From assembly GCA_963776915.1 (NCBI GenBank), contig CAVZPE010000004.1, positions 513,812 to 577,811 of the forward strand: 64,000 bases of DNA, given 5' to 3'. The notes under the pieces are model-generated. The model searched no databases. It was given only the letters and a program-made list of their open reading frames with translations, and had not been told where the DNA came from. Positions 1-64,000 of the stretch are shown here, piece after piece (position 1 is the stretch's first letter; every line of letters begins with the position of its first letter). The position numbers were made by a program, and so were the translations under genes. This stretch comes from an uncultured Acidobacteriota bacterium. Its GTDB lineage: Bacteria > Acidobacteriota > Thermoanaerobaculia > UBA5066.

Positions 1-700
1 CGGAGACGAGGGCCGGGGGAAGGCCGGCGAGGTCTTCCTTGCGGTCGACCACGAGCCTGAAGCCGTTCGTCTCCTTCAGGAGGTTGTCGGCGAACTTCAG
101 GCCGAGGACCGACAGCTCCTGGTTGATCTCGCGGAAGCGCTTCTTCTGCTCGGGCGCGAGGTTCGCGCCGCCGCGGACGAAGTCCTTGTACGTCTCCTCG
201 AGGAGCTTCTTCTGCTCGACGGAGAGCGTCAGCTTCTCGCGCGCCTCCCAGACGGCCTTGACCCGTGCGAAGAGCTTCTCGTTCAGGAGGACGTCGTCGC
301 GCAGGGCCGAGAGCTTCGGGGCGATCTCCTTGTTGATCGCCTGGAGCGCGTCGTTCGTGTCGGCGCCCGTGAGCGCGAAGAAGACGTCGCTCACCTTCGC
401 GAGGGCGAGCCCGCCGTTCTCGAGCGCCTCCACCGTGTTCGCGAACGTGGGGGCCGCGGGGTTCGAGGCGATGGCCTCGACTTCCTTCTTCCGCTCGGCG
501 ATCCCGGCCTCGAAGGCCGGCCTGTAGTGCTCGGCCTTGATCCTCTCGAACGGCGGCATCCCGAAGGGCGTCGTCCACTCCTCGAAGAACGGGTTGGAAG
601 CGGGCGGGGCCTGCGCGGCCGCGGGAGCGGCGACGAGCAGAACGGTCACGGCGACGGCGAGACGGGAAACTGCGAGCGGCATGCGCCAGCCCTCCTTCAT
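1..700 (-). CDS. dcp: Peptidyl-dipeptidase Dcp / M3-family oligopeptidase, N-terminal ~233 aa (the rest lies beyond the left edge)
   Basis: It is absent from the ORF track because it runs off the window. My reverse translation from the ATG at 700 reads MKEGWRMPLAVSRLAVAVTVLLVAAPAAAQAPPASNPFFEEWTTPFGMPPFERIKAEHYRPAFEAGIAERKKEVEAIASNP..TFANTVEALENGG..FFALTGADTND. That is a signal peptide followed by a close match to the E. coli Dcp N-terminus as I recall it (NPF..HYRPAF..FNNTILALEQSG..FFAMT..HTND). Confidence 0.75.
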   Translation of the reverse strand, partial: MKEGWRMPLAVSRLAVAVTVLLVAAPAAAQAPPASNPFFEEWTTPFGMPPFERIKAEHYRPAFEAGIAERKKEVEAIASNPAAPTFANTVEALENGGLALAKVSDVFFALTGADTNDALQAINKEIAPKLSALRDDVLLNEKLFARVKAVWEAREKLTLSVEQKKLLEETYKDFVRGGANLAPEQKKRFREINQELSVLGLKFADNLLKETNGFRLVVDRKEDLAGLPPALVS

Positions 701-773
701 GAGACGGTCGTCCGACCTTACTCCGCGCGGCGCGCGCGCCTGATGCAGATGAAGGGAAAGGGCCCGGAAGGAG

Positions 774-850
774 TGGTACCCCCAGAGGGATTCGAACCCT
801 CGATCTCCACCTTGAAAGGGTGGCGTCCTGGGCCGCTAGACGATGGGGGC
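774..850 (-). tRNA. tRNA-Glu (anticodon UUC), CCA encoded
   Basis: The reverse complement GCCCCCATCGTCTAGCGGCCCAGGACGCCACCCTTTCAAGGTGGAGATCGAGGGTTCGAATCCCTCTGGGGGTACCA folds as a cloverleaf. It has a 7-bp acceptor stem, anticodon loop CUUUCAA and a GTTCGAATC T-loop. Confidence 0.9.
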
Positions 851-891
851 ACCCGAGGAACGGCGGATTCTAGCGGCTTTTGGCCCGCGCG

Positions 892-1213
892 TCAGTCCGG
901 CAGGACGAACGCCTGTTCGAAGCGCTTCACGATCTCCTCGACGGAGGTCGGCTTCGTCTCGGGCTTGCGCGAGAAGACGCCCGAGATCTTCTTGAGCACC
1001 GAGGGCTGGGCCTTGGGCTGCGCGGCCTGGACTTCCTTCAGGGCCTGGTGGACCTCGCGCACGACGCGCGGGTGGGGCTCGTGGTCGCTCTTGACCGAGT
1101 GCCTGAGCAGCTCGGCGTTCGAGATCCTCGGGTTCTTGCTCGTCGCGCAGGACCTCGAAGGCCTCCGCTGCCGCGCGCAGGCGGAGACTGCGTTTCGCCG
1201 GGGAAATGACCAT
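892..1213 (-). pseudogene. Small hypothetical protein (~105 aa) with one apparent frame change after ~25 codons
   Basis: A GGAGGA RBS lies 6 nt upstream of the ATG at 1213 (MVISPAKRSLRLRAAAEAFEVLRDE). High-GC3 coding then continues in another frame (KNPRISNAELLRHSVKSDHEPHPRVVREVHQALKEVQAAQPKAQPSVLKKISGVFSRKPETKPTSVEEIVKRFEQAFVLPD, stop at 892). Confidence 0.4.
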
Positions 1214-1379
1214 GGCTTGTCCTCCGGGAGCGAGAACGGGGCTCTTCGAACGGCTTCAACAGGTATGTTACGACACAGACGCCCATCTCCGGTCAAGACG
1301 GGGACAGAGACAGCGGAGGGATGGTGAGCCGGTGTCGGACTCGATCCGACGGGTGCGATGGGTCGCCCGGGTCCGCCCC

Positions 1380-2024
1380 TTACCGCGCGCTCTTCGTCAC
1401 GCCGGACGCCCCCGATTCGGGCCCGCGGTAGAGGAGGCGGACCTCGCCGACGCGGATCTCGTCGCCGTCCGCGAGACGGAGGCGGCCCTCGACGCGGCGG
1501 CTGCCGAGCCACGTGCCGTTCTTGCTCTCGAGGTCCTCGATCTCGACTTTCTCGCCCGAGACGACGAGGCGCGCATGTTCGCGCGAGACGGACGCGTGAC
1601 CGACCCAGACGCTCGAAGAGCGCTCGCGGCCGAGCAGATTTTCTCCCTCGGTCAGCGGCATCTCCTGCGTTCCCCAGACGAGGACGTGGCGGCGGGAGGC
1701 CGGCACCCCGTCCGGGACCTCGTGGACCTCGCCGTCGAACGCGTAGCCGAAGCCGTGCACGGTCCGGAGAAGCGACGACTCGTCCGCCCCGTACCCGAGC
1801 ACCTTGCGGACGTCCTTGACGAGCGCGGCGAGGCTTCCCTCGTTCACGACGACGTCGGGCCAGACGCATTCGAGGATCTCGGCCTTCGAGACCGCGTCGG
1901 GCCTCTTCGAGAGGAGCAGCTCGAGGAGCCGGAACGCCTTCGGCGAGAGACGGATCCGCCGGGGACCGCGGAAGAGAGCCCGGCGGCCCGAGTCGAAGGT
2001 CACGTCGCCGAAGCGAAGCCTCAT
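1380..2024 (-). CDS. Transcriptional regulator with an N-terminal OmpR/PhoB-type winged helix and a C-terminal FHA domain
   Basis: This is an intact 214-aa ORF. RIRLSPKAFRLLELLLSKRPDAVSKAEILECVWP..TVHGFGYAF is a Trans_reg_C-like wHTH. GRERSSSVWVGHASVSREHARLVVSGEKVEIEDLESKNGTW is a typical FHA core. Confidence 0.75.
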   Translation of the reverse strand: MRLRFGDVTFDSGRRALFRGPRRIRLSPKAFRLLELLLSKRPDAVSKAEILECVWPDVVVNEGSLAALVKDVRKVLGYGADESSLLRTVHGFGYAFDGEVHEVPDGVPASRRHVLVWGTQEMPLTEGENLLGRERSSSVWVGHASVSREHARLVVSGEKVEIEDLESKNGTWLGSRRVEGRLRLADGDEIRVGEVRLLYRGPESGASGVTKSAR

Positions 2025-2145
2025 CTCGGTTTCAGAAAAGCTTCATCAGTCTACTAGGACTTCGCGCCCCCTCCGGAGCCACCTTGTCTGCGGGTTTATC
2101 GATTTCACGCGTCCACCGCCGATCCGGGCAGAAAACGGAGGTCCC

Positions 2146-3402
2146 ATGCGTCGCCGCACCCTGCGCACTCTCCTCGTCCCGCTCGCCCTCCTCACGGCCC
2201 TCGCGGCGCCCGCGGACGTCGTGATTCCGTCCTCCGCGTTCTCGGCCGGCCGGAACGCCGCCGAGTTCCACACGGACGTTCGCGTGTTCAACCCGTCGAG
2301 CACGTCGCCCGTGCTCGTGACGCCCTTCTTCTACCAGTCGGACGTCAACGGCAACGTCGTGAACACGGTGGGCGAGCCGGCGTTCGCCGTCGGACCGCGC
2401 GAGCAGGTCTCGTTCGACAACGTGCTCCAGAGCCTCTTCCGGCAGCCGCTCGGGGTCTTCGGCCCGATCCGCTTCGTGGCGAACGCTCCGATCCTCGTCT
2501 CGTCCGGCACGAACAACGTGAACGGCTGCGGCAACGGCTCGGTCTCGGGCCAGTTCATCCCGGGAATGGACACCGGGCAGGCGCTCCGGGCGGGGACCCT
2601 CGTGCAGCTTGCGGCCAGCGCCGGCGGCGCGACCGGATACCGCTCGAACGTCGACTTCATGAACCCGGGCGGCGCGACGGCCCACGTCGCGGTGAAGATC
2701 CGCCGGGGCGACGGCAGCCAGCTCTCGTCCGGGACGTTCTCGGTGGAGCCGAACGGGCTGATCCAGCGACCGATCGACGACGGCGCCGCCTTCCCCGGCG
2801 TGGCGGGCACCACGGACACGAACCTCTGGCTCGAGTTCACGAGCGACCAGCCGGTCGTCGCGTTCGCGTCGGTCATCAACAACGCCTCGGGCGACCCTTA
2901 CGCCGTCGTCATGAGCGCCGAGCCCGACGAACCGGCGGCTGCCCCGGTCGCGAGCTACACCGTCTCGGCCAATCCGGCGCCGGGCCAGGCCGTGACCTTC
3001 ACGGACACATCTTCCAACTCGCCGACGACGCAGCTCTGGGCTTTCGGCGACGGCTCGACGGCGCTCTCCGGAGCGACCGTGCAGCACACGTACGCCGCCG
3101 CCGGGACGTACACGATCGCGCACTTCGTGACGAATGCCGGAGGCGTCGCGGGTGCTACGAAGGACGTCGTCGTGTCGGCCGCGAGAATGTATGTCTTCTC
3201 TGTTAGCGCGACGGCGAGACATGGTACGGGTCTTCACCCCCGCAAACGTGACGTGCAAGGTCGGCGTGCCGTGCCAGATCACGTGGACGATCCAGACAAC
3301 CGGGCGCACGGCGTCGCCGGGCTGGGCGGCTTCGGCGTGCTGACGTGCGATGACGGACAGCCCCTAGACAGCCATCTACGGCGACGCATCCCTGCACCGT
3401 GA
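2146..3402 (+). CDS. Secreted protein with an uncharacterised N-terminal beta-rich domain and a PKD domain
   Basis: I chose the ATG at 2146, which follows GGAG and gives a signal peptide (MRRRTLRTLLVPLALLTALAAPA). The ORF-track start at 1804 is upstream read-through. The PKD signature is YTVSANPAPGQAVTFTDTS..WAFGDGSTA..HTYAAAGTYTIAHFVTNAGG. The last ~70 codons are doubtful (see the next feature). Confidence 0.7.
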   Translation: MRRRTLRTLLVPLALLTALAAPADVVIPSSAFSAGRNAAEFHTDVRVFNPSSTSPVLVTPFFYQSDVNGNVVNTVGEPAFAVGPREQVSFDNVLQSLFRQPLGVFGPIRFVANAPILVSSGTNNVNGCGNGSVSGQFIPGMDTGQALRAGTLVQLAASAGGATGYRSNVDFMNPGGATAHVAVKIRRGDGSQLSSGTFSVEPNGLIQRPIDDGAAFPGVAGTTDTNLWLEFTSDQPVVAFASVINNASGDPYAVVMSAEPDEPAAAPVASYTVSANPAPGQAVTFTDTSSNSPTTQLWAFGDGSTALSGATVQHTYAAAGTYTIAHFVTNAGGVAGATKDVVVSAARMYVFSVSATARHGTGLHPRKRDVQGRRAVPDHVDDPDNRAHGVAGLGGFGVLTCDDGQPLDSHLRRRIPAP

Positions 3403-3490
3403 CGTTCACCCCGACGGGCAGCGGCGTGTGGACTTATTACTGCCCTTCTCGATGGGAACGATGAGCGGGACGATCACCGTCATCCCGTAG
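3190..3490 (+). pseudogene. Cupredoxin (plastocyanin/azurin-like) domain remnant split over three frames
   Basis: The fragments FTPANVTCKVGVPCQITWTIQTTG, AHGVAGLGGFGV, TVTFTPTGSGVWTYYCP and MGTMSGTITVIP* (stop at 3488-3490) lie in different frames. Together they resemble the F.P..v.v..G..V.W.n.....H.v / G.Y.YYC..H..M.G.I.V pattern. Local GC is lower. Confidence 0.4.
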
Positions 3491-3577
3491 CCGATCCACT
3501 CATCGACGCTGGAGGTCCCGCGGCATCGCGCCCTCCTTCTGCTCGTTTCGCTTCGGAACAGGAAAGGAAGTGCTGAC

Positions 3578-5188
3578 GTGAAGAACGCCACTGGACGGTT
3601 TGCGATCTCCTGTCTCGGTGCCTCGATCCTCGCCGCCGCGCTCGCCCTGCCGGCCCGCGCGCAGAAATTCTCGGAATGGTCGGCGCCGGTCAACCTCGGA
3701 CCCGTCGTGAACTCCTCCGGGGACGACACCTGCGATTCCATCTCGAGGGACGGGCTGACCCTGTACTTCGCGAAGGGCCCGGGCGAGCTCACGATGTGGT
3801 TCACGGAGCGTCCGAGCCTCGACGCTCCGTGGGCGGCTCCGCAGAAGCTCCCGGCGACCGTCAATACACCCGGCTCGAACAACTTCTGCGAGACCCTCTC
3901 CGCGGACCTGCACGCCCTCTACTTCATCAGCGACCGCGCGGGGGGCTGCGGGGGCACGGACATGTGGGTCTCGTTCCGCCGTGACACGCACGACAACTTC
4001 GGCTGGGAGGCGCCCGTCAACCTCGGCTGCCAGGTCAACAGCCCGAAGGCCGAATACCGGGTCTCGCCCTTCCAGGGCGAGGACGGGACCGAGTACATCT
4101 ACTTCAGCAGCCTCCGCTCCGGCGGAACCGGCCCGGAAGGCACGTCGGACATCTACGTGAGCCGGAAGCAGGCCGACGGCACGTTCGGGCCGCCGACCGT
4201 CGTCGCCGGGCTCAACTCGGCGGCGAACGAACAGCGTCCGAACGTCCGGGAGCGGGACGGACTCGAGATCTTCTTCGACTCGAACCGGGCGCCGGGACTC
4301 GGCGGACCGGACCTGTGGACGTCGACGCGGGCGAGCCTCTCCGACCCCTGGTCGGCCCCCGTGAACCTCGGCCCGGTCGTGAACAGCTCGGCCACGGACG
4401 CGCGCCCGTCGCTCTCCTGGGACGGCACGGCTCTCTACTTCCACTCGAACCGTCCCGGCGGCTCCGGCGGGGTCGACCTCTGGGTCACGACGCGCACGAA
4501 GCTGACGGGCTACGTCTTCCCGGCTGCCGCGAACGTCGCGGGCATGCACGGCGCGTTCTACAGGACGAGCATGAATCTCCTGAACCTGAATTCGCAGGAG
4601 ATCACGATCTCGGCGGGCCTGATGACGCCGTCCGGCGCATCGGCCTCGAAGTCCATCGTCCTGCCCGCGAACTCCTACAGGACGTACGACAACTTCCTCG
4701 AGGAGGTCTTCGGCTACACGGGCGGCGCCGGGATCTCGCTGTTCGACGCCTCGTCGACTCCCTTCGTCGCGGTGGCCGAGGTCTACACCGCGGGAGCCGC
4801 CGGAAGGCTCTCCATTCCGCTCGCGGGGCTCAACGGCGGCGACGCGGTGGCCGTTGCGGCGAGCGGCGCGACGTCGGTCGTGTCGGGCCTGCGGGTCAAC
4901 GCCGCCACGCGGGCGAATTTCGGCTGCTCCAACCTCGACCCGGTTCCGGCGACGGTTCGGGTCGACTTCAGCGCGATCACGGACGGCGCACCGGCGGCGG
5001 CGGCCACGGACCTGCCCCTGGGCCCGTCGGGGTGGCGACAGGAGGCCGTTCCCATCCCGGGAGACGACATCTTCGCGTTCTTCACCGTGACGTCGGGGGG
5101 CGGCCCGCTCGGCGTCTACTGCTACGGCGTCAACGTGGACAACGTCTCGAACGACGGCACGCTGGTCTCCGCCGTCCGCATGCCCTGA
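3578..5188 (+). CDS. Secreted TolB-like PD40 beta-propeller repeat protein with an uncharacterised C-terminal domain
   Basis: This is an intact 536-aa ORF with a GTG start and a signal peptide (ALALPARA). It has five repeats of the PD40 type (S.DG..LYF.S.R.GG.GG.DLW). The C-terminal ~230 aa are paralogous to the N-terminal domain of the 2146 gene. Confidence 0.75.
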   Translation: MKNATGRFAISCLGASILAAALALPARAQKFSEWSAPVNLGPVVNSSGDDTCDSISRDGLTLYFAKGPGELTMWFTERPSLDAPWAAPQKLPATVNTPGSNNFCETLSADLHALYFISDRAGGCGGTDMWVSFRRDTHDNFGWEAPVNLGCQVNSPKAEYRVSPFQGEDGTEYIYFSSLRSGGTGPEGTSDIYVSRKQADGTFGPPTVVAGLNSAANEQRPNVRERDGLEIFFDSNRAPGLGGPDLWTSTRASLSDPWSAPVNLGPVVNSSATDARPSLSWDGTALYFHSNRPGGSGGVDLWVTTRTKLTGYVFPAAANVAGMHGAFYRTSMNLLNLNSQEITISAGLMTPSGASASKSIVLPANSYRTYDNFLEEVFGYTGGAGISLFDASSTPFVAVAEVYTAGAAGRLSIPLAGLNGGDAVAVAASGATSVVSGLRVNAATRANFGCSNLDPVPATVRVDFSAITDGAPAAAATDLPLGPSGWRQEAVPIPGDDIFAFFTVTSGGGPLGVYCYGVNVDNVSNDGTLVSAVRMP

Positions 5189-5254
5189 GCCTCGGGCCTG
5201 GATCTCCCGAAAGAGCCGCCCTCGCGGGGCGCCATTCCCGTTTGACGATTCGAG

Positions 5255-5278
5255 GAGACCGCCCGGGCAGGCGGTCTC
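5255..5278 (+). terminator. Candidate hairpin terminator after the PD40 gene
   Basis: The stem is GAGACCGCC / GGCGGTCTC (9 bp) with loop CGGGCA, followed only by TT. The U-tract is weak. Confidence 0.4.
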
Positions 5279-5605
5279 TTCGCACGTCGGGCCGGGCTCG
5301 CAGGATCATCGCGACGGTCGTGCCGCGCCGACGCCGCCATGATGCACGTGAATCAGAGGCGCGCAGACCTTCCAGGCATGCTCCAAGTGAAGCCGTGTAC
5401 AAGTCATCCGTGTTCGATCCATGCGGGCCCTTTTGCGCCCGCGCGGATCAGGTCTGATCGCCTGCGTGCCAGAACGCGAGGCTTCGAGCGATCCCTGATC
5501 CGAGAGACCGACGGGCCATAGACTGCCAATGCCTATCGGCCTGACGGAAAGCGCCCTTGCGCCGCCGCTGCGAACGGCTCTTCGAGTCCTCCAGAGGAGG
5601 GTGGC

Positions 5606-8046
5606 GTGAATTCCGACGACGCGAAAGACAGACACGACCCCGAGCCCCGAATCGCTTCCCGACACCGCCGGACGGTTCGGCGCCCATTCGGGAGAACCGA
5701 CCGCGACAGGGGCGGCGGGACCGTCCTTCGACGAGACGCTTCCTCCGGGAACCCGGGCTGGCTCGTACGTGATCCAGCGTCCGCTGGGCCGGGGAGGAAT
5801 GGGCGAGGTCTACGAAGCGCGCGACGAACGTCTCGGGCGATGCGTCGCCCTCAAGTTCCTGCCGGTCCGTTATGCCGACGATCGCGACGCGCTCGAACGC
5901 TTCGCGCGGGAGGCGCGGGCCGTCTCGTCCCTGAATCACCCGAACATCTGCACGATCCACGACGTCGGTGACCATGGCGGCCGGCCCTTCTTCGTCATGG
6001 AGCGGCTCGAAGGCATGACCCTGAAGGATCGCATCGGGGCCGGACCCGCGCCCGCCGGACGACGTGATCGGCGTCGGCATCCAGCTCGCCGACGCGCTTG
6101 CCGCGGCGCACGCCCGGGGCATCGTCCATCGCGACATCAAGCCGGCGAACATCTTCGTGACGACTCACGGCGAGACGAAGGTGCTCGACTTCGGGCTCGC
6201 CAAGCTGATCGCCGAGCCGCGGCCGGGCGCGCCGGCGGCCGCAAAGCCGCCCGAGGCGGCGTTCGCCGGGTCCGATTTGCTGACGTTCCCCGGCGCGACG
6301 CTGGGCACGATCGCGTACATGTCGCCGGAACAGGCGCGAGGCGAGGCGGTGGACGCGCGGACCGACCTGTTCTCGCTCGGGGTCGTGCTCTACGAGATGG
6401 CGACGGGCTTCCGGCCGTTCCGGGGCAACAGCGCGGAGGCCGTGCTGGAGGCGATCAGGACGGGGAAGCCGACGTGTCCCACGGCCTCGGGTTGTCAGAT
6501 CGTGCCCGCGCTCGAGCGCGTGATTCTGAAATCCCTCGAGAAGGACCCGGCGCTGCGATACCAGTCGGCCGCCGAGATTCACAAGACACTCTCGGAGCTT
6601 CGACGGACGCGTGCGCTCAAGACCCGGCGCTGGATCGTCGTGAGCGCCGGCGCCGCGGCGGCGGCGCTCACGGCCGGCGCGTACCTCGGCCGGAGGCTCA
6701 TCTGGACTCCCGGCCGGGTGATGGTGGCCGTCCTGCCGCTCGAGGATCTCGGGAAGGATCCCGAGCAAGCCTACTTCGCCGAGGGGCTGCACGAGGAGCT
6801 CATCTCGGTCGTCGGACGGCTCTACCCGGACCGCCTCGGCGTCATCGGAAGCAGCTCGGTGCGCCAGTACACGGGAGCGAACAAGCGAATCGACCAGATC
6901 GGGCGGGAACTCCACGTGACCTATGTCGTCGACGGCAGCGTGCGCCGGGAGGGCACCCGCGTCCGGATCTCGGCGAAGCTGATCCGCGTCGAGGACAAGG
7001 TGCAGGTCTGGGCCGAGACGTACGACCGCGACCTCGTCCAGATCCTCGCCCTCCAGTCCGACGTCGCCCAGTCCGTCGCCCAGGGGATCGAGCGGACCCT
7101 CAGGCCGAGCCCGCAGGTCCGGCTCGCGCTGGCACGGCCCGTGAGCCCGCAGGCCTACGAGGCCCATCTGCGCGGAGAGGACGAGAAGGCGATCGCCATC
7201 GATCCGGGCTACGCGCCCGCGTACGCGGGTCTGGCCGGAAGCCTCTACTACCAGGGCCTGTTCGGAGCGGGCCCGCCACGGGAGATCTTCGAGAGAGTGC
7301 GGCGCGCCTCCCGGAGGGCCATCGAGCTCGACCCGACGCTCGCGGATCCCTACGCCTCTCTTGCCCTTGCCGAGATTCACACGCAGGGGAGATGGCGCGA
7401 AGCCGAGAAGGACTTTCAGCGCGCCGTCCAGCTCGAGCCCAGCAACGCCCACGTGCGCCACGAATACGCCCATTTCCTGCTCTGCCTCGGCCGAACGCGG
7501 GACTCGGCCGAGGAGTGCAGGCGGGCGGTGGAGCACGCCCCCTTCGACTCGATGGCCATCAGCTGTTTCGGCTGGCACGAGCTCCTCGCCGGTAACTTCC
7601 CGGGAGCGGTCGAACAGGCTCGCCGCGCCCTGGCGCTCGACGCCTCCAACGTGTGGGCGCTCGTCGTCATGGGATGGGGCTACGAGCAGCTCGGACGGTA
7701 TCCGGAGGCCCTCTCGACCTTCAAGACGGGGAAGGACCTCCTGCAGCTGCGAACGGCGGCCCTCGCCCACGTGCTGGCCCGATCCGGAAACCGCTCCGGC
7801 GCCGAGCAGCTTCTTTCGGGACTGCTCGAAGAGTCCAGGAGCAAGTACGTTTCGGCCTACGACATCGCGGTCGTCCACGAGGGCCTCGGGAACGTCGATC
7901 GCGCCTTCGACTGGCTGAACAAGGCCTGCGACGAGGAATCCGGCTTCATGCCGTACGTGAACACGGACCCGCGCCTGACGGCGCTGCACGGGGACCGGCG
8001 CTACAAGGACCTCCTGGGCCGGATGGGCCTCCCGTCGGTCGCGTAG
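5606..8046 (+). pseudogene. Ser/Thr protein kinase with a TM segment, a periplasmic TolB-N/CsgG-like module and TPR repeats; frame-disrupted as assembled
   Basis: ORF pieces 5769-7595 ([19 protein letters not shown]) and 6064-8046 ([26 protein letters not shown], then a TM segment and TPR) join across a frame change near 6045. The N-terminus is uncertain. GGAGG followed by GTG at 5606 is in a third frame, which suggests another change near 5650-5700. Confidence 0.75.
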
Positions 8047-8158
8047 CGTGCGCGAGCGGCGGATGCATTTGATTCAGTGAACAATTGGAGGGCGTTGGCA
8101 CCATGCAAAGCCCGGCACGCTACCTTCTTGGCGAGGGCCAGCTTCTGACGGCACGCCG

Positions 8159-11100
8159 ATGAGTTTCTCCGCCGGCGCGAAGCTCGGGCCGTTTGAGATT
8201 GAGAGCCAGCTGGGCGCAGGCGGGATGGGAGAGGTCTACATTGCGACGGACGCGCGGCTCGGGAGGACGGTGGCGCTCAAGATCCTGCCCGAGATCTTCC
8301 GGGAGGGCGAAGGGCGGAGGCAGCGGTTCGAGCGAGAGGCGAGGCTGCTCGCGAGCCTGAACCACCCCAACATCGCGGTCGTCTACTCGTTCGAGGAAAT
8401 TTCGGGTTCCTCTGCGTCTCCGGCGGCGCGGCACGTCCTCTCCATGGAGCTTCTCGAGGGCGAGAGCCTGCGGGAGGTGCTGACCCACCGAACGCCGACG
8501 ACACGACAAGTGCTTTCGTGGGGACTCCAGGCGGCGCAGGGGCTCTCCTCCGCGCACCAGAAGGGAATCGTCCACAGGGACATCAAGCCGGAAAACCTGT
8601 TTCTGACGACGGACGGCCGCCTCAAGATCCTCGACTTCGGCCTCGCCAAGCTGGTCACTCCGACGGCGGGCACGGAAGGAGGGACGGCGACGGGCCTGAG
8701 CCAGGCCGGACAGATCCTGGGGACGGTCGCCTACATGTCGCCCGAGCAGGTGGAGGCCGGGGAGGTGGACCACCGCTCCGATCTCTTCTCGCTGGGAATC
8801 GTCCTCTATGAGCTGCTGTCGCGTGCGCACCCCTTCCGGCGCCCGTCTGTCCCGGCCACGCTAACGGCGATCCTGCACGACGCACCTCTCGAGCTCTCGG
8901 TCAGGCAGCCGGGGCTCCCACCGGCCGTCGAGAGGATCGTCGGCCGGTGCCTCGAGAAAGAGCGGGAGGACCGGTTCCAGTCGGCCCGCGACCTCGCGAC
9001 GGCTCTCGAAACGGCGCTGGAAGGGGGAAAAGCGGCGGCGGCGCTCGGCGAAGTCGAGGAGAAGAGCCCGTATCCGGGGCTCTTGTCCTTCACCGAGGAG
9101 GACGCCGCGCGCTTCTTCGGCCGCGAGGCGGAGGTCGCCGCGCTCTGGAAAAGGCTGCGCGAGCGGAACCTCCTCGCGGTCATCGGACCCTCGGGGGCGG
9201 GCAAGACGTCCTTCGTCCGCGCGGGCGTGGCGGCCGCGCGGCCGGAGGGCTGGGCCGCCATCGTGACGACGCCGGGCGTCTCTCCGTTGCGCGAGCTCGG
9301 CCGGGCGCTCGGCCCCCACCTCGCGAACGACCCGGAGGCGCTCCGCGAGCTCGCGGCCTTCGAGGACGGCGAGACGGCCTTCCGGCTTCTGTCGCGCTGG
9401 AGGAGAAATCACGACGAGGCCCTCGTCGTGGTCGACCAGTTCGAGGAGCTCTTCACCCTCAACCCTCCCGAGACCCAGGAGCGACTCGCTTCGCTTCTCG
9501 GCAGGCTCGCGAACGAAGCGGGCGTCCACGTCCTCCTCTCCTTCCGGGACGACTTCCTGATGCGCTGTCTCGAGCCCGGGGCTCTCGCGCCCGTCTTCAG
9601 GGAGCTGACGCCGCTCCGCCCGATGACGCGCGAAGGGCTGAAGAGGGCGCTGGTCGAGCCGGCGCTGAGGCAGGGCTACCGATTCGAGGACGAGGCGCTC
9701 GTGGACGAGATGGTGGGCGAGGTCGAAGGGGCGCGCACCGCCCTGCCGCTCCTGGCCTTTGCCGTTTCGAGACTGTGGGAGAGACGGAAGCCCGAGCAGA
9801 AGCTCCTGACGCGCGAGGCATACGTCGAGATCGGCGGCGTGGCCGGCGCTCTGGCCCGGCACGCCGAGGAAACGCAGGAGCGGATCGGTCTCGACATGGA
9901 GAAGACCGTCCGCGAGCGTCTTCCGGAATCTGACGACCGCCCAGGGGACACGTGCGGTGCTGGACCGCGAGGAGCTCCTCTCGGCGGTGACCGACCGGGT
10001 GGCGGCGGAAGCCGTTCTGACGAAGCTGATCGACGCGCGGCTCCTGACCTCGTGGGAGACGGAGGCGGCCGAGGGCCAGCCGGCGCGTCACCAGATCGAG
10101 ATCGTCCACGAGTCGCTCCTCTCGGCCTGGCCGCGCCTCGTGCGCTGGCAGACGCAGGACGCCGACGGGGCGCAGCTGAGGGACCAGCTGCGGCAGGCGG
10201 CGCACCTGTGGGAGGAGAGGGGAAAGGCCGACGACCTGCTCTGGACCGGGACGTCGTACCTCGACTACCGGGCCTGGCGGGCGCGTTACCCGGGCAAGCT
10301 GTCGTCGCTCGAGGAGGACTTCTCGGGGTCGATGAAGGCCCTGGCGGAGCGGACGAGGCGCAGAAAGCGCGTGGCCTTCGGCTCCGTCCTCGTGGCGATG
10401 TCTGTCGTGGCGTGCGTCATGGCGGCGCTCTGGGGCCGGAGCCAGGCGGCCAGAAGGAGGGCCGAGGCGAGCAAGCTCCTCGCGCTGGCCCAGCTCGACG
10501 TCGACACCGACCCTGCCGCGGCGCTCGCGTACGTCACGAAGAGCGTGGAGCTGGACGACACGCAGGCGGCCCGGTTCTTCGCCCTTCGCCTCCTGCAGAC
10601 GGCGCCGGTCGCGAGCGAGCTGCACGGTGTGGCGGCGCCGGCGTTCAGCCCGAACGGCGAATGGCTCGCGGTCGCGCAGGAGCACGAGGATCCTTCTCCT
10701 GAATCAGGATGGCCGGCAGCCCGTCACGATCGACCCCGGCGAGCTTTCTCCAGGCGAGTGTCCAGGCGCTCGAATTCGGACGCGACAACAAGGTCCTCGC
10801 CGTCGGCTTTCGGGATGAACTCCGGCTTCTGTCGATACCCGACGGCCGTCAGATCGGACGCGTCAAGTACTCGGTGTCCACCGACGACTTGAATCATGTC
10901 CTTCAGACGCGCCTGCCGGATCGCAGGCAAGAGAGAAGGCAACCGCTGGACGTTCTTCAGGCGGCCCTGGGACCTCGGGCAACAGCAGCCGATCGGGACG
11001 CTGGACCTCTCCTCTCGGGGAATAGTCGACTTCGCGGGAGACCTCACGGCAATGGCCTACGCGCTCGGCCGGAGGATCTATGTGAGGTCATCCAGACGAA

Positions 11101-12604
11101 TGGTCTTCTCCGCCGCGTTTCCTCGGGGAGCATCCGACAGAGGTGATGGACGTCTCCTTCTCGGAGGACGGCCGGCGCCTCGCGGCGGTGGAAGAGTCCG
11201 GCGAGATCCGGATCTGGGACGCGGCGTCGGCGTCGAGCGGCCCGCTGCACGTTTTTCCGGCACCCGCCGTGATGGCGCCCGCGGGGACCAGCTCGGTCCT
11301 GTACGGCACGGCCCGATGGGTCATGAGCGACACGGCGGAGCAGGGCCGTGCGCTCTTCCGCCTCTGGGATCTGACGGCGCCGTCGGGGGCGGGGCCGCTC
11401 GTCCTCCGGACGAGGCTCTACAACTCTCAGGCTTGGGCCATGGATCCGCTGGACCGCGGATGCACGGTCGTCTTCGACACGGATCTCGCTGTTCTGGAAC
11501 CTGCCGCCCTCCCGGCCCCGCGTGTTCGAGTGGCGCGAGGGCCCGATCTGGTCCGTCGCCTTCACGGCGGACGGGTCGACCCTCGTCGCCGCCGCGCAAG
11601 AGGGTCAGCTGCGCGCCTGGCCACTCTCCGCAGAGTCAGCGTCGGCGTTCCAGGTCCTTCCGAAAATGGACACGTTTGCCATGAACAGCGCCGTTCCCAT
11701 GATCGCCGCCAGTCCCACCCGAGGAGAGGTCGTCGTGGCTGCCGCACGGGGGCAGGTCCGGGTGATGCCGATCGACGGAGGCGTGCCGCGGGAGCTGGAT
11801 GGATTTCCTAAGGAGGGGGCTTTTTGGGGGGCCGTTGCGATCTCCCCCGACGGGCGCCGGGCCGGCGCGGCTCTCTTCACGGGCCCCATGAAGGGAAAGA
11901 GGATCCATGTCTGGGACCTCCAGACCGGCGCCCTGCAGGTGTTGGAGCCCGTCCCCAAAGCCGATGACTGGTTGGAGGGCGGATTCACCGGGCTCTCGTT
12001 CGTGGACAATGACCGGATTGTTGCCACCGTCATTGGCAACGGGTTGATGCTCTTCGACCTGCGCGACGGGAAAGGGAAGGTCCTCGCGCCTGCCATCAAC
12101 GCCGGCCTTGCCATGGGACGGAGCGGGCGAGTCGGGGTCGGAACAGCTTGGGACGGGAAGAGCCCTTCGCTCGAAGTTTTCCGGTTTGGCCTCGACGGGA
12201 GCGCCCCGGTCCCGCTGCCGTATCAGGCGAGAGGGTTCGCTTCGCTGGCCCTCGATCCGACCGAGACCATCATCGCGAGCGCCGGAGCCGAGGGCACCAT
12301 CCAGGTCGGGCCGATTTCGGGCGGCGAGCCGCATCTCCTCTTCGGCCACAAGGGCGGGGTCAAACAGCTCGCGTTCTCGCCGGACGGCAAGTGGCTCGCC
12401 TCGGCGGGGGACGACCAGACCGTCCGCCTCTGGCCCGTCCCCGACATGAAGGAAGTTCCACCGCACAAGCGAAGCCATGAGGAGTTTCCTCGCGACGCTT
12501 CGCACCTTCACCAACGTTCGCGCGGTGTCCGACGCCAGTTCGCCCAACGGCTGGAAGCTCGAGACCGGACGTTTCCCGGCTGGAAGACCGCCCCTCACTG
12601 GTGA
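8159..12604 (+). pseudogene. Giant Ser/Thr kinase - P-loop STAND NTPase - TM - WD40 beta-propeller protein (~1480 aa), at least 8 frame changes as assembled
   Basis: ORF pieces 8159, 9957, 10627, 10709, 10896, 11143, 11522 and 12477 join into one protein. It has a kinase domain (GAGGMGEVY..HRDIKPENL..DFGLAK), a Walker A motif (VIGPSGAGKTSF), a Walker B-like motif (LVVVDQFEELF) and a TM segment (VAFGSVLVAMSVVACVMAAL). WD40-type repeats follow (SPDGKWLASAGDDQTVRLW), ending in the tail FPGWKTAPHW. Confidence 0.75.
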
Positions 12605-12612
12605 CCTGAAAA

Positions 12613-12689
12613 TGGTGAGCCGTGTCGGACTCGAACCGACGACCCCCTGCTTAAAAGGCAGGTGCTCTAACCGACTGAGCTAACGGCCC
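12613..12689 (-). tRNA. tRNA-Lys (anticodon UUU), CCA encoded
   Basis: The reverse complement is GGGCCGTTAGCTCAGTCGGTTAGAGCACCTGCCTTTTAAGCAGGGGGTCGTCGGTTCGAGTCCGACACGGCTCACCA. It has anticodon loop CUUUUAA and a canonical D-arm and T-arm. Confidence 0.9.
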
Positions 12690-12741
12690 GCACCAACGGG
12701 AGGAAGAGTCTATCCGACGGCGGGGGACGTCCGAAGAGGCG

Positions 12742-14085
12742 TCAGCCGCGCTGGGGAACGGGGACGTTCTTCAGCCAGGAGTCGAGGATCGTGCCGCCGC
12801 GGATGATCGTCTCCTCGCGTTTCGGGCCGGTCGACAGGATGACGACCTTCGCGCCGACGATCTCCTCGAGCGCCGTGACGTACTCGCGGGCGCGCGCGGG
12901 CAGCGCGTCCCAGCTCTCGATGCCGACCGTCGGCGTCTTCCAGCCGGGGAACGTCCGGTACACGGGCTGCGCCTTCTCGTAGTGGTCGGCGCGCGCCGGG
13001 ATCTCGCTCGCGGCGCGGCCGTCGATCGTGTACCCGGTCGCGATGCGGACCTCGTCGTGGTCGTCGAGGACGTCGAGCTTCGTGAGCGCGATGCCGTCGA
13101 GGCCCGAGACGCGGACGGAGGTCCGCGCGACGACCGCGTCGAACCAGCCGACGCGCCGGGGCCGGCCGGTGACCGTGCCGAACTCGTTTCCGCGCGTCCG
13201 GATCCGCTCGCCGACGTCGTCGTGGAGCTCCGTCGGGAACGGGCCGGAGCCGACGCGCGTCGTGTAGGCCTTCATGACGCCGACGACGGCGCCGAGCGCC
13301 GACGGCGGGATCCCGAGGCCCGTGCAGGCGCCGCCCGCCGCGCAGGACGAGGACGTCACGAACGGGTAGGTCCCGTGGTCGACGTCGAGCATGACGCCCT
13401 GCGCGCCCTCGCAGAGGAGCTTCTTGCCGGCGGCGAGCTGCGCGTTCAGCCAGGCGCTCGTGTCCGTCACGAAGCGCGCGAGCTTCTTCCCGCACTCGAC
13501 GTACGTCTCGAGCGTCTCCTCGATCGGGGCGCCCTCGACGCCGTAGAAGTGCGAGAGGACCGCGTCGTGGTGCGCGAGGACCGGGCGCGCGAGCGCGCGG
13601 AAGCGCTCGGCGTCGACGAGGTCGGCCATGCGCAGGCCGGTGCGGTTCGCCTTCGTCTCGTAGGCGGGGCCGATGCCGCGCGAGGTCGTCCCGATGTTCG
13701 CGCCGCCGAGCGCCTTCTCGCGCGCCCCGTCGAGGAGCGCGTGCGTCGGCAGGATGACGTGCGCGCGATCCGAGACCAGGAGGTTCTCCTCGATGCGGAC
13801 GCCGGCGGCGCGCAGGCTGTCGATCTCGGCGAGCATCGCGCGCGGGTCGATGACGAGTCCGTTGCCGACGACGTTCGTGACGCCCGGGCGGCAGATGCCC
13901 GAGGGGATGAGGCGGAGCGCGAAGTGGCGGTCGCCGAACCGGACGGTGTGGCCGGCGTTGTGGCCGCCCTGGTAGCGGGCGACGAGGTCGAACGACGGCG
14001 AGATGAGGTCGACGACCTTGCCCTTGCCCTCGTCTCCCCACTGCCCGCCGATGATGGCGAGGGCGGAGCCCTTGATGTGTGTCAC
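12742..14085 (-). CDS. purA: Adenylosuccinate synthetase
   Basis: This is an intact 447-aa ORF with a GTG start. It carries the motifs GGQWGDEGKGK, GHNAGH, TSRGIGPAYE and GTVTGRPRR. Confidence 0.95.
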   Translation of the reverse strand: MTHIKGSALAIIGGQWGDEGKGKVVDLISPSFDLVARYQGGHNAGHTVRFGDRHFALRLIPSGICRPGVTNVVGNGLVIDPRAMLAEIDSLRAAGVRIEENLLVSDRAHVILPTHALLDGAREKALGGANIGTTSRGIGPAYETKANRTGLRMADLVDAERFRALARPVLAHHDAVLSHFYGVEGAPIEETLETYVECGKKLARFVTDTSAWLNAQLAAGKKLLCEGAQGVMLDVDHGTYPFVTSSSCAAGGACTGLGIPPSALGAVVGVMKAYTTRVGSGPFPTELHDDVGERIRTRGNEFGTVTGRPRRVGWFDAVVARTSVRVSGLDGIALTKLDVLDDHDEVRIATGYTIDGRAASEIPARADHYEKAQPVYRTFPGWKTPTVGIESWDALPARAREYVTALEEIVGAKVVILSTGPKREETIIRGGTILDSWLKNVPVPQRG

Positions 14086-14285
14086 TTTCGAATTGTACCG
14101 GAGGAAGAGATGAATATTTCTGCTTAAGAGGGGAGAACGAGGGATGCAGTCGCGGCCGGCCGGAGCAAGGGCGCGTCGGAGCGCCGCTTCGCGGGCGAAG
14201 ACCGCTTGACAGCGGCCGGACCGCGCTCAGCTTTCCGGCCTATCGGCGGCTGCATTCGCAGCCGTCGCATCTAAGAGAAAAATCC
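14086..14285. repeat. Mosaic palindromic repeat, copy A (type-2 arms), between divergent purA and hutH
   Basis: The arms are AATATTTCTGCTTAAGAGGGG (14113) and CGCATCTAAGAGAAAAATCC (14266), in inverted orientation. The interior GC-rich hairpins include CGGCGGCTGC-ATTC-GCAGCCGTCG. About 190 nt align by eye with copy D at 37170-37360. Confidence 0.75.
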
Positions 14286-14308
14286 CCAGCTCCATTACCC
14301 GGTGCACA

Positions 14309-15841
14309 ATGCTCGCTCGTGCGATCAGACCATTCATTCTCGACGGGGACTCTCTTTCACTCGAAGATCTCTCCCGCGTCGCCTCCGGCGACGCGTCGGC
14401 GGCGCTCGCGCCGCGCGCCGCCGGGCGCGTGGACGCCGCGCGGGCCGTCATCGACCGGGCCGTCGCGGAGGACCGGGTCGTCTACGGGGTGACGACGGGC
14501 TTCGGCAGGTTCGCCGACGTCGTGATCCCCCGCGAGAAGCTCGGCGAGCTCCAGCTCAACCTCGTGCGGAGCCATGCGGCGGGGACGGGCGCCGCGCTCG
14601 GCGCGCCCGCCGTCCGCGCGGTGATGCTCCTGCGCGCGAACTGCCTCGCGAAGGGGTTCTCGGGAATCCGGCGCTCGACGCTCGAGCTCCTCCTCGCGTG
14701 CCTCGAGGCGGGCGTCCACCCGATCGTGCCGGAGCAGGGCTCCGTCGGCGCGTCGGGCGATCTGGCCCCGCTCGCGCACCTGGCGCTCGCGCTCGTCGGG
14801 GAAGGCGAGGCCGAATTCCGCGGCCGGCGCATGCCGTCCGCCGACGCGCTGCGGGAGGCGGGTCTTTCGCCCGCGGTTCTCGAGGCGAAGGAAGGCCTCG
14901 CCCTCATCAACGGGACCCAGCTCACGACGGCCCTCGGCGCCCTCGCGCTCGCGCGCCTTCTCGACCTCCTCAAGGCGGCGGACCTCGTCGGCGCCCTCAC
15001 GCTCGACGTCCTCAAGGGCACGGACGCGGCCTTCGACCCGCGCATCCACGCGGCGCGGCCGCATCCGGGCCAGATCGCGTCGGCCGCGAACCTCCGCGCG
15101 CTCCTCGCGGGGTCGCCCCTGCGCGAGAGCCACCGCCACTGCGGCGTCGTGCAGGACGCCTACACGCTGCGCTGCATGCCGCAGGTGCACGGGGCCGCGC
15201 GGGACGCGGCCGCGCACGCACGCCGCGTGATCGAGATCGAGATGAACGCCGCGACGGACAACCCGATGGTCTTCGCCGAAACGGGCGAGCTCGTCTCCGG
15301 CGGCAACTTCCACGCCGCGTCCGGTCGCCCTCGTCTGCGACCTCCTGGCGGCGGCGGTGGCCGACCTCGCGTCGATCTCCGAGCGGCGCGTCGAGCGGCT
15401 CGTGAACCCGTCGCTCTCGGGCGACCTGCCGGCGTTCCTCGTGAGGGACGGCGGCCTGAACTCGGGTCTCATGATGATTCACGTGACGGCGGCGGCGCTC
15501 GTGTCGGAGGCGAAGGCGAACGCGTTCCCGGCGTCCGTGGACTCGATCCCGACGTCCGCGGGCAAGGAGGACCACGTCTCGATGGGGCCGATCGCGGCGC
15601 GCAAGCTCGCGCGGAACGTCGACCTCTACGAGACCGTCCTCGCGATCGAGCTCCTCGCGGCCGGCCAGGCGCTGGACCTGAGGCGCCCGCTCGTCTCGTC
15701 GCCGCCCGCTCGAGGACCTGCACCGGCGTCCTGCGCGCGCGCGTGCCGTTCTGGGAACGCGACCGCGAGGCGGCGCCGGCGATCGAGGGGGCGCGGGCCG
15801 CTCTCGGCGGCCTCGGAGCGCTCCTCGCGACGCTCGGCTGA
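14309..15841 (+). pseudogene. hutH: Histidine ammonia-lyase, about 3 frame changes as assembled
   Basis: ORF 14309 is HAL-like up to GGNFHA (it carries the [17 protein letters not shown] motif). ORF 15357 continues the protein ([35 protein letters not shown]). The tail [16 protein letters not shown] returns to the first frame. The changes lie near 15319, 15706 and 15728. Confidence 0.85.
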
Positions 15842-15844
15842 TCC

Positions 15845-16833
15845 TCAGCCCAGCGAGCGCGTCCGCGAGCGCGGACGGCAGCTCGTCCGGCGGCGCCGCG
15901 CTCTCGAGGAGCGCCCGCGCGGGGAGGACGGCGAGGCCGGCCGGAAGCGCGAGGGACCGGCGCCGCTTCTCGGCCACGCGGTTGAGGAGAAGCCCGGCTC
16001 CCACGCCGCGGGCGGCGAGGCGGGCCGCGACCTCGGCCGCCGTCCTGAGGGACGAGGCGTCGGCCGACGAGGCGACGAGGAAGCGGCCCTGCGAGAGGAG
16101 GCGCGCCGCCTCGGCGCTGCGCGCCCGGAAGCCGTCGTAGAGGCCGTCGAACGCGCGGAAGAAGTCCGCGAGGTCCGCGAGGAAGCCGAACCCGAGGACC
16201 TTGTCCGCCGCGCGGAGGACGGCGGCGCCGCCGCGCGAGGCGCCCGAGAGCGCCTTGCCGAGGAGGCTGTCCGAGCGGAGGAAGAAACGCAGGGCGTCGT
16301 TCTCGAGGAGCTCGACGAGACGCGCCGGCGCCGCGAGGAAGTCGAGGCCCCGCGCCGCGGGCGGCGTGTCGAGGACGATGAGGTCGACCTCCGGGTCGGC
16401 CGCGTGCTCGTGCAGCGCTTCGACTCCCATGTACTCGAGGACGCCGGGCAGCGAGTCCACGAGGCCCGTGTAGAGGCGGTTCGAGTGGATGCGCCCGAGC
16501 GCCTCCGGGCTCGCGACGCGCGCGAGGAGGCGCTCGAACGTGGCCTTCGGGTCGATCTGGAGGGCGCGGAGGCTCCCGCCGCGCGGCAGGCCCGGCACGC
16601 GCACCGCGATGGGCTCGCCGCTCCTCGCATCGGCGGCGTCGAGACCGAGCGCCTGCGCGAGGCGGCGGGCCGGGTCCACGGTCAGGACGAGCGCCCGCCG
16701 CCCGCGCCGCGCCGCGGCGAGCCCGACGGCGGCCGAGAGCGTCGTCTTCCCGACGCCGCCGGGGCCCGTCAGGACGATCAGCTTCTCTCCGTCGAGCCAG
16801 GGGCGGAGGTCGAGGTGCGGCTGGTTCGGGGGG
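15845..16833 (-). CDS. ArsA/Get3-like P-loop ATPase (downstream member of a pair); start not definable
   Basis: The sequence reads [60 protein letters not shown]. There is no ATG, GTG or TTG between repeat B and the P-loop. The frame is continuous with the upstream ATPase through repeat B. The 3' end near 15845 is uncertain because the open frame runs on antisense to hutH. Confidence 0.6.
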
Positions 16834-17088
16834 AAGAAGAGAGGAGAGGAAGAGGAAGAGGGAGATTTGCTGAGAGGGTCCCGAGCGGAGGCGCGGCCGG
16901 AGCGCTTCGGGCGGGCGGATCGCGAGGGCTCGGGCGATTGAAGATTTTCTTCGAAGGTGGTTAGAAAGGTCGAAAAGAACGGCGATGCCGCCGCGGCGAC
17001 CGGGCCTCTGTGCTTGCCGCCCGCACCGCGCACGGGACCATTCGAAGAAGTCTTCTCTTCCTCTTCCTTCTCCTCTTCTTGCTCTTCG
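16834..17088. repeat. Mosaic palindromic repeat, copy B (composite), bridging the two ArsA-like genes
   Basis: A polypurine run (16834-16860) is mirrored by a polypyrimidine run (17055-17088). The cores are GGAGATTTGCTGAGAGGG (16862), GAAGATTTTCTTCGAAGGTG (16941) and ACCATTCGAAGAAGTCTTC (17038). Two GC-rich loops lie between them. The minus-strand frame stays open ([37 protein letters not shown]). Confidence 0.8.
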
Positions 17089-17871
17089 GCCGCTTCCTCG
17101 TCGATCTCGGGCATCTCGACCATCGGAACGCCCGTCTCCCTCTTCGGCAGAATCTCCTCTCTTCCTCCCCGTCCGACCCGGTTCACGACGACGAGCGCCG
17201 TCGCGACACCCGCCGCGCCCCTGGCGCCCGCGACGAGCTCCTCGGTTTCGGTCGCGGCGAGCTCGGCAGGCTCGGCGACGGCGACGAGCGCGGTCTTCGC
17301 CGGGTCGGAGAGGAGGGCGTCGACGTCGAGAGCGAGCTTGCGGAGCGGGCCGGCGGGGACGGTCTTCAGGATCGTGCGGGGGAGCGAGAGGAGGGAGAGC
17401 GCGTGGCCCGTGGCGGGCGCGTCGAGGACGACGAGGTCGTAGCGCGGCTCCGTGCGCGGTGCCGCGCGTCCGCTTGAGGATCTCGCGGATCTTCCCGAGC
17501 AGGAGGAGGTCGGGCAGCCCCGGCGTCGCGCGCGTGAAGAAGCGGAAGACGGGGAGGGCGAGCATCCGGTCGCCGAGGAGGCGCACCGGTGCGACGGCGT
17601 GGACGAAGTCCGTCAGCAGCGCGTCGAAGTCCGTCGTGATCCCTCGGAGTCCCTCCGCGAGCGGCGCCTCGTCGTACCCACGGTCCTCGCGGCCGAAGAG
17701 AACGGCGGCGTCGCCGCGCCCGTCGGTCGAGACGAGGAGGACCGAGCGGCCCGACCGCGCGGCGAGGGCGGCGAGAGCGGCGGCGACGGTGGTCTTTCCG
17801 ACGCCGCCTTTCCCCGAGACGACGAGGACGGTTCGGGACGCGAGGCCCCGGAGGAGATCGGGCGCGCTCAC
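17089..17871 (-). pseudogene. ArsA/Get3-like P-loop ATPase (upstream member), one frame change near 17450
   Basis: The start reads MSAPDLLRGLASRTVLVVSGKGGVGKTTVAAALA..LLVSTDGRGD. After KIREILKRT the protein continues in another frame (EPRYDLVVLDAPATGHALSLLSLP..ALVVVNRV). No stop occurs before repeat B. Confidence 0.65.
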
Positions 17872-17991
17872 GGCCCTCCCGGGTTCAGGCGACTCCCTCC
17901 CGGAATTCCTTCTCCCCTCGAAAAAGGGACATAATCGTTCACTCTAGCAGGTGGCGCCGGACCGAGTGGCGCCCCGCGAAAGGCGAGCGAA

Positions 17992-18285
17992 ATGGGCGAT
18001 TCCCTCTTCGACCAGATCCGGGCCAGGGGCGAGAGCTTCCTGACCGAGGTTTCGAACAACCTGATGGCGAACCCGGCGTTCGTCGAGGTCCTCAAGAAGG
18101 GCGTCGCGGCGAAGGAAGAGGTCGACAAGAAGGTGGCCGAGGGGCTCCGTGCGATGAACGTCGTCACGAAGAAGGACCTCCACCGGCTCGAGGCGCGCGT
18201 GGCCGAGCTCGAGAAGGAGCTCGAGGCCCTCCGGGCCCGGCCGGCGACGAAGGCCGCGCGGAAGAAGGTGGGCGGACGGCCATGA
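17992..18285 (+). CDS. Small phasin-like coiled-coil protein
   Basis: This is an intact 97-aa ORF. NPAFVEVLKKG..VVTKKDLHRLEARVAELEKELEAL resembles the PHA-granule phasin (PF05597-type) C-terminal motif. Its stop overlaps the next start (ATGA). Confidence 0.5.
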   Translation: MGDSLFDQIRARGESFLTEVSNNLMANPAFVEVLKKGVAAKEEVDKKVAEGLRAMNVVTKKDLHRLEARVAELEKELEALRARPATKAARKKVGGRP

Positions 18286-19448
18286 CGGACACGGCACCGC
18301 GCACGCCTCGCGCCCGCCGGAGCGGCGCCGGAGGGCGCGTCGTGACGTTCCCGAAGGCCGGCGCGGCCCCGGCGCGGCGGCCGAAGGTCGTCGTGACGGG
18401 CGGAGCGGGCTTCTTCGGGGCCCGGCTCGTCCGGTCCCTCCTCCTGCGCGGGGAGCACGAGGTCGTCGTCTTCGACCTCGTCCCGCCCGCCGAGATGCCG
18501 GTCGACGTCCGCCACCGCTTCCTGGACCTGAACCTGCCGTTCGCGGACGGGACGCTCTACAAGCTCCTCCTCGAGGAGAAGCCCGACGTCATCGTCCACC
18601 TCGCCCAGCTCCGCAGCCCGTCGCACCAGGCGACGTACGCCCACGAGCTGAACTCGATCGGCGCGCTCCACGTCTTCGCGGCGGCCGGCGAGGCGAAGGT
18701 GCCGCGCGTGATCCTCGGGTCGACGTCGCTCGTCTACGGCGCCCGGGGCGACAACCCGAACTTCCTGACCGAGGAGCACCCGCTCCGGCCCGACCCCCAG
18801 GACCGGTTCGTGAAGGACTTCGTCGAGGCCGAGACGCACGCGCGCGAGCACGTCCGGCGGCATCCCGAGACCGGCCGTGCAGATCCTCCGCTTCGTGCCG
18901 CTCCTCTCGCCCGAGGTCCGCGACTACCGGACGAAGCTGTTCGCGTCGCCCGTCTCGTGGACGCTCATGGGCTACGACCCGCTCGTCCAGGCGCTCCACC
19001 CCGACGACGCGGTCCAGGCTCTCCTTCACGCGCTCGACCGCCCCGAGGTCCGCGGCGTCTTCAACGTCGCCCCCGAGGGGATCCTCCCGCTCTCGACCGT
19101 GCGTCTCTTCTTCGGCTCGCTCGGCATCCCGGTGCCGCACGGCGCTCGCGTACGCGCTCTACGAGGCCGCCTGGCTCGCCGGCATCGGCGTCATGCCGGG
19201 CGTCCACGCGCACTATCTCCGCTATCTCTGCGTCGTCTCGAACGACAAGGCGCGGGACGTCCTCGGCTTCGCGCCGCGGCGCACGACGCTGGACTGCGTC
19301 CTCGAGACCGCCCGCGCCCGGTTCGGGAACGGCCGACTCGTCGACTTCGACGTCCTCGCCGACGCCGCCAGGGCCGCCGACTTCGCCTACGAGCGCCGCG
19401 TGCATCCCAGGCGAGTCGCATCGCCCGCAAGTCAGGGCGGCGTCGTGA
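18282..19448 (+). pseudogene. NAD-dependent epimerase/dehydratase family protein, about 3 frame changes
   Basis: The Rossmann motif is VVVTGGAGFFGARL in ORF 18282. The protein continues in ORF 18877 (QILRFVPLLSPEV..FNVAPEG) and ORF 19193 (HAHYLRYLCVVSNDKARDVLGF). The stop at 19446-19448 is back in the first frame and forms a GTGA overlap with the next start. Confidence 0.65.
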
Positions 19449-20446
19449 GCGCCCGCAGGACCGTTCCCGTCAAGCCGTTCGTCCCCGCCGCCGAGGCGCC
19501 GCCGGCCCTCGGGCGGGTTCGCGCCCTCCCTCCTTCCGAAGAAGGAGGACGACCTCCTCGCAGGCCCTGCTCGGGGAGGCGGCCCGCTTCCTCGACGCGC
19601 ACCGCGAGCTGAAGGGGCCGCGCGCCGCGGCCGACCTCTGGAACCTCTTCCGCCACCGCAACCGGACCCTCTCGCTCGACGACTTCGGCTACGACGAGGC
19701 CGCGGCGAAGCCCTGGCACGAGCTCTACGACTTTCTCTACGCCGTGTGGTGGCGCGTGACGCTCACGGGCGTCGAGCACATCCCGCCGCGCGGCCCCGCG
19801 CTCCTCGTCGTGAACCACTCGGGCGTCCTGCCGTGGGACGGCGCGATGGTCAAGCACGGGATCATGCGCGAGCACCCGGCGCACCGCGACGCGCGGATGC
19901 TCATCCTCGACATGTTCACGACGCTGCCCTTCCTGCAGCCGTGGCTGAGGCACCAGGGCGAGGTCCGCGCCTGCCCCGAGAACGGGGAGCGGCTCCTGAA
20001 CCGCGGCGAGCTCGTGGGCGTGTTCCCCGAGGGCGTCAAGGGCGTGGGCAAGCTCTTCCGCGACCGCTACCGGCTCGCGCGGTTCGGGCGCGGCGGCTTC
20101 GTGCGGCTCGCGCTCCGGACGGGGGCGCCGATCATCCCGGTCACGGTCGTGGGCGCCGAGGAGATCTACCCGAACCTCTTCCGGATGGACATCATCGGCC
20201 GGCCGGTCGGCCTGCCGTACTTCCCGATCACGCCGTTCTTCCCGGCCCTCGGCCCCCTCGGGCGTGATCCCGCTGCCGACGAAATGGTGGATCGACGTCG
20301 GCCGGCCGATCCCCTTCAATCACGGGCCCGAGGTCGCCGATCGCCCGATGATCGTCAACGAGTTCGCGGACCACGTCCGGACCACGCTCCAGACGATGAT
20401 CGACTCGCGCCTCTCGCGCCGCGGGAACGTCTTCACGGGGGAGTAG
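19445..20446 (+). pseudogene. PlsC-family (lysophospholipid/glycerol-3-phosphate) acyltransferase, about 3 frame changes
   Basis: The acyltransferase motifs are VVNHSGVLPWD (the HX4D block) and VGVFPEG in the ORF-18877 frame. The C-terminal piece is ORF 20264 (IPLPTKWWIDVGRPI). The N-terminus is in the ORF-19193 frame. Confidence 0.65.
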
Positions 20447-20455
20447 CGCGCCGGG

Positions 20456-21732
20456 TCAGCGGCCGCGGGCGGCCGTCATGCGGTCGAGGTCGGCTTCCAG
20501 CGTCGCGAGCGACGCGGCGAGGCGCGTCGTCGGGAGCGCGTCGGCGGTCCGCTCGTGGTGGCTCTTCACGCGGGAGCGGTCGCGCGCGCAGGCCGGCCTC
20601 AGGACGAGGCCGTGGCGTGCGAAGACCTTCTGCAGCCGCTTGAAGTCCGCGTCGAGCGTCGCCATCGTCGAGCGGTACGCGTACTCGGCGATGCGGATGC
20701 GCCCGACGTGCGCATGATGTTGCGCATGTAGCGCGGGAAGGTCCTCCGGGCGCGGCTCGAAGACGACGACGTCGGCCGCGGGGGCCTCGCGGCGGTAGCG
20801 CCCGAGCCCGTACTTGAGCCGCGAGTGAAGCGTGACGCGGAAGACCTGGTCGAGGATCGTCGGGAGGCCGCGGCGCCGAAGAGAGCCCGTCGCCGTGCCC
20901 GTTCGCGTCGCGCCGGGTGGAAGCGGACGGGCACGAGCGGGTTCACGCAGACCGTGAGGCCGCAGCGCTCGCGGATCGCGAGGGAGATGTGGGCCGTCTT
21001 CTTGACGCCGCCGTCGATGTAGTCGACGCCGTTGATCTGCACGGGGCGGTAGAGGCCGGGGATCGCGCACGACGCCGCGACCGCCTGCGAGATCGGGACG
21101 TCCTCGTGGCCGGCGCACCCGAACGCGGCCGTGTTGCCCGAGTCCAGGTCGACCGCGACGATCCGGAGCGTCCTGCCGAGCTTGCGGAAGTCGTTCGTGC
21201 GCCCGTCCTTCGTGAGCCAGTCGCGCATCCACGCCTCGAGCCCCTCGTTGTGGAAGATGCCCGAAGGCAGGAGCTGGCCGAGGGCCTGGACGAGGTCGGT
21301 GAGCGTCGTCTCGTGGCGGTTCTTGTAGTAGTCCCACGCGGCGTCCATGACCGTGAACGGCGCCTTCGCGAGGCGGCTCGCGATCTCCTCGAAGTTCACG
21401 CGGAAGAGGGCGAGATCGTCGATGTCGGTCCGCGCTTCCGCCGAGCGCGTCGCGTTGCGGAAGAGGAGCGCGGGCGTCACGCCGTTCGCGAGGAGCGCCG
21501 AGATGTAGGCCCCCGCCGAGACGCCGACGAACACGTCGAAGTCCGTGAGCGAGGCGTTCTCGAGGCGGTCCTCGAGGGCCGCGAGCGCGCCGATCTCGTA
21601 GACGGCGCCCGTGACGCCACCGCCCGCGCAGACGAGCCCGAGCTTCTTCGTGATCGGAGCGGGGAAGGGACGGAAGCGCTCGCCCGACGCATGGTCGGGC
21701 GGCAACCCGGGTCTCTCGCGGTGGATGCTCAT
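20456..21732 (-). pseudogene. Patatin-like phospholipase, about 3 frame changes
   Basis: ORF 20599-21732 carries GLVCAGGGVTGAVYEIG (oxyanion GGG), GVSAGA (GxSxG) and the catalytic-Asp region YIDGG. The C-terminus continues in the ORF 20456 frame (GLPTILDQVFRVTLHSRLKYGL...) with a short excursion (RYMRNIMR). Confidence 0.75.
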
Positions 21733-21736
21733 GGCT

Positions 21737-21774
21737 CAAAAACGAAACGGGGCGCCGTTTGGATGGGCGCCCCG
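21737..21774 (-). terminator. Rho-independent terminator after the phasin gene
   Basis: On the minus strand the stem is CGGGGCGCC / GGCGCCCCG (9 bp) with a 9-nt loop, followed by TTTCGTTTTTG. Confidence 0.7.
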
Positions 21775-21800
21775 AGTGTATCCGATCCGGTTCCGGCCGA

Positions 21801-22295
21801 TCAGCGGGCGCGTCGGGTCCTCGCGGCCGGCTTCCTCGACTTGAGCGTGTCGATCTTCCTTCCGAGGGTGTCGACCTTCGCGGCCAGGTTGCGGAGCTCG
21901 TGGCGGGTGGGGACGTTGAGGCGGTGCAGGCCCTTCTCGACGGCCGTGCCGACCTTGTCCCCGACCATCTTCGTGACGTCCTCGGCGCGGCGGGCGGCCT
22001 GCTGGCTGGCCTTCTGCACGCGCGTCTTCACGTCCTTCGTGAGCTTCTCGCCGAGGTCCTTGCCGGACTCGACGACGTCCTCGACGAACGCGCGGGGAGC
22101 CTTCGCGAACGACTCGCCCGTCTTGGCGAGGTCGCGGGCGGCGACGCGGACCGTCTTCTCGGCCTTCACGGCGGCGGTCTTCGCCTTCGCGCCGAGGCGG
22201 TCGAACTCCGTGCCGGCGTTCTTGAGCGCCTGCTTGACCGGGGTGGGGACCTCGAAGGGCAGCTTCGGGGCCGTCTTGCGGGTGGTGGTCTTCAT
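21801..22295 (-). CDS. Phasin (PHA granule-associated protein)
   Basis: AGGAGG lies 7 nt upstream of the ATG at 22295 ([21 protein letters not shown]...). The coiled-coil C-terminus [28 protein letters not shown] is typical of phasins. The start overlaps the upstream stop (ATGA). Confidence 0.7.
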
Positions 22296-22988
22296 CGGCT
22301 TTTCCTCCTGCCTTTGGCGGACGCGGAGGCGCGGCCGGGCTTGGCCGCGGCGCGCTCGCGCGCTGGTTTCCGGGAACGACTTCTTGGCGAGCGATTCCAG
22401 CTGGGCGAGGCGCGTCTTGATCTGGGCGACGTCCCGGGCGAGCTCAGGCTGGCCGCCGAGACGGCTGCCGAGGTCCCGGACGCTGCCCGTGAGGTCCGCG
22501 AGGCTCTCGCGGAAGACGAGTCCGACGTCGTCGCGCAGCCGGGCGCCCTCCTCCCACGTCACGCGGCCCTTCTCGACGAGCCCCCCGACGATCTTCTCGA
22601 TGTCCTGGCGGGCGTCCTCGATCTTCCGGGTCAGGGGAGCGAGCGTCTGGCCGAGGTTCTCCGGGCGGGCGGCCTTGCGCAGGCTCTCGGCGACGCCGGT
22701 CGCCCCGACGCGCTCGGCGGCGCCGGCGACGGTCTCGGCGGCCTCGCTGCCGGCCCTCAGGATCCGCGCGAGCGTGTCCGCGGACGCGGTCACGGGCGAC
22801 TTGCCCGACGCGAGGGCGCGGGAGAGGACCCGGGCGGTGATGTCCTCGCCCGTGTCGGCTGCGATGACCTCCAGGCGGACCCCGGTCGAGACGGCGCGGG
22901 CGAGGTCTTCGAGCGTCACGAAACGGCGTTCCTTGGCCTCGTAGAGCTTCCGGTTCCGGTAGCGGACGATTCGTCTCACGTCGCTCAT
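22292..22988 (-). pseudogene. phaR: PHA synthesis repressor PhaR, one frame change near 22375
   Basis: The N-terminus [30 protein letters not shown] is the PHB_acc_N DNA-binding motif. The tail [27 protein letters not shown] is in another frame and ends in the ATGA overlap. The 395-aa ORF in the track is a read-through fusion. Confidence 0.75.
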
Positions 22989-23077
22989 GGACGTGAAGAT
23001 AACGCGTCGCGTAATGTCTTGTCAAGGGGAAATTGTGCAACGCGTCATTCCGCGGCCCGCGGGCTAACATCCCGGCC

Positions 23078-24763
23078 ATGTCCGCACCCGCCGCCGCCCC
23101 TCCCTACGCACCTCCGGACCTGCCGAAGGGCACCGCAGAAGTCCTGCCGGTCGTGGCTCACGGAGGCCCCTTACCGCATGCTGCTCAACAACCTCGACCC
23201 GGAGGTGGCCGAGCGCCGGGAGGACCTCGTCGTCTACGGCGGCTCGGGAAAGGCGGCGCGGAACCCGGAGTGCCTCGAGGCGATCCTCCGGGAGCTCCGG
23301 CGCCTCGGGGACGACGAGACCCTCCTCGTCCAGTCCGGCAAGCCGGTCGGAGTGTTCCGGACGCACGCGGACGCTCCGCGCGTCCTCATCGCGAACTCGA
23401 ATCTGGTGCCGAAATGGGGCACATGGGACGAATTCCGTCGGCTCGAGGCGCTCGGCCTGACGATGTACGGGCAGATGACCGCGGGGTCGTGGATCTACAT
23501 CGGCACGCAGGGGATCCTCCAGGGGACGTACGAGACGTTCGCGGAGGCCGCGCGGCGGGACCTCGGGTCGGCGGACGGCTCGCTCGCCGGCCGCCTCGCC
23601 GTCACGGCCGGCCTCGGCGGGAATGGGCGGCGCCCAGCCTCTGGCGGTCACGATGTGCGGGGGCACGGCCCTCGTCGCCGAGGTCGATCCGGCCCGGATC
23701 GACAAGCGCCTCGCGACGCGTTACCTCGACCTCAGGCTCGACGGGCTCGACGCGGCGATCGACCGGGCCCTCGCGGCCCGGGACGCGAAGGAGGCCGTCT
23801 CGATCGGCGTCCGCGCTAACGCGGTGGATCTCCTCGAGCGGCTCCTCGCGCGCGGGATCGTCCCGGACGTCCTCACGGACCAGACCTCCGCCCACGACGA
23901 GCTGAACGGTTACGTCCCGCACGGACTCCCGTACGAGGAGGCGCTGAAGCTGAGGACCGCCGATCCCGAGGCCTACCGCGGCCGCGCGATCGCCTCGATG
24001 GGCGCGCACGTGAGGGCGATGCTCGCGCTCAAGCGGCGCGGCGCCGTGACCTTCGACTACGGCAACAACCTCCGCGCGGGCGCGGTCCAGGCCGGCGTCG
24101 CGGACGCCTTCGAGATCGTCGGATTCGTCCCGCTCTACATCCGGCCGCTCTTCTGCGAGGGCAAGGGCCCGTTCCGCTGGGCCGCGCTCTCCGGAGACCC
24201 TGCCGACATCGCCGCGACCGACCGGGCGATCCTCGACCTCTTCCCGGAGAACGCCGCGCTCCGCCGCTGGATCACCCTCGCCGGGCAGCGCGTCGCGTTC
24301 CAGGGGTTGCCGGCGCGGATCTGCTGGCTCGGCTACGGCGAGCGCGCGAAGGCCGGCCTGGCCTTCAACGAGCTCGTCAGGACCGGGCGCGTGAAGGCTC
24401 CGATCGTGATCGGGCGCGACCACCTCGACTGCGGGTCGGTCGCCTCGCCGAACCGCGAGACGGAGGCGATGCGGGACGGGAGCGACGCGATCGCGGACTG
24501 GCCGCTCCTGAACGCAATGTTGAACACGGCCGCGGGCGCGACGTGGGTCTCGATCCACCATGGCGGAGGAGTCGGGATCGGCTACTCGCTGCACGCGGGC
24601 ATGGTCGTCGTCGCGGACGGCACGGACGCGGCCGCCGTGCGGCTCGCAGCGCGTCCTCACGACGGACCCCGGGACGGGCGTGATCCGCCACGCGGACGCG
24701 GGGTATCCCGAGGCCATCGCCTGCGCCGAGAGGAACGGCATCCCCGTCCCGATGCGCCGTTGA
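23078..24763 (+). pseudogene. hutU: Urocanate hydratase, about 3 frame changes
   Basis: The pieces are MSAPAAAPP.. (ORF 23033), [47 protein letters not shown] (ORF 21759), [38 protein letters not shown] (ORF 23623) and [34 protein letters not shown] (ORF 24560). GGGAATGGG at about 23625 looks like a 1-nt insertion in GLGGMGGAQP. Confidence 0.85.
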
Positions 24764-27700
24764 GCGACCGGCCCCGGCGCCGCCTCGCGCTCGCGGCGGG
24801 CGCCATGGCCGGCCTCGCGCTCGTCGCGGCGATGGCGCTGCGGCTCGCGCCCGTCGGCGGCGACGCCGTCCGGGCGCGGGAGGACGGCTTCCGCGCGGGC
24901 GCCGAGCAGCAGCTCGAGCGCGACCTCGCGGACCTGCGCCGGACGGCCGAGCGCCTCCAGGCCTCGCGGGATTTCGCGGCCATCGTGGACGGCGGCGGCG
25001 CCGAGGTTCGGCCCGCGCGCCTCTTCACGCTGCTCGGCAACGCCCTGCCTCCCGGGCGCGGCTGGGGGGCCGTCTTCTTCGACCCGGCCGGACGGCCCGT
25101 CGCGTGGGCCGGCGATGCCGCCGGGCTCGAGGCCGAGCGCGGGGCGGCGACCAGCGGTGTCGTCGTCTCCTATCACGTGACGCGGGTCTTCGTCGGATGG
25201 GTCTCGCCGCGTGGCGAGAACGGCGCGCGCGGGACGCTCGTCGTGACCCGGCGTTACCCGACCGGGATCATCCGGCCCGACCTGATCGAGTACCTCGGCC
25301 TTCCGGGCGGACCCTCGCCCCTCCGCCTGAGGCTGCGCTCGGCCGAGAGTCGCGACCGGCTCTTCACGTTCTTCATCGAGCCGCCGGCCCCCGGAGTCGC
25401 GGCGGACGACGTCGCCCGCCGGCGGGCCCTCCCGGCGGCTCTCGTCCTCGGGGCGCTCGCCGTGGCGCTCGGCGTGGTGGCGCGCCGGCCGGTGACGGGT
25501 CTCGCCGCCGCCCGCTTCGCCCTTCTCCTCGGCATGCCGCGCGGCGTCTCGGAGCTCTTCGCGCCGATCCCGCCGGGAGGGTCCGTCCTCGGCCTCTTCT
25601 CGACCCCCGCGGACGTCCTCCTGACGGGCCTTCTCGCCGCCGCGGCCGCGGGCGCCCTCGCTCGCGCCGCCTCGGCCTCCCGGCGCCTCGGCTCCGCCGC
25701 GCTCCTGGCGGCGCCGCTGGCCTGCCTCCCGTGGCTCGCGGGCCGCTGGGCCGGATCGGAGCGGCCGGGCCTGTTCGAGGGAATGAGCGTCGTTCCCGCG
25801 GGCGCCGCCGCATTCGCGGAACAGACGGGCCTCATCGCGCTCTCCGCCGCCGGCCTCCTCGCGGCGGGCGCGCTCCTCTCGCGGCTGCTGCCGCGCCGGC
25901 GCCACGGCGCGATCGCCGCCCTGGCCGTCGCCGTCGCCGGAGCCGCCTTCCTGGCGTCGGGCGGGCCGATTGCCGCGCCCCTCGGCCTCGCGTCCGCCGT
26001 CCTGGCCGCCGCCGCGCTGGCGCACCGCGCGGTTCCGTCGGCGCGCGAGGACCTCCTCGCCCGCGCCTCCACGGCGGTCTTCGTCGTCGGGGCCGCGACT
26101 CTCCTCTTCGGCGCGGGGCTCGCGGACGGGGGCAGGCGCTTCGTCGATCGCGCCCTTCTCAGGGCCGAGCGCGCGGCGGCGGGGGATGCGCGCCGAGTCG
26201 GGCAACGCGTCGATCGCGCGGTGGGAGGCGCGGGTCGGCGACCCGGACCTCGAGCCCTGGCTGCCCGCCGCGGACCGGACCCACAACGACGACCTCGCGC
26301 GCGCCCTCTGGGTGCGCGGCGCCGACGCGGACTTCCCGGAGCTCGGCGACATGCTCACGATCCGCAGCCCGCTCGAGGCGACGACGTCGTCGTTCGGCGT
26401 CATGCGTCCCGGGAGCCGCGCGCCGGACGCCGTGCGGCCCGTGTCCATCCCGTCCGGGTTTCCCGGCGACCTTCCTGCACGTCGCGTGGCCGCGCGAGTC
26501 GGACCGGGATCCGCTCCTGTCGTGGGTCGCGTCGCGCGACGTCCCGGACCGCGTGGCGGCCGAGCGGCTGGAGTGGGATGCGGCGGGCCGGCCGTCCGGC
26601 CCGCGGGGCGAGAGCGTCGAGCTGCCGCCGTCCCTTCTCGCGGCGGCGCGCCGCAGGGGGAAGGCCGTCGGCGTGGCGGACACGCCCGACGGCCCGCGGC
26701 GGGTCCACGTCGAGGTCCGCTCCGGACGGCTTCGCGGGGTTCGCCGCGCCCGTGAATCCGCCCCTGACCTCGGCCGGCGAGGCGGTGGCGGCCGGGGAGG
26801 CCGCCCTCGTCCTCCTCGTGCCGGTCCTCTTCGCGTTCCGGCCCGTCCCGGCGGGGCCGGCGCGCGCGGCCGAGGTTCTTCGGGACGTTCCGCGCGCGGC
26901 TCGTCGCGCTCGTCGTGCTCTTCGGCGCCCTGCCGCTCGCCGCGAGCGTCGTCCTCGTGCGCGTGGCGCTCGCGAACCACGCGACGCGCGAGACCGGTCG
27001 TCGCGCGCGCGACCTCGTCATGGAAGGGCGCCGCGTCCTCCAGAGCGGCGAGGAGGGACTCGCGACCTCTCCGGAAGGGGAGCTGAACCGCGCCGCGGCC
27101 GTCATCGGCACGGATCTCCTGCGCTACCGCGACGGCACGCTCGTCGCCGCCTCGCGGGCGCTGCCCGGTTTCGGCGTCGATCGCGCGCGAGCGTCTCTCG
27201 GCGACGGTCGCGCAGGGCCTCGCGGAGGGGCGCCCGTCGGCCGTCGGCCGCACGGCGCACGAGCACGCCCGGGCGCCCCCCGCGTCGTCGAGGCCGCCGA
27301 GGCCCTCTCCCGCGACGGCCGTGACGTCCTCGCGGTCGTCGTCGGTGAGGACGAGGCGCTCCGTTCGGCGGCCGACGGGCTCGTCCTGCTCTCGGTCGCC
27401 GTCGCGCTCGCGGCGCTCGGCCTCGGGGGTCGCGCGGCCCTCGCGCTCGGACAGCCCCTCGAGGACCTTCTCGAGGCGACCGGGAAGGTCGGCGAGGGGC
27501 AGGCGCTGCCGCCGCTCGAGCGCCCGGAGAACGCCGATCTCGCGCGCCTCGTCGACGCGTTCGGCCGGATGTCGGCACGCGTCGAGGAGCGCACGCAGTC
27601 GCTCGCGCGCGAGCGCGCGTCGGCCGTCGGCCTCCTCGCGAACCTCACGGCGGCGGTGGTCCTCTTCCGGCGCCGGGACGGCGCGGTCCTCCTCTCGAAC

Positions 27701-28654
27701 GAGGCGGCGGACCGCATCCTGCCGGGCGGGGGCCTCGCGGAGCGGATCGGCGGCCCCGAGTGGGCGCCGCTGAGGGCCGCGCTCGACGCGGCCGCGGCAC
27801 GGCCGTCGCCGTACGAGACGCGGGTCGCCGGTCGGCGGCCCTCGCGGGAGCGCCTCTTCCGGGTGGCGATCGTGACCCTGCCGGAGGACCGCGAGGAGGA
27901 GGGGCGGGCGATCCTGCTCCTCGAGGACCTGACCGAGTTCACGCGCGCCGACCGGCTCGCGGCGTGGGTGGACGCGGCGCGCGCGATCGCGCACGACATC
28001 AAGAACCCGCTCACGCCGATCCGCCTCGCCGCCGAGCGCCTCGGGCGCTTCGAGGAGCGCCGCGACGCCGCGCCTCCCGGCGCCTTCGCCGAGATCTCGT
28101 CGAACATCCTGCGGCAGGTCGGGATCCTCACGGAGCGCATCGGGAGGCTCGGCCGGTTCGGCGATCCCGGCGGCGCTCGACCGCCAGCGCCTCGACGCGG
28201 CGGCCGTCCGCGCGCTCCTCGAGGAGGTCGCGGCCGACTTCCGGTCGCACGAGGGCCTCTCGGTGTCGGTCGAGGCGGCGGCGGACCTGCGTCCCTTCGC
28301 GGCCGACCGGCTTCTCCTGCGCGACGCCCTCACGAACTTCCTCGTGAACGCGGCCGAGGCCCTGGCCGAGCGCGGCGGCTCGGTCGTCCTGTCGGCGATC
28401 AACGCCCCGCTGCCCGGCGGGGCCCCGGGCGTGCGCTTCGCGTGCGCCGACGACGGGCCCGGGCGCGCCCGGGGGCCTCGCGGATCGCCTCTTCGAGCCG
28501 GCGTTCTCCACGAAGGCGCGCGGCTCGGGGATGGGTCTCGCCGCGGTGCGCCGGACCGTGGAGCGGCACGGCGGCGCGGTGTTCGCGGAGGCCGCGCCCG
28601 GCCCGCGGGCTCGTGATCGGCTTCACGCTCCCCGCGCTATCATCGCCTCCGTGA
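24760..28654 (+). pseudogene. Large NtrY-like membrane sensor histidine kinase (multi-TM, HAMP, PAS, HisKA, HATPase_c), at least 8 frame changes
   Basis: The TTG start overlaps the hutU stop (GTTGA). Several TM segments lie between 24.8 and 26.1 kb. The H-box is AIAHDIKNPLTPIRL and the N-box is LLLRDALTNFLVNAAEAL. The G-boxes DDGPG..GSGMGLAAVRR are spread over frames 23623, 25970, 25104, 26915, 28263 and 28531. Confidence 0.7.
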
Positions 28655-28676
28655 GAGCGGCATCCGACGCCGCGGC

Positions 28677-30183
28677 GTGCGCGCCGCGTTCCGGACGGGC
28701 ATCGCCCTGTCCTCTCGCGGTGCTCGCCCTTCCGCGTCCGGCGGCTGCCGCCGCGGGCGCGAGCCGGCGGGCGCGCCCCCGCCGACGCCCGGGGCCGCGC
28801 GGACGGACGCCCTCTTCCTCTCGGAGGCGCCCGCGTTCGTTCCGGACGACGCCGAGACCGAGCTCGGGGCGATGGGGATCGCGCGACTCTACGTCGTCGC
28901 CGCGACCCTCGGCCGGGACGGCCGCGCGACGCCCGCGCCGCCGCCCCCGGCGCCCCTGAAGCGTCCGATCGTCCTCGTCCTCATGGGCGAGGAGGGCGCC
29001 GCCTCGACGCTCACGGGCCGGGGCGCCGAGACCGGCGCCGAGTGGGCCCGCGCCGTCGCGCGGGTGCTCTCCGATTCCGGAGAGCTGGGGCCGGGTCGGC
29101 GGGCGTCCACGTGCACATCTGGCCGTCGCCCGAGCAGGCGAAGGACCTCGCGACCGCGCTGGCCGACGCTCAAGAAGTCGATCGGCGGGGCCCCGGTTTC
29201 GGTCACGCTTCCCGCCTCGGGCGAGCCCGACGGCCTGGAAGCCGCTCGCGGCGCCGCCGACGAGGCGCTCGTCTTCGCGTTCGGACGGCGCTCCGAGCTC
29301 GGCGGACGGATCGTGAGCGAGATGCCCGAGGAGTCCGCGAACGCTCTTCCCGATCCCGTTCCGCCTGCTCGTGGCGCTCGGGAGCTACGGGCGCACGGGC
29401 GACGGACGGGCGTTCGACGGAAGGATCCTCCAGGACGGGAAGATCGACGACCTCTCGGAGGACCGCGCTCTGGACTTCGAGTTCGGCCAGCAGGTCTTCT
29501 CGGCGGATCCGGGCACGGTCTACACGTTCAAGCCGCGTCCCGGGGGGCACTCGTCCCTCACGGCCGACGGCGGCTGGGCGCGGTTCCAGATCCCGACGAT
29601 GGCCGAGTGCGTGCGCGCGCTCGCGACGGCGTCGCGGTGGACCGCCCCGACCTATCTCGGGAACGTCTTTCTCGTCGGCGGCATCCCGAACGACGGATTC
29701 CTGCTCGGATACGCCGCCGTGCGGGCTCTCCTCACGGGCAAGCCGATCGAGCCGCGCCTGTCGGTGGAGGTCGAGCCCGCGGGCGCGGGTCACGGCTGGG
29801 CCGAGATCACCGTGAAGTCGACGAACACCGGGCCGTCGCCGACCGACCTCTCGCACTACAACAGCTACGTGCAGCTGCGCGTCGAGGGGGGCACGGTGGC
29901 CTCCGTGCGCGTGGGCGACTTCGACCGCTACGAGCAGCTGACGTCGCAGGCCGACGGCTACCGGCCGACGCTCCCCGGCCGGGCCGTCGTCTGCCGCCTC
30001 TTCGAGAACCTCTTCGCGCCGGGCGAGGTGGATCTCTCGGGCCCGATTCGCGTCGCCGGCGCGCATCCGCGCGTCTACGCGAGCTGGCACCTGACGGCGC
30101 CGGACGGCAAGGTCAGCCACGGACCCGAGGTCGAGGTCGCGGTGACCGCCCCTCCGAAGGCCCCGGCCTCCCGGCGACGCTAG
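28677..30183 (+). pseudogene. Hypothetical protein (~500 aa), about 3 frame changes
   Basis: Coding-like pieces are found in ORF 28677 (LYVVAATLGRDGR..IVLVLMGEEG), ORF 29042 (AGVHVHIWPSPEQAKDLATALADA) and ORF 29371 (270 aa: GSYGRTGDGRAFDGRILQDGKIDDL...). I recognise no family. Confidence 0.4.
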
Positions 30184-31173
30184 GGACCGATTCGCCCGGC
30201 GCGGAGCAGGTCCTCGGCGAGCCGCACCGCGAGCAGCGCGCCGGCGCGCCGCAGGTGGTCCGCCGCGAGGGTGAGCCGAACGCGGCGTCCGGAGGACGCG
30301 ACGTCGAGGACGAGCGTCTCGTCCCGCCCGGCGGATTCCACCGGGCCCGAGAGGTCCTCGGGATCGACGACGTCGAAGGCGCTCTTCTTCGCGCCGAAGG
30401 CCGCGCGGACGGCGGCCGCGGCCGGCGCCTCGGACGCGAGGCGCAGCTCGACCCTCAGGAAGTGGCCGTGAAAGACGCCGGTGCGGGCCGAGAGCAGGCC
30501 GAGGGGGAGGGGGCGGCCGAGGAGCGCGGAGACGTCGTCGACGATGCGGCGCTCGTAGGGCTCGGTGTCGGCGGGCACGAAGGCGTTGAACGCGCTCTGC
30601 GTGCCGAGGTACCTCCTTCGGGACCGGCCGGAACGCCGCGAGCGCGACGGCCTGCGCGAAGAGCTCGTCGAGCGCGGCTTTCCCGAGCTCGCTCGCGGGA
30701 CGGTCGATGGCGACGGTCGCCTCCGCGACCGCCCCGAGCGTGTCCACGGTCGCGATCGCCTCGGCGAGGACGAACGCGACGGGGTGCGGCAGCGCGAGGA
30801 CGTTCCCGGCCGGGAGCGCGCGCGTGACGCCGTCCCCCGAGGGTACGGCGAGCGGTCCGGCGCCGCGCGCGCCGGACAGGTCGAGGGCGAGACACGAATC
30901 CGTCCGGGTGGCGAGGAAGCGCTCCGTGTCGACGGCGGATCCGCAGAGGAACGCGACCGCGCACGTGTCGAGCGCATCCGGCGTCAGGGGAGCGACGAAC
31001 GCGACCTCGTCGTCGTCTTCCGTCAGGATCCCGCCCGGCTGCGGCGTCTGGTGGAAGAGGTGGATCTTCGAGGCGGGGAAGGCGCGCTCCTTGAGCGCGG
31101 CCCGCAGGTCCCGCCCGAGGAGGGTCGTCGGCTCGACGAGGGCGACCGGAACGCCGGGCGGGGCCGTCTTCAC
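30180..31173 (-). pseudogene. Aspartate-semialdehyde dehydrogenase-family (USG-1-like) protein, one frame change near 30610
   Basis: The GTG start overlaps the pssA stop (GTGA). The N-terminal piece comes from ORF 29203 (VKTAPPGVPVALVEPTTLLGRDLRAAL...). The C-terminal piece comes from ORF 30180 (TQSAFNAFVPADTEPYERRIVDDV..TGVFHGHFLRVELRL). The fold assignment is by eye. Confidence 0.5.
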
Positions 31174-31922
31174 GCCGCGGCGTCCTTCGGGCGGCCGCGC
31201 AGGAGTCCCGCGAGCCGCGCGAGGGGGGCCGAGGCGGCGTAGGTCACGAGGAGCCCGGCGAGCGCGTACTGCCGGAGCCAGTAGATGAGCCCGAGGACGA
31301 CCACGATGAGGAGGAAGTAGAACCGCCCGCGCCGGGTCCTGTAGTCGACGTCCTTGAAGGACCGGTACCGGAACGTCGAGACCATGAGGAACGCGAGGAC
31401 CGCGGTCGCCCCGAGGAACACGCCCCGGACGGTGTCCGTGAGCCACTCGGACGGAACGGCCCAGACGGCGCCGCAGAGGGCGCCCGCCGCCGACGGGATC
31501 GGGAGCCCGACGAAGTGGCGCTTGTCCACGACGTGGATCTGCACGTTGAAGCGCGCGAGGCGCATCGCGCCGCACACGGCGAAGAGGAACGAGACGAGGA
31601 GGCCGGCGCGGCCGAACCCGGAGAGCGCCCAGTGGTAGACGAGGAAGGCGGGCGCGACGCCGAAGGACACGACGTCCGCGAGGGAATCGAGCTGCTCGCC
31701 GAACGCCGAGGTCGATCCGGTCATGCGGGCGACGCGCCCGTCCACCCCGTCGAAGAACGCCGCGGCGAAGATGAGGATCGCCGCGTACTCGAAGGCCCCC
31801 CTGGCGGAGGCGTCGAGCGAGAGAAAACCGCAGAAGATGTTACCCGCCGTGAACAGCGCGGGCAGCACGTAGATTCCCCGGCGCACCCCGCGCCGCGGGG
31901 GAGACGAGGGGGGGTCGCCCAA
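31170..31922 (-). CDS. pssA: CDP-diacylglycerol--serine O-phosphatidyltransferase
   Basis: This is an intact 250-aa ORF. It carries the CDP-alcohol phosphotransferase motif DGVDGRVAR..G..LDSLAD and several TM segments. Confidence 0.85.
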   Translation of the reverse strand: MGDPPSSPPRRGVRRGIYVLPALFTAGNIFCGFLSLDASARGAFEYAAILIFAAAFFDGVDGRVARMTGSTSAFGEQLDSLADVVSFGVAPAFLVYHWALSGFGRAGLLVSFLFAVCGAMRLARFNVQIHVVDKRHFVGLPIPSAAGALCGAVWAVPSEWLTDTVRGVFLGATAVLAFLMVSTFRYRSFKDVDYRTRRGRFYFLLIVVVLGLIYWLRQYALAGLLVTYAASAPLARLAGLLRGRPKDAAA

Positions 31923-31930
31923 CCGGGTTC

Positions 31931-32167
31931 CTAGTGCGCCGAGATCCGCGCCCGGTGCTCGCGCGCGATCTCTTCCATGCGGTCCTTCAGGTGGAGTTTT
32001 TCCTTCTTGAGCCGCTTCTCCTCGACTTCCTCGTCCGTGGAGAGGAAGGTCTTGGTCGCGAGCTCGGCCAGCCGCCGTTCGTGTTCGTGATGGTTCCGGA
32101 GCAGGGATTTGAACTCGTCGTTGTGGCCGGCCAGTTCCTGCTTGATCTCGTCGGTCAAGGACGTCAT
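31931..32167 (-). CDS. DUF465 (YdcH-like) small coiled-coil protein
   Basis: The ORF track begins at GTG 32173. I prefer the ATG at 32167, which lies 5 nt after GAGGAGG. The sequence is MTSLTDEIKQELAGHNDEFKSLLRNHHEHERRLAEL..EEKRLKKEKLHLKDRM. Confidence 0.7.
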   Translation of the reverse strand: MTSLTDEIKQELAGHNDEFKSLLRNHHEHERRLAELATKTFLSTDEEVEEKRLKKEKLHLKDRMEEIAREHRARISAH

Positions 32168-32238
32168 CGCCACCTCCTCAAGTTACGGTGCCCCGGAGTG
32201 CCCGGGGCGGTGAGTCTGTAATCCCGGCCCGTGCGCCG

Positions 32239-32709
32239 TCAAGGCGCCGAATGCCTCATGTTCCGGACGAGGACGAGGGCGTCCTCGCCGTCCAGGTAGT
32301 AGCGGCTCCTCCGGCCGGCCTCCTGGAAGCCGAGGCCGGCGTAGAACGCCCGCGCGGACCGGTTCGAAACGCGGACCTCGAGAAAGATCTCCTCGACGCC
32401 GGTGCGGGCGGCGAAGGAAAGGACCTCGTCCATGAGAAGCGAGGCGACGCCCCGGCGCCGGTGCCGCTCGGCCACCGCGATCTTGTTGACGTGCAGCTCT
32501 CCCGCCGCGAACGCGCAGAAGACGTAGCCCGCGAGGTCGCCCTTCGGCCCGATCGCGACGCGGTTGAGCCGGTGAGCGGCGCCGACCTCCACCGCGAAGT
32601 ACTCGCGCTTCCACGGGATCGGGAACGCGGCGTGCTCGAGGGCGGCGATCGCGTCGAGGTCGATCGCGTCCGCGTCGCGCGTCGTGACGGACTCGGCCAG
32701 CGCGCTCAT
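32239..32709 (-). CDS. rimI: Ribosomal-protein-alanine N-acetyltransferase
   Basis: A 156-aa protein starts at the internal ATG 32709 of ORF 32239-33381. The GNAT motif is IAVAERHRRRGVASLLM. There is an ATGA overlap with tsaB. Confidence 0.8.
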   Translation of the reverse strand: MSALAESVTTRDADAIDLDAIAALEHAAFPIPWKREYFAVEVGAAHRLNRVAIGPKGDLAGYVFCAFAAGELHVNKIAVAERHRRRGVASLLMDEVLSFAARTGVEEIFLEVRVSNRSARAFYAGLGFQEAGRRSRYYLDGEDALVLVRNMRHSAP

Positions 32710-33305
32710 CGGAGGGCCTCGCGGGCGGCCGCGAGCTTCTCCTCGGCCGCGCTCGGCCGGCCGTAGGCGACGCGGCCCGGCTCGGGATTGGCCGCGGCGG
32801 CGAGGCGCGCGGCGGCGGAGGCGAGAGGAAGTCCCGCCCGGGCGAGGTCGACGACGGGGATCCCCGCGGCGGAGGCCTCGGCGAGGACGGCGTCCCGGGG
32901 ACGAGGCGCGGGCTCTTCCGAGAGCCTCCCGGCGTTCCGGCGCGCCGCGTGGACGTCCCCGCGCCCCGCGTCCAGGACGAACAGCACGTCGGCGGGCTCG
33001 ATGAGCGCCGCCGAGGCGGCCCGGAACGTCGGGACGAGGACGAGCGGGATTCCCCGGGCGCGCGCGAGTCCCCGCGCGAACGCGATCCCGGCGCGCAGGC
33101 CCGTGAACGAGCCCGGACCCGAGAGCACCGCGACGCGGTCGAGGTCGGCGACCCCGAGTCCCGCGTCGCCGAGCGCCTCGGCGACGGCCCGGGGCAGCGC
33201 CTCGGCGGCCGCCGCGGGCAGCGGGCGGACACGCCCCTGGCCGGCCTCGTCCGCGACCGCGAGCGCGGGACCGGGGGAGGCCGAATCGAGCGAGAGGACG
33301 CGCAT
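32706..33305 (-). CDS. tsaB: tRNA t6A37 threonylcarbamoyl-transfer protein TsaB
   Basis: This is the last 199 aa of ORF 32706-35951 (MRVLSLDSASPGPALAV..LSGPGSFTGLRAGIAFARGLA). The rest of that ORF is antisense to mutS. Confidence 0.8.
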   Translation of the reverse strand: MRVLSLDSASPGPALAVADEAGQGRVRPLPAAAAEALPRAVAEALGDAGLGVADLDRVAVLSGPGSFTGLRAGIAFARGLARARGIPLVLVPTFRAASAALIEPADVLFVLDAGRGDVHAARRNAGRLSEEPAPRPRDAVLAEASAAGIPVVDLARAGLPLASAAARLAAAANPEPGRVAYGRPSAAEEKLAAAREALR

Positions 33306-33344
33306 CGGCGAGGTGTCCCTCGATGCTAGCATCCCCGCCTTCCG

Positions 33345-35972
33345 ATGCGCGCGACGCCCATGCTCGAGCAGTACTGGGCACTGAAGCGGGAAGCGGGGGA
33401 CGCGATCCTTCTCTACCGCCTCGGGGACTTCTACGAGATGTTCTTCGAGGACGCCGAGATCGCGGCGCCGCTCCTCGGCCTCGTGCTGACGGCCCGCCAC
33501 AAGGACAGCGACATCGAGGCGCCGATGTGCGGGATCCCGCAGCACGCCCTCGAGACGTACCTCGCCCGGCTCGTGGGAGCGGGCAAGAAGGTGGCGATCT
33601 CCGAGCAGACCGAGGCGGCGGCCAAGGGGCGGACGCTCGTCGCGCGGAAGATCGTCCGCGTCGTGACGCCGGGGACGATCGTCGACCCGGAGCGGCTCGA
33701 CGCGCGCCGGCCGAACGAGATGGCCGCCGTCGCCTGGAACGGCGACGGCGCGGCCGTGTCGTCCCTCGACCTCTCGACGGGCGACTTCTCCGTCCTGCCG
33801 CTGCGCGACGCCGGGTCGCTGTCGGAGTGGCTCCTCCGCCGCGCCCCGCGCGAGCTCGTCGTCTTCCCCTCGGACCGCGAGCGGGCCGAGGCGCTCCTCG
33901 GAGCCCTGCGCTCCGGCTGGGCAGAGCCCCCGGCGCTCTCGGCGCTCGCCGCCGAGTCGCCCCGCGGCGCGAGCGCCGCCGAGCTCCTGAAGCGCCACTT
34001 CCGGACCGCGACGCTCGAGCCGTTCGGCCTCGGCGAAGGCGGCCCCTCCGTGGATGCGGCCGCGGCTCTCCTGTCGTACGCGCGGTCGACGCAGCGCTCC
34101 GACTGCGACCACGTGCGTTCGCTGCGGCACGAGACCGAGGGCGAGGGGCTCGTCGTCGACTCGGTCACGGCGGGCCATCTCGAGCTCTTTCGCTCGGCGC
34201 GCGACGGGAGCGCGAACGGCACACTCGTGTCCCTCCTCGACCGGACCGGGACGGCCTTCGGGGCGAGGACGCTGCGCCGCCTCCTCGAGCGCCCGCTCGG
34301 AAAGATCCCGGAGATCGAGGCGCGGCTGGACGCCGTCGAGGAGCTCATGGCCGACGCGGCCCGCCTCGAGGCGCTCGCGAAGGGATTCCGCGAGATCCCC
34401 GACCTCCCGCGCCTCGTCTCGCGCCTCGCGGTCGGCGCGGGGACACCGCGCGACCTCGCCGCGCTCGCGGCGGGGCTCGTCCGCGCGGGCCGCCTCGCCG
34501 GGACGCTCGACGGCGTCTCCTGCGCGCTCCTCGCGCCGGGCGGTGAGGCCTCGCCCGACGGCGTGCCCTTCGGGCTGGGGGAGTCCGTGTCGGCACGCCT
34601 CGTGGCCGAGCCGCCGCCGACGGCGAAGGACGGCGGCCTCTTCCGCGACGGCGTGGACGCGCTCGTGGACGAGATCCGGACCCTGCGGCGCGAGTCCGCG
34701 ACCGTCCTCGCGGCGCTCGAGGCCGACGAGAAGGCGGCGCGCGGGATCCCGACGCTGCGCGTGAAGTTCAACCAGGTCTTCGGGCACGTCTTCGAGGTTC
34801 CCGGCGCCGCCCGCGCCAGGATCCCGGAGGGCGCGCTCAAGCGCCAGACGCTCGCGAGCGTCGAGCGCTACGCGACGCCCGCGCTCGTGGAGGTCGACGA
34901 GAAGCTCCGCACCGCGGACGCGCGCCTCGCCGCGCGCGAGCTCGAGCTCTTCCTCGAGCTCGTCGGCGAGGTCGTGGAGGCGTCGGGCCGCATCCTCGCC
35001 GCGGCCGCGCGCCTCGGGCTCCTGGACGCGCTCGTCTCGCTGTCGCGCGTCGCCCGCGGCGCGGGCTGGTCGCGGCCACGCCTCGTCGAGGAGCCGGTCC
35101 TCGACGTGGAGGGAGGCCGGCACCCCGTCGTCGAGGCCCTGCGCCCGCGCGAGCCGTTCGTTCCCAACGACGCCTCCCTGGGAGGAGAGGGCGCGCACGT
35201 CGTCGTCCTCACGGGCCCGAACATGGGCGGCAAGTCGACGTACCTGAGGCAGAACGCGATTCTCGTCCTCCTCGCGCACGCCGGCTCGTTCGTCCCCGCG
35301 GCTTCCGCGCGCGTCGGGCTCTGCGACCGCATCTTCACGCGCGTCGGCGCGTCGGACTCGCTCGTCCGCGGGGAGTCGACGTTCCTCGTCGAGATGGCGG
35401 AGACGGCGCACATCCTGAGGCACGCGACCGGGCGCAGCCTCGTGATCCTCGACGAGATCGGGCGCGGAACCTCGACGTTCGACGGCCTCTCGCTCGCGTG
35501 GGCGATCGCCGAGCACCTCCACGACGCCGGGGTGCGACGCGTGCTCTTCGCGACGCACTATCACGAGCTCACGGAGATGGCGCTCGTGAAGCCGGACGTC
35601 GTGAACCGCACGATGACGGCGAAGGAGTGGAACGGCGAGGTCGTCTTCCTGCGCAAGGTGTCGGACGGGACGGCGGACCGCTCGTACGGCGTCCAGGTCG
35701 CACGGCTCGCGGGCATCCCGGAGCCGGTCCTCGCGAGGGCGCGCGAGATCCTCGGCAACCTCGAGCGCCACCAGCTCGACGTCGGCGGGCGCCCCGTTCT
35801 CGCCGAGCACGCGGGCGCGCCGCCCCAGAAGGACACGCAGCTCGACCTCTTCCGCGGGCAGGGCGAGCTCGTGCTCGACACGATCGGCAAGGCCGACATC
35901 GATTCCATGACGCCGCTCGCGGCTCTGCAACTGCTGGCCACCCTGCAGCACCGGCTCCGCGGGGAGGACTGA
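33345..35972 (+). CDS. mutS: DNA mismatch repair protein MutS
   Basis: This is an intact 875-aa ORF. It carries TPMLEQYWALK, GDFYEMFFEDA, the Walker A motif GPNMGGKSTYLRQ, and DEIGRGTSTFDG. Confidence 0.97.
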   Translation: MRATPMLEQYWALKREAGDAILLYRLGDFYEMFFEDAEIAAPLLGLVLTARHKDSDIEAPMCGIPQHALETYLARLVGAGKKVAISEQTEAAAKGRTLVARKIVRVVTPGTIVDPERLDARRPNEMAAVAWNGDGAAVSSLDLSTGDFSVLPLRDAGSLSEWLLRRAPRELVVFPSDRERAEALLGALRSGWAEPPALSALAAESPRGASAAELLKRHFRTATLEPFGLGEGGPSVDAAAALLSYARSTQRSDCDHVRSLRHETEGEGLVVDSVTAGHLELFRSARDGSANGTLVSLLDRTGTAFGARTLRRLLERPLGKIPEIEARLDAVEELMADAARLEALAKGFREIPDLPRLVSRLAVGAGTPRDLAALAAGLVRAGRLAGTLDGVSCALLAPGGEASPDGVPFGLGESVSARLVAEPPPTAKDGGLFRDGVDALVDEIRTLRRESATVLAALEADEKAARGIPTLRVKFNQVFGHVFEVPGAARARIPEGALKRQTLASVERYATPALVEVDEKLRTADARLAARELELFLELVGEVVEASGRILAAAARLGLLDALVSLSRVARGAGWSRPRLVEEPVLDVEGGRHPVVEALRPREPFVPNDASLGGEGAHVVVLTGPNMGGKSTYLRQNAILVLLAHAGSFVPAASARVGLCDRIFTRVGASDSLVRGESTFLVEMAETAHILRHATGRSLVILDEIGRGTSTFDGLSLAWAIAEHLHDAGVRRVLFATHYHELTEMALVKPDVVNRTMTAKEWNGEVVFLRKVSDGTADRSYGVQVARLAGIPEPVLARAREILGNLERHQLDVGGRPVLAEHAGAPPQKDTQLDLFRGQGELVLDTIGKADIDSMTPLAALQLLATLQHRLRGED

Positions 35973-35987
35973 CCTTGCGTGGGACGT

Positions 35988-36168
35988 CCGAAGAGCGACG
36001 AAGGAAGAAGAAAGAAGATTCTCTTAGAAGGTGAAGAGGGGCGTGGCTGAGTCGGGCGCCCCGCGTTTCGTGTTCGGCCTGCACGGCCCCGCGCTGGATG
36101 CGGAGGAGAGGGCCTTTTTTTCGGCGCATCCGCCTCTCGGCTTCCTCCTGTTCAAGAGAAATCTTCAA
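35988..36168. repeat. Repeat copy C: polypurine arm plus forward core (35988-36042), with the partner reverse core at 36143-36168
   Basis: The left arm is CCGAAGAGCGACGAAGGAAGAAGAAAGAAGATTCTCTTAGAAGGTGAAGAGGGG and contains the nagZ GTG start. The partner TTCAAGAGAAATCTTCAATCGCCC matches copy B (reverse complement TTCGAAGAAAATCTTCAATCGCCC). Native NagZ N-terminal codons lie between the two cores. Confidence 0.65.
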
Positions 36169-37149
36169 TCGCCCTCACAAGTCGTGTCGCTGATCGAGGA
36201 GCTGCGAGGGCTCGGGGGGGCGGGAGCGGCGCCCGCCTCCGCGGGCGCCGCTCCCGCCCCGCTCCTCTTCGTGGACCAGGAGGGCGGGACCGTGGACCGC
36301 ATCGGCCCGCTCCTCGGCGTTCCGTTCGCGTCGGCCGCGGCCTGCGCGGAGGCCGGGACGGACCGCGTGCACGAGAACGCGTACCTCATGGGCCGGGCCG
36401 CGCGCCTCCTGGGATTCGACGTGGACTTCGCGCCCTGCCTCGACCTCGGGCAGCCCGGCGCGGGCGCGGTCGTCCTCGAGGGCCGGTGCTTCGGCTTCCA
36501 CGCCGAGGACGTCGTGATCGGCGGGATGGTCTTTCTCCACGGCCTCGCGCGCGCGGGCCTCGCGACCTGCGTCAAGCACTTCCCGGGTCTCGGGCGCGGC
36601 GCGGTGGACTCGCACGCGAAGCTGCCCGTCGTGGACGCGCACGACGTCGACCTCATGGTCACGGACGTCGCGCCCTTCGCGAAGCTCGGCCGCGGGGCCG
36701 ACGGGGTCATGGTCGGCCACGCGGCGTACCCCGGCTTCGAGAACGGAGCGATCGTGCCGGCGTCGCTCTCGCCGCGGATCCACGGAATCCTGCGCGGACC
36801 CGTCCGCTTCGAGGGCGTCGTCTACTCGGACGACCTCGAGATGAACGCTCTCGAGGGGACGCTGCCCGAGCGCGCCGAGCGCGCCGCGGCCGCCGGCTGC
36901 GACGTCGTGATCCTCTCGAGGACGTTCGAGGCCTACGCCGAGGCGGTCGCCCGCGTGGACGCCCTCGGCCCCGATGCCGCCCGCGCCGGGCGTCTCGACG
37001 CCCTCCGCCGCCGCGTCGCGGGCGCCCCGCGCCCGCGGTTCACCGAGGAGGCCTGGGCGAAGCTCGCGGAAGAGGCGGCAGCGTTCGGGGAGTTGATGTC
37101 GAAGCCGAGAGAGAAGAGAAGAGACGAAGACTTCGGAAGATTTTCTTAG
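36031..37149 (+). CDS. nagZ: Beta-N-acetylhexosaminidase (GH3, NagZ-like)
   Basis: This is an intact 372-aa ORF. LDAEERAFFSAHPPLGFLLFKRN, DQEGGTV and KHFPGLG are GH3 N-terminal domain motifs. The last 16 codons and the TAG stop lie in repeat D. Confidence 0.85.
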   Translation: MKRGVAESGAPRFVFGLHGPALDAEERAFFSAHPPLGFLLFKRNLQSPSQVVSLIEELRGLGGAGAAPASAGAAPAPLLFVDQEGGTVDRIGPLLGVPFASAAACAEAGTDRVHENAYLMGRAARLLGFDVDFAPCLDLGQPGAGAVVLEGRCFGFHAEDVVIGGMVFLHGLARAGLATCVKHFPGLGRGAVDSHAKLPVVDAHDVDLMVTDVAPFAKLGRGADGVMVGHAAYPGFENGAIVPASLSPRIHGILRGPVRFEGVVYSDDLEMNALEGTLPERAERAAAAGCDVVILSRTFEAYAEAVARVDALGPDAARAGRLDALRRRVAGAPRPRFTEEAWAKLAEEAAAFGELMSKPREKRRDEDFGRFS

Positions 37150-37370
37150 AAGGGAGAAGAGAGGAAAGAGGAAGATTCTTCTGCTAAGAGCGGCCGCTTC
37201 TCGCGGCCGCTCCGGAACGAATCTGTGCGCGCGCCGGGCTGTCAAGGGCGCGCTTCGCGCGCCGCGTAGCGGCCGAAGGCCCTTGACAGCGCGCCGCGCG
37301 CCCATCTTTCCTCGGCGGCGGCTGCGCATGCAGCCGCCGATAGCAGAAGAAATCTTCTCTTCTTCTCTCT
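37106..37370. repeat. Mosaic palindromic repeat, copy D (long form), between convergent nagZ and ssb
   Basis: The outer arms are GAGAGAGAAGAGAAGAGACGAAGA and TCTTCTCTTCTTCTCTCTTC. The cores are GAAGATTTTCTTAGAAGGGA (37136), GGAAGATTCTTCTGCTAAGAGC (37170) and GCAGAAGAAATCTTCT (37343). The interior hairpins are GCGGCCGC-TTCTC-GCGGCCGC, CTGTCAAGGGC...GCCCTTGACAG and CGGCGGCTGC-GCAT-GCAGCCGCCG. Confidence 0.85.
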
Positions 37371-37796
37371 TCAGAACGGGACGTCGTCGTCCGCGTCGCC
37401 GCCCTCCGGCGCCTCCGGCGCCGCAGCAGTGACGCCCGAGCTGGAGCCCGCGTCGGGCCGGCCGCCGAGCATCTTCATGTCGCGGGCCTTGATCTCCGTC
37501 GCATAGCGCTTCTGCCCGGACTCCTTGTCGTCCCAGCTGCGCGTCTGCAGCGAGCCCTCGATGTAGACGAGGCGGCCCTTCGACAGGTAGCGCTCGCAGA
37601 TGCTCGCGAGCTTGTCGAAGGCGATGACCGTGTGCCATTCGGTCTTCTCCTGCTTCTGCCCGCTGGCGCGGTCGTTCCACGTCTCGGTCGTCGCGACCCT
37701 CAGGCGCGCGATGGGGACGCCGCCGGTCGTGGCGCGCATCTCGGGGTCGGCGCCCAGGTGGCCGATCAGGATGACTTTGTTGACAGAACCAGCCAT
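37371..37796 (-). CDS. ssb: Single-stranded DNA-binding protein
   Basis: A 141-aa protein starts at the internal ATG 37796 of ORF 37371-39446. The sequence is NKVILIGHLGADPEMR..EKTEWHTVIAF with the acidic tail DADDDVPF. Confidence 0.9.
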   Translation of the reverse strand: MAGSVNKVILIGHLGADPEMRATTGGVPIARLRVATTETWNDRASGQKQEKTEWHTVIAFDKLASICERYLSKGRLVYIEGSLQTRSWDDKESGQKRYATEIKARDMKMLGGRPDAGSSSGVTAAAPEAPEGGDADDDVPF

Positions 37797-37835
37797 GGCT
37801 CCTCCGATGGGCCCGGATCCTACAATCCCCCCGGC

Positions 37836-39401
37836 TTGAGCGACACGCGGAACCTCGTCCGGTCGACCTGGGGCATCACCGCGTGGGCGGTGCTCTCCCG
37901 GCTGGCGGGCGTCCTGCGCGACGCGACGATCGCCCGGTTCCTCGGGGCCTCGGCGTCGTCGGACGCGTTCTACACGGCGTTCCGGATCCCGAACACCTTC
38001 CGCGCGATCGTGGGGGAGGGGGGCCTGCCGGGGGCCTTCGTGCCCATGGCCAAGAAGGTCGAGCGCGAGCGCCCCGGCGAGGAGGGCGCCTACGCGGGCC
38101 GGATGCTCCTCCTCCTCGGCTGCGTCCTCGTCGGGCTCGTGGCCGTCGGGATCCTCCTCGCCGAGCCGATCGTCGCCCTCTTCGCGAGCGGCTTCCGGTC
38201 GACACCCGGCAAGTTCGAGCTGACGGTCCTCCTGACGCGGTGGATGTTCCCGTACGTCCTCCTCGTCTCGGTGGCCTCGCTGTTCGAGGCCTACCTCAAC
38301 TCGAAGGGGTTCTTCCAGCTCTCCGCCGCGACTCCCATCGCGTGGAACCTCTCGATCGTGGCGGCCGCGTGGCTGCTCGCGCCCGCGGGCGTGCCGCCGC
38401 TCACGGCCCTCACGGCCGGGGTCCTCGTCGGGGGCACCATGCAGGCCGCGCTGCAGGGGCCCGCGGTCCGCCGGCTCGGCCTGCGGTTCGAGGGATCGCC
38501 GTTCCGGGACCCGGAGGTGCGGAGCACGGCGCTCCGGATCGCCCCGCGCCTCTACGGCGCCGGGGTCGGGCAGCTCTCGTTCCTCGTCTCGAGCCGCACG
38601 CTCGCGGCCCTCGGCGACGCGTTCGTGACCTACAACTTCTGCGCCTTCCGCCTCGTGGACTTCGTCCTCGGCGGTTTCGTCGTCTCCCTCACGCGCACCG
38701 TCCTTCCCTCCCTGTCCGAGCAGGCGCTCGGGAAGGACCGTTCGGCCTACAAGGCGACCGTGGCGTTCGCCCTGCGCCTCATCGGGTTCGTGACGATCCC
38801 GTCCATGGTGGGCCTCATGCTCCTCGCCGCGCCGATCGTCGACGTCGTCTTCCGGCGCGGGCGGTTCGCGGAGGGAGACGTCACGAAGACGGCGCTCGCG
38901 GTCGTGTTCTTCGCCCTCGGGCTCTACGCGGCGGCGGGCGTGAAGATCGTGACGCAGGCCTTCTACGCGCTCCACGACACGCGGACGCCGGTCGTCGTCG
39001 CGACGTTCGACCTCGCCGTGTTCTGGACGCTGTGCGTCTGGCTCGCGAAGCCCATGCAGCACGCGGGCGTCGCCCTCGCGACGTCGGCGGGGTTCTGGAT
39101 CAACTTCCTCCTCCTCCTCGCCCTCCTCTGGCGGCGGCTCGGGTCGCTGGGCGGGCGCGTCGTGATCGCGGCGCTCGCGCGCCTTCTCCTCGCGAGCCTC
39201 GGGATGGGGGGCGTCGTGTGGCTCTTCGCGCACCGGCTCGTGCCGTACGACTTCCGGTGGGTCTTCCTCGCGCGCGCGGGCTGGGTCGCGGGCGCGGCCG
39301 CGCTCGGCGCGGCGGCGTTCCTGGCGTTCGCGGCGCTGCTCCGCGCGCCGGAGGTCGGGGAGGCGCTCGGCGCCCTGGGGCGGAAGAGGGTGCCGTCTTG
39401 A
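37836..39401 (+). CDS. murJ: Lipid II flippase MurJ
   Basis: I chose the TTG at 37836, in frame with ORF 37632, giving MSDTRNLVRSTWGITAWAVLSRLAGVLRDATIARFLGAS..DAFYTAFRIPN. The protein is polytopic throughout. Confidence 0.85.
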   Translation: MSDTRNLVRSTWGITAWAVLSRLAGVLRDATIARFLGASASSDAFYTAFRIPNTFRAIVGEGGLPGAFVPMAKKVERERPGEEGAYAGRMLLLLGCVLVGLVAVGILLAEPIVALFASGFRSTPGKFELTVLLTRWMFPYVLLVSVASLFEAYLNSKGFFQLSAATPIAWNLSIVAAAWLLAPAGVPPLTALTAGVLVGGTMQAALQGPAVRRLGLRFEGSPFRDPEVRSTALRIAPRLYGAGVGQLSFLVSSRTLAALGDAFVTYNFCAFRLVDFVLGGFVVSLTRTVLPSLSEQALGKDRSAYKATVAFALRLIGFVTIPSMVGLMLLAAPIVDVVFRRGRFAEGDVTKTALAVVFFALGLYAAAGVKIVTQAFYALHDTRTPVVVATFDLAVFWTLCVWLAKPMQHAGVALATSAGFWINFLLLLALLWRRLGSLGGRVVIAALARLLLASLGMGGVVWLFAHRLVPYDFRWVFLARAGWVAGAAALGAAAFLAFAALLRAPEVGEALGALGRKRVPS

Positions 39402-39416
39402 CCGTCCCGCCGCCGC

Positions 39417-39435
39417 CTTATATGGTTGCCATATG
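39417..39435 (+). promoter_or_regulatory. Candidate vapBC operator / -10 region
   Basis: ATATGG-TTG-CCATAT is an inverted repeat that overlaps a TTATAT hexamer and the vapB ATG. RHH antitoxins commonly autoregulate at palindromes of this kind. Confidence 0.35.
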
Positions 39436-39666
39436 GCGACGCTCAAGACGACCGTCTACCTGGACAGCGACGACTACCGGAGGCTGAAGGCGATCGCGCG
39501 GGAGGCCGGCCGCGCTCCCGCGGAGATGGTCCGCGAGGCCGTGTCGGAGTACGCGAGGCGCCACGGACGCAGGCGCCTGCCGAAGAGCCTCGGGGCCGGA
39601 CGCGGTGCGACCGACGACGGCGGGACCCGCGCCGAGGAGCACCTCGCCGGATTCGGCCGTTCCTGA
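39433..39666 (+). CDS. vapB: Ribbon-helix-helix (CopG-family) antitoxin
   Basis: This is a 77-aa ORF. KTTVYLDSDDYRRLKAIAREAGRAPAEMVREAV is an RHH motif. It overlaps the PIN toxin gene by 1 nt (TGATG). Confidence 0.75.
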   Translation: MATLKTTVYLDSDDYRRLKAIAREAGRAPAEMVREAVSEYARRHGRRRLPKSLGAGRGATDDGGTRAEEHLAGFGRS

Positions 39667-40079
39667 TGATCGTCGCCGACACGGGGGCCGTGTACGCGCT
39701 CGTCGATTCGAGGGAACGCCATCACCGCGTCCTTCGAAGGCTCTTCGAGTCCGATCCGGACGCCTGGGTCCTGCCGTGGGCCATCCTTCCGGAGGTGGAC
39801 TACCTGGTGGGAAAACGCCTCGGACAGAAGGTCGAGGACGAGTTTCTCGAGGATCTCGCCGAGGGGCGCTTCGCGGTCGCGTGGGGGGACGAAGACGATC
39901 TTCGGGAAGCTCGCCGGATCTGCGCGCGCCACCGGGCGCTGAAGTTCGGGCTCGTCGACGCGACCGTCATGGCCGTCGCCGAGAGGCTGAAGGCGAACGC
40001 GATCGCCACCCTCGACGTGCGCGATTTCGGCGCCGTGGCCCTGAAGGGCTCGCCGAAGCTCTATCCCCGCGATCTCTGA
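39666..40079 (+). CDS. vapC: PIN-domain toxin VapC
   Basis: The protein starts at the internal ATG of ORF 39426 (MIVADTGAVYALVDSRERHH..EVDYL..GLVDATVMAVAERL). The conserved acidic residues are at typical PIN positions. Confidence 0.75.
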   Translation: MIVADTGAVYALVDSRERHHRVLRRLFESDPDAWVLPWAILPEVDYLVGKRLGQKVEDEFLEDLAEGRFAVAWGDEDDLREARRICARHRALKFGLVDATVMAVAERLKANAIATLDVRDFGAVALKGSPKLYPRDL

Positions 40080-40084
40080 CGCGG

Positions 40085-40120
40085 GAAACGAAAACGCCCG
40101 CCGGCGAGACCGGCGGGCGT
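40085..40120 (-). terminator. Rho-independent terminator (minus strand) between vapC and the secreted-protein gene
   Basis: The stem is ACGCCCGCCGG / CCGGCGGGCGT (11 bp) with loop CGAGA, followed on the minus strand by TTTTCGTTTCC. Confidence 0.7.
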
Positions 40121-40142
40121 CGGGGATCAGAGGGAACGGGGA

Positions 40143-41106
40143 TCAGTGCCCGTCGAGGCAGCCCTTCTGGCCGCTGCTGTTCGGGTAGCCGGTGCCGGCC
40201 GTGTAGGCCGCGTTCGACCACTCGCCCTGCAGCTTCCACGAGGTGCCGCCCGAGAACGAGACCGACGGGACGTTGAACGTCCAGGCGCACTTGTCGCCGT
40301 TCTCGGCGCCCGAGGAGTCGAACCAGCCCGTGCCGCGGGGATCGGTCATCGCCTCGGAGAGCTCGTGCGCGGAGACGTTCGCGAGGGCCGCGAGACCCTG
40401 CGAATGCGTCGTCGTCGTGTCCTGCGGGTCGCAACCGGCGTCGCCGTCGAGGTTGAAGAAGAACGCGAACTGGATCGGAACGCCGTTGCAGCTTCCCCAG
40501 CTGTGCCACGCGCAATATCCGGCGTGCCCGCGTTTGACGTCCGTGTAGACCGGGTAGTAGCCGTTCCGCCACGGGACTCGAGATCGTCTTGCAGACTTCT
40601 GCGAGGATCGGTGCGGTCCGGCTGCCCCCGGTCGCCGTCGAGAAGTCGAGATGGCGGCCGTTGAACTGGGACGCCGCGGTCACCTGGCCGTTGCTCCCGC
40701 TGTACTCGGTGGAGGTCTTCGCGTAGTTGCTCCCGCCGAAACCCTGGTAGAACGAGTCGAGGCCCGTGACCTTGTCACCCGCGAAAGTACCCACGTTCCA
40801 GCTCGGCCCCCAGAAGATGCTCTCGACGGCCGAGGAAACCATGATCGGGCCGTTGTGCCAGGTCATGTTCGGCGATCCGCCGCCTCCGGGCCTCCTGAGC
40901 GCCTGCCGCCCGGCGGCCTTCGCGTGCTCCTCGCGCGTCAGGAAGATGACCGTCGGCGCGTCGGTCGGCGCGCCCTCCACGTCCGATGCGGCCACGGTGG
41001 TGTCCGCGTCGCCACTCACGGCGCGCACGTCCTCCGCGAACGCGGGCGCGGCCGCGAGGGCGAACGCCGCCACGAGGGCCAGGACTGGAATCTGCCCCTT
41101 CTTCAT
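40143..41106 (-). pseudogene. Secreted hypothetical protein (~320 aa), one frame change near 40577
   Basis: The signal peptide is MKKGQIPVLALVAAFALAAAPAFA, preceded by an AGGAGGA RBS. After ...CKTISSP the protein continues in another frame: WRNGYYPVYTDVKRGHAGYCAWHSWG..SAHELSEAMTDPRGTGWFDSSGAENGDKCAW..CLDGH*. Confidence 0.55.
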
Positions 41107-41284
41107 GGAATCTCCTCCTGAACGGACCGGTATCTCGCCGTGAATTGGCTCGACGGACGGGCAGCGAGTACCCCGACCGAGGCCCCGGTTGCTTGCTGGA
41201 CCTGTACGCTAACAGAGAGCAAGACTCTCTCTCAACGGAAATCCCGATGACGCGGCGGAGCAAAGGCGGCGCGTCAGGAGCCCG

Positions 41285-42193
41285 TCAGATCAGCTCGAGC
41301 GGGATCGGGGCGAAGCAGACGACGAAGATGAGGAGCACCGCGGCGGCGACGAGCTTGCGGCGGAAGTCGAGCGGCGCGTCCTCGTCGAGGACGGGAGGGT
41401 GCCGGAGCCCCGTGAAGAGCGTGAACGCGACCCAGATCCACCAGCCCGGCCAGTGCAGGCCCATGAACGCGAGGACGATCAGGAGCGGGATCGCGATCGT
41501 CCGCTGCCAGCGGCCGAACACCGCGTAGATCGCGTGCCCGCCGTCGAGCTGCCCGAGCGGAAGGAGGTTCAGGGCGGTGACGAACAGGCCGAACCAGGCC
41601 GCGATGAAGACCGGGTGCTCGATCGCGTCGGCGCTCGTGAACGTCGTCCCGAGGACGAGCTTCTGGAAGAGCGTCACGAGGATCGGGTAGCGGAACAGGA
41701 TCGTGCCCTCCGACAGGACGGGGGAGGGGTTCGGGCGCGTGTGCGCGATTCCCCACGCGAGGAGCGGCAGCGCGACGACGAACCCGGCGATCGGGCCCGC
41801 GACGCCGACGTCGAAGAGCTGGGCCTTGTTGCGGATCGGCTCGCGGATCCGGATGAACGCGCCCATCGTGCCGACGAGCGACGGGAACGGGATGAAGTAC
41901 GGCGGCGACGCGTCGATGCCGTACCGGCGGCACATGAGGTAGTGCCCCATCTCGTGCGAGAGCAGGATCAGGAGGAGCGGAACCGAGAACGTGATCGCCC
42001 CGCGGAACAGGGCGCCGAGCGTCGCGGCCGTGTCGCCGCCCGGCGCGAGGAGGCTGGGCCGGAAGTTGACCGCGAAGTTCGCCCCGACGTACGTCGTCGT
42101 CCCGAAGGTGAGGACGAAGAGGAGGACGTGCAGCCACCACCGCTCGCGGCGCCGCGGCGCGGGTGCCGCCGCCCCGGACGGACCGACGGGCAC
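41285..42193 (-). CDS. Site-2 protease family (M50) membrane metalloprotease
   Basis: This is an intact 302-aa ORF. It carries the HEMGH motif, the NLLPLGQLDGGH motif and several TM segments. Confidence 0.85.
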   Translation of the reverse strand: MPVGPSGAAAPAPRRRERWWLHVLLFVLTFGTTTYVGANFAVNFRPSLLAPGGDTAATLGALFRGAITFSVPLLLILLSHEMGHYLMCRRYGIDASPPYFIPFPSLVGTMGAFIRIREPIRNKAQLFDVGVAGPIAGFVVALPLLAWGIAHTRPNPSPVLSEGTILFRYPILVTLFQKLVLGTTFTSADAIEHPVFIAAWFGLFVTALNLLPLGQLDGGHAIYAVFGRWQRTIAIPLLIVLAFMGLHWPGWWIWVAFTLFTGLRHPPVLDEDAPLDFRRKLVAAAVLLIFVVCFAPIPLELI

Positions 42194-42194
42194 T

Positions 42195-42530
42195 TCAGGA
42201 GCGGGCGGCGGGAGCGGGGGAGTCGTGGCTCGGCTCCTTCGATTCCGGTTCTGCGGGCCCGGTCATGTCGCGGAGCTCCTTGCCGGGCTTGAAGCGGATC
42301 GTGAAGCCGGGCGGGATCTGGACTTCCTCGGTCGGGCGCTTGGGGTTGCGGCCGATGCCGCGCTTGCGGGGCTTGACGAGGAACACGCCGAAGCCCCGGA
42401 GCTCGATGCGCTCGCCGCGCGTGAGGGCCTGGCGCATGACGTCGATGATCGTCTCGACGGCCAGCGTGGCCTTCTGCCGCGGCACGTCGGCCGCCTCGGC
42501 GACGCCGTTGATGATGTCGTTCTTGATCAC
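42195..42530 (-). CDS. HU/IHF-family DNA-binding protein (IHF-like)
   Basis: This is an intact 111-aa [47 protein letters not shown] is the HU/IHF beta-arm signature. Confidence 0.8.
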
Positions 42531-42589
42531 GTGTCCGCGGAGTCTACCCGGTCCCGCCCATCTCGTTCAAATCGAGCCCGTTAGCACCG

Positions 42590-43840
42590 TCAGAGGTGGT
42601 TCAGGCGGTTCTTGAGAAGGACGATTTCGAGCCCCGTCGCGGCCATCGAGGCCAGCCGCTTGAGGGCGGGCACCGACGGGGCCTTGGCGCCCTCGGCGGC
42701 CTCGCCGTAGAGGTACACGACCGTCTTCCCCTTGAGGTTGACCGGGACCACGGCCACGAGGCCGAGGCCGTCCGAGCCGAGGGCCTCGAGCGCCGCGGCC
42801 GTACCGGGCAGGTCGGGCTGCGGTCCGACGTAGAAGCCTTCGGTGTTGCGGAGCGTCGCGAAGACGGACGGCTCGGTGTCGGGCAGGCGGAAGCGGCCGA
42901 AGCTCTCGTGCGGCGCGGGCTTCGCGGCCCATCCGGAAACGTGGGCCGGCTGCGCGATGAAGAGCGCCGCACGCTTCACGTGCCGGAGCGCGTCGTCGAG
43001 GATCGCGTCGGCGACGTCGTCGCGATGGCGCGCGGCCGAGAGCCGCGACAGGAGGCGTTCCTCAGCCGCGGCCTCAGGGGTGGGCTCGGGGCGCTCCGGA
43101 AACTCCATGGACTCGGGCTGCGGGTCCAGGACCTCGAGCGGGTCCTCGAAGATCTCGGGCTCCGCCCGGCGGCGCAGCGCGGACGCCGCGAGGGTCGCCC
43201 CCTCGGCCTGCCACGGGTCGCCCTCGTCCATGCGCCGGAAGCGCTGCGGATAGGGCGAGAGGATCTCGGGCGGCGGAGGCGGCGCCGGCACGACCCGGAG
43301 GTCGGGCTTGCTCTTCGCGCGCCCGATCTTCGGCTGCGTCGGCTCGTCCGTGTCGTCCTTCTTCCGGGACCCCACCTCGCGCAGGTACGCGGCGGCCGAC
43401 AGGTAGCGCGGCTCGACGTCGGCCGCGTAGAAGCGGTAGAGGAGCGCGTAGATCCGGACCTCGAGGGCCGCGTGGGGCGCGATCCGGAAGCCGGTCAGCG
43501 CGGCGAGCTCGTCGAGGGCGGGGAGGTCCTTGGGGTCGCGCATCGCGACGGAAAGCACGCGCCCTTCCTTGCGAAACGGCACGGCGTGCAGGCGCTGGGC
43601 GACGCGCCCGGGGACGAGCCTCAGGACGTCCGAGCGGATCGACTCGAGGGACTCGGGAACGGCCGGAGGCACGCGGCTCTGCACGGCGAGGCCGTGCGCG
43701 ACGACGTCCTCCGAGGTCTCCTCCTCGAGGAGCGCCGTGCCGAAGCGCCCGCGCAGCCGGCCCTGCCGGAGGACGGCGCGCTGCCGCTGCTCTTCGGTGA
43801 TGAGCTTGCTCTCGACGAGGAGGTCCCCGAGACGCGGCAT
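42590..43840 (-). CDS. GspE/MshE N-terminal (T2SSE_N) domain protein
   Basis: A 416-aa protein starts at the internal ATG 43840 of ORF 42590-44353. [46 protein letters not shown] fits the T2SSE_N pattern. The C-terminal half is unassigned. Confidence 0.55.
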
Positions 43841-43894
43841 GCGAATGTTTCTCGACGAAAGTTTACACCGCCGAGGACGCGTAGAATCGCCGCC

Positions 43895-44308
43895 ATGAGC
43901 GAGCGTCCCATCCGCGTTCTCGTCGCGAAGCCCGGTCTCGACGGGCACGACCGCGGCGCCAAGGTCATCGCCCGGGCGTTGCGCGACGCGGGGATGGAAG
44001 TCATCTACTCGGGCCTGCGCCAGACGCCGCAGCAGATCGCCGCGGCCGCCGTCCAGGAGGACGTCGACGTCGTCGGGCTCTCGATCCTGTCCGGCGCGCA
44101 CAACGTCCTCGTGCCGGAGGTCCTCGCGGCGCTCGAGGAGCGCGGCGGCGAGGGCATCGCGGTCGTCGTGGGCGGGATCATCCCCGAGAAGGACATCGCG
44201 CCGCTCAAGTCGAAGGGCGTGCGGGAGGTCTTCCTGCCGGGGACGAGCACGTCGGCCACCGTCGACGCGATCCGCCGCCTCGTGGCGGAACGGGCCGCGG
44301 CGTCCTGA
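43895..44308 (+). CDS. Cobalamin (B12)-binding domain protein (acyl-CoA mutase small-subunit type)
   Basis: The protein starts at the internal ATG of ORF 42596 ([38 protein letters not shown]). It has the DxHxxG B12-binding motif and the GG..P motif. Confidence 0.8.
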
Positions 44309-44360
44309 TCGCCTCCGCGCGCCTCCCGGGCCGGGCGCGCCGGGCCCGTACAATCCGTCC

Positions 44361-45974
44361 GTGAGCGAGACCCTCGTCTCGAAGCTCTCGCCGTCGGACG
44401 GCGAGTTCCAGGAGAACGCCGCCCATCACCGGGCCCTGGCGGCGCGCCTGAAGGAAGAGCTCGCGAAGGCGCGCGAGGGCGGAGGCGAGAAGGAGCGGCA
44501 GAGGCACGTCTCGCGCGGCAAGCTCCCCGTGCGCGAGCGGATCGAGCGGCTCCTCGACCCCGACACGGCGTTCCTCGAGATCGCGCCGCTCGCGGGCCAC
44601 GGGCTGTACGACGGCGCCGCCCCGGGCGCGGGCCTCGTGACGGGCATCGGCAGGGTCGAGGGCCGCGCGGTGATGATCGTCGCGAACGACGCCACCGTGA
44701 AGGGCGGCACGTATTACCCCGTGACGGTCAAGAAGCACCTCCGCGCGCAGGAGATCGCCCTCGAGAACCGCCTTCCGGCGATCTACCTCGTGGACTCGGG
44801 CGGCGCGTTCCTCCCGCTGCAGGCCGAGGTCTTCCCGGACCGCGATCACTTCGGGCGCATCTTCTACAACCAGGCGCGCATGAGCGCCGCCGGCCTGCCG
44901 CAGATCGCGGCCGTGCTCGGCTCGTGCACCGCGGGGGGCGCGTACGTTCCGGCGATGTCGGACGAGACCGTCATCGTGAAGAACCAGGGGACGATCTTCC
45001 TCGCGGGGCCGCCGCTCGTGAAGGCCGCGACCGGAGAGGACGTGACCGCCGAGGAGCTCGGAGGCGGCGACGTCCACACGCGCCTGTCGGGCGTCGCGGA
45101 CCACCTCGCGGACGACGACGCGGACGCGCTCGAGAAGGTGCGCGGCATCGTCGCCCACCTCGCCGCGCCGCCCCCGCCGCCTCCCGCCCGCATCGCGCCC
45201 GAGGAGCCGCGCTACCCGGCGGAGGAGATCTACGGGGTCGTCCCCAAGGAGACGCGGCGGCCCTACGACGTGCGCGAGATCCTCGCGCGCGTCCTCGACG
45301 GGTCGCGGTTCCACGAGTTCAAGCCGCGTTACGGCGCCACGCTCGTGACGGGTTTCGGCCACGTCTCCGGCTATCCGGTCGCGATCCTCGCGAACAACGG
45401 CGTCCTCTTCTCGGAGTCCGCCCTCAAGGCGACGCACCTCGTCGAGATGGCCTGCCAGCGCGGCGTCCCGCTCGTCTTCCTCCAGAACATCACGGGCTTC
45501 ATGGTCGGCCGCGCGTACGAGCAGGGCGGGATCGCGAAGGACGGCGCGAAGATGGTCCATGCCGTCGCGAACGCCGCGGTGCCGAAGATCACGCTCCTCG
45601 TCGGAGGCTCCTTCGGCGCCGGGAACTACGGAATGTGCGGACGCGCCTACCAGCCGCGCTTCCTCTTCACGTGGCCGAACGCCCGCATCAGCGTCATGGG
45701 GGGCGAGCAGGCCGCCGACGTCCTCGCGACCGTCAAGGACGACCAGCGCGTCCGCGAAGGGGGTCCGCGGATGACCGACGCCGAGCGCGCCGCGTTCCGC
45801 CGGCCGACGCTCGAGAAGTACGAGGCCGAGGGGAACCCCTACTACGCGACCGCCCGGCTGTGGGACGACGGGATCGTCGACCCGGCAGAGACGCGGCGCG
45901 TCCTCGCGCTCGCCCTCGCGACCGCGTTCCGCGCGCCGGGCGGGGAGACGCGGTTCGGCGTCTTCCGGATGTAG
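44361..45974 (+). CDS. mccB: Methylcrotonyl-CoA carboxylase, carboxyltransferase (beta) subunit
   Basis: This is an intact 537-aa ORF of the carboxyl-transferase family ([45 protein letters not shown]). It lies in liu-type context with a hydratase, a biotin carboxylase and an HMG-CoA lyase. Confidence 0.85.
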
Positions 45975-45978
45975 ACCG

Positions 45979-46817
45979 ATGAAACGCGCTCTCCTCGCCT
46001 CCGCGCTCCTCCTCGCCGCCTCCCGCCTCCGCGCAGACGCGCGTGACGTGCGGCACGGTCGACGCGCTCGAGGTGACGTCCCTGACGCGGACGAGGGTCA
46101 CCGCCTTTCTCCGGACGAAACTTCCGGACGCGCCCGCCGGCGCGAAGAGTTTCTTCGAAGGGAAGATCGAGCTGGCGAACACGATCCTGCCGGTCGGGCA
46201 GCCGGTGACGTTGCTCGTGCAGCACGTTGCGGAGGGCCACGAGGCCGTCTTCCTCGTCGATCTCGAGCTGTCCCGGGTTCCCGCCGAGCTCGTCGCACGA
46301 CTCCATTCCGCCGCGCTCGATTTCACGCTCGAAGGAAATCTCCGGACCTCCGCCGGCGCGACGCCGCACCCCGTGTGCGCCGCCGGCGTCCTGCGCGTCG
46401 GGACGAACGACATCCGGGCGGTGGGCCCCGTCGGCCAGGACTTCGCGAGGTTCTCCGGCGTGCGCTTCGCGCGGAATCTCCCTCGCCGAGACGCAGGGCG
46501 AGGCGTCCGTGGTCATCTACAACCCGCTGTCCTTCGCGCTCGACGTCAAGGACCTCGTGTACGAGATCCGCGCCGGCGACCGCAGGGTGGCGTCCGGCGA
46601 GCGCCACGGGATCCGGATCTACCCCGGCCGCGAGACTTCCGTCGACCTCCCGGTCGTCGCGGGCAATGCCGACCTCGCCGCCGCCCTCGCGGGCGCCGCC
46701 CTTTCGGGCGGGCGCGTCGAGGGACGGCTCGTCGCGACGATCTCCGTGAAGGTCGGAAAGGACCAGGTCATGACCGTTCCGCTCAACCTCCCCGGGGCGA
46801 TCCAGGTGGTGCCGTGA
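45979..46817 (+). pseudogene. LEA_2 / WHy-like lipoprotein, two frame changes (about 46040 and about 46480)
   Basis: The pieces are MKRALLASALLLAAS.. (ORF 45979), TCGTVDALEVTSLTRTRVTAFLRTKL.. (ORF 46043) and ETQGEASVVIYNPLSFALDVKDLVYEIRAGDRRVASG..MTVPLNL (ORF 46227). The family call is by eye. Confidence 0.45.
46144..46343. repeat. Inverted core pair inside the LEA_2 gene
   Basis: GAAGAGTTTCTTCGAAGGGAAG lies at 46144 (coding KSFFEGK). GCTCGAAGGAAATCTCC lies at 46327 (coding LEGNL). Both are AT-rich patches in GC-rich coding sequence, in forward-then-reverse orientation. Confidence 0.5.
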
Positions 46818-47614
46818 GCGCCCCGAAGATCCTGCTCGAGAAGTCGCCCTCCGACCCGCGCGTCGCGCGCCTCGTCCTCAACCGGCCCGAGACCCGCAAC
46901 GCCTGGGACGGCGAGACCGTCTCGCTGCTGCAGCGCGCGCTCCGCGACCTCGCCTCGGACGAGTCCGTGCGCGTCGTCGAGCTCTCGGGCGAGGGGCCGG
47001 CCTTCTGCGCGGGCGCCGATCTCGACTGGATGAAGCGTGTCGCGAATTTCACGATGGAGGAGAACCGGCGCGACTCGGCGGAGCTCGCGCAGCTCTTCCG
47101 GGCGCTCGACGAGCTCGACAAGCCCGTCGTCGCGCGCGTGCAGGGCGCCGCGCTCGGCGGCGGGACCGGCCTCGTCGCCGCGTGCGACGTCGTCGTCGCG
47201 GCCGAGGGCGCGGTCTTCGGGACGACGGAGGTGCGCCTCGGGATCATCCCGGCCGTGATCTCGCCCTACGTGGTCCGCAAGATCGGCGCGTCGCACGCGC
47301 GCGCGTGGTTCCTGACGGGCGAGCGGGTCGGAGCCGAGGAGGCGCGCCGCGTCGGCCTCGTCCACCACGTCGTCCCGGAGCAGGATCTCGGCAAGGCCAC
47401 GAAGGCCGTGATCGACGCGATCCTCCTGGGCGGGCCCGCGGCCGTGGTCGAGGCCAAGCGCCTCGTCCACACGGTGTCGACCCTGCCCCTGCGCGAGGCG
47501 ACCGCCTGGGCCGTCCAGCGGATGGCGGAGCGGCGCGGCTCGCACGAGGGCCTCGAAGGCCTGAAGGCCTTTCTCGAGAAGCGGCCCGCGAGCTGGACGA
47601 CGAAGGGCTCGTGA
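46814..47614 (+). CDS. liuC: Enoyl-CoA hydratase (methylglutaconyl-CoA hydratase-like)
   Basis: The GTG at 46814 overlaps the upstream stop (GTGA). The crotonase motifs are FCAGADL and GAALGGGTGLVAACD. Confidence 0.8.
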   Translation: MSAPKILLEKSPSDPRVARLVLNRPETRNAWDGETVSLLQRALRDLASDESVRVVELSGEGPAFCAGADLDWMKRVANFTMEENRRDSAELAQLFRALDELDKPVVARVQGAALGGGTGLVAACDVVVAAEGAVFGTTEVRLGIIPAVISPYVVRKIGASHARAWFLTGERVGAEEARRVGLVHHVVPEQDLGKATKAVIDAILLGGPAAVVEAKRLVHTVSTLPLREATAWAVQRMAERRGSHEGLEGLKAFLEKRPASWTTKGS

Positions 47615-49600
47615 CGCGCGGGCGGCCCTTCCGGCGCGTCCTCGTCGCGAACCGCGGCGAGATCGCAGTGCGCGTCGTCCGCGGCTGCCGCGCGGCGGGC
47701 CTCGCGTCGGTGGCCGTGTACTCCGAGGCGGACCGGAACGCGCGCCACGCCGCGCTCGCCGACGACGCCGTCGAGATCGGCCCGGCGCCGGCCCGGGAGA
47801 GCTACCTCTCGATCCCGAGGCTCCTCGCGGCGGCGAAGAGCGACGGGCTGCGACGCCGTGCATCCCGGCTACGGCTTCCTGTCGGAGAACGCGGACTTCG
47901 CGCGCGCGGTCGAGGAGGCGGGGCTCGTCTGGATCGGCCCTCCGCCCGAGGCGATGGAAGCGATGGGGAGCGAAGATCGCATCGCGAGAGAACGGATGAG
48001 AGCGGCCGGCGTCCCCGTCGTGCCCGGCGCGCTCATCGCCGGGTTCGAAGAGGACGAAGAGAGAGAGAAGATTTCTTCGAATGGTAAAGAGGGCGGGGCG
48101 CGCGGTGGCGCCGCTCGGCGCGCGGCGGGGCAGCCCGCAACCTCTGGCACCTTCAAAGAAATCTCTTCTTCTTCTTCCTCTTCCTTCAAAGAAATTCTCT
48201 CTCTGGGTCTTCCCGTCGTCGTCAAGGCTTCGGCGGGAGGCGGCGGCAAGGGGATGAGGGTCGTCCGCTCGTCTGCGGAACTCTCCGAAGCCATTTCTTC
48301 CTGCCGCCGCGAGGCGGCGGCGGCGTTCGGGGACGCGACCGTTTACGTCGAGAAGTACCTCGAGAATCCGCGCCACGTGGAGGTCCAGGTCTTCGGCGAC
48401 TGGCACGGCAACGTCGTCGCGATCGGCGAGCGCGAGTGCTCGCTCCAGAGGCGTCACCAGAAGGTCGTCGAGGAGTGCCCGTCTCCGGCCGTGACGCCGG
48501 AGCTGCGCGCGCGCCTCCTGAAGGCCGCCGTCGACGCCGCGAAGGCGGTCGGCTACGTGAACGCCGGGACGGTGGAGTTCCTCCTCGCGCCCTCGGGCGA
48601 GTTCCATTTCCTCGAGATGAACACGCGCCTGCAGGTCGAGCACCCGGTCACCGAGGAGGCTTTCGGCGTGGACCTCGTCCTCCTCCAGCTCGCCGTCGCG
48701 GCGGGGGAGAAGCTGCCGCCTCTCCCGTCCGTCCCGATCCGCCATGCGATCGAGGCGCGGGTCTACGCGGAGGATCCCGAGGCGGGGTTCCTGCCTCAGG
48801 CGGGGCGCGTCCTCCTCTATCGCGAGCCCTCGGGACCCGGCGTGCGGGTGGAGTCCGGCCTGGCCGAGGGCCAGGACGTCGGCGTCCACTACGACCCGCT
48901 GCTCGCGAAGGTCGTCGCCTCCGGCGCGACGCGCGACGAGGCCCGGCGGCGCCTCGTCGGCGCTCTCGGGGAGACGGTGATCCTCGGCGTCTCGACGAAC
49001 GTCTCGTGGCTGCGCCGGCTCCTCGAGACGCCCGAGGTCGCAGCGGGGGCGATCCACACGGGCCTCCTCGAGACTCTCCCCGTGCCCGCGCCTCCGGCGC
49101 CGCCCGACGAGGCGTTCGCGGCGGCCGCGGCGGCGCTCGTCCGGAGCGGCGCCCTCCGGTCCCGGCGGTCCCGTCCTCGCCGACCCATTCGACGGCCGGT
49201 TCCGGACCGGAGGCGGCGCGTGAGGCTCCGCGAGGCGGCGACGGGGGCGTCGCGCGAGGTCCGTCCCGGCGGGATGCCGCGCGGAGCCTTCGCCGCGCGG
49301 GACGGCGAGGTCGCGTGGGTCTTCCTCGGCGGCGAGACGTGGCGCATCTCGAAGGCGCCGGCCCGGGCCGCCCGCGCGGCGGAGGAGGAGCACGCCCTCA
49401 CCGCTCCGATGCCGGGCAGGGTCTCGGCCGTGCGCGTGTCCGACGGGCAGGCCGTGGAGAAGGGCGAGGTCCTCGTCGTGCTCGAGGCCATGAAGATGGA
49501 GCACGCCGTGAGGGCCCCGCGAGCCGGAATCGTCGCGCGACTCGCCGCCGAGCCCGGGAAGATGGTGGGGCTCGGGGACGTTCTCCTCGACGTCACATGA
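47611..49600 (+). pseudogene. mccA: Methylcrotonyl-CoA carboxylase alpha subunit (biotin carboxylase + BCCP), about 3 frame changes plus an in-frame repeat insertion
   Basis: The GTG at 47611 forms a GTGA overlap. It carries FRRVLVANRGEIAVRV (ORF 47182), HPGYGFLSEN..KASAGGGGKGMRVV..EMNTRLQVEHPVTE and the biotinyl site EAMKME (ORF 47858). The frame changes lie near 47850, 49145 and 49215. Confidence 0.85.
48044..48203. repeat. Palindromic repeat, copy E, in-frame inside mccA
   Basis: The left arm is GAAGAGGACGAAGAGAGAGAGAAGATTTCTTCGAATGGT. A GC-rich loop follows. The right arm is CACCTTCAAAGAAATCTCTTCTTCTTCTTCCTCTTCC, and CCTTCAAAGAAAT is duplicated. The translation is EEDEEREKISSNGKEGGARGGAARRAAGQPATSGTFKEISSSSSSSFKEILS. 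Confidence 0.85.
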
Positions 49601-50516
49601 GCGCGGGCTTCGTCACCGTCGTCGAGGTGGGACCGCGGGACGGTCTCCAGAACGAGGCCGCGGTCGTCCCGGCGGACGTGAAGGTCGCGTTCGTGGACGC
49701 GCTCTCGGCCTCGGGCCTCTCCGTGATCGAGGCGACGGCGTTCGTCTCGCCCCGGTCGATCCCGCAGCTCGCGGACGGCGAGGACGTCTTCCGGCGCATC
49801 GCGAAGCGGCCCGGCGTCCGCTATCCGGTCCTCGTCCCGAACGAGAAGGGTCTCGACCGCGCCGAGGCCGCGGGCGTGCGCGAGATCGCGGTCTTCACGG
49901 CGGCCTCCGAGACGTTCAACCGCCGGAACGTGAACGCCTCGATCGAGGAGTCCTTCGCCCGCTTCGCGCCGGTCCTCGCCCGGGCGGCGGCGGGGGGGAT
50001 GCGCGTGCGCGGTTACGTCTCGTGCGCGTTCGGCTGCCCGTACGAGGGTCCGGTCTCCCCGGAAGCCGTCGCGCGCGTGGCGGCGCGCCTGTTCCGGATC
50101 GGCTGCGCCGAGGTCTCCGTCGGCGACACGATCGGGATCGGCGTCCCGACGCAGGTTCCGGACGTCGTCGGGCGGACCGTGGAGGCGGGCGTTCCCCGTC
50201 GACCGCCTCGCGCTCCACTTCCACGACACGCGGGGGACCGCTCTCGCGAACGTCGTCGAGGGCCTGCGCGAGGGCGTCCGGATCTTCGACTCGTCCGCGG
50301 GCGGGCTGGGCGGGTGCCCGTACGCGCCCGGCGCGGCGGGAAACGTCGCGACCGAGGACCTGCTGTGGCTCCTCCAGCGGATGGGGTACGAGACCGGCGT
50401 CGACCTCGAGGCCGTCGCGGAGGCGTCGCGGGCCCTCGCCCGCGTCGACCGGGAGGCGTCCCGTCTCGCGCGTGTTCCAGGCCCTCGAAGCGGCAACGGC
50501 CCGGCGCCCGGTGTAA
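49597..50516 (+). pseudogene. hmgL: Hydroxymethylglutaryl-CoA lyase, two frame changes (about 50205 and about 50445)
   Basis: The ATG overlaps the mccA stop (ATGA). The sequence runs VVEVGPRDGLQNE.. (inside ORF 48436), then LALHFHDTRGTALANV..GGLGGCPYAPGAAGNVATEDL (frame of ORF 50381). The tail VSRVFQALEAATARRPV* is in ORF 50022. Confidence 0.85.
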
Positions 50517-50530
50517 ACTCCTCGCCAACC

Positions 50531-51655
50531 ATGCCCTCGCGCATCCTTCTGGCGGACGACAGTCTGACCATCCGCAAGGTGGTGGAGCTGACCTTCTCGG
50601 GCAGCGAGTTCGAGCTCAAGGCGGTCGGCAACGGCGACGAAGCCGTCGCCCTCCTCGCCGACTTCGAGCCGGACATCGTCCTCGCGGACGCCGTGATGCC
50701 CGGCCGGACCGGATACGAAGTCTGCGAAGAGGTGAAGCGCCGCCCGGGCGGGCGCTTCGTGCCCGTCGTCCTCCTGACCGGCACGTTCGAGCCGTTCGAC
50801 AAGCCGCGCTCGGAGCGCGTCGGCGCGGACTCCGTCGTCACGAAGCCGTTCGATTCGCAGGGCCTCGCGGCCCTCGTCCGGGATCTCGTCCGCCGCGCGG
50901 GCGAGGCGCGGGCGTCCGCTCCCCCGGAGCCGCCCCCCGCTCCCGAGCCGCCGCCTCCTCCTCCTCCGCCCGACGCGGAGGTGGGGGAGAACACGGACCC
51001 GACGTTCTCGGGCGCCGAGCCGTTCTACACGGCGCCCCTGGCGGTGCAGGCACCGCCTCCCACACCGGCGCCGGTCGAGGACATCTTCTCGACGACCGCG
51101 ATCCCCGTCTTCTCCGGGATCGAGGCGACTCCTCCTCCTGCTCCCCGCGCGAGCGGCGAGTTCGAGCCTCCGACCGAGCCGATCTCTCCGGTTCCGCCGC
51201 CGCCCCCGCCGCTCGCGGGCGAGCGCGGGTACGAGATGAACCTCGAGGGCCTCGACGACACGCCCGAGCCCCAGCGCCGCGATCTCGACGAGGACATCGC
51301 CGCCTTCGAGCAGTCCGACCGGGGCCAGACGCGCCGGCCCGAAGCGTGGGAGACCCTCGCCGCGCCCGCGGAGAGCACGCCGTCGCCGGAGACGGCCCAC
51401 TCGGAGCTGGAGGCGCTCGCGGCCGAGGCGAGCCTCACGGACCTCAAGAGCCTGATCCCCGACTCGGCGCCGATGGCGTCTCCGGCCGGATCCTCCGCCG
51501 GGCCGCTCTCGGACGCGGACATCGACCGCATCGCGCGCCGCGTGCTCGAGCTCGGCGGAGAGCGCGTCGTGCGCCGCATCGCCTGGGACGTCGTCCCGGA
51601 GCTGGCCGAGCGCCTCGTCAGGGAGCGCCTCGAGGAGCTCGAGAAGGCCGACTGA
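50531..51655 (+). CDS. Response-regulator receiver protein with a Pro-rich linker and a conserved C-terminal domain
   Basis: The protein starts at the internal ATG of ORF 50381. ILLADDSLTIRKVV..DIVLADAVMPGRTGYEV..VTKPF is a CheY-like receiver. No DNA-binding domain is evident. Confidence 0.7.
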   Translation: MPSRILLADDSLTIRKVVELTFSGSEFELKAVGNGDEAVALLADFEPDIVLADAVMPGRTGYEVCEEVKRRPGGRFVPVVLLTGTFEPFDKPRSERVGADSVVTKPFDSQGLAALVRDLVRRAGEARASAPPEPPPAPEPPPPPPPPDAEVGENTDPTFSGAEPFYTAPLAVQAPPPTPAPVEDIFSTTAIPVFSGIEATPPPAPRASGEFEPPTEPISPVPPPPPPLAGERGYEMNLEGLDDTPEPQRRDLDEDIAAFEQSDRGQTRRPEAWETLAAPAESTPSPETAHSELEALAAEASLTDLKSLIPDSAPMASPAGSSAGPLSDADIDRIARRVLELGGERVVRRIAWDVVPELAERLVRERLEELEKAD

Positions 51656-51663
51656 CACGGGAG

Positions 51664-51682
51664 GCGCGGCCGCAGGCCGCGC
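51664..51682 (+). terminator. Hairpin after the response-regulator gene
   Basis: The stem is GCGCGGCC-GCA-GGCCGCGC (8 bp). It is followed by a T-containing tract that runs into the heptamer repeat. Confidence 0.45.
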
Positions 51683-51689
51683 TCCGGGG

Positions 51690-51862
51690 CTTTCGGATTT
51701 CGGATTTCGGATTTCTTAGAAGGGTGAGTGGGGCTGCGGCTCGACCGCCGGCGCGGCGGTCACTCGGCCGCCTCGATCCCTCTTCACCTTCTAAGCAATC
51801 CTCGGGTCCTCGCTTTCCCTCTTCCTCCCCTCATTCGAAGAAATTCTCCTTTCCGATATCCT
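51690..51862. repeat. Repeat copy F upstream of valS, preceded by a 7-nt tandem repeat (ATTTCGG x3-4)
   Basis: The tandem tract is CTTTCGG ATTTCGG ATTTCGG ATTTCTT. The forward core is TTAGAAGGGTGAGTGGGG, followed by a hairpin loop (GACCGCC-GGCGC-GGCGGTC). The reverse core is CCCTCTTCACCTTCTAAG, followed by a polypyrimidine run and CTCATTCGAAGAAATTCTC. Confidence 0.8.
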
Positions 51863-51871
51863 CGGCAGCCT

Positions 51872-54532
51872 GTGAAGGAGCTCGAGAAGACCTTCGACCC
51901 GTCCACCTTCGAGATGCGCTGGTACAAGGCGCAGGAGGAGGCCGGTGTCTTCCGTCCCGAGTCCGCCGGCCGGGACGCCGAGCCGTTCACGATCGTGATC
52001 CCGCCGCCGAACGTCACGGGGCGGCTGCACGTCGGTCACGCGCTCGGGCGGACGCTCGAGGACGTCCTGTGCCGCTGGCGCCGCATGCAGGGGCGCGCCG
52101 TCCTCTGGGTCCCCGGCGTCGACCACGCCGGCATCGCGACGCAGATGGTCGTCGAGCGCGACCTGAGGGAACGGACGGGCCAGTCGCGCCACGACCTCGG
52201 CCGCGACGCGTTCGTCGCGCTCTGCCGCGAGTGGGCGGACGCGCGCCGCGGAGACATCCTCGACCAGATCCGGCGGCTCGGCTGCTCGTGCGACTTCACC
52301 CGCGAGTACTACACGCTCGACGCGATCCGCTCGCGCGCCGTCCGCTTCGCGTTCACGACGCTCTACGAGCAGGGCCTCGCCTATCGCGCCGAGCGGCTCG
52401 TGAACTGGTGCCCGAGCTGCGCGACCGTCCTCTCCGACCTCGAGGTGAACCACGTCGAGACGTCCGGGCACCTGTGGTCGATCGCGTACCCCGTGGTGGG
52501 CGGCGGGGAGGTCGTCGTCGCGACGACGCGGCCCGAGACGATGCTCGGCGACACCGCGGTCGCCGTGCACCCCGACGACGAGCGCTACGCCGGCGCTCGT
52601 CGGCAAGCGCGTGACGCTTCCGCTGACGGGCCGGACCATCCCGGTGATCGCCGATTCCTTCGTGGAGAGGGAGTTCGGGACGGGGATCGTCAAGGTGACG
52701 CCCGCGCACGATCCGAACGACTTCGAGGCGGGCAGGCGCCACGGGCTCGACCTCGTGACCGTCATCGGGTTCGACGGCCGGATGACGCCGGCCGCCGGCG
52801 CCGCGTACGCGGGCCTCGAACGCGCCGAGGCGCGCAAGAAGGTCCTGCGGGACCTCGAGGCGCAGGGCCTGCGCCGGGGCGAGAAGAGCCACCTCGTGCC
52901 GCTCGCGCGCTGCCAGAGGTGCGACACGATCGTCGAGCCGCTCGTCTCGATCCAGTGGTTCGTGAAGATCGGCCCTCTCGCCGCCAAGGCGGTCGAGGCG
53001 ACGGAGAGGCGGGAGACGACCTTCACGCCCGAGCTCTGGAAGAAGACCTACGACGAGTGGATGCGGAACATCCGCGACTGGTGCATCTCGCGCCAGCTCT
53101 GGTGGGGACACGAGATCCCGGCCTGGTACTGCCCGGACGGCCACGTGAACGTCCCGAAGCCGGGCGCGGACGACCCCACGGCGTGCGCGACGTGCGGCTC
53201 GGCCGCCCTCGTGCGCGACCCGGACGTGTTCGACACGTGGTTCTCGTCGTGGCTCATGCCGCTCTCCGTGTTCGGCTGGCCCGCGAAGACGGCGGACTTC
53301 GAGCGCTTCTATCCGACGAGCGTTCTCGTGACGGGCTTCGACATCCTCTTCTTCTGGGTGGCCCGGATGATCATGGCCGGCACCTGGTTCGACGGGCGGG
53401 CGCCCTTCCGGGACGTGGTCCTGCACGGCCTCGTGCGCGACGAGAAGGGCCAGAAGATGTCGAAGACGAAGGGCAACGTCGTCGACCCGCTCGAGATGTG
53501 CGACGAGTTCGGGGCGGACGCCGTGCGGTTCACGCTCGCCGTCCTGTCCGGCACGGGCCGCGACCTCCCGTTCGGCAAGTCGCGCGTCGCGGGTTACCGC
53601 GGCTTCGCGACGAAGGTCTGGAACGCCGCGCGCTTCGCGCTGCCCCTGATCTCGGAAGGAGCGTGCGTGGACGCGCTCGAGTTCCGTTCCCTCTCCACGG
53701 TCGACCGCTGGATCCTCGCGCGGTTCTCGGACGCCGCGAGCCGCGTGGGCGCGTCCCTCGAGGCCTGCCGCTTCGACGAGGCGGCGCACGCGCTCTACCA
53801 GTTCTTCTGGTCCGAGTTCTGCGACGGCTACGTCGAGATGATCAAGCCGGTCCTCCGCGGCGCCGACGTGCCGGAGGCCGAGAAGGCGCGGACGCGCGGC
53901 GTCCTCAAGCGGGTGCTCCTCGACTCGCTCGCGCTCCTGCATCCGTTCATGCCGTTCGTGTCCTGCGAGATCCGCGAGGCGCTGAACGGGGACGGCCTCG
54001 GCCTCGCGACGGCGAAGTTCCCCGAGCCGGACCCCGACTGGAAGGACGACGCGGCGGTGAGGTGGTCGAGACTCCTGCGGGCGATCGTGACGCGAGTCCG
54101 GAACCTGCGCGCCGAGCACGGCCTCGCGCAGACCGAGGCGCTCGCGGTCGGCCTCGAGCTCCCGCAGGACCCCTTTCAGAGGGAAATGCGGCGTCACGTC
54201 CCGCTCCTGAGCCATCTCGCGCGGCTCAGCGCCGTGGAGATTTCTTCGAGGTGGAATTGGCCCGGAGCGCATCGCGACGTCGTCGCGGAGATCGGGATCG
54301 TCGTCGAATTGCCTTCGAAGAGAGATTTCTTCCGAAGACAGGGAGAAGCTGCGAGCGCGACGTGGAGCGCCTGCGCGCCGAGGCGGCGAAGATCAGAGCG
54401 CGGCTGGCCGACCAGAGCTTCCTCGCGCGCGCTCCCGCACCCGTTGTCGCGAAGACGAAGCAGCAGCTCGAAGAAATCTCCGAACGGATCGCGCGGCTCT
54501 CCGGCAACCTCGTGGGGACTCCGGACCGGTGA
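51872..54532 (+). pseudogene. valS: Valyl-tRNA synthetase, two or more frame changes (about 52590 and about 54340)
   Basis: The GTG at 51872 gives MKELEKTFDPSTFEMRWY. The sequence carries PPPNVTGRLHVGHAL (HIGH motif), TRPETMLGDTAVAVHPDD, then ORF 52611 (GTGIVKVTPAHDPNDF..KMSKTKGN, the KMSKS motif). The coiled-coil tail returns to the first frame. Confidence 0.9.
54237..54340. repeat. Inverted core pair G inside the valS C-terminal region (a further core lies at 54466-54480)
   Basis: GAGATTTCTTCGAGGTGGAATTGG lies at 54237. GAATTGCCTTCGAAGAGAGATTTCTTCCGAAGA lies at 54305. They flank native-looking codons (PGAHRDVVAEIGIVV). The second valS frame change lies at the right core. Confidence 0.6.
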
Positions 54533-55353
54533 GCGGCGGCGGCGCTCCCGTCCCGCCCGCGGCGTCCCCTCTCGGGTCGCTCGCTCCCCTCGGCGGGAGG
54601 CGCTTCGTGCGTCTCCACAATCTCATCTTCGTCCGGACGACGCCGTCCACGAACGATCTCGGGAAGATCATCGTCGAGCGCATGCTCGCCGAGAGCGAGG
54701 AGATCCGCCTCACGGTGATCGTCGCGGGCGAGCAGACCGCCGGGCGCGGGCGCGCGGGCCGGCCGTGGACGTTCGTGCCCGGCGCGCTCGCCCTCTCCGC
54801 CATCGTGCCCTGGCCGGAAGGCCCCGGGCGCGTCCGGCTCCCGATCGAGACCGGCATCCTCCTGGCGCGCGGCCTCGCGGCCGCGTTCGGGATCGAGGTC
54901 AGGGTGAAGTGGCCGAACGACCTCCTCGTCGGGCGGAAGAAGATCGGCGGCCTCCTCGTCGAGGCGCGGTCGAACGACGAGGGCGAGGGCTGGGCCGTGG
55001 TCGGCTTCGGACTGAACGTCCGCGGAACGCGAGCCGACCTCGACGCGCGCGGCCTGACGGACGCGACGTCGCTCGAGGCGTGCGGCGTCGCGCCCACGCT
55101 GCTCGAGGGCGAGGAGCCGCTCGACGCCGTGCTCACGATCCTCGACGAGGGGATCGGCGAGCCCTGCACCGACCCGCTCCCCGAGGCGTTCGCGGCCGTC
55201 TCGGCCCACGCGCCCGGCGACAGCCTCACGGTGGACGACGGCACCCGGACCCGCAAAGGGGCGTTCGCGGGCGTCTCGCCCGAGGGCTTCCTGCGCCTCG
55301 CGACCGAGAGCGGCGACGAGACGCTCGTGTCGGGGGACGTCGTCCTCTTCTGA
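54529..55353 (+). CDS. birA: Biotin--[acetyl-CoA-carboxylase] ligase (no HTH domain)
   Basis: This is an intact 274-aa ORF whose GTG start overlaps the valS stop. It carries the motifs GEQTAGRGRAGRPW and KWPNDLLVGRKKIGGLLVE. Confidence 0.85.
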   Translation: MSGGGAPVPPAASPLGSLAPLGGRRFVRLHNLIFVRTTPSTNDLGKIIVERMLAESEEIRLTVIVAGEQTAGRGRAGRPWTFVPGALALSAIVPWPEGPGRVRLPIETGILLARGLAAAFGIEVRVKWPNDLLVGRKKIGGLLVEARSNDEGEGWAVVGFGLNVRGTRADLDARGLTDATSLEACGVAPTLLEGEEPLDAVLTILDEGIGEPCTDPLPEAFAAVSAHAPGDSLTVDDGTRTRKGAFAGVSPEGFLRLATESGDETLVSGDVVLF

Positions 55354-55354
55354 C

Positions 55355-56155
55355 ATGGAGGCCCCGGAGCTCGACGAGTCCACGTACGCGACGAGAGTCG
55401 AGGACGCCTTCATCGCCGAGCGCGGCACGCCCTTCCTCCTCTCGCCGAAGGACTGGACGCTCATCCGCGGCTGGCGCGAGGGCGGGATCCCGGTGGACAC
55501 CGTGGTCCGGGCCGTGCGGGAGGCGTTCGAGAAGCGGCGCGCGCGCGGCCAGGCCGGCAAGATCTCGTCCATCGCGTACTGCGCGAACGCCGTCGAGGAG
55601 CTCTGGGAGATGGAGCGCCGGGGCCTCGTGGGCAAGGCCCACGAGGCCCCCCCGGCGGGCGCGAACGCGCCCGCGAGAGGAGAGAAGTCTCTTGCTTTGC
55701 TCTCGGATCGTCTGCGCGCGATGAGCGACGCTCTCGCGACCATGGACGGCGCTGAAGATCTTCTTAGAAGGGTGAGTGGGGCCGGGGCGGCGGGCAGCGC
55801 CGGTGCGGCTCCTCGAGCGGAGGGCGCCCCAAACACCTTCGAAGAAATCCCCCTCTTCTCGTCCCTCCGAAAGTCGCTGAGCTCCGCCGCCTCGAAGATC
55901 GAGGCGCTGCCGCGCGATCTTTCATTCGAAGAATCCGAAGAGAAGCTCTCCGTGATCGAGGCGTCGCTCGTGAAGTCGGCCCTCCGCGTCCTGCCGTCCG
56001 AGCAGCAGGCTCTCGTCGAATCCCGCGTGTCCTCCGCCCTCGGCGACGTCGCCGGCGTGTCGCCCGCGGTCGTCGAGCGGATGCGCCGGGCGCTCACGCG
56101 CCGCGAGGTGCGCCTGCTCCTCGGCCTGCCGGCCCTCACGCTCCTCCATGGCTGA
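55355..56155 (+). CDS. Hypothetical protein with a conserved N-terminal domain; the C-terminal half carries repeat H
   Basis: This is an intact 266-aa ORF. The N-terminus AFIAERGTPFLLSPKDWTLIRGWREGGIPVDTVVRAV looks like a conserved uncharacterised family that I cannot name. Confidence 0.55.
   Translation: MEAPELDESTYATRVEDAFIAERGTPFLLSPKDWTLIRGWREGGIPVDTVVRAVREAFEKRRARGQAGKISSIAYCANAVEELWEMERRGLVGKAHEAPPAGANAPARGEKSLALLSDRLRAMSDALATMDGAEDLLRRVSGAGAAGSAGAAPRAEGAPNTFEEIPLFSSLRKSLSSAASKIEALPRDLSFEESEEKLSVIEASLVKSALRVLPSEQQALVESRVSSALGDVAGVSPAVVERMRRALTRREVRLLLGLPALTLLHG
55754..55860. repeat. Palindromic repeat, copy H, in-frame inside the 55355 gene (an extra core lies at 55919-55940)
   Basis: The forward core is GAAGATCTTCTTAGAAGGGTGAGTGGGG, and its last 22 nt are identical to copy F. 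A GC loop follows. The reverse core is CACCTTCGAAGAAATCCCCCTCTTCTC. The translation is EDLLRRVSGAGAAGSAGAAPRAEGAPNTFEEIPLFS. Confidence 0.8.
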
Positions 56156-57520
56156 GGTCCGCCCGGGCGACGCCCTCGAGGCTCTCGTCGAGCGCGTCGT
56201 GCCCGGGGGCGAGGGGCTCGCGCGAACGGAGGGCGTCGTGACGCTCGTGGCGGGCGGCCTGCCGGGGGACCGCGTCCGGCTGCGGGTGGAGGACGCGTCT
56301 CCCCGCCTCATCCGGGGTCGCGCGGAGGAGATTCTCGAGGCGGGCGAGGCGCGCCGCCCGGACGCCGACGTCTGCGGCCTCGCGCGGAGCGGCGCCTGCG
56401 GCGGCTGCGACTGGCCCGCTGCGCGGCCGGAGCACCATCGCGCGCTCAAGACCGAGCTCGTCCTCGACGCGCTGCGGCGGCTCGGCGGCCTCACCGCGGC
56501 CGACCTGCCCGAGCCGCGCTGGCTGGGTTCCCCGCCGAACTACCGCCTCCGCAACCGGCTGCACCTCGACCGCGAGGGGCGCCTCGGCTTCTTCGCGCCC
56601 CGCTCGAAGGCGGTCGCGGACCTCGAGGGCTGCCAGATCGTGTCGAAGCCCTTCCTGGAGCGGCTCCCGGCGCTCCGGGACCACCTTCGCTCGATGGGGC
56701 CGATGGAAGGGGAGCTCTTGACCCTGGAGTCGCGCGACGGGAAGACCCTGCTCGGCGAGTTGCGGCTCTCGGCGGGTGACGGTCTGCAAATTTCTTCGAA
56801 GGTGAAAGAGAGAGGGAGAGGGCCGTTCGACGGGTTTCGCGTCGTCGATGCGGGTGGGCGGCTGCTCGCCTCGGACGGTCCCTCGTCGCTTTCCATCGAG
56901 GCAGGCGGCGCCTCGTTCGACGTGCCGGTGTCTTCCTTCTTTCAAGGAAATCTCTTTCTCCTCGATTCGTTCCTCGAGGAGATCCGGACGGCGCTTCGCG
57001 CCGGAAGAGAAGAGAAGATTTTCCTAGAAGGGAAGAGGGGGGAGGCGCGCGCTTGCGCGCCGTGGATCTCTATGCGGGCGTCGGGTTCATGACGCGCCCT
57101 CTCCTGGAGCTCGCGGCCGAGATGGGAGGCGGCGAGGTGACGGCCGTCGAGATCGACCCGGCGTCGTCCCATTCACTTTCAAAGAATCTTCAGGCCTGGC
57201 AGAAGGAGGGCCTGCCCCTCGCGCGCTCGATCCGAGCCTCCGCTGAATCCTTCTTCCACTCGAAGAAATCCGAATCTTCGGTCTCTCTTCTCCTCGCGGA
57301 CCCTCCGCGCGCCGGCCTGTCGCCCGAGGTGCGGAAGGGGCTCCTGCGGCTCGCGCCGCCGCGCGTCCTGATGGTGTCCTGCGACCCGCCGACGCTCGCC
57401 CGCGACCTCGCGGCGCTGAAGGAGCGCTACGCGGTGACGCGCCTGACGCTCCTCGACCTCTTCCCGCAGACCCACCACGTCGAGACGGTGGCCTTGCTCG
57501 CCGCGCGTCCGATCGGATAG
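56148..57520 (+). pseudogene. 23S rRNA (uracil-5-)-methyltransferase RlmD/RumA-like (TRAM, Fe-S Cys cluster, SAM MTase), one frame change near 57040
   Basis: ORF 56148 carries CGLARSGACGGCDW and SSFFQGN. ORF 57053 carries VDLYAGVGFM, LLADPPRAGL, MVSCDPPTLARDL and DLFPQTHHVETV. The join falls in repeat I-3 at a G6 run. Confidence 0.8.
56788..57293. repeat. Cluster I: five core copies inside the rlmD-like gene
   Basis: The five cores are AAATTTCTTCGAAGGTGAAAGAGAGAGGGAGAGGG (56788), CTTCTTTCAAGGAAATCTC (56936), GAAGAGAAGAGAAGATTTTCCTAGAAGGGAAGAGGGGGG plus the GGCGCGC-GCTT-GCGCGCC hairpin (57004-57060), CTTTCAAAGAATCTTCAG (57175) and CCACTCGAAGAAATCCGAATCTTCGGTCTCTCTTCTCC (57256). Confidence 0.7.
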
Positions 57521-57529
57521 AAGCCGCGC

Positions 57530-59955
57530 ATGAGGCGCTCGTGGTCGCCCGGGGCGGGCGCGCCCTCGCTGCCGGCCGCGTTCGCGATCGCCGCGGGCAT
57601 CGCCGCGGCCGTCTCCTTCGCGGTCCCGCCGTCCGCCGTTCGCCGGCGGCGCGCTCGCTCGTGGCGTCGCTCGCGGGAATCGCCGCGGGACGGGCGCACG
57701 GCCGCGCCGCGGCTCTCGGCGGCCTCGTCCTCGCTGCGGCCGCGGGCTTCTGGTCGGCCCGCGCGCGCTGGCTCCTCCCCGCCGGCCGGGCGGAGGCCTC
57801 GGCCCGCGCCGCGATCGCCGAGGCGCTCGCCCGCGACGCGGAGGCGGGCGGCGCGCTCGTGGAGGTCGTCGGACGCGTCGACGCGCCGTGGTCGCCGAGC
57901 GGCTCCCAGCGCCGGACCCGGCTCGACGTGGAATCGGCGGAATGCGGCGGAAAGCCCCTCGCGCTCGACGCGCCCGTCGCCCTCGTCGTCGCCGGCGAGA
58001 CCGACCCGTCGCCCATCGCCGAGGTCGGGGACCTCGTCCGCGTGAAGGGGACGCTGCGCCTGCCCGAGCAGGGCGGCCCCCGCCGGGCGCCCGTCGACCT
58101 GCCGGACCAGCCTCACCTGCTCCTCAAGAGCGGCGCCCAGATCGAGAGGATCTCCGGCCCCTCCGGCCCCTTCGCCGCCGTGCAGCGCGCCCGCGCCGCC
58201 GTCAAGCGCCGCCTGCGCGCGAACCTCGCGGGCGCGCCCGACGCGGACCGCACGGCCCTCGCCCTGCTCCTCGCGTTCGTCCTCGGCGAGACGCAGGACC
58301 TGCCGCTCGCGGCCGTCGGGGCGTTCCGCGACGGCGGCGTGGCCCACATCGTCGCGATCTCGGGCCTGCAGGTCGCGCTCGTCGCGGCGCTCCTCGGTTT
58401 TCTCGCGCGCAGGGCGGGAGTCTCGCTCCGGGCGCGCGACGCGATCGTCCTCGGCGCGGCTCTCCTTTTCGCGATCTTCGCCGGCGGCCGGCCGCCCGTC
58501 TGGCGGGCCGCGCTCATGATCGGCCTCTACCTGGCGGCGCGCCTCCTCGGACGGCCGACCTCGCCGGAGCACGTCCTCGGGTTCTCGGCGTGCGCGATCC
58601 TCCTCGCCGACCCGTCGGCCCTCTTCGACGTCGGCTTCCTCCTGACGTTCGCGGCCGTCTTCGGTCTCGCCGAATTCGGCGCGCCGGCCGTCGTCGCGCT
58701 CCGGAACCGGGGCGTGCCGGCGCCCGTCGCGGACGCGATCGGGGCGACGCTCGGGGCCGAGCTGGCGGTGCTGCCGATCCAGGCCTTCGTCTTCAACGTG
58801 GTTCCCTTCGTCGCCCTGCTCTCGAATCCGTTCATCGTGCCCCTCTCGGGCGTCTTCCTTCTCGCGGGCCTCGCGCTCCTGCCGCTTCTCCTCGTGTCGC
58901 CCGCCGTGGCCTCCTCCGCGATCGTCCCGCTGCGCCTGCTCTCGGACCTGCAGTTCGGGATCCTCGACGCGCTGGACCGGCTGCACGCCGTCCGCGTCGT
59001 CCCGACGCCGCCCTTCGCGCTCGCGGTGGCGGCGGCGGGTCTCCTCCTGGTCGCGGGCCTCGCCGCGGCCCGGCCCGTCCGCCGGGCGGCCCTCGCGGGC
59101 GGCCTTCTCGCGGTCGGGACGATCGTCGGCGCGTCCTCGGCCGCGGCGGCCGAGGGCACCGCCGTCCTCCGGTCGGTGGACGTCGGACAAGGGGACTGCT
59201 GGCTGCTCGTCACGCCGCGGGGACGCGTTCTCGTCGACGGCGGCGGCAGCCCCGACCGGGCGTACGAGTTCGGGCGGCTGCGCCTCATCCCGAAGCTCGC
59301 GGACCTCGGCGCGGTCGCGCTCGACGCCGTGATCCTCACGCACCCTCACCCGGACCATACGCGCGGCCTTCTCGCGGTCCTGTCGTCGCTGCCGGTCGGC
59401 CGCGTCGTCCTGCCGCGCGCCGCGCCGCGGAACGTGTTCCTCGACGAGTTCCTCGCCGTCGCGACGAGGCGGCGCCTCGTCCTCGAGCGGCTCGGCGCCG
59501 GGGAACGCTTCGAGGCGGCGGGCCTCGCCTTCGACGTGCTGCATCCGCCCGACGAGGCGTACGCCCGCGCCCGGGAGAACAACGGCTCGCTCGTCCTGAG
59601 GGCCCGTGTCGAGGGGCGGACCCTCCTCCTGACGGGCGACGTCGAGGCCGCGGCCGAGCGCGATCTCGTCGCGTCGCGCGCGGACCTCTCGGCCGACGTG
59701 CTGAAGGTCCCGCACCACGGGAGCCGGACGTCGACGACGCCGGAGTTCCTCGCCCGCGTGTCCCCCCGGATCGGGCTCGTCGGGGTCGGCCGGCGAAACC
59801 GGTTCGGCCATCCCGCGCCCGACGTCCTGGCGCGCCTCGCCCGCGCCGGCGTGCGCGTCTTCCGCACGGACCGGGACGGGGACGTCGCGCTGACGCTCGC
59901 GGCGGGACGCATTCTGCCGGCGTTCCCCGAGTCCGTCGCGCGGGTGCGTCCGTGA
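57530..59955 (+). pseudogene. comEC: DNA internalisation competence protein ComEC/Rec2 (with a metallo-beta-lactamase domain), one frame change near 57640
   Basis: The ATG at 57530 (ORF 57530: MRRSWSPGAGAPSLPAAFAIAAGIAAAV) joins ORF 57541. That ORF carries the competence domain and the MBL motif ILTHPHPDHTRG plus KVPHHGS. Confidence 0.85.
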
Positions 59956-60911
59956 GCGGGCCCGGGGGCGTCCTCGCGATCCTCGGCCCGACGGCGACGG
60001 GAAAATCCGAGCTGGCCGTCGCCCTCGCCGAGCGGCTCGGCGGCGAGATCGTGTCGGCGGACGCGTTCGCCGTCTACCGCGGGTTCGACGTGGGGACCGC
60101 CAAGCCGGGGCCCGAGCTGCGCGCGCGCGTGCCGCACCACCTCGTGGACGCGCGCGAGCCCACGGAGCCCTGGAGCGCGGGAGAATTCGCCGCCGAGGCC
60201 CGGCGGCTCTGCGGGGAGATCCTCGCACGCGGTCGGCTTCCGATCCTCGCGGGCGGAACCGGCTTCTACGTTCGCGCGTTCTTCGGCGGCCTCTTCGAGG
60301 GCCCGCGCCGGGACGACGCCGTCCGCCGCGCCCTCGAGGCCGTCTCGGCGCGGCGCGGGCCGGGCTCCCTCCGGCGGATGGTCTCGCTCCTCGACCCGGA
60401 GACCGCCGTTCGCCTCGCGGACGCCGACACCTCCCGGGCGATCCGCGTGCTCGAGATCCTGTTCCTCTCGGGCGTCCGCCCGTCCCGGCTCTTTCGCGAG
60501 CGGCCCGGCGCGGCGTGGACGCGGCCGGCGGTGAAGCTCCTCCTCACGTTGCCGCGTGCGGACCTCCATGACAGAATCTCGGAGCGATTCCGAACACGCT
60601 TTGTGACCGCGTTCCCGCATGAGGTCCAGGGTCTGCTCGCCGCCGGCGTGCCGGTCTCGGCGCCCGCGTTCTCGGCCATCGGGTATCGTGACACCGCTGC
60701 GTTCCTCGAAGGAACGCTCTCGGAAGCCGAGTGGAAGGAGCGGATCCTGAGGGACACGCGCCGGTACGCCAGGAGACAGGAGACCTGGTTCCGAAGGGAA
60801 CCGGGCCTCCTGCCGGTGTCGGCGAAGCGCCCCGACCTCGTCGATTTCGCGGAGCGCCTCGCGCGCCCGCTTCTTGCTTCTTCTCCGGGGAGCGAAGGGA
60901 GCCTTGCATGA
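59952..60911 (+). CDS. miaA: tRNA dimethylallyltransferase
   Basis: The GTG overlaps the comEC stop (GTGA). The sequence reads LAILGPTATGKSELAVALAERLGGEIVSADAFAVYRGFDVGTAKP..PILAGGTGFY. Confidence 0.85.
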   Translation: MSGPGGVLAILGPTATGKSELAVALAERLGGEIVSADAFAVYRGFDVGTAKPGPELRARVPHHLVDAREPTEPWSAGEFAAEARRLCGEILARGRLPILAGGTGFYVRAFFGGLFEGPRRDDAVRRALEAVSARRGPGSLRRMVSLLDPETAVRLADADTSRAIRVLEILFLSGVRPSRLFRERPGAAWTRPAVKLLLTLPRADLHDRISERFRTRFVTAFPHEVQGLLAAGVPVSAPAFSAIGYRDTAAFLEGTLSEAEWKERILRDTRRYARRQETWFRREPGLLPVSAKRPDLVDFAERLARPLLASSPGSEGSLA

Positions 60912-61168
60912 TCGGACCGCCGAAACCGCCCATCAACGTCCAGGATGGGTTTTTCTATCAGCTCCGGAAGGACAACACCGTCGTCGAGGTGACGCTGCTC
61001 TCGGGACGCACGCGGATCGGACGCATCCGCCGCTTCGACAAGTACGCCGTGGTCGTCGAGGTCGATGGCCGCGAGGAGATGATTTACAAGCACGCGATCG
61101 CGTCGGTGGCCTCGACCGGGACGAACGTCCCGTCCGTGCCCCCGCCCGTCCGGACTCCCGCGGTTTGA
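60908..61168 (+). CDS. hfq: RNA chaperone Hfq
   Basis: The ATG overlaps the miaA stop (ATGA). INVQDGFFYQLRKDNTVVEVTLLSGRTRIGRIRRFDKYAVVVEVDGREEMIYKHAI contains the Sm1 and Sm2 (YKHAI) motifs. Confidence 0.8.
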   Translation: MIGPPKPPINVQDGFFYQLRKDNTVVEVTLLSGRTRIGRIRRFDKYAVVVEVDGREEMIYKHAIASVASTGTNVPSVPPPVRTPAV

Positions 61169-62175
61169 CGCGCCGGCTCGCCTTCGCGCTCGCCGTCCTC
61201 GTCGGGGTGGCCGCGGGGTGCGCGACGGCGCCGCCGAGGGAGGATCCGGTGGTCGTCCGCGCCCGCGAGACCGCGGCGCGCGCCGAGACCGCGGCCGCCG
61301 AGGGCCGGCTTCGCGACGCGCTCGACGGGTACCGTGAGGCCGGCCGCCTCGCTCCGTCGGACGCACGCTACGCCGCGCGCGAGAAGGAGCTGCGGGACGA
61401 GATCGTCGTCCGCCGGGCCCGGGAGGCCGACGAGGCCCTGAAACGGAAGGACGTCGCCGCGGCCCGGCGCGCCGCGCTCTCGATCCTGGAGGTCGACCCG
61501 CACGCCGCGGCCGGGTACCGGGCGCTCGCGAAGGCGGCGGAAGCCGAGGGCTCCCTCGACGACGCCTGGTCCGCCGCGAAGCGCGCGCACGAGAGCGATC
61601 CCGCGGATGCCGCGCTCACGGAGTCCCTCGCCCGTCTCGCCACGAAGACGGGGCGCTGGGCGGAGGCCGAGTCGCTCTACACGGAGCTCGGCAGGACGGA
61701 TCCGGCGTTCTGCGAGAAGGCCGCCGCCGCCGGATTCGAGTTCCGGGTCCAGAATCTTCCGGCGCCGGCGCGGAGGGCGGCTTTCTCGCCGCGCCTGACG
61801 CGCGCCCAGCTCGCGGCGCTCCTCGTCGAGCTCTCGCCGGAGGTGCGCGAGGCCGGGATCCCGCCGGGGGCCGACGTCGCCGTGGACGTCGTGGACCGGC
61901 CGGAGCGCGCGGCCCTCGTGCGGACGATCGGGCTCGGGTTCTTCCCGGTGTCGCGGGACACGCACCTCGTCGGCCCGGACGTTCCCGTCTCGCGCCCCGA
62001 GATGGCGTCTCATCTCAGGAGGCTCGCCGCGCTGGCGGGCGGCGAGCTCCCGTGCGCCGCGTCTCTCGCCGAGTGCGGCATACTTCCGGAAGGGTCCCGG
62101 CAGGTCAGCGGGCGGGAAGCGGTGGCCGCGATCGAGGCGACCCTGCGGATGGCCCGCCCAGGAGGATCGCGATGA
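61165..62175 (+). CDS. Lipoprotein with TPR-like repeats
   Basis: The TTG overlaps the hfq stop (TTGA). The signal peptide and lipobox read LAFALAVLVGVAAGC. An Ala-rich helical-repeat region follows. Confidence 0.55.
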   Translation: MTRRLAFALAVLVGVAAGCATAPPREDPVVVRARETAARAETAAAEGRLRDALDGYREAGRLAPSDARYAAREKELRDEIVVRRAREADEALKRKDVAAARRAALSILEVDPHAAAGYRALAKAAEAEGSLDDAWSAAKRAHESDPADAALTESLARLATKTGRWAEAESLYTELGRTDPAFCEKAAAAGFEFRVQNLPAPARRAAFSPRLTRAQLAALLVELSPEVREAGIPPGADVAVDVVDRPERAALVRTIGLGFFPVSRDTHLVGPDVPVSRPEMASHLRRLAALAGGELPCAASLAECGILPEGSRQVSGREAVAAIEATLRMARPGGSR

Positions 62176-62858
62176 ACGTCACGGAGCTCTTCTCCAAGGT
62201 CCCACTCTTCGAGGGGATCGCGCCGGAAGACCGTGTCGCCCTCGCGAAGGCCGCGGCGCTCCGGACGTACCGGCGCGGCGAGACGATCGTCGAGCAGGGC
62301 GAGCCGGGCGACGCGTTCTACGTGATCGTCAAGGGCCGGGTCGCCGTCGCGATCGTCGCCCCCGACGGCCGCGAGGTCGTCCTGAACTCCCTCGGCGAGG
62401 GCGACCACTTCGGCGAGATGGCGCTCCTCGACGACGCCCCGCGGTCCGCCAGCGTGATCGCCCAGGAGAAGTCCGAGCTCGCGATCCTCTCGCGCACCGT
62501 CTTCTTCGACCTCCTGAAGTCGAATTTCGTCCTCACGCGCGGCCTCCTCGGGGCGTTCTCGGCCCGGCTGAGGCGCGCGAACGCGACGATCGAGGGACTC
62601 GCCTCGCTCGACGTGAAGGCCCGCCTCGCCCGCTACTTCCGCGAGCTCGCCGAGACGCGCGGGCGGAAGGCCGGAGGCGGCTGGTCGGTCGTCGTGCGGC
62701 CGTCCCAGCGCGAGATCGCCGACACGATCGGCTCGTCCCGCGAAACCGTCTCGCGCACGATGTCCCAGATGGCGGTCGAGCAGCTCATCGTCCCGAAGGG
62801 CAAGGCCGTGTACGTCAGGCTCGAAGGGGGCGACGCGGGCGTGGCGCCGTCCGCCTGA
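62172..62858 (+). CDS. Crp/Fnr-family transcriptional regulator
   Basis: The ATG overlaps the upstream stop (ATGA). The cNMP-binding motif is GDHFGEMALLD..RSASV. The C-terminal HTH is SQREIADTIGSSRETVSRTMSQM. Confidence 0.85.
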   Translation: MNVTELFSKVPLFEGIAPEDRVALAKAAALRTYRRGETIVEQGEPGDAFYVIVKGRVAVAIVAPDGREVVLNSLGEGDHFGEMALLDDAPRSASVIAQEKSELAILSRTVFFDLLKSNFVLTRGLLGAFSARLRRANATIEGLASLDVKARLARYFRELAETRGRKAGGGWSVVVRPSQREIADTIGSSRETVSRTMSQMAVEQLIVPKGKAVYVRLEGGDAGVAPSA

Positions 62859-62868
62859 GGGGAAGCCC

Positions 62869-63459
62869 GTGGAGCTTCGCCCCTGGACGCTGCCGAACTT
62901 CCTGACGTTCGCGCGGCTCGCCGCCCTCCCGTTCCTCGTGATGGCGATCCTGGACGGCCGCGCGTGGGCGTCGCTCGTGATCTTTCTCGCGGCCGCCGTC
63001 ACGGACATCGTGGACGGATACCTCGCGCGCCGGTTCTCGATGGGGTCTCCGCTCGGGGCGTGGCTGGATCCGATCGCGGACAAGCTGTTCCTCGTCTCGT
63101 CCTTCGTCGTCTTCGCGCTCCCGGGGACTCCGACGTCCGTGCGGATCCCGATCTGGCTCCTCGTCCTCACGATCTTCCGGGACCTCCTCATCCTCGTGAC
63201 CTGCCTCGTGCTCTTCCTCGCGCTCGGGATCCGGTCCTTCCCGCCGTCGGTGCTGGGAAAGCTCACGACGTTCCTCGAGGTCTCGACGGTCACCGCGATC
63301 CTGCTCGCGAACGTGGGGCGCCTCGAGCCCGTCGTCGCGACCGTCTGCATGTGGCTCGTCGCCGCCTTCGCGACCGTCTCGGCCCTTCACTACTCGTGGC
63401 GGGTCGTCACGCAGCTCCCGCGCGGCCCGCACCCGCCGGCCGCCGCGGCCGCCCCATGA
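62869..63459 (+). CDS. pgsA: CDP-alcohol phosphatidyltransferase (PgsA-like)
   Basis: This is an intact 196-aa ORF. It carries the motif DIVDGYLARR..G..LDPIADK and several TM segments. Confidence 0.8.
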   Translation: MELRPWTLPNFLTFARLAALPFLVMAILDGRAWASLVIFLAAAVTDIVDGYLARRFSMGSPLGAWLDPIADKLFLVSSFVVFALPGTPTSVRIPIWLLVLTIFRDLLILVTCLVLFLALGIRSFPPSVLGKLTTFLEVSTVTAILLANVGRLEPVVATVCMWLVAAFATVSALHYSWRVVTQLPRGPHPPAAAAAP

Positions 63460-63737
63460 GCCCCGCCGGCCGGCTCTTCCGGCGCCGCGGTGCGGCGCCG
63501 CCAGCGCTGCGCCTCCTGACGCGCCCCGGCTGTCATCTCTGCGACGAGATGAAGACGAGGGTCGCCCCGATCGTCGCCCGCCTCGGCGGCGCGCTGACCG
63601 AGGTCGACGTCGATTCGGATCCCGGGCTCTCCGCGCGGTTCGGCCTCGAGATCCCGGTCCTCCTCGACGCCGAGGGGCGGGTCGTCGCGAAGCTCCGCGA
63701 CGGCGCCGAGCGGATCGCGAAGCGTCTCGGGGCCTGA
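63456..63737 (+). CDS. Glutaredoxin-like small protein (DUF836-type)
   Basis: The ATG overlaps the pgsA stop (ATGA). It has a CxxC motif (RPGCHLCDEM), and the sequence LEIPVLLD is typical of this family. Confidence 0.65.
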   Translation: MSPAGRLFRRRGAAPPALRLLTRPGCHLCDEMKTRVAPIVARLGGALTEVDVDSDPGLSARFGLEIPVLLDAEGRVVAKLRDGAERIAKRLGA

Positions 63738-63758
63738 GCGGCCCAGAATGCGGGGACG

Positions 63759-64000
63759 ATGAGGCTCCCGGCGGCCGCGCTCCTGCTCCTCCCGGCGCTC
63801 GCGGGTCCGCTCCGCGCCGAGCGCCTGCCCGTCCAGCGCCACGGCGTCGCGGAGGGCCTCGCCGAGGAGACCGTCACGGCGCTCCTGAAGGACTCGCGCG
63901 GCTATCTCTGGGTGGGCTCGCTCAACGGTCTCAGCCGGTTCGACGGCGAACGTTTCCGCGTCTACGGCGCCGGGGACGGACTCCCGAAGCCGCGCATCTT
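63759..64000 (+). CDS. Secreted/periplasmic two-component-regulator propeller (Reg_prop) protein, N-terminal fragment (continues past the right edge)
   Basis: It is not in the ORF track because it is open at the edge. The signal peptide is MRLPAAALLLLPALAGPLRA. It is followed by VAEGLAEETVTALLKDSRGYLWVGSLNGLSRFDGERFRVY, the Reg_prop repeat pattern. Confidence 0.6.
   Translation, partial: MRLPAAALLLLPALAGPLRAERLPVQRHGVAEGLAEETVTALLKDSRGYLWVGSLNGLSRFDGERFRVYGAGDGLPKPRI

Follow-up and report, generated by a model that had tools for sequence, protein, structure and literature searches.

Paired AT-rich inverted repeats form an apparently lineage-specific family, largely within genes, in GC-rich Thermoanaerobaculia

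Rickettsia palindromic elements (RPEs), which Ogata et al. are said to have described in 2000/2002, are reportedly palindromes of about 100-170 bp that lie in frame in unrelated protein genes, those of housekeeping enzymes included. They are also said to be kept at orthologous sites in relatives and to encode extra peptides in tolerant regions of the protein. REPINs, too, reportedly persist at orthologous sites. A REPIN has conserved REP arms, a hairpin-forming spacer that varies in length and sequence, and a cognate, single-copy RAYT (PMC3337134). Correia elements and bacterial MITEs (reviewed in PMC10969869) are about 100-250 bp long with terminal inverted repeats of about 26 nt, have hairpin potential, differ in presence or absence among relatives and carry no transposase of their own. 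The uptake signals of Pasteurellaceae and Neisseria (USS/DUS) are long motifs written in place in coding regions, in several frames, where they shape codon and peptide usage; they recur at orthologous sites in relatives and form inverted pairs between genes.

The 64-kb stretch of DNA analysed here (the window) belongs to an uncultured, GC-rich soil bacterium of the Thermoanaerobaculia (Acidobacteriota); it is 72% GC and contains comEC. An earlier note on it had described a palindromic mosaic of intergenic and intragenic copies and had likened it to REP/BIME mosaics, MITEs and RPEs. The description is supported, and the comparison is apt. With the REPINs of Pseudomonas fluorescens SBW25 and their RAYTs (PMC3337134, PMC3116915) the repeats share short conserved inverted arms, variable hairpin-forming spacers, lone arms left over from pairs, copies arranged in clusters or composites, and restriction to a lineage. 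REPINs are extragenic, whereas the units in the window are mostly intragenic and in frame, and REP is a small imperfect palindrome, which the arm in the window is not. The window arms also differ in being AT-rich in a 72% GC genome, in their purine or pyrimidine tails and in replacing codons in place, and a RAYT is absent from the window ORFs scanned with Pfam. The RPEs are matched in the in-frame intragenic palindromic units, the orthologous retention and the extra peptide in tolerant regions. Yet the RPE consensus spans the whole length of the element and here only the arms; RPEs are treated as decaying insertions, whereas the arms in the window are constrained, many of them without an insertion; and the host comes from another phylum and has the opposite base composition. 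The MITE traits listed above are likewise shared, but the copies in the window have non-homologous internal sequences and no clearly defined termini or target-site duplications, no parent IS was found for them, and they include in-place copies and are mostly intragenic and in frame. The likeness to USS/DUS covers every trait given above for those signals; the difference is that here two convergent arms and a long spacer make up the functional unit, within genes as well, and that the motif is degenerate, with tails and spacers in many copies.

The AT-rich inverted-repeat pairs appear to be a lineage-specific family of the Thermoanaerobaculia, previously undescribed in the sources searched. As the earlier note had suspected, no described counterpart was recognised in Rfam or in a literature sequence search, and the arms had no matches in plasmid records or viral contigs. 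The type-A arm is AT-rich and about 24 nt long, with the consensus GATTTCTT(C/A)GAAGG(G)TGA(A/G)(A/T)G(G/A)GG. Two arms facing each other, 60-270 nt apart, make up a unit; because they are convergent, a single DNA strand could fold as a hairpin whose base is formed by GATTTC and GAAATC. The order of forward core and then reverse core, already remarked upon, is almost always kept: convergent pairs number seven in the window and eight among the non-ascertained metagenome pairs, against one and zero divergent pairs. A 34-nt PWM with a cut-off of at least 14 bits gave 22 matches in the window, forming about 11 units, where codon-block shuffles gave an expectation of 0.05. The 17-mer core with up to three mismatches was matched nine times (0.13 expected) and GATTTCTTMGAAGG with up to two mismatches 14 times (0.28 expected), a count reached by 0 of 100 shuffles. 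Perfect cores are scarce (two per 64 kb). These counts confirm that the repeat family is real and enriched over expectation, and the total of about 30 copies first proposed is reasonable, since it includes arms of a second variant (TTCTGCTAAGAG..GCGGCCG). This variant, here type B, is itself real and was found at 14101-14290, at 37162-37376 and partly at 16850. The density of PWM matches per 10 kb was 3.3 for the window and 5.6 for four relatives, compared with 0.32 across 1.3 Mb of unrelated loci and 0 for the outgroup L085; units in the window lie on average about 5-6 kb apart by the PWM census, and the local arm density is 0.3-0.55 per kb. The patchy distribution reported before is weaker than was stated: by estimate it is not significant, because 11 units in 64 kb give one 19-kb gap with a probability of about 0.3-0.4.

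All ten pairs that had been listed are present within a few bases, at 16944/17039, 36018/~36150, 37140/37345, 46148/46326, 48070/48150(+48183), 51710/51787(+51832), 54239/~54313, 55758/55836, 56789/56939 and 57018/57176(+57257), and so is a degenerate copy reported near 8388-8414. Two of the pairs are to be read differently. The supposed single unit at 37136/37343 consists of a forward arm of type A and, after it, an entire type-B element; at 54237/54309 both members exist, the partner at 54309 being a hybrid or forward-like sequence. The units are as follows.

8384..8414: degenerate copy, a decayed reverse arm in a Ser/Thr kinase-STAND gene, coding for YSFEEISGSS (PWM 18.3 bits; Pfam Pkinase and nSTAND1).
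14101..14290 (E1): type-B palindromic element between purA and the histidine ammonia-lyase gene, which diverge (neighbours from Pfam; fold z = -2.4), with arms ATATTTCTGCTTAAGAG / CTAAGAGAAAAATC, internal CTTGACAGCG and a subterminal hairpin GGCGGCTGC-N-GCAGCCG.
16834..17085 (E2): composite of purine tail, type-B-like forward arm (16862), type-A forward arm (16944), spacer, reverse arm (17039) and pyrimidine tail (fold z = -5.9); on the minus strand, an in-frame linker joining two ArsA-like ATPase halves (Pfam).
35998..36172 (E3): insertion of a purine tail and forward arm (36018) after the mutS stop and before the nagZ start; reverse arm (36146-36172) formed in place from nagZ codons, reading LFKRNLQS where the outgroup has LLPRNLTS.
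37110..37376 (E4): type-A forward arm (37140), then a complete type-B palindrome of about 200 nt (37162-37376), between nagZ and ssb, which converge, and adjoining the ssb stop codon (fold z = -9.5); the site has a simple type-A element in L083 and nothing in the outgroup.
46144..46345 (E5): in-place forward arm (46148, SFFEGK) and weak reverse arm (46326, TLEGNL) in a LEA2-like gene, both restricted to the subclade of the window, L082 and L083.
48047..48205 (E6): full element in frame in a biotin carboxylase subunit gene (MccA-like), adding about 37 residues: purine tail, forward arm (48070), 47-nt spacer, reverse arm (48150), pyrimidine tail and a duplicate reverse arm (48183) (fold z = -3.2).
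51691..51859 (E7): intergenic, between a response-regulator gene and valS: (TTTCGGA)3 repeat, forward arm (51710) and reverse arms (51787, 51832) (fold z = -3.9); present in L082, absent from L083 and L081, a different copy in L084.
54236..54478 (E8): in place in the ValS C-terminus: forward arm (54239, VEISSRW against outgroup LVVAPKV), forward-like or hybrid sequence (54312-54338, REISSED) and reverse arm (54465, LEEIS).
55751..55944 (E9): in a conserved hypothetical gene, an in-frame insertion of variable length made up of a forward arm (55758, DLLRRVSGAG), a spacer and a reverse arm (55836, TFEEI), and an extra reverse arm of in-place origin (55923, SFEES).
56786..56963 (E10): pair of arms in a RumA-like methyltransferase gene: forward arm (56789, QISSKVKERG) and reverse arm (56939), the latter placed in the conserved FFQGN motif by AT-ending synonymous codons.
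57004..57293 (E11): purine tail and forward arm of about 41 nt inserted at 57004-57046 in the window and L084 only; reverse arms at 57176 (SLSKNLQ) and 57257 (FHSKKSES) of in-place origin.

The pairs lie for the most part within essential genes. Orthologous positions in four related Thermoanaerobaculia MAGs, few in number and mutually non-independent, carry the same arms; one of these MAGs (GCA_036504335.1) is from a different project. The arms were also found in 29 JGI metagenome contigs from many samples, and the more distant L085 has none.

About half of the copies do not fit the implied picture of inserted mobile elements throughout: the arms in ValS, RumA, NagZ, the LEA2-like gene and kinases replace native codons, with zero length change against the outgroup. 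Alignment of the orthologous loci shows units of two origins. In one, an arm, a fast-evolving GC-rich hairpin spacer and a second arm were inserted, usually with purine and pyrimidine tails. In the other, substitution in place turned native codons into an arm beside an existing partner. Units of the insertion type run from purine tail through arm, variable GC-rich hairpin spacer and second arm to pyrimidine tail, and their predicted folds are long hairpins (z = -3.2 to -9.5). This design had been given for a full unit; it holds for E2, E4, E6 and E7. Wherever an insertion inside a gene has persisted in an intact orthologous ORF, it keeps the reading frame and falls in a tolerant loop or linker. 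The AccC (biotin carboxylase) element, for example, occupies one site in four genomes, has shrunk to a lone reverse arm in L083 and is missing from L085; against a solved MCC-alpha structure, 52 query residues stand opposite 15 chain residues. Presence varies among relatives for E7 and E11, where possible target-site duplications were seen (CTTTC(G/C)GAT and GCGCTT(C)GCGCC, respectively). The arms formed in place flank segments homologous to the outgroup, on both sides, and their motif occurs in all three reading frames, giving the peptides DFFEG, ISSK/N, FEEI and SKKS. In the clade, [TC]TCGAAGAAATC outnumbers its GC-rich synonym 20 to 4, against 0 to 4 in 574 kb of other high-GC loci. The synonymous spelling TTT CAA GGA AAT of FFQGN contributes to the in-place arm of RumA, and synonymous turnover is seen where the window has CTCGAGGAGATC and L082 has CTCGAAGAAATC.

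Only the arms are common between loci; the spacers are not homologous from one locus to another, and instead of defined termini the units have low-complexity tails on the outside, which differ in length. Between subclades, A/T third codon positions were kept in 71% of the comparisons inside cores and 26% outside (Fisher P = 1e-10), in a test that conditions on motif matches in one genome. GC3 outside the arms is about 89%, yet the AT third positions of the arms are retained. Identity in the AccC element was 92% for the forward arm, 80% for the reverse arm, 63% for the spacer and 51% for the tail, with 80% in the flanking coding sequence. The arms are conserved more strongly at the DNA level than the surrounding genes. 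The comparisons show the arms, and not the spacers, to be maintained at orthologous sites across species through constraint on the nucleotides themselves.

The window holds about 13 non-triplet, frameshifting indels in 13 kb compared with intact orthologues, which we read as assembly errors. Three of them lie in or beside E8 and E9 (54320, 54358 and 55859). The insertion of about 41 nt in E11 has a length not divisible by 3, and the reading frame of RumA changes there. The earlier statement that copies sit inside ORFs without closing the frame is a weaker argument than it was made out to be, being confounded by the indels of the window. The same indels would speak for the repeats themselves being an artefact of assembly or of error-prone long reads, an alternative already raised. 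Its probability is negligible, because the arms are present in GCA_036504335.1 and in the JGI contigs: the independent assemblies, four in all and with the arms at the same sites, refute it.

We tentatively favour, at a little under an even chance, a REPIN/RPE-like palindromic family whose paired arms are the putative DNA recognition site of a trans-acting factor. The gene for such a sequence-specific factor would lie elsewhere in the genome, and the nearest known parallel is the REPIN with its single-copy RAYT-type enzyme. The factor, or a host function now dependent on the sites, would prevent arm decay and favour the completion of pairs. Counting against the REPIN-like reading, the Pfam-scanned ORFs, which make up most but not all of the window, contain no candidate factor: in agreement with the earlier note, no transposase domain was found among them, and no RAYT or recombinase domain either. 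It also counts against it that the REPINs described so far lie outside genes and that a REP forms a small hairpin by itself, while the units here are mostly intragenic and the arm's own dyad is only 8 bp (CTTCGAAG), lost in the TTAGAA variant. We know of no description of in-place arm formation for REP, RPE or MITE families; a selected host binding site or a molecular drive would account for it no less well. One such alternative makes the arm a host cis-acting site under ordinary selection, for a nucleoid-associated or regulatory protein or as a cruciform-prone site that relieves supercoiling in a very GC-rich chromosome, with insertion as one route of delivery. The in-place origin and synonymous turnover of arms, the nucleotide-level constraint, the strand symmetry, the fixed relative orientation and the recurrence of units about every 5-6 kb are consistent with it. 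We nevertheless hold it unlikely: no known class of site has half-sites 60-270 bp apart at variable spacing, the tails and hairpin spacers resemble the baggage of repeat elements, and some copies in paralogues have decayed. Unlikely to a similar degree is purely selfish miniature mobile DNA, MITE- or RPE-like, with every copy a functionless, decaying insertion that survived in frame. The arms would then be terminal inverted repeats of about 24-26 nt on hairpin-forming units, the lone reverse arm in L083 would be a remnant, and the in-frame insertions in AccC, the ArsA linker and the hypothetical gene, the insertion in RumA, the presence/absence differences, the possible duplications at E7 and E11 and the nested or composite E2 and E4 would follow. 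Against it stand the arms, about half of the total, that replace native codons at unchanged length, and arms that outconserve surrounding essential coding sequence and keep AT third positions despite the high GC3. The non-homologous spacers, the low-complexity tails with undefined termini, the missing parent IS and the zero matches in plasmid and viral collections argue in the same direction.

Biased uptake and recombination could also have spread the arm as a USS/DUS-like signal written in place. The motif does accumulate in place, in three reading frames and with the four peptides named above, it drives codon and peptide composition, and it sits at orthologous sites in related species; comEC and the local arm density fit as well. 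We consider this improbable, since uptake signals are single and in either orientation, whereas the arms are overwhelmingly convergent pairs 60-270 nt apart, even within genes; perfect cores are rare, and the long purine tails and spacers would go unexplained. Somewhat less probable again are mRNA hairpins, acting as processing or stability signals or masking ribosome-binding sites. The forward arm does contain GAAGGTGA, which resembles a ribosome-binding site, and the reverse arm carries the complement, the two arms pair with each other in predicted minimum-energy folds, the forward arm of E3 lies just upstream of the nagZ start codon, and an AU-rich arm may be a rare single-strand, cleavage-prone spot in a GC-rich mRNA. 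However, folding energy and G-U use are the same in sense and antisense, units also lie between convergent (E4) and divergent (E1) genes, Rfam gave no match, and an identical arm sequence everywhere argues for sequence recognition over pairing alone. Sense and antisense folds were each the better in 12 elements, with equal G-U counts (n = 24, low power), and no excess of terminator-like sites was found. Nothing points to an RNA-only structure, because both strands fold equally well. For the trans-acting factor that we favour, recognition would probably be at the DNA level, whether the target is duplex, hairpin or cruciform. Decayed copies occur in some paralogues, for example in the kinase at 8159; in the kinase-STAND gene the forward position that matches the decayed reverse arm, near 8294, now has GC-richer codons (EIFREGE).

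The conserved part of the repeat is an arm of about 24 nt, GATTTCTT(C/A)GAAGG(G)TGA(A/G)(A/T)G(G/A)GG, and it is strongly over-represented in the window, as the earlier note had supposed for its AT-rich palindromic repeats. The 17-mer core occurs nine times at up to three mismatches (0.13 expected), GATTTCTTMGAAGG occurs 14 times at up to two mismatches (0.28 expected), and a position weight matrix that includes the flanks gives 22 matches, compared with 0.05 in codon-block shuffles. The matches cluster as about 11 units (E1-E11), which lie where that note had placed its copies; a simple Poisson estimate gives no significance to the patchy distribution that it described. Pairs are convergent, a forward arm followed by a reverse arm, in 7 cases in the window and in 8 non-ascertained cases in metagenome loci; the divergent counts are 1 and 0, a total of 15 to 1. 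Since the metagenome contigs had been picked with the convergent-pair pattern, the ascertained pair was left out of these counts. For almost all arms, a convergent partner lies no more than 300 nt away. Either order of the arms would make an equally good hairpin, yet the order is fixed; thus, the unit has a polarity, with GATTTC/GAAATC at its base.

Besides the arms, full units have (GAAGAG)n as a left-hand purine tail, its pyrimidine complement on the right-hand side, and a spacer of about 40-100 nt that is GC-rich, self-complementary and unrelated in sequence between loci. They are predicted to fold as long hairpins, in agreement with the palindromic units first described, with z-scores of -3.2 (E6, in a biotin carboxylase gene, 48047-48205), -3.9 (E7, intergenic before valS, 51691-51859), -5.9 (E2, in the linker of an ArsA-like ATPase, 16834-17085) and -9.5 (E4b, from the unit at 37110-37376). 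The only dyad of the arm is a contiguous, loopless 8 bp, CTTCGAAG, which the common TTAGAA variant breaks. A rarer arm, type B, reads GAAGATTCTTCTGCTAAGAG... and contains CTTGACAGCG internally and GGCGGCTGC-N-GCAGCCG as a subterminal hairpin; all that it has in common with the usual type A is the outermost GAAGATT(T)CTTC. The relatives and the metagenome loci held no type-B arm; the copies in the window are:

14101-14290, type-B copy (E1)
37162-37376, type-B copy (E4, where it follows a type-A forward arm)

Composite units run forward-forward-reverse (E2, E4) or forward-reverse-reverse (E6, E7 and E11, the last in the RumA gene, 57004-57293). Copies within open reading frames as well as between genes had already been seen in the sequence, and indeed one arm or more is intragenic in 7 of the 11 window units. 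Among the 29 metagenome contigs (63-73% GC) matched by the exact paired-arm pattern, 12 have the match within kinase domains, and several others are in-frame insertions in other genes.

The comparison set comprised five syntenic loci only, mutually non-independent and reached via homologues: L082 and L083 (closest), L081 and L084 (sister subclade) and L085 (outgroup). Arm density per 10 kb is 3.3 in the window, 5.6 in the four clade relatives and 5.5 in the metagenome loci, compared with 0 in the outgroup (73% GC) and 0.32 in 1.3 Mb of unrelated loci. Relatives of AccC homologue P0002 at no more than 56% identity from other phyla, among the matches listed, served as a background set. An assembly artefact, which the earlier note had wished to see checked, is ruled out by the recurrence of the arms in L083, a MAG from a separate project (GCA_036504335.1), and in the 29 metagenome contigs; adapter contamination is ruled out by arms at orthologous sites in independent assemblies. 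The same exact paired-arm pattern matched no viral contig, and plasmid records had no similarity to the elements. A search of papers for the arm sequences yielded no described counterpart. In Rfam, only two tRNAs in the whole window exceeded the gathering threshold, with no repeat-related covariance model, and nothing relevant appeared at E <= 1 across 46-57.5 kb. Within these searches, the view that the sequence matches no described family stands.

The window (mean GC about 72%) is placed in the class Thermoanaerobaculia (Acidobacteriota) by Pfam domains and homologues; the biotin carboxylase ORF at 47858-49600 is identical to a database protein, and its closest relatives, which carry Thermoanaerobaculia or Acidobacteriota MAG labels, are 73-85% identical. 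Its gene order includes purA, histidine ammonia-lyase, a two-domain ArsA-like ATPase and, further on, mutS, nagZ, ssb and murJ, then a methylcrotonyl-CoA carboxylase/leucine-catabolism cluster, a response regulator, valS, birA, a hypothetical gene, a RumA-like methyltransferase and comEC. Against intact orthologues, tblastn revealed frame changes in hyp336, LEA2, accC (two), the HMG-CoA lyase gene (two), valS (two) and rumA. DNA alignment located 13 non-triplet indels that are specific to the window, within about 13 kb; most of them are +1 insertions and lie outside homopolymers:

40244, 46019, 46471, 47841, 47969-47986, 49141, 50198, 50438, 52590, 54320, 54358, 55859 and ~57030, non-triplet indels

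The essential genes that they break (valS, accC, the HMG-CoA lyase gene and rumA) are intact in four relatives. The rate of about one per kb points to errors of an unpolished long-read assembly rather than to pseudogenes. The element sequences in the window may therefore carry errors too, for example GATTTTCC at 57018, and gene calls on this contig are to be expected as fragments or false fusions, such as the accC-BCCP fusion ORF 47858-49600. Introns, programmed frameshifting and bypassing came into consideration through a splice-donor-like GGTGAGT and the frame changes at elements; they are ruled out, as frameshifts also occur at non-element sites, are mostly single-base insertions and have intact orthologues.

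The earlier note had called for each copy to be scored for presence or absence in relatives. Some copies do vary as insertions. The AccC (biotin carboxylase) element is about 114 nt long and lengthens the protein by about 37 residues, which lie between its N-terminal and ATP-grasp domains; against the solved MCC-alpha structure 3u9s, 52 query residues stand opposite 15 in the chain. The window, L082, L081, L084 and many database homologues all have it at one site; in L083 and a few others it is reduced to a lone reverse arm, and it is absent from the outgroup and more distant relatives. The ArsA-like ATPase carries E2 as an in-frame readthrough linker joining its two halves, and the hypothetical gene has an in-frame element of variable length. 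E7 is found in the window and L082, is absent from L083 and L081, and differs in L084. At nagZ-ssb, L083 has a type-A unit and the window has type A plus type B. In the RumA gene, a tail of about 41 nt plus a forward arm is present in the window and L084 only. Direct repeats beside E7 (CTTTCSGAT) and the RumA insertion (GCGCTTCGCGCC) are possible target-site duplications; the outer ends are purine/pyrimidine tails of variable length. Particular frames of the arm variants contain stop codons, and from our reading of the sequences this accounts for the recurrent peptides KISSNG.../...TFEEI and DLLRRVSG....

Two of these sites show further detail. At window 51661-51711, the stop codon of the response-regulator gene is followed by a GC-rich hairpin (GAGGCGCGGCCGCAGGCCGCGCTCC) and by (TTTCGGA)x3, which runs up to the forward arm of E7. 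L082 shares the hairpin and the tandem repeat; the otherwise similar L083 spacer has none of these parts and retains only GGATTCGGCTTTCCGAT. The RumA orthologue of L084 (21000-21150) has a longer insertion at the site of window 57004-57046, and 15 nt copied from the upstream flank (GCGCTTCGCGC) interrupt its forward arm. This suggests slippage or duplication at the junction of the insertion, together with either repeated insertion at the site or three independent precise losses.

Other copies depart from the insertion scheme. In several genes the arm takes the place of native codons, with no length change relative to the outgroup and with adjoining segments clearly homologous to it:

54239, ValS arm, clade VEISSRW, outgroup LVVAPKV
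54465, ValS arm, clade LEEIS
56939, RumA arm at the FFQGN motif, clade TTC TTT CAA GGA AAT CTC TTT, outgroup TTC TTC CAG GCG AAC CGG TTC
57176 and 57257, RumA arms of E11, no length change against the outgroup
NagZ codons 41-47, clade LFKRNLQS, outgroup LLPRNLTS
LEA2-like gene, both arms, clade SFFEGK and TLEGNL, outgroup QTFRGE and TLRGTL, in the window/L082/L083 subclade only

Variants of the FFQGN arm are present in all five clade genomes. Both arms of the LEA2-like pair arose in place in the same lineage, and nagZ has a mixed unit, its forward arm inserted between genes and the partner written into coding sequence. In Ser/Thr kinases, DFLEGEE ... SFEEI lies either side of the canonical RFxREA...HPNI segment, and 12 independent metagenome kinases have perfect arm pairs, the rare TTA codon included. 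The arms undergo synonymous turnover, as in CTCGAGGAGATC (window) and CTCGAAGAAATC (L082). The sequence [TC]TCGAAGAAATC exceeds its GC-rich synonym 20 to 4 in 150 kb of clade sequence, compared with 0 to 4 in 574 kb of other high-GC loci; the composition is driven by the motif.

Constraint falls on the arms. Between subclades, 71% of A/T third codon positions are kept in the cores and 26% elsewhere (Fisher P = 1e-10); against L083 the values are 82% and 28%. Within the AccC element, mean pairwise identity is 92% for the forward arm, 80% for the reverse arm, 63% for the spacer and 51% for the purine tail, with 80% in the flanking coding sequence. Thus, the arms are preserved and not the whole element. 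Sense and antisense folding were equal (12 and 12 elements), as were G-U counts. Convergent as well as divergent gene pairs have units between them, and terminator-like sites show no excess (8 compared with 6.3 expected). These results give no hint of a sense-strand RNA structure, the RNA test being a weak one. Recognition at the DNA level, as duplex or as hairpin/cruciform, would fit.

In our working mechanism, a putative factor acting in trans would read the paired arms. We propose this tentatively, at a little under even chances. The enrichment, polarity and orthology of the arms, their two modes of origin and the arm-specific constraint are shown by the data, and it is the existence and nature of this reader, and DNA as its level of action, that we infer. 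A stronger version appears rather unlikely: the arms would serve the whole genome as a DNA 'address', and not only as terminal repeats of a selfish insertion. Clade-specific machinery would recognise convergent pairs, probably as hairpins or cruciforms, and this machinery or a linked drive would actively write arms into coding sequence in place of native codons and long keep them intact. If true, this would be an intragenic counterpart of REPIN-RAYT that reshapes essential proteins such as ValS, RumA, MccA and kinases. Selfish insertions alone, a reading that suits the variable E7, RumA and AccC sites, must also take in the arms formed without length change, and we judge it unlikely. Equal doubt attaches to a host binding or structural site under selection, which is in line with the arm-specific constraint. 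Uptake-signal-type drive is improbable; as with USS/DUS, an over-represented motif accumulates in place within coding regions, but those units are single and take both orientations independently, whereas the arms here are paired and polar. RNA hairpins, despite the folding scores, are given still less weight in view of the strand symmetry. Other candidates were rejected. Palindromic sites of the parS/Noc/SlmA type are ruled out, since the arm does not form a dyad as a whole and the units lie widely scattered; so are intrinsic terminators, by the lack of excess. Invertible segments (intragenic invertons) do not agree with the orthologues, none of which has an inverted spacer, and inversion would wreck the ValS and kinase cores. 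A sigma-54 promoter is set aside too, as TGGCAC is confined to the AccC reverse arm and is not general.

Short palindromic repeats (REP/REPIN, MITE) are generally seen as intergenic features. REP units are predominantly extragenic, each a short imperfect palindrome that forms a small hairpin, and RAYT, a Y1 HUH transposase, is usually encoded by a gene flanked by the repeats. The closest known system is the REPIN, in which conserved inverted arms enclose spacers that vary in length and sequence and always form hairpins, lone remnants are left, and a single-copy RAYT enzyme serves the elements (PMC3337134). Our units resemble REPINs in their convergent pairs (15 to 1), in spacers that are unrelated between loci and 63% identical between orthologues, and in hairpin z-scores of -3.2 to -9.5. 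They differ in not being predominantly extragenic (7 of 11 with an arm in a gene), and the arm, with its loopless 8-bp dyad, is unlike a REP in not being a hairpin itself. Pfam scans of the main window ORFs detected no cognate RAYT and no transposase domain, as the earlier note had maintained; together with the viral and plasmid results, this leaves no parent IS among the material searched. In the comparison with MITEs (Correia, for example), the arms of about 24-26 nt behave as TIRs and the direct repeats at E7 and RumA may be target-site duplications, with outer ends of variable length; unlike MITEs, the elements have no internal homology. Rickettsia RPEs are the classic intragenic exception and are regarded as decaying insertions. 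They are the closest precedent for in-frame palindromes within housekeeping genes (about 100-150 bp, at orthologous sites), and the AccC element of about 114 nt, in four genomes and many homologues, is similar, with further in-frame examples in the ArsA linker, the hypothetical gene and RumA. The difference is the lack of a whole-element consensus, the arms of about 24 nt alone being common to copies, and homology to the RPE-1 to RPE-8 consensus sequences is unlikely, judging from host phylum and base composition. As the family departs in defining features from each of REPINs, RPEs, MITEs and uptake signals, we treat the family as a separate variant of the palindromic-repeat kind.

Here, the clade is uncultured, free-living and very GC-rich, and its paired, AT-rich arms are mostly intragenic and more conserved than the host enzymes. 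Codon rewriting without insertion alters proteins (LVVAPKV to VEISSKV in ValS), and the arm gives the RumA FFQGN motif AT-ending synonymous codons. If confirmed genome-wide, this would be a tractable case of a DNA-level signal and protein coding on the same bases, and a route to the factor reading the signal. In practical terms, the elements add low-complexity peptides to clade proteins and serve as a clade marker in metagenomes.

Some minor observations concern the surrounding sequence. Adjacent Ser/Thr kinase genes (kinase-TPR, then kinase-nSTAND1 NTPase) occupy window 5769-10702, near WD40/PD40/PKD repeat proteins (1804-5188 and 11522-12604); decayed, GC-richer arm peptides (EIFREGE...SFEEIS) are in the second kinase only, the first having the canonical sequence. 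Two metagenome contigs (L092 1816-4433, L110 2297-7599) have tandem arrays of Ser/Thr kinase paralogues at intervals of about 2.5 kb; every gene has the same pair of arms, 94 nt apart, and then a poly-Ser stretch for which the pyrimidine tail codes. Window 25000-29000 has unusually high GC (78-79%) and strong negative AT skew, and the Pfam match of the long ORFs that overlap on both strands (e.g. 23623-27324 on the plus and 23602-27111 on the minus strand) is a urocanase domain at the start only. Upstream of an M50 peptidase/HU gene pair, an intergenic segment, ATTTC(C/T)(G/A)TTGAGAG(A/C)GAGTCTTGCTCTCTG(T/C)TAGCGTAC, is near-identical in three genomes (window 41180-41260, minus strand; L082 ~3593; L083 ~3679). 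It has no relation to the repeat family and contains a GAGAG-N-CTCTC hairpin, and it could be a leader or small RNA.

What the first reader, a model, noticed from the sequence alone, without database searches (positions are those of the whole stretch)
16834..17088. Composite repeat B joins two ArsA/Get3-like ATPase genes into one continuous open frame
The upstream ATPase ends ...ALVVVNRVGRGGREEILPKRETGVPMVEMPEIDEEAAEEQ with no stop codon. The frame stays open through about 255 nt of AT-rich repeat ([54 protein letters not shown]...SSSSSPLFF). It then runs into the P-loop of the second ATPase ([14 protein letters not shown]). There is no ATG, GTG or TTG start between the repeat and the P-loop. 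The element is read in the same relative orientation and frame as copy E in mccA (EK[IT]SSNG...TF[KE]E[IN]). This suggests selection for the open frame. Either the element created a fused tandem ArsA-like protein, or it replaced the natural stop/start junction.
Basis: partly seen in the sequence, partly recalled or inferred. Interest (0 to 1): 0.7.

Follow-up and report, generated by a model that had tools for sequence, protein, structure and literature searches.

The report
In-frame repeat inside a fused ATPase linker
The two ArsA/Get3-like ATPase halves were already one fused gene before the repeat arrived; the repeat is an old palindromic element sitting in frame in the flexible linker between the halves, much like the in-frame palindromic elements known from Rickettsia.

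Summary
On the minus strand one frame runs from the BagA-like half, through the repeat (16834-17088), into the P-loop of the BagB-like half. There is no stop and no in-frame start after the repeat.

Three outgroup loci (L001, L002, L004) carry the same fused BagA-BagB gene with an ordinary 40-60 aa linker and no repeat. At least 119 homologues are fused.

The repeat is older and larger than described. It consists of nested inverted arms spanning 16830-17170. Its peptide (EEKISSNG...[16 protein letters not shown]...RDPLSKS...SFF) is shared by proteins 60-88% identical, and these form one clade on a tree built from the ATPase domains alone. The same family sits in frame in mccA and in an ABC-F ATPase, and also in intergenic DNA.

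An open frame at this one locus is not remarkable, because 54% of dinucleotide shuffles are open. The comparative data do show that the frame is maintained.

The arms keep rare AT-ending codons across all orthologues, and this is unexplained. The 5' arm and loop were lost repeatedly. The 3' arm lies in a confidently predicted helix.

The window assembly carries several probable 1-nt indels, including one in the BagA-like half near 17450.

The parts
17184..17871 (-). BagA-like (Rv3679-like) ArsA/Get3-fold ATPase half. The first P-loop is at 17788-17814. A 1-nt frameshift lies near 17450: an extra G in ...GCG CAC G|GAG CCG CGC TAC GAC.
   Evidence: NCBIfam BagA E 3.9e-33 and Pfam ArsA_ATPase E 2.3e-23. 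PDB 6BS3_A E 9e-20 for orthologue P0001. The frame change is seen, where orthologues read KRTRGTAKEPRYDLVV continuously.
17135..17170 (-). Outer 5' arm M1: a polypurine tract plus GAGATTCTGCCGAAGAGGG, encoding GGREEILPKRE. It lies in codons homologous to the ancestral GRSGRAETLPRE.
   Evidence: Inverted repeat I21 pairs 16830-16865 with 17135-17170, 36 nt, 81% complementary.
17089..17134 (-). Linker segment TGVPMVEMPEIDEEAAEE. The (I/V)P(L/M)VE(I/M)PEI part is shared with repeat-free outgroups.
17056..17087 (-). Polypurine tract (EEQEEEKEEEE) preceding the inner 5' arm. Its length varies between orthologues.
17037..17055 (-). Inner 5' arm M2, GAAGACTTCTTCGAATGGT, encoding EKTSSNG.
   Evidence: Family arm with 2 mismatches to the consensus. 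It is conserved as AAGATTTCTTCGA(A/G)TGGTCCC in orthologues.
16962..17036 (-). GC-rich variable loop (PVRGAGGKHRGPVAAAA) followed by SPFFSTFL. The 5' arm plus loop are absent in L007, L010, L011 and L014.
   Evidence: Loop DNA identity to orthologues is 0.68-0.82, against 0.84-0.90 for the arms.
16940..16961 (-). Inner 3' arm M3, ACCACCTTCGAAGAAAATCTTC, encoding TTFEENL. The core TTCGAAGA(A/G)AA is found in all 12 orthologous loci.
   Evidence: It lies in predicted helix 289-315 of P0001, with pLDDT about 85.
16879..16939 (-). Second GC-rich segment, encoding [20 protein letters not shown].
   Evidence: The corresponding region 319-346 of P0001 has pLDDT below 50.
16830..16878 (-). Outer 3' arm M4, CCCTCTCAGCAAATCTCC, plus a polypyrimidine tail ([17 protein letters not shown]). 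It is complementary to M1.
   Evidence: (I21). The outer helix is paired in 92.7% of cells, and 7 of 15 pairs show changes on both sides.
15846..16829 (-). BagB-like (Rv3680-like) ATPase half. The second P-loop is at 16740-16766. The expected stop after ...ALADALAG is out of frame, so the ORF runs on to 15012, antisense to hutH.
   Evidence: NCBIfam BagB E 2.1e-61. PDB 6BS3_B E 3.6e-44 for P0001..
48044..48205 (+). Sister copy of the same repeat family, in frame in the ATP-grasp loop of the mccA-like biotin carboxylase (FEEDEEREKISSNGKEGGARGGAARRAAGQPATSGTFKEISSSSSSSFKEILSL).
   Evidence: (I1). Orthologues at the same site show a graded series from no insert to the full element.

Best explanation
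The region 16830-17170 is an old, composite palindromic repeat. It has two nested pairs of inverted arms with GC-rich loops between them, flanked by a polypurine tract on one side and a polypyrimidine tract on the other. It lies in frame inside the interdomain linker of a natively fused BagA-BagB (ArsA/Get3-fold) ATPase.

Shown:
- The fusion exists without the repeat in outgroups.
- The repeat-derived linker defines one clade.
- The repeat is read through as protein-coding sequence in every homologue that could be parsed.
- Copies of the same family sit in frame in loops or linkers of other enzymes, and also in intergenic DNA.

Inferred:
- A mobile or copy-prone palindromic element inserted into the pre-existing linker in an ancestor of the clade.
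- It was tolerated for two reasons. The linker is flexible, and the element is nearly free of stop codons by composition. Purine-only and pyrimidine-only tracts cannot encode stops, and GC-rich loops rarely do.
- Selection on the downstream BagB-like half has since kept length changes in multiples of three.
- The 5' arm and loop are dispensable and were deleted repeatedly. The 3' arm (TFEEN) has become part of a conserved helix, FFxxFLxTFEEN.

The element did not create the fusion and did not replace a stop/start junction.
For: Fusion without the repeat:
- L001, L002 and L004 each have both P-loops in one ORF, with a 40-60 aa linker and no arm motif.

Extent of the fusion:
- 119 of the 120 best homologues carry both halves in one protein of about 620-690 aa, at 99% query cover. 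The 120th was not parsed by the pattern used.

Age of the repeat:
- The same linker peptide occurs in proteins 60-88% identical to the window.
- All proteins carrying the 3' arm peptide form one clade on an NJ tree of 516 ATPase-domain columns, with the three repeat-free proteins outside it.

Family membership:
- The arm occurs 9 times in the window against 0.13 expected.
- The mccA site shows the series no insert, solo arm, arm-arm, full element.
- Metagenome contigs carry full elements both in intergenic DNA and in frame in an ABC-F ATPase.

Tolerance:
- In the AF2 model of P0001, pLDDT is below 50 for 235-245, 259-269, 274-295 and 319-346, while helix 289-315 reaches about 85.
- The whole model matches fused ArsA structures with TM 0.55-0.64, and each half matches 6BS3 chains A and B.

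Loss of the 5' arm and loop:
- L009 and L010 are 94% identical yet differ by this indel. The deletion boundaries differ in L007, L010 and L011.
Against: - No target-site duplication, empty-site DNA pair or partner transposase was found, so mobility is inferred rather than shown.
- The outer 5' arm M1 occupies codons homologous to ancestral residues and so cannot itself be inserted DNA.
- The FFxAF part of the helix is also present in the repeat-free outgroups. The boundary between ancestral linker and element-derived sequence is therefore uncertain.
- The arms keep rare AT-ending codons across all orthologues. A passively decaying insertion would not be expected to do this.
- The tree is a midpoint-rooted NJ tree without support values.
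- No protein-level evidence shows that the linker is translated.
Confidence: 0.8

Rival explanations
1. One reading: insertion of the repeat between two separate ArsA-like genes removed the stop and start and so created the fused ORF.
For: In Mycobacterium tuberculosis the homologues are two separate proteins: PDB 6BS3 chains A (340 aa) and B (394 aa). In the window the repeat fills most of the space between the two halves.
Against: Repeat-free relatives are already fused and lie outside the repeat-bearing clade. Linker residues on both sides of the repeat (VPxVExPEI, FFxAF, LDLxxxL) are shared with these relatives. A linker therefore existed before the repeat.
Confidence: 0.03
2. The nested inverted repeats are kept because they act at the nucleic-acid level. 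They could form an mRNA or DNA hairpin, or a cluster of rare codons, at the boundary between the two ATPase halves. Either could pause ribosomes for co-translational folding or tune expression. On this view the similarity to other copies reflects a shared functional module rather than selfish spread.
For: - AT-ending codons are shared by 75% or more of 9 genomes in 18 of 112 linker columns, against 0 of 415 domain columns.
- In the arm, Asn is AAT 8/8 and Gln is CAA 7/7. In the domains they are AAC 28/28 and CAG 22/22.
- Sense-strand RNA folds at -172 kcal/mol, z = -3.7.
- The outer polypurine:polypyrimidine helix is kept in all 12 sequences, with 7 of 15 pairs changed on both sides. Covariation reaches the observed value in 2 of 500 shuffles.
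- Arm M1 arose by substitutions within ancestral codons.
Against: - The inner helix shows no compensatory change.
- Low-complexity purine and pyrimidine tracts pair in many registers; versions slid by a few columns still pair at 60-70%.
- The 5' arm and loop were deleted repeatedly without loss of the gene.
- Copies also occur in unrelated genes and in intergenic DNA.
- There is no Rfam match.
- The shuffle control is known to give false positives with related sequences.
Confidence: 0.15
3. In this particular genome the gene is broken. The frameshift near 17450 and the out-of-frame stop would make it a pseudogene, so no fused protein is made here and the open frame across the repeat is a relic.
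For: The BagA-like half changes frame near 17450, and the ORF lacks its normal stop.
Against: Several other genes in the window also show frame changes: hutH has two compensating shifts, and the mccA N-terminus, a RumA-like gene and the valS C-terminus are affected. Where I read the DNA, the shifts sit in short G or C runs: bagA near 17450, the bagAB stop region, and a G6 run in the RumA-like gene. This pattern points to consensus indel errors in the assembly rather than decay of one gene. Codon usage in both halves is normal, with GC3 0.84-0.98. Orthologues are intact.
Confidence: 0.1

Closest known systems
Rickettsia palindromic elements (RPEs)
   Same: Both are repeated palindromic elements of about 100-150 bp. 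Both are found many times in frame inside unrelated protein-coding genes, each contributing a conserved extra peptide. Insertions are shared between related species and are compatible with the host protein's fold (review PMC10969869). In this clade the elements sit in frame in bagAB, mccA, an ABC-F ATPase and ORF 55355-56155, at linkers or loops. Copies are shared across a whole clade.
   Different: - The host is a different phylum: free-living Acidobacteriota at about 70% GC (Thermoanaerobaculia-like), against AT-rich obligate intracellular Rickettsia.
- The sequence differs: arms GAAGATTTCTTCGAAGG with polypurine and polypyrimidine flanks.
- Homology to RPE families was not tested.
- Here the arms keep rare codons over deep divergence, and the 3' arm is retained within a helix while the rest is lost repeatedly.
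E. coli ArsA (A1-linker-A2 pseudodimer)
   Same: Both have two homologous ArsA/Get3-fold nucleotide-binding halves in one polypeptide, joined by a flexible linker. The AF2 model of orthologue P0001 matches 1II0, 1II9 and 9NBW over both halves (TM 0.55-0.64, E 1e-17 to 3e-19).
   Different: The halves here are BagA-like and BagB-like, not A1 and A2. The ArsA equivalog model scores 45 and 36 bits against a cut-off of 650. The neighbours are an epimerase, an acyltransferase, a phasin, hutH and purA, with no ars genes. The linker is about 120 aa and is largely repeat-derived.
Mycobacterium tuberculosis BagA/BagB (Rv3679/Rv3680, PDB 6BS3)
   Same: These are the best sequence and family matches for the two halves, in the same order, BagA then BagB.
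   Different: In M. tuberculosis they are two separate proteins forming a heterodimer. Here they are one polypeptide. Scores are far below the NCBIfam equivalog cut-offs (115 against 400, and 208 against 521), so the two halves are distant homologues, not orthologues by that standard.
Bacterial MITEs with intragenic in-frame copies (for example ERIC, Coxiella QMITE1, Anabaena MITEs)
   Same: Both are small, have terminal inverted repeats and occur in many copies. Occasional in-frame ORF fusions are reported (PMC10969869).
   Different: For this family no target-site duplication or partner insertion sequence was identified. In-frame, long-conserved copies appear to be common in this family rather than occasional.

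Membership tests
BagA/BagB (Rv3679/Rv3680) Get3-like ATPase pair | The N-terminal unit is homologous to BagA and the C-terminal unit to BagB, in that order. | tested here: met
   NCBIfam BagA E 3.9e-33 and BagB E 2.1e-61. P0001 residues 15-231 match 6BS3_A and residues 365-669 match 6BS3_B.
BagA/BagB (Rv3679/Rv3680) Get3-like ATPase pair | Scores reach the curated equivalog cut-offs. | tested here: not met
   115.3 bits against 400 for BagA, and 208.1 against 521 for BagB.
BagA/BagB (Rv3679/Rv3680) Get3-like ATPase pair | Two separate polypeptides that form a heterodimer. | tested here: not met
   A single ORF is found in the window and in 119 of 120 homologues. The 120th was not parsed.
ArsA arsenite-pump ATPase | Two ArsA-fold halves in one chain joined by a linker. 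| tested here: met
   Foldseek matches to 9NBW, 1II0 and 1II9 cover both halves, with TM 0.55-0.64.
ArsA arsenite-pump ATPase | ArsA equivalog score and an ars operon context. | tested here: not met
   TIGR04291 scores 45 and 35.6 bits against a cut-off of 650. The neighbours are an epimerase, an acyltransferase, a phasin, hutH and purA.
RPE-like in-frame palindromic elements (kind, not sequence family) | A repeated element with inverted arms, present in many copies in the genome. | tested here: met
   and the sequence listing. Further copies occur in relatives and in metagenome contigs.
RPE-like in-frame palindromic elements (kind, not sequence family) | Copies lie inside ORFs, in frame and free of stops, and add a conserved peptide. 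| tested here: met
   bagAB, mccA and ORF 55355-56155. An ABC-F ATPase in L017, L020 and L022. The peptide EKISSNG...TF[EK]E[IN] is conserved.
RPE-like in-frame palindromic elements (kind, not sequence family) | Insertions sit at positions compatible with the host fold, such as a surface loop or linker. | tested here: met
   For bagAB, pLDDT is below 50 over most of the linker in the AF2 model. For mccA, the site replaces the loop between GVPVVPG and GxPxVVKA; this rests on sequence position only.
RPE-like in-frame palindromic elements (kind, not sequence family) | Sequence homology to one of the described Rickettsia RPE families. | not tested
Rfam gave no match to the region.
MITE | Terminal inverted repeats. 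| tested here: met
   The inner arms are 17037-17055 and 16940-16961. The outer arms are 17135-17170 and 16830-16878.
MITE | Target-site duplication flanking the element. | tested here: inconclusive
   No clear direct repeat was seen at the ends of the copies read. Filled and empty sites are too diverged for a base-level comparison.
MITE | A partner autonomous insertion sequence with the same ends. | not tested
   No transposase search was done on the window or the loci.
REP/BIME | Palindromes of 20-40 bp tagged with GTAG or CGTC at one end (PMC3733652 abstract). | tested here: not met
   The arms read GAAGATTTCTTCGAAGG or GAGATTCTGCYNAAGAGGG and carry no GTAG or CGTC head.

The most novel reading that the evidence does not exclude
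Thermoanaerobaculia-like Acidobacteriota may carry an undescribed, RPE-like family of palindromic elements that has colonised loops and linkers of housekeeping enzymes (bagAB, mccA, an ABC-F ATPase, valS) and has then been domesticated.

Two observations point that way. The arms are held at the nucleotide level, rare codons included, over deep divergence. In at least two enzymes the 3' arm peptide TF[EK]E[IN]L is kept within or near a helix while the rest of the element is lost repeatedly.

On this reading the nested arms in bagAB work as an mRNA structure or rare-codon pause at the boundary between the two ATPase halves.
Probability: 0.2. Interest if true: 0.6.

Novelty: new member of a known kind. 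Interest (0 to 1): 0.35.

Why it matters
The claim as first stated, a repeat welding two genes into one, would have been a clear case of mobile DNA creating a new protein architecture. That did not happen here, because the fusion is older than the repeat.

What remains is still useful. It is a clear case, outside Rickettsia, of a palindromic repeat family living in frame inside conserved enzymes of a high-GC, free-living lineage. It comes with a natural series of full, partial and solo-arm states across more than 100 public assemblies.

The conserved rare codons in the arms give a concrete test of whether such insertions are passengers or have acquired a role. That role could lie in the RNA, in translation kinetics, or in the protein as a helix.

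There is also a practical point. These elements, together with the many 1-nt indels in this assembly, will mislead gene callers and anyone reading domain architecture from it.

Tried and rejected
- **Rfam.** A search of the whole window at gathering threshold found only two tRNAs. A search of 16600-17400 at E up to 5 found only noise.
- **Genome scan.** Closer relatives had to be reached by protein search and exact look-up.
- **The window's own record.** P0121 (mccA) is 100% identical to the window and comes from a 639,444-bp contig. The exact look-up found no gene on record, so I could not name the record or read the bagAB region in it.
- **Coding coincidences among arm hits.** The hit at 36154-36174 lies in a coding sequence that reads LFKRNLQSP and resembles NagZ-type hexosaminidases from memory. 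The hit at 56939-56953 encodes FFQGN, which resembles the FFQxN motif of RumA-type methyltransferases, also from memory. Neither gene was checked against a family library.
- **TTCGAA count.** The window holds 17 copies against 12.5 expected under a first-order model, which is not informative.
- **Splicing, bypass or intein-like removal.** I considered these and set them aside. All homologues that could be parsed keep the frame, avoid stops and conserve the peptide, which would not be required if the segment were skipped. There is no direct test.
- **REP/BIME.** Rejected because the arms carry no GTAG or CGTC tag.

Full report
**The sequence itself.** The genes lie on the minus strand of a 72% GC window. 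One minus-strand frame runs from about 17462 down through the repeat and into [14 protein letters not shown]. It has no stop, and no in-frame ATG, GTG or TTG lies between the repeat and the P-loop.

The upstream unit matches NCBIfam BagA (E 3.9e-33) and the downstream unit matches BagB (E 2.1e-61). Both hit Pfam ArsA_ATPase, and the 82-aa repeat peptide hits nothing. Orthologue P0001 matches PDB 6BS3 chain A with its N-terminal half and chain B with its C-terminal half.

GC falls to about 0.62 across the repeat.

**Caveats on the observation.**
- The BagA-like half changes frame near 17450. The sense strand reads ...GCG CAC G GAG CCG CGC TAC GAC where orthologues read continuously.
- The normal stop after ...ALADALA is out of frame, so the ORF runs on to 15012.
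- hutH has two compensating shifts. The mccA N-terminus, a RumA-like gene and the valS C-terminus also change frame. This looks like an assembly with frequent 1-nt indels.
- Two of the three minus-strand frames are open over the repeat. In addition, 54% of dinucleotide shuffles of the 255 nt are open in the required frame, and 33% for the 341-nt extended element. The open frame at this locus alone is therefore not evidence of selection.

**The repeat is real and larger than described.** The arm GAAGATTTCTTCGAAGG occurs 9 times at 3 or fewer mismatches, against 0.13 expected. A looser scan gives 34 hits against 1-6 in shuffles. Copies lie at about 36.0, 37.1-37.4, 46.15, 48.04-48.2, 51.7-51.86, 54.23-54.35, 55.75-55.87, 56.79 and 57.0-57.3 kb.

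Copy B is composite:
- An inner pair of arms: M2 at 17037-17055 and M3 at 16940-16961.
- An outer pair: M1 at 17135-17170 and M4 plus a polypyrimidine tail at 16830-16878. This outer pair is inverted repeat I21, 36 nt and 81% complementary.

Purine-only and pyrimidine-only tracts cannot contain stop codons, and GC-rich loops seldom do. That explains why such elements are easy to carry in frame.

**The decisive comparison.** A genome scan with the BagB-like half returned four Acidobacteriota MAG loci at 62-66% identity. In L001, L002 and L004 both P-loops lie in one ORF. The linker is ordinary, for example ...VPELDVAPPGGESPFAADEAFFAAFRPALEGSPPPRRRGPAAAPPGPGNLDLERVL, about 74 aa shorter than in the window. 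These loci contain no arm motif.

A protein search with the window ORF gave more than 1000 hits. The best 120 are 536-733 aa long, most covering 99% of the query. Of these, 119 carry both halves in one protein; one was not parsed by the pattern I used. The fusion therefore does not depend on the repeat.

**The repeat-derived linker is old.** The closest proteins, P0001-P0018 at 80-87% identity, carry the same peptide...EEKISS[NS]GP...[16 protein letters not shown]...ARDPLS.S..LSFF... Proteins down to 60% identity keep FFxxF[LV]x[TS]F[EK]E.

On an NJ tree of 516 ATPase-domain columns, with the linker excluded, all proteins carrying this motif form one clade. L001, L002 and L004 fall outside it (midpoint root, no support values). 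Gene order is conserved throughout: epimerase, a small phasin-like gene, bagAB, hutH, purA.

The simplest history has three steps: first the fusion, then acquisition of the repeat in the linker of one lineage, then in-frame decay.

**Decay pattern.** The 5' inner arm plus loop are missing in P0019-P0022, P0025, P0090, P0093, P0096-P0099 and others, with different boundaries. L009 and L010 are 94% identical yet differ by this indel. The 3' arm peptide is always kept.

The mccA site shows the same behaviour in 120 orthologues:
- No insert: GTHDLSPEGLAAVG, at 62-67% identity.
- Solo 3' arm: ALITTSGTFKEILSLG.
- Arm against arm with no loop: EEKISFKEISS, EKISLNGTFKEIL.
- Full element.

A metagenome scan for canonical arm pairs found seven contigs of 64-73% GC. 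Three carry the element in frame before the C-terminal coiled coil of an ABC-F ATPase, and the others carry it in intergenic DNA.

**Structure.** An AF2 model of P0001 (62-sequence alignment, mean pLDDT 73.7) has pLDDT below 50 over 235-245, 259-269, 274-295 and 319-346. A helix at 289-315 reaches about 85 over [12 protein letters not shown]. The model matches full-length ArsA pseudodimers (TM 0.55-0.64), and each half matches 6BS3 chains A and B.

Most of the element-encoded sequence is thus predicted to be disordered linker. The 3' arm is part of a conserved helix whose FFxAF portion is already present in the repeat-free outgroups.

**An unexplained layer.** The arms keep rare AT-ending codons.
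- Across nine orthologues, 18 of 112 linker columns have AT-ending codons in 75% or more of the sequences, against 0 of 415 domain columns.
- In the M3 arm, Asn is AAT 8/8 and Gln is CAA 7/7. In the domains they are AAC 28/28 and CAG 22/22. GAA makes up 43% of Glu codons in the linker against 12% in the domains.
- The core TTCGAAGA(A/G)AA is present in all 12 loci, including L014 and L015 at 60-64% identity.
- Among close relatives the arms are about as conserved at the DNA level as the ATPase domains (0.84-0.90). The loops are less conserved (0.68-0.82).

Sense-strand RNA folds with z = -3.7. RNAalifold keeps the outer polypurine:polypyrimidine helix in all 12 sequences. That helix is paired in 92.7% of cells, with 7 of 15 pairs changed on both sides. 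The inner helix shows no compensatory change, and slid controls still pair at 60-70% because the tracts are low in complexity.

Arm M1 occupies codons that align without gaps to the GRSGRAETLPRE and GRGGRTEVLPRL of the outgroups. It was therefore made by substitutions, or it was a pre-existing pseudo-arm.

A hairpin, a rare-codon pause, gene conversion among copies, and recognition by a transposase all remain possible. I rate a nucleic-acid-level function at about 0.15.

**Comparison with known systems.** The phenomenon works like the Rickettsia palindromic elements, which sit in frame in many unrelated genes and add a conserved peptide (PMC10969869). The host lineage and the sequence are different, and homology to RPE families was not tested.

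The host protein's architecture is that of ArsA, two halves joined by a linker, but its halves are BagA-like and BagB-like and there is no ars context.

Searches for in-frame palindromic elements, and for MITEs together with Acidobacteria, turned up no description of this family. The library is incomplete, so this is weak evidence of novelty.

**Verdict.** What is there is an old, in-frame, RPE-like composite palindromic element in the linker of a natively fused BagA-BagB ATPase. I classify it as a new member of a known kind. The conserved rare-codon arms remain an open question.

Noticed in passing
window 17436-17475; 15840-15866; 15300-15360 and about 15700 (hutH); about 47615-47850 (mccA N-terminus); about 57030-57060; about 54230-54350: There are many probable 1-nt indels. 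bagA changes frame near 17450, and the bagAB stop is out of frame. hutH has two compensating shifts. The mccA N-terminus is out of frame. A RumA-like gene shifts at a G6 run, and the valS body and its C-terminal coiled coil are in different frames. This looks like an unpolished consensus rather than gene decay.
   Followed up: partly
window 48044-48205 (+): The same repeat family lies in frame in the ATP-grasp loop of the mccA-like biotin carboxylase. Across 120 orthologues the site shows every state, from no insert through solo 3' arm and arm-arm to the full element. P0121 is 100% identical to the window and comes from a public 639,444-bp contig.
   Followed up: yes
window 55752-55865 (+), in ORF 55355-56155: A full element (GAAGATCTTCTTAGAAGG...CCTTCGAAGAAATCC) lies in frame in a 266-aa conserved hypothetical protein. 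It is read as AEDLLRRVSGAGAAG...NTFEEIPLFSSL. The 5' arm is in a different frame from copy B, and the 3' arm is in the same frame.
   Followed up: partly
window 51695-51860; 35990-36040; 37105-37375; 14090-14140: Intergenic copies or solo arms occur in several places. One lies upstream of valS, with (GGATTTC)3 next to the arm. One lies upstream of a gene that reads like a NagZ-type hexosaminidase (not checked against a family library). There is a composite at 37.1-37.4 kb, and a second-type arm (ATTTCTGCTTAAGAGGGG) between purA and hutH. Relatives L007, L010 and L016 also have an arm between hutH and purA.
   Followed up: partly
window 37202-37249 / 37279-37326: A 48-nt inverted repeat (75% complementary, 29 nt apart) lies inside the 37-kb repeat cluster. 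Each arm carries TTGACA or TGTCAA. Its function is unknown.
   Followed up: no
L017 7412-7501, L020 6985-7074, L022 2967-3056 (metagenome contigs): A canonical element of the family lies in frame in an ABC-F-type ATPase, just before its C-terminal coiled coil (...RRKKGREISSKVNTASATGEAAAVRVAQAPLNPSKKSSSSSSERT...). Here the 3' arm is read in a different frame, as PSKKSSS.
   Followed up: partly
P0023 (733 aa) and window 15012-15846: An independent assembly also lacks the usual stop after ...ALADALA. Its ORF runs on, antisense to hutH, as in the window. Either both carry the same kind of indel error or some lineages really have a C-terminal extension.
   Followed up: no
L009 2640-3000, L010 2730-3000, L007 4780-5000: Many orthologues were gene-called from an internal Met (MSTDGRGD... 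or MRLIGDR...). The upstream frame is open through the first P-loop but has no nearby ATG or GTG. The true start may be a rarer codon, and the database proteins are N-terminally truncated.
   Followed up: partly
window 47615-49600: In the window the mccA-like ORF continues into a biotinyl (BCCP-like) domain; P0121 is 580 aa and carries PF00364. Most orthologues are 480-537 aa and lack that domain. This may be a real fusion or another frame artefact.
   Followed up: no

Follow-up and report, generated by a model that had tools for sequence, protein, structure and literature searches.

Arms of an inverted-repeat family at both ends of nagZ in Thermoanaerobaculia, one of them probably written onto the codons of a conserved glycosidase motif

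At this locus nagZ is bracketed by members of an inverted-repeat family, and the reading that we favour, tentatively and with rather less than an even chance, is that their cores are selected as nucleic acid and act as the arms of mRNA hairpins. An AT-rich core with a purine-rich arm lies at the mutS/nagZ junction, its reverse counterpart lies within the nagZ codons for FKRNLQSP, and further cores occupy the end of the gene and the junction with the convergent gene ssb (Table 1). The association of the upstream core, the internal patch and a lengthened mutS-nagZ spacer is perfect among the 23 core-bearing and nine core-less loci compared.

Table 1. Features of the nagZ region; positions are those of the window, the whole 64-kb stretch of DNA that was analysed.
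Feature	Position	Strand	Basis or remark
mutS stop TGA	35970..35972	+	overlaps nagZ start in repeat-free genomes
Copy C, purine-rich arm and forward core	35988..36046	+	nhmmer, core match, mutS-nagZ spacer lengths
nagZ coding sequence (GH3 beta-N-acetylhexosaminidase)	36043..37149	+	Pfam, NCBIfam, PDB homologues, orthologue N-termini; alternative start GTG 36031
Reverse core inside nagZ, FKRNLQSP as TTC AAG AGA AAT CTT CAA TCG CCC	36151..36174	-	16-mer, orthologues, codons
nagZ C-terminal tail SKPREKRRDEDFGRFS and TAG	37099..37149	+	recoded as purine arm and forward core
Copy D forward core 1	37123..37163	+	exact 15-nt core GATTTTCTTAGAAGG at 37139-37153, nagZ TAG inside
Copy D second forward core GAAGATTCTTCTGCTAAGAG	37165..37190	+	partner is the reverse core at 37340-37370
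Copy D GC-rich structured interior (type-2 module)	37191..37339	.	inverted repeat I9, fold, related copies
Copy D reverse core and pyrimidine arm GATAGCAGAAGAAATCTTCTCTTCTTCTCTCTTC	37340..37370	-	adjoins ssb stop
ssb, convergent with nagZ	37371..37796	-	stop 37371-37373; C-terminus DDDVPF

The window, from a member of the Thermoanaerobaculia and with a GC content of 72%, carries a family of repeats in which each arm consists of an AT-rich core of 15-25 nt, GATTTYCTTNGAAGG[T/G]GA, and an outer purine-rich run. With up to two mismatches allowed, the 15-nt core is present 14 times in the 64 kb, against 0.25 occurrences expected and a maximum of two in shuffled sequence. A family profile built from 12 window copies other than copy C and run with nhmmer over more than 1 Mb of high-GC loci from other Acidobacteriota gave zero matches at E<=0.01, and a literature search found no description of repeats in Thermoanaerobaculia. 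The core family is real and lineage-restricted, belonging to one group of Thermoanaerobaculia. Against a host genome that likewise has 72% GC, the cores form islands rich in AT.

Nearly every copy in the window is paired at a defined spacing, and every pair is convergent (forward, then reverse) around GC-rich DNA, so that the pairs can fold as hairpins. The enclosed segments measure 64-180 nt; compact members, with interiors of 63-66 nt, fold as hairpins of about 110 nt. When the window copies are compared whole, only core matches of 13-25 nt are common to them and the interiors are mostly unrelated, while between loci some interiors are related (74-85%) and interiors of types 1 and 2 recur at different loci. 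Copy density is uneven, with most copies at 46-57 kb of the window, zero at 18-35 kb, and one to three in each orthologous 21-kb locus. Cores lie inside nagZ, the biotin carboxylase gene, an RlmD-like gene, an ArsA-like gene and a gene at about 46.1-46.3 kb, and the frame in which a core is translated varies (EKISSNG, LQISSKV, EDFLRKEEG and DFGRFS*). The core contains TAG, TGA, a Shine-Dalgarno-like AAGGTGA and a GTG. Its consensus, GATTTYCTTNGAAGG, lacks GTAG and has no internal palindrome beyond a trivial one, and a single core is not a hairpin.

The product of the bracketed gene is a divergent NagZ-like protein. Its Glyco_hydro_3 N-terminal domain (PF00933) is matched over residues 37-311 with E=1e-38, NagZ chains in the PDB match it down to E=4e-42, and the score of 161 bits against the NCBIfam equivalog NF003740 is below the curated cut-off of 207. 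The NagZ signature KH(F/I)PG(H/L)Gx4D(S/T)H, which carries the Asp-His dyad, is seen in the translation as KHFPGLGRGAVDSH and is invariant across the orthologue alignment.

At the 5' end of the gene, copy C matches the family profile at 36002-36046 (E=3e-4), and its 15-nt core, GATTCTCTTAGAAGG at 36017-36031, has one mismatch to the consensus; GTG 36031-36033 is a start codon that a first, sequence-only reading had correctly placed within the forward core. Within this region there are also an in-frame TAG (36025-36027), the Shine-Dalgarno-like sequences AAGGTGA and GAGGGG, and a second GTG at 36043. The latter is more likely to be the nagZ start, because orthologues have ATG at the same position and the Shine-Dalgarno-like GAGGGG/AAGGTGA lies upstream; canonical Shine-Dalgarno sequences are in use by this organism. 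The RFV codon lies 57-218 nt from the mutS stop in the 23 core-bearing loci and only 8-17 nt from it in the nine core-less ones, in all of which mutS and nagZ overlap (ATGA/GTGA). This overlap, together with the GC-rich codons of the core-less loci, leads us to regard the 5' core as an insertion into a formerly coupled junction. The inserted core now provides the nagZ ribosome-binding site and start codon, the latter probably at 36043; the idea that a repeat supplies the start holds for the inserted region, with 36043 a more probable position than the 36031 first proposed.

The internal patch, TTCAAGAGAAATCTTCAATCGCCC, is situated 117 nt downstream of the copy C forward core and shares 20 of its 24 nucleotides with copy B when the latter is reverse-complemented. 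The exact 16-mer GGGCGATTGAAGATTT is found only at 16932-16947 (+), in copy B, and at 36159-36174 (-), in the patch, and none of 100 shuffles produced it; the near identity to the reverse core of copy B that had been noticed in the sequence is confirmed. Scored against the family profile, the window patch is weak (E=3.1), while orthologous patches reach E=7e-4 to 1e-2 (L064, L007 and L008). We count it as a family member on the strength of the 16-mer, the orthologue scores and the codon statistics: AGA, AAT, CTT and CAA account for 0.6%, 5.7%, 2.5% and 4.3% of the synonymous usage in the window (product 3.4e-7), the preferred codons for FKRNLQ being TTC AAG CGC AAC CTC CAG. In one subclade, the patch is accompanied by amino-acid changes at conserved residues, F to S and R to Q. 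The patch is a repeat arm written onto native codons, in keeping with the earlier remark that repeat-type DNA overlies a conserved GH3 motif in a way that simple insertion does not explain. Gene conversion between copies, which had been offered as one cause, receives partial support: the 16-mer common to copy B and the patch extends into the non-consensus flank, which suggests one copying or conversion event with copy B.

Comparison across relatives bears on the other cause that had been offered, selection for the motif itself. All 23 core-bearing loci have AT-rich, rare FxRN codons (of the AGA/CAA AAT CTT type), and all nine loci without the upstream core have GC-rich ones (CGC/CGG AAC CTC GAG). 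The use of the same rare codons by repeat-free relatives would have indicated coincidence, and this test went against coincidence. In a codon alignment of ten core-bearing genomes, GC3 is 0.31 at LFKRNLQS and 0.19-0.5 in the C-terminal tail, dipping at only those two places; in the rest of nagZ, and in five core-less genomes, it is about 0.9. NagZ identity among the core-bearing relatives ranges from 64 to 92%, the core-less L085 is the sister of the core-bearing L007 and L008, and a metagenome scan contributed at least six of the nagZ orthologues. Because repeat-free relatives use GC-rich codons while every core-bearing locus keeps the rare ones, the data favour motif selection, in which the cores are kept by purifying selection at the nucleic-acid level, on top of protein coding. 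An inverted nagZ 5' segment was also sought, and the orientation is the same in 23 of 23 assembled loci. Two truncated NagZ gene calls examined in this search were set aside as not being inversions: P0020 of L081 has the look of assembly frameshifts (its mutS call is also broken and nagZ lies in several frames), and the truncation of P0018 is due to a contig end carrying poly-G junk.

The 3' end of nagZ shows a similar recoding. The tail codons include AGA four times, GGA, TTT and TCT; AGA, which makes up 0.6% of Arg codons, encodes all four Arg residues of the tail. The last 16 codons and the TAG (37099-37149) do overlap the purine arm and core of copy D, as the sequence-only reading had it. 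The further claim that these codons come from the repeat does not extend to the peptide: the tail KPR..D.F..F is present in repeat-free outgroups, there in GC-rich codons, and L165 and L166, which keep the 5' pair, have the nagZ tail without the 3' core. The tail peptide is ancestral, with only its codons recoded. Forward cores without a partner stand at the nagZ tail in L163, L164, L170, L004 and L010.

Beyond the tail, the interior of copy D contains hairpin arms at 37202-37249 and 37279-37326, together with the hairpin GGCGGCTGC..GCAGCCGCC at about 37321-37344, and has relatives at 14135-14270 of the window and at 9835-9944 of L015. Among relatives, the nagZ/ssb junction exists in at least six states. 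In clades with about 73% identity in their nagZ DNA, one hairpin, X, shows 96-97% identity and occurs at the same junction in opposite orientations (L083 is inverted relative to L003 and L169); there is no second core beside the X module in L003 and L169, and an Rfam search of the X element gave no match. This junction is a hot spot of insertion by mobile hairpins.

The arrangement of a reverse core in a native motif and a forward core in an insertion recurs in biotin carboxylase (TFEEIL) and in the RlmD-like protein (SKNLQ/FFQGN). Repeat elements within genes include E (biotin carboxylase), J (the RlmD-like gene, in relatives) and B (between the ArsA-like halves). Compared with L005, L007 and L013, biotin carboxylase has 27-40 extra residues, in frame, in the window, L001 and L006. 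The J insertion is present in six of 12 relatives, in frame in all six, and absent from the other six; in the window, an apparent frameshift affects the RlmD-like gene at about 57003-57020. Comparison of filled and empty sites of biotin carboxylase and nagZ/ssb showed only a loose direct similarity, TAGAAGG / CAGAACGG, and no consistent target-site duplication. No transposase or RAYT was identified in the loci of about 20 kb that were examined.

Core and patch are complementary in 12 of 12 orthologues tested, with z<=-2 relative to shuffled sequence in nine of them and an extreme of -5.6. The minimum-energy fold of the window sequence pairs the 5' core with the patch, the whole 5' fold having a z of only -1.1; for the copy D region the value is -7.15. 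When RNAalifold was run on the nagZ 5' regions of 12 orthologues, the long-range stem was absent from its prediction, and cognate core-patch duplexes were no more stable than non-cognate ones in long or short windows. Over 23 loci, the core variants TTCTCTT and TTTTCTT do not track the patch variants AAG AGA and AAA/AGA AGA; compensatory changes suspected in the window, L015 and L008 were lost once 11 more loci were added. Arm-arm mismatches, which could tell RNA from DNA selection, have no sense-strand G·U bias (22 versus 23, with 47 transversions). Nothing in these comparisons of the arms points to pairing, as opposed to the motif, as the selected feature. Only two tRNAs in the window reached the Rfam gathering score, and permissive E-values yielded nothing beyond sub-threshold chance matches at nagZ; an ALIL match at 27 bits was treated as chance. 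A scan of 35600-37900 detected no sigma-70 promoter and zero sites of the canonical terminator kind, in which a GC-rich stem runs directly into a U-tract; the pyrimidine arms are a mixture of C and U. A model of DNA-looping operators was dropped because the centre distances of paired cores, 79-180 nt, have no helical phasing.

In the history that we propose, mutS and nagZ overlapped in the ancestor (ATGA/GTGA), as did the stop codons of nagZ and ssb (TTCTAGAA). The mutS/nagZ junction would then, in the clade that includes the window, have received a forward core and its arm, which brought the Shine-Dalgarno sequence and start codon of nagZ. The matching reverse arm would have been written, rather than inserted, onto native codons 37-44 (FxRNLxSP) by means of rare synonymous codons, a process that in one subclade may have gone as far as the F to S and R to Q replacements. 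The tail peptide, itself ancestral, would have been recoded at the 3' end into an arm and a core containing the stop, after which hairpin modules may have arrived repeatedly. The leader is presumably co-transcribed with nagZ, given the ancestral operon arrangement. The 5' stem, in which the leader and ribosome-binding region would pair with codons ~35-47, may set nagZ translation or stability, a role that would follow the loss of coupling to mutS, and the 3' hairpin may serve as a 3'-end or termination structure for both convergent transcripts.

Possible as well, though doubtful, is that the cores are DNA-level terminal inverted repeats, or att-like targets, of a transposase or recombinase that moves the hairpin modules; they would be uniform through transposition and ectopic gene conversion (molecular drive), of no benefit to nagZ, and the nagZ patch would be native sequence captured and homogenised by conversion. 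Terminal inverted repeats require the strict forward-then-reverse polarity that is seen, and mobility is in line with the presence/absence differences among close relatives (nagZ/ssb, J of RlmD and the biotin carboxylase insertion absent from L005), with the X hairpin, nearly identical across divergent clades and in both orientations at one junction, and with the recurrence of type-1 and type-2 interiors at different loci. The 16-mer that spans non-consensus flank in copy B and nagZ, and the lack of covariation or G·U bias in the arms, point the same way. However, the internal arm was not inserted, since it lies in native, conserved coding sequence, and GC mutation pressure (GC3 about 0.9) should erase the patch fast, yet 23 of 23 lineages retain it and one subclade even accommodates it by amino-acid changes. 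nagZ would not survive excision or rearrangement between the arms, and the loci of about 20 kb yielded neither clear target-site duplications nor a transposase or RAYT. An improbable further reading is that the cores are recognition sites of an undescribed site-specific system, a recombinase or transposase that may work on folded single strands and by which hairpin cassettes of GC-rich DNA are put in at the AT-rich cores, turned round and taken out again. The host would have co-opted pairs of these sites around native coding segments, and the nagZ leader to codon 45 would form an invertible or excisable module that controls nagZ.

More improbable still are invertons, with the nagZ leader to codon 45 as an ON/OFF switch and junction modules that flip. 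The many pairs with one consensus inverted repeat around segments of 64-180 nt resemble an inverton regulon under one global invertase, such as Bacteroides Mpi, or intragenic invertons. The X module in both orientations at one site would also fit, and Correia elements can invert (PMC10969869). Nevertheless, the 5' segment is in the ON orientation in 23 of 23 assembled nagZ loci, the window arms are imperfect, with indels, and no recombinase is seen near the nagZ locus; independent insertion accounts at least as well for X, which in L003 and L169 has no second core.

It is very unlikely that the motif is uptake-signal-like, accumulated by biased DNA uptake and recombination and fitted in through codon choice: it is short, lineage-specific, intragenic in several frames and both orientations, retained at orthologous sites and sometimes an inverted pair at gene ends, but its density is uneven (most copies at 46-57 kb, none at 18-35 kb, 1-3 per 21-kb locus) and near-universal convergent pairing with defined spacing is not required of uptake signals. 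Coincidence of composition, by which the patch would reflect codons for F, K, N and Q and the tail purines K, R, E and D residues, is barely credible: those amino acids do have AT-containing codons and the window patch scores only E=3.1 against the profile, but the rare codons have a joint probability of 3.4e-7, outgroups encode the same or similar peptides with GC-rich codons, an exact 16-mer is common to copy B, and the GC3 dips are confined to two places in nagZ.

Read as we favour, with the cores selected as nucleic acid, nagZ would be an unusually clean natural example of DNA that carries two codes at once. A repeat motif would have been held for very long in a conserved glycosidase motif, across 64-92% identity and against strong GC mutational and codon bias, at the cost, in one subclade, of changes to two conserved residues. 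Insertion of a repeat would also have put a ribosome-binding site and a start codon from the repeat in place of the ancestral stop/start translational coupling. The repeats constitute an undescribed system of the type of Rickettsia palindromic elements (RPEs), MITEs or REPs, in a class for which metagenomes are almost the only source of knowledge. For annotation, they carry a warning that start codons, C-terminal extensions and apparent frameshifts may fall in repeat cores, and that assemblies may break there. If the RNA-hairpin or the recombination-site reading is true, the locus would provide a testable model for the fixation of selfish palindromic repeats as regulatory parts of housekeeping genes.

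Several known systems share part of this pattern. Uptake sequences (USS/DUS) are lineage-specific, fitted into coding regions by codon choice, kept at orthologous sites and found as inverted pairs at gene ends; here, pairing with set polarity and spacing is the rule, and density is uneven. Mycobacterial interspersed repetitive units (MIRUs) and similar intercistronic repeats reach with their ends over the stop of one gene and the start codon of the gene that follows, much as the core here carries TAG, TGA, a Shine-Dalgarno-like AAGGTGA and GTG, although MIRUs are direct tandem repeats in operon junctions, neither inverted nor in conserved protein motifs. REP, BIME and REPIN sequences form hairpins as inverted pairs, often at the 3' ends of convergent genes, and affect mRNA stability and translation. 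REPs are extragenic by definition, and each is an imperfect palindrome whose conserved end is GTAG/CTAC and which is linked to a RAYT transposase. The family described here likewise consists of short inverted-pair hairpin repeats, whereas its cores are frequently intragenic, have no GTAG and are not hairpins singly.

MITEs of the Correia and ERIC kind have terminal inverted repeats and a short interior, occur in many copies at gene ends and starts, can give expression signals and RNA hairpins that are substrates of RNase III and RNase E, and can invert (PMC10969869). The window family resembles them in its terminal inverted repeats, non-coding interior of <500 bp and multiple copies, and in presence/absence polymorphism at orthologous sites (nagZ/ssb, J of RlmD, biotin carboxylase). 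It differs in that window copies have no whole-element similarity, no partner IS was found in the loci examined, and the arms are kept at orthologous coding positions across 64-92% NagZ identity. RPEs, of about 100-150 bp, lie in frame within unrelated housekeeping genes and are translated (PMC10969869), as are the insertions E of biotin carboxylase, J of RlmD and B of the ArsA-like gene. RPEs are whole inserted units with a conserved peptide, whereas the present cores of 15-25 nt are read in varying frames with no conserved peptide, and at nagZ and other sites one arm is native coding sequence recoded in place.

The low-GC patches of the window, whose GC content is 72%, are nearly all variants of one motif, and the repeat family they form is real. 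Its 15-nt AT-rich core, GATTTYCTTNGAAGG, occurs 14 times with at most two mismatches (shuffled sequences: mean 0.25, maximum 2), and GAAGANNTCTTC, a related palindrome, has 13 occurrences where 2 are expected. An nhmmer profile seeded with 12 copies recovers copies outside the seed set, one of them the core that precedes nagZ (36002-46, E = 3e-4), and also matches relatives of the window at their orthologous nagZ loci; among about 50 other high-GC acidobacterial loci it finds no match at E ≤ 0.01. All pairs in the window are convergent, running from forward core through GC-rich DNA to reverse core. Compact members have an interior of 63-66 nt and fold into hairpins about 110 nt long, and similarity between copies is limited to the cores (13-25 nt). 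The type-2 module, the GC-rich interior found in copy D at the nagZ 3' end, contains CTTGACAGCG…, a long GC hairpin, and a hairpin GGCGGCTGC-nnnn-GCAGCCGCC followed by GATAGCAGAAG; a small hairpin similar to that of the module lies upstream of nagZ in relative L008. The core pair that lies in a protein-coding region without an insertion is shared, at the same 164-nt spacing, by L001, L002 and L003.

Coordinates of genes, repeat elements and hairpin modules (window positions unless an L-numbered comparison locus is named)
Feature	Position	Strand	Remarks
mutS	33345/33360-35972	+
nagZ	36031/36043-37149	+	GH3 beta-N-acetylhexosaminidase
ssb	37371-37796	-
murJ		+	next in local gene order after ssb
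Convergent core pair	46147-46161 and 46326-46340	+ and -	protein-coding region, no insertion
Palindromic element	48044-48214		in frame in biotin-carboxylase gene (47615-49600), between VPG and PVVVKAS
Type-2 module	14135-14270; 37224-37345; L015 9835-9944		different loci, 73-76% identity
X element (~110-nt hairpin)	L003 8219-8335; L169 1783-1893; L083 2583-2700		L083 inverted
X element, remnant	L167 1798-1836

NagZ homologues place the window in Thermoanaerobaculia, phylum Acidobacteriota. The nagZ product matches PF00933 (E = 1e-38), NF003740 (161 bits, under the equivalog cut-off) and solved NagZ structures (down to E = 4e-42), in which the motif G(F/I)(I/L)(L/Y)FxRN(I/L) is conserved. The sequence-only reading had described three overlaps of this gene with repeat-type DNA, and all three are borne out: GTG 36031 lies inside a core (GATTCTCTTAGAAGG, 36017-36031); a purine arm and an exact core (37139-37153) overlap the TAG and the 16 codons before it (37099-37149); and 20 of the 24 positions that encode FKRNLQSP (36151-36174) agree with copy B read in reverse complement. 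The nagZ patch and copy B have a 16-mer in common, found at these two sites only within the window. Directly after the reverse core, NagZ of the window and of some relatives has a GC-rich low-complexity insert, GGAGAAPASAGAAPA (window 36214-36258). Metagenome contig L082 (1-100) terminates at this insert in poly-G/poly-C junk, suggesting that assemblies break at this spot. A match to the Rfam ALIL pseudoknot (RF01497) at 36111-36255, overlapping the T7 run (GCC TTT TTT TCG) in nagZ, scores 27 bits (gathering score, 50) and was judged a chance hit.

The comparison covered 32 orthologous mutS-nagZ-ssb loci; L014 and L087, which hardly differ in any region shown, may represent one genome. A forward core precedes nagZ in 23 of the 32, each with an AT-rich FxRN region (GC3 over ten codons 0.2-0.6). 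Wherever the frame is intact, the Asn codon of this region is AAT, and the Arg position has either AGA or, with a change to Gln, CAA/CAG. The same rare codons in relatives without the repeat would point to coincidence; all nine core-less loci use ordinary ones (AAC, CGC/CGG; GC3 0.8-1.0). In the codon alignment, GC3 of the core-bearing group is low only at LFKRNLQS (0.31) and the C-terminal tail (0.19-0.5), apart from two shallower dips (0.56-0.68) at columns 57-61 and 341-345, and that of the core-less group stays near 0.9. In the window, the codons AGA, AAT, CTT and CAA account for 0.6%, 5.7%, 2.5% and 4.3% of those for Arg, Asn, Leu and Gln respectively, a product of 3.4e-7, and all four arginines of the nagZ tail are AGA. 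In a tree built without the two nagZ ends, core-less L085 is sister to core-bearing L007 and L008; therefore, the core state changed more than once. MAG contigs L003, L064 and L081 have frameshifts in nagZ (L081 also in mutS), probably assembly indel errors, and were left out of the codon alignment, tail extraction and tree; their contig names suggest long-read assembly.

In all nine core-less genomes the stop of mutS and the start of nagZ overlap (ATGA, GTGA or TTGA), and the stop lies 8-17 nt from the conserved RFV codon, versus 57-218 nt in the 23 core-bearing ones. The extra DNA is purine arm and core; the core was therefore inserted into a translationally coupled junction, and nagZ initiation signals are now carried by the inserted region. 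ATG stands at the position of GTG 36043 in L002, L005, L163, L164, L167 and L169, a few orthologues (L015, L166) have a start at the 36031 position, and the organism's Shine-Dalgarno sequences are of the canonical GGAGG type; 36043 is the favoured start. Both candidates fall within the repeat-derived stretch, so the proposal that the repeat supplies the nagZ start holds, while GTG 36031 is the less probable of the two. Outgroups conserve residues 1-47 of NagZ, so the DNA that separates the arms is native, and the internal reverse arm is written onto pre-existing nagZ codons. In the subclade of L004-L006, L010, L015 and L083-L084, the peptide LFxRN has become LSKQN, and for about 20 nt the patch is the reverse complement of the forward core with hardly a mismatch.

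At the 3' end, the derivation of the last 16 codons from the repeat had to be abandoned: outgroups bear the tail KPRxxRxDxDF..F in GC-rich codons, with the nagZ TAG overlapping the ssb stop as TTCTAGAA, and this makes the tail ancestral. Most of the clade has it recoded into arm and core; in close relatives L165 and L166 the tail is KDPFAF and lacks a core. The nagZ/ssb junction is highly variable among close relatives, with at least six states: overlapping stops without a core, a single unpaired core, a compact element of 64 nt, a nested element, the type-2 module of the window, and the X hairpin. The stops of the convergent genes overlap (CTAG, as in …TAGAAC/AGG…), with zero intergenic DNA, in L004, L006, L010, L011-L013, L084-L086, L088, L165 and L166. 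This sequence, TAGAA(C/G)GG, is similar to the core's right half; the core could possibly derive from the junction. X has no Rfam family match; it is 96-97% identical between L169 and L083, in opposite orientations, while the nagZ DNA of the two is about 73% identical, indicating that mobile hairpin modules use this junction. X is probably a mobile hairpin element targeting the core.

Other genes of the window show the same arrangement. In the biotin-carboxylase gene, about 85 nt inserted in frame, made up of a forward core and GC-rich DNA, precede TFEEIL/FKEIL, a native helix whose codons read as a reverse core. The window's element adds about 40 residues, and the window also has a 33-nt tandem duplication (FKEISSSSSSS / FKEIL). 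The element is shorter in L001 and L006; L005 has the reverse core (TFEEIL) only, and L007 and L013 have neither core. In the gene for an RlmD-like 23S rRNA methyltransferase (56148-57520), the forward core of element J is an in-frame insertion of 13-16 codons, present in six of 12 relatives and absent from six, 142 nt upstream of an invariant SLSKNL. The window's copy is split by a frameshift near 57003-57020, in the purine arm of J, and its product in the source assembly is truncated (P0237, 314 aa; relatives 440-465 aa); sequencing error, a pseudogene or (GAAGA)n slippage could be responsible. Element B (16900-17110, minus strand) lies between two ArsA-like ATPase halves with no in-frame stop, so the halves may be one fused protein with a predicted repeat-encoded linker (…EEKTSSNGP…FEENLQSP…).

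The cores are kept by nucleic-acid-level selection superimposed on coding. Our first-ranked reading, held tentatively, is that core and patch would form the arms of a host-selected RNA hairpin. Counted for it are the complementarity of core and patch in every orthologue tested (z down to -5.6), their pairing in the minimum-energy fold of the window, the highly stable fold of the copy D region (z = -7.15) and co-transcription, likely from the ancestral operon layout. Against it count the conservation of solo cores and the finding of neither cognate core-patch preference or covariation nor G·U strand bias in arm mismatches. That the cores are DNA-level mobile-element sites, ends or targets, spread by molecular drive, is possible and stands second; consistent with it are the strict forward-then-reverse polarity and the polymorphic insertions. 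However, such a selfish model leaves unexplained why a native coding arm, which GC-biased synonymous change could easily erase, is retained in 23 of 23 lineages, and the hairpin is therefore ranked higher. Behind these two, invertons are improbable, uptake-signal-like drive is more improbable still, and chance, in last place, is very hard to credit. A miaA-like ORF followed by an hfq-like ORF (MIGPPKPPINVQDGFFYQLRKDNTV…) lies at 59952-61168; the predicted Hfq would be a candidate binder of the A/G-rich arms.

We found no paper on repeats in Thermoanaerobaculia. The closest known systems are Rickettsia palindromic elements, Correia/ERIC-type MITEs and REP/REPIN pairs, and the window family fails to show defining features of each. 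Rickettsia palindromic elements are in-frame palindromic insertions (PMC10969869), whereas the window family has no common element-encoded peptide. Unlike Correia/ERIC-type MITEs, it has no whole-element similarity between copies and showed no clear target-site duplication, and, unlike those of REP/REPIN pairs, its cores are not extragenic and have no GTAG.

Follow-up and report, generated by a model that had tools for sequence, protein, structure and literature searches.

The two long intergenic copies A and D of the window (the whole 64-kb stretch of DNA analysed) are probably insertions, at two sites, of a single palindromic mosaic repeat of Thermoanaerobaculia that is neither coding nor autonomous. 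Comparison of contigs shows, at the level of sequence, that this repeat is discrete and multi-copy, that it is located at unrelated loci, and that close relatives differ in whether they carry a given copy. It constitutes a new REP/BIME- or MITE-like family and is not a gene regulator; the comparison with the TIRs of Acidobacteria is by description only.

Homology and anatomy of copies A and D

Copy D was compared with the whole 64-kb window by blastn, and its closest non-self match was copy A (139 nt, 72.7% identity, E ~1e-12), the runner-up matches having E values of about 1e-3. The pairwise alignment of both copies with MAFFT gave a mean column identity of 73%, and nhmmer with D as the only query recovered A at 14109-14293 (E 5e-7), the match extending over positions 20-215 of D. 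The similarity of the long copies, originally predicted over about 190 nt at perhaps 70% identity, was thus borne out by formal alignment. A profile of eight full-length copies matched D at 37159-37378 (E 3e-54) and A at 14098-14302 (E 2e-39), scores that are circular because both copies are among the eight members; at E<=10 it had no further match anywhere in the window. Copy B had been considered to carry the same module type on its left (about 16855-16945), but this module did not hold as a relative: its local alignment score was 14 against 10.6 +/- 1.9 for shuffled sequences, with 77 of 1000 shuffles equal to or above it, and it was unmatched by the eight-copy profile at E<=10.

Copy D is located between the convergent genes nagZ and ssb, and copy A between the divergent genes purA and hutH, as had been described. 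The region first delimited as copy D, 37106-37370, corresponds to the repeat unit for 37174-37354 only, while 37106-37173 is host spacer plus a half-site of another, short repeat. The features of D and its flanking genes are as follows:

36043 to 37149 (start alternatively 36031), + strand: nagZ-like gene (GH3), flanking D; Pfam Glyco_hydro_3, E 1e-38
37106 to 37173, + strand: AG-rich spacer outside the repeat unit, with the K/R/E-rich tail of nagZ and its stop codon TAG (37147-37149)
37174 to 37354, + strand: copy D, intact repeat unit, both terminal inverted repeats included (fold, profile, relatives)
37174 to 37186, + strand: left terminal inverted repeat GATTCTTCTGCTA, also read GATT(T)CTTCTGCTA; pairs with 37341-37354 in the fold
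37190 to 37210, + strand: left subterminal hairpin GCGGCCGC-TTCTC-GCGGCCGC, read from the sequence
37211 to 37240, + strand: left arm of the central palindrome, complementary to 37288-37315 (inverted-repeat search, fold)
37241 to 37287, + strand: 47-nt apex, GTCAAGG / GCGCGC-TTC-GCGCGC / CGC-GTA-GCG / GCC-GAA-GGC / CCTTGAC
37288 to 37315, + strand: right arm of the central palindrome (inverted repeat, fold)
37316 to 37339, + strand: right subterminal hairpin CGGCGGCTGC-GCAT-GCAGCCGCCG, REP-like unit
37340 to 37354, + strand: right terminal inverted repeat ATAGCAGAAGAAATC (TAGCAGAAGAAATC at 37341-37354; fold, family comparison)
37355 to 37372, + strand: CT-rich tail or host spacer, abutting the ssb stop codon (complement of 37371-37373)
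37371 to 37796, - strand: ssb, flanking D (translation); the identical protein of contig L001 carries PF00436

Those of copy A are:

12742 to 14085, - strand: purA, flanking A; homologs annotated as adenylosuccinate synthase, with PF00709
14112 to 14286, + strand: copy A, eroded copy without the left hairpin (profile, nhmmer with D alone)
14164 to 14210, + strand: degenerate apex of A (AGCAAGG...ACCGCTTGAC)
14244 to 14267, + strand: right hairpin of A, CGGCGGCTGC-ATTC-GCAGCCGTCG
14309 to 15841, + strand: hutH-like gene, flanking A; Pfam Lyase_aromatic, only profile positions 1-325 of 466

The hutH-like gene seems to be frameshifted past about residue 337, and exact-protein look-ups of PurA and NagZ of the window found no record. 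The hairpin of D quoted in the original prediction, CGGCGGCTGC-GCAT-GCAGCCGCCG, is present as the right subterminal hairpin and has its counterpart in the right hairpin of A. The left subterminal hairpin is kept in L003, L072, L014b and L002, but is missing from A and from its ortholog in L079. The apex stem of D includes the hexamer TTGACA at 37283-37288, immediately before the right arm. Within the AG-rich spacer to the left of D, a half-site of a short-repeat family, TTCTTAGAAGG, is located at 37143-37153, and a CT-rich flank like that of D also follows the element in L003 and L014b.

The predicted single-strand fold of D had a free energy of -80.5 kcal/mol (z -9.7), whereas that of A was weak (-45.4 kcal/mol, z -2.3). 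The orthologous copy in L079 is 91.5% identical to A and better preserved. On the basis of these folding models, D is shown to be structurally intact and A to be decaying.

Organization of the repeat family

The full unit has ~185-200 bp and is constituted, from the outside in, by a terminal inverted repeat of 13-14 bp, a GC hairpin, an arm and the 47-nt apex, followed by the second arm, GC hairpin and inverted repeat. It is non-coding, and the terminal inverted repeats that bound it have the family consensus ends GATTTCTGCTAT / ATAGCAGAAATC. In D, L003, L072, L014b, L002, L024, L075 and L083, a central palindrome is flanked by two hairpin units in inverted orientation. The hairpin unit of ~48 nt, TTCTGCTAT-CGGCGGCTGC-N4-GCAGCCGCCG-CATA.., is embedded in composites and also found in metagenome contigs, solo in L067, L077, L078 and L085 and in tandem in L069. 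The sequence after the stem is ATAG, CATAT/ATAT or CCTAG, with GGTAG in L024 only. The density of composites as known from the window is 2 per 64 kb.

The 47-nt apex, made up of three mini-hairpins and the closing stem GTCAAGG/CCTTGAC, folds on paper into a four-way junction with zero unpaired bases at the junction. Among 20 copies of the Thermoanaerobaculia type, 97.9% of the apex cells were paired, A being the source of most of the unpaired ones, and variation was limited to the three triloops and to one pair with a compensatory change, U-A in 15 copies and C-G in 4. With respect to the CGGCGGCTGC hairpin, the apex was found either way round, and the whole unit also occurred in both orientations; the inversion of the tip is most simply explained by recombination between the inverted arms. 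The same apex tops differently armed palindromes in Terriglobia/Bryobacterales and in Alphaproteobacteria. These cross-phylum matches came from a pattern in which CAAGGGCGCG and CTTGACAGCG (20 bases) were fixed. The pattern itself thus accounts for the invariance of those bases, but it did not force the mini-hairpin architecture that they enclose or the long complementary arms on either side.

The arm sequences differ among subfamilies yet remain self-complementary, and they are common to members of one subfamily at different loci (e.g., 91% identity between L075 and L083). With the arm pairing specified by hand, both sides had changed in 14 of 26 pairs, and 121 covarying cells were counted, compared with 55 +/- 5 in shuffles. 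The arm mismatches of 27 copies were strand-symmetric, G:T 52 versus A:C 59, so that neither strand is favoured. RNAalifold on a crude alignment of 28 sequences recovered the invariant stem alone.

Distribution and insertion polymorphism

Contigs of genomes and metagenomes were searched with the apex pattern and with an end-plus-hairpin pattern. The ~200-nt unit was found at non-syntenic sites of other Thermoanaerobaculia genomes and metagenomes with 77-90% identity. Copy D was 89% identical to L003 over 205 nt and 90% identical to L072 over 195 nt, both loci being unrelated to its own, and 79% identical to L014b over 201 nt, also at a non-syntenic site.

Empty sites were found for both copies. 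Contig L001, 97.7% identical to the window over 1368 nt, is without a clean block of 170 nt exactly at D, and the matching nagZ tail and the short-repeat motif are present in it. The purA-hutH spacer measures 223 nt in the window versus 30-55 nt in the more distant L061 and L063, where A is missing, while A is present in the syntenic contig L079 (87% identical). When filled and empty sites were compared, the element was seen to divide a palindromic motif at its midpoint, this motif being either GAAGAATTCTTC-like or TTCTTAGAA-like; these motifs are short and A/T-containing and lie inside AG/CT-rich spacers. No clear target-site duplication could be called, because the target and the element ends are both palindromic.

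At seven orthologous sites the identity of the element was equal to or above that of its flanks, which are mostly coding (88% versus 63-67% for L003/L072, and 95% versus 86-89% for L014/L055). Such conservation points to constraint, gene conversion or re-insertion and not to neutral junk.

The elements were found between tandem, convergent and divergent gene pairs and at 0-20 nt from the flanking ORFs, on gene calls by a crude codon-usage finder, with which the context counts are rough and the calls of elements inside ORFs probably spurious. An all-against-all BLASTP of the ORFs within 3 kb of 30 copies detected no recurrent neighbouring protein other than in orthologous contexts. The original prediction had taken the location of one element both at a convergent and at a divergent site as an indication that it is mobile or structural and not a gene-specific regulator; the non-syntenic copies, the lack of a recurrent neighbour and the empty sites of D and A agree with that argument.

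Two element ends did not bracket a gene at any of 85 loci, and no transposase or autonomous partner was found in the surroundings examined (8-12 kb per match). The search for a RAYT with an E. coli RAYT sequence as query gave no tblastn match in about 630 kb, which is a weak test. Neither D nor an alphaproteobacterial copy had a blastn match among 72,556 plasmids. The sole apex-pattern match among viral contigs was rejected as chance, being inside a coding sequence and without the hairpin structure. Core sequence strings searched in the full-text literature returned primers and unrelated matches only.

Nature of the repeat

The repeat is probably handled as folded DNA by an enzyme. It would spread, or would once have spread, as a folded single strand or as a cruciform, recognized by a structure-specific enzyme acting in trans, possibly a RAYT/TIRYT-like HUH/Y1 transposase. 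The conserved feature would then be the hairpin geometry and the central junction, rather than the sequence of the arms, and any effects on nagZ/ssb and purA/hutH, such as hairpins in untranslated regions or a wider spacing of divergent promoters, would be incidental. Several observations count against a mobile repeat: neither a transposase or autonomous partner (a weak test) nor a clear target-site duplication was found, its centre is conserved rather than its ends, unlike in classical MITEs, its identity at seven orthologous sites equals or exceeds that of the flanks, and the REP tag GTAG or CGTC is absent as such.

REP, BIME and REPIN sequences of Proteobacteria are mobilised by RAYT, an HUH/Y1 transposase, and are defined by that tag. 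The Thermoanaerobaculia repeat is similar to them in its short GC-rich imperfect palindrome unit, which is found alone, in tandem arrays and as inverted pairs folding into a single long hairpin, in its mosaics with other motifs, in its extragenic position packed tightly between genes, and in its lack of coding capacity. The compensatory changes of the stems and the persistence of copies at orthologous sites are also shared. However, its stem tag is ATAG or ATAT, no RAYT was found for it in about 630 kb (a weak test), and the spacer between the inverted units is not a loose linker but a long palindrome with a highly conserved 47-nt tip, which recurs in other phyla with unrelated arms.

With MITEs (Correia of Neisseria, ERIC/IRU and Nezha) it shares a size within 100-300 bp, the absence of coding capacity, terminal inverted repeats, multiple copies, insertion polymorphism between strains, hairpins if transcribed, and the occupation of both promoter-side and terminator-side positions. 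It differs from them in that no target-site duplication could be called unambiguously, no related IS with matching ends was found at the 85 loci, the centre and not the termini is conserved, and the arms covary between subfamilies.

AAV-type T-shaped terminal hairpins (flip/flop) also have a long stem capped by small palindromes, a multi-way junction and a tip in both orientations relative to the rest, but this is an analogy of shape only, since the present elements are chromosomal interspersed repeats and not replicon ends. Short palindromic elements of another family (~90 nt) are also present in the window, two of them in-frame inside ORFs, a placement that resembles Rickettsia palindromic elements (RPE) and intragenic REPs; A and D, in contrast, are intergenic, and only the first end bases (GATTTCT) are common to them and the short family.

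Within the same phylum, Di Nocera et al. (2013, PMC3733652) report for Acidobacteria an own group of TIR-associated Y1 transposases, which are thought to move the TIR repeats, and this is used here as a lead only. The TIRs flanking TIRYT genes form moderately abundant families of partly self-complementary inverted repeats; the likeness to the present family is one of description, not of sequence.

A more tentative proposal, which we regard as rather doubtful, is that the 47-nt apex forms the functional core of a hitherto undescribed class of DNA elements that are structure-specific and span phyla. The folded tip would mimic a four-way junction of the Holliday type and serve as substrate for a recombinase or nuclease specific to junctions or hairpins, which would move, flip or maintain the element. 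Such a core would explain the conserved centre with arms that need only to pair, the occurrence of the tip and the whole unit in both orientations, and orthologous copies that are more conserved than the neighbouring genes.

The strongest alternative to a mobile repeat, although an unlikely one, is a hairpin or cruciform kept by the host for its usefulness wherever it is located, as a bidirectional block of transcription or a stabiliser of mRNA 3'-ends between tightly packed genes, or as a site bound by a nucleoid protein or a junction-binding protein. Such structural roles have been proposed for REP/BIME elements. The element identity equal to or above the flanks at the seven orthologous pairs, the covarying arms with their pairing preserved, and the invariant apex stems with freely variable loops are in accordance with maintenance by the host. 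So are the 0-20 nt between elements and flanking ORFs on the crude gene calls and the position of D, which occupies the entire gap of two convergent genes without any other terminator-like site. However, A is clearly eroding in place (z -2.3, apex stem mutated), the 97.7%-identical relative L001 manages without D, the U-tract signature of a terminator is missing, and the context is inconsistent (tandem, convergent and divergent). This alternative overlaps with the mobile repeat, because a mobile repeat can be domesticated.

A multi-copy gene for a structured non-coding RNA, with a long hairpin and a conserved apical junction and acting as RNA, is improbable. The strong predicted fold of D, the covarying arms and the conservation of the apex across Acidobacteriota and Alphaproteobacteria could be expected of such a gene; but G:U and A:C mismatches are balanced (52 versus 59), neither the apex nor the whole unit keeps to one orientation, triloop stems of only 3 bp are marginal as RNA structures, and the element is present or absent between near-identical genomes. 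Moreover, Rfam searches of the window and 19 related loci gave nothing relevant, either at gathering scores (tRNAs and one unrelated 6S RNA only) or at permissive thresholds (generic hairpin-type miRNA models only), and no consensus promoter or terminator was found around D and A when both strands were scanned.

Still less probable is a promoter or priming signal of single-stranded DNA (Frpo- or sso-like), in which the duplex TTGACA would serve as a -35 box in the folded strand. The perfect TTGACA inside an always-paired stem and the weak -10-like hexamers (CAGATT, GACAAT, TACAAT) seen by eye 15-17 nt further on in many Acidobacteriota copies recall such signals. Nevertheless, TTGACA is within the search pattern, which partly accounts for its conservation. 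Neither D nor A passes the consensus promoter scan on either strand, and no consensus -10 follows the TTGACA of D. The alphaproteobacterial copies are without the -10-like hexamer, and the loci are chromosomal housekeeping regions, with plasmid matches absent and the sole viral match being due to chance in a coding sequence.

Finally, a chance likeness of GC-rich low-complexity intergenic DNA, conceivable in a genome of 72% GC where weak GC-rich matches are numerous in any self-comparison, is already refuted at the sequence level by the A-D match in blastn (E 1e-12 versus 1e-3 for the next ones), by a profile that matches A and D alone in the window, though both belong to it, and by copies with 89-90% identity in other genomes.

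To our knowledge, neither Thermoanaerobaculia nor most soil Acidobacteriota have been brought into culture, and their repeats are virtually uncharted. The family described here, defined by its consensus ends, its hairpin units and a 47-nt core that can be searched for, provides a marker of strain-level variation and a concrete starting point in the search for the enzyme by which such elements are moved. It is also a cause of breaks and mis-joins in the assembly of MAGs. With respect to nagZ, ssb, purA and hutH, the shared sequence is not a regulon signal. The conserved centre, the covarying arms, the flipping and the conservation above that of the flanks may inform how REP-like "replicators" persist, and the pattern could point to a new structure-specific DNA transaction.

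Homology and structure of copies D and A

In the window (72% G+C), copy D is flanked by a convergent nagZ-like gene (GH3) and ssb, and copy A by the divergent purA and a hutH-like gene; PurA homologs place the window in Thermoanaerobaculia. Formal pairwise alignment of A and D gave 73% column identity. A sensitive blastn search of all 64 kb retrieved A as by far the best non-self match of D (139 nt, 72.7%, E 9e-13); the GC-rich background set in only at E ~1e-3. With D alone as query, nhmmer aligned A over 14109-14293 to D positions 20-215 (E 5e-7). When eight full-length copies, A and D themselves included, were combined into a profile, it matched D at 37159-37378 and A at 14098-14302, with no third match in the 64-kb window at E ≤ 10. 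The predicted similarity of ~190 nt at ~70% was thus correct, and the blastn and profile results exclude chance resemblance. The left module of copy B (~16855-16945), also taken as kin, was not confirmed: 77 of 1000 shuffles scored as high and the profile did not match it.

D is in itself a long imperfect palindrome (inverted repeat I6), with a predicted single-strand fold of -80.5 kcal/mol (z = -9.7). Multiple alignment with relatives resolved the parts of its unit:

37174-37186, left inverted repeat, GATTCTTCTGCTA
37190-37210, left hairpin, GCGGCCGC-N5-GCGGCCGC
37211-37240, left arm
37241-37287, 47-nt apex
37288-37315, right arm
37316-37339, right hairpin, CGGCGGCTGC-GCAT-GCAGCCGCCG
37340-37354, right inverted repeat, ATAGCAGAAGAAATC

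D had been delimited as 37106-37370; the repeat occupies 37174-37354, whereas the AG-rich 37106-37173 is host spacer, which encodes the nagZ tail and stop codon and also carries a half-site belonging to another short repeat. In the window (37106-37149) and in the forest-soil contig L001 (1400-1459) alike, this repeat-like spacer supplies the last 15-17 residues of NagZ (a K/R/E-rich tail that ends ..DF.RFS) as well as the stop codon, and the TAG stop falls within a TTCTTAGAAGG motif. Copy A lacks the left hairpin, has a mutated apex and shows a weak predicted fold (z = -2.3).

The apex, GTCAAGG / GCGCGC-NNN-GCGCGC / CGC-NNN-GCG / GYC-NNN-GRC / CCTTGAC, would consist of a closing stem and three mini-hairpins with zero unpaired bases at the junction. 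Among 20 Thermoanaerobaculia-type copies, 97.9% of apex cells are paired, the only variable positions being those of the three triloops and of a single compensatory pair (U-A in 15 copies, C-G in 4).

Relatives and mosaic organisation

One exact-pattern scan (CAAGGGCGCG-N25-33-CTTGACAGCG) of 185,579 species genomes yielded 59 loci, ~30 with the same architecture and the remainder chance or coding matches; conservation of the 20 pattern bases is by construction, the inner hairpins and surrounding arms not being forced by the search. Apex-type loci were detected in Thermoanaerobaculia, unclassified Acidobacteriota MAGs, Terriglobia, Bryobacterales, Solibacter, Hyphomicrobiales, Xanthobacteraceae and Rhodospirillaceae, and on four contigs, syntenic with Thermoanaerobaculia contigs, of a bin labelled Acidithiobacillales. 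This bin (JBLMYG01, 'Acidithiobacillales bacterium MAG235'; L004, L009, L024, L056), with four Thermoanaerobaculia-type repeat copies and synteny of L024 with L002 and L044 and of L056 with L013, is probably mislabelled or contaminated.

The apex tops a long hairpin in every one of these lineages, and the junction-forming centre recurs in more than one phylum, on unrelated arms. The arms are self-complementary, yet specific to lineage or subfamily; in a crude ungapped alignment both sides had changed in 14 of 26 arm pairs (121 cells, versus 55 ± 5 in shuffles).

D-type full-length units occur at unrelated loci of other species: L003 (89% over 205 nt), L014b (79% over 201 nt) and L072 (90% over 195 nt). 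Scanning metagenomes for the end-plus-hairpin string TTCTGCTATCGGCGGCTGC yielded hairpin units of ~48 nt, either solo (L067, L077, L078, L085) or in tandem (L069), along with full composites (L072, L075, L079, L083) and copies whose apex is reversed with respect to the hairpin (L066; likewise L013, L014a, L056). These forms constitute a mosaic, BIME-like organisation. In two Acidobacteriota MAGs (L021 ~1340-1600, L037 ~4230-4520) copies of a 24-nt repeat, GTAGAAATGTCCTATTCCAGCAAA, form arrays on either side of the apex-bearing palindrome, in direct orientation on one flank and in inverted orientation on the opposite flank; a further apex copy lies ~270 nt away in L037 (4092-4135).

Other features of the window

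A separate palindromic family of ~90 nt has ends GATTTCTTAGAAGG(T/G)GA ... TCACCTTC(G/T)AAGAAATC:

48067-48163, element, second right end 48183-48196
55755-55850, element
51710-51800, element
16940-17055, element
36015-36045 and 37136-37160, half-sites

TTCTTAGAAGG (≤1 mismatch) occurs 12 times in the window, versus 0.16 expected. Two ~90-nt copies lie in-frame within ORFs, resembling Rickettsia RPEs and intragenic REPs; one lengthens a biotin carboxylase by ~40 residues, placed between its Biotin_carb_N and ATP-grasp domains, and the second lies within ORF 55355-56155.

The coding sequence of four genes is broken across reading frames, Pfam domains resuming in another frame:

14309-15841, hutH
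51728-55724, valS
47182-49600, biotin carboxylase
56148-57520, rumA-like methyltransferase

This suggests long-read assembly indel errors rather than pseudogenes; single-base details in the repeats, such as homopolymer lengths, call for caution. Between tRNA-Glu (774-850) and tRNA-Lys (12613-12689), an 11.4-kb block (1228-12612) encodes an FHA/winged-helix regulator, PKD and PD40 proteins, a WD40 protein and two Ser/Thr kinases, one fused to an nSTAND1 NTPase domain. The block is a variable island, since it is missing from the otherwise syntenic metagenome contig L079 (87% identical).

Mobility, conservation and affiliation of the repeat

L001 matches the window at 97.7% identity over 1368 nt and encodes an SSB of identical sequence. 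A cleanly delimited 170-nt segment is missing from it precisely at the position of D, and the AG- and CT-rich spacer flanking the site is kept; D is either a recent insertion or was recently lost in L001. The purA-hutH spacer measures 30-55 nt in relatives (83% PurA identity) versus 223 nt in the window, and L079 (86.9% identical over 4.1 kb) has an orthologous, better preserved A. Being absent in farther relatives and preserved in L079, A is an older insertion, now decaying. In both filled/empty comparisons the insertion point lies in the middle of a short, palindromic motif that contains A/T, so target duplication is inseparable from the inverted repeat. Within subfamilies, arms are common to different loci (e.g. 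L075 and L083, 91%), as expected from master-element copying. Between L003 (2038-2258) and L072 (8534-8732), with orthologous gene and site, the whole repeat is inverted and 88-92% identical, versus 63-74% in the flanks; either the unit flips between inverted ends or two insertions hit the same hotspot.

In seven orthologous pairs the element is conserved as much as, or above, its mostly coding flanks (for example 88% vs 63-67%, 95% vs 86-89% and 91.5% vs 88-91%), at odds with purely neutral junk, which would diverge faster. Structural constraint, gene conversion among copies or repeated insertion into one hotspot may each account for this conservation, and the inversion between L003 and L072 fits the hotspot reading. 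Similar behaviour is reported for REPIN-type elements.

A DNA-level palindrome that acts in folded single-stranded form or as a cruciform is favoured. No Rfam model matches the repeat, arm mismatches are strand-symmetric (G:T 52, A:C 59), and both orientations are found not just for the apex but for the unit as a whole. D and A contain no consensus sigma-70 promoter or intrinsic terminator, no protein family recurs beside the repeat, and its contexts (crude gene calls) comprise tandem, convergent and divergent gene pairs. Together, these results disfavour both a dedicated one-strand RNA and a gene-specific regulator. The original prediction of a mobile or structural element is supported, except for copy B.

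The nearest known kinds are REP/BIME/REPIN elements, with which the repeat shares a palindromic unit and doublet/mosaic organisation but not the GTAG/CGTC tag, and hairpin-forming MITEs, with which it shares TIRs and insertion polymorphism. We know of no counterpart of the conserved junction-forming centre in REP/BIME/REPIN, MITE or Acidobacteria Y1/TIR families. A group of TIR-associated Y1 transposases peculiar to Acidobacteria is reported in PMC3733652; as a link to the repeat it offers a lead only. Most likely, the repeat represents a new family of mosaic palindromes that are mobile, intact in D and decaying in A, with a strongly conserved core predicted to be four-way-junction-like.
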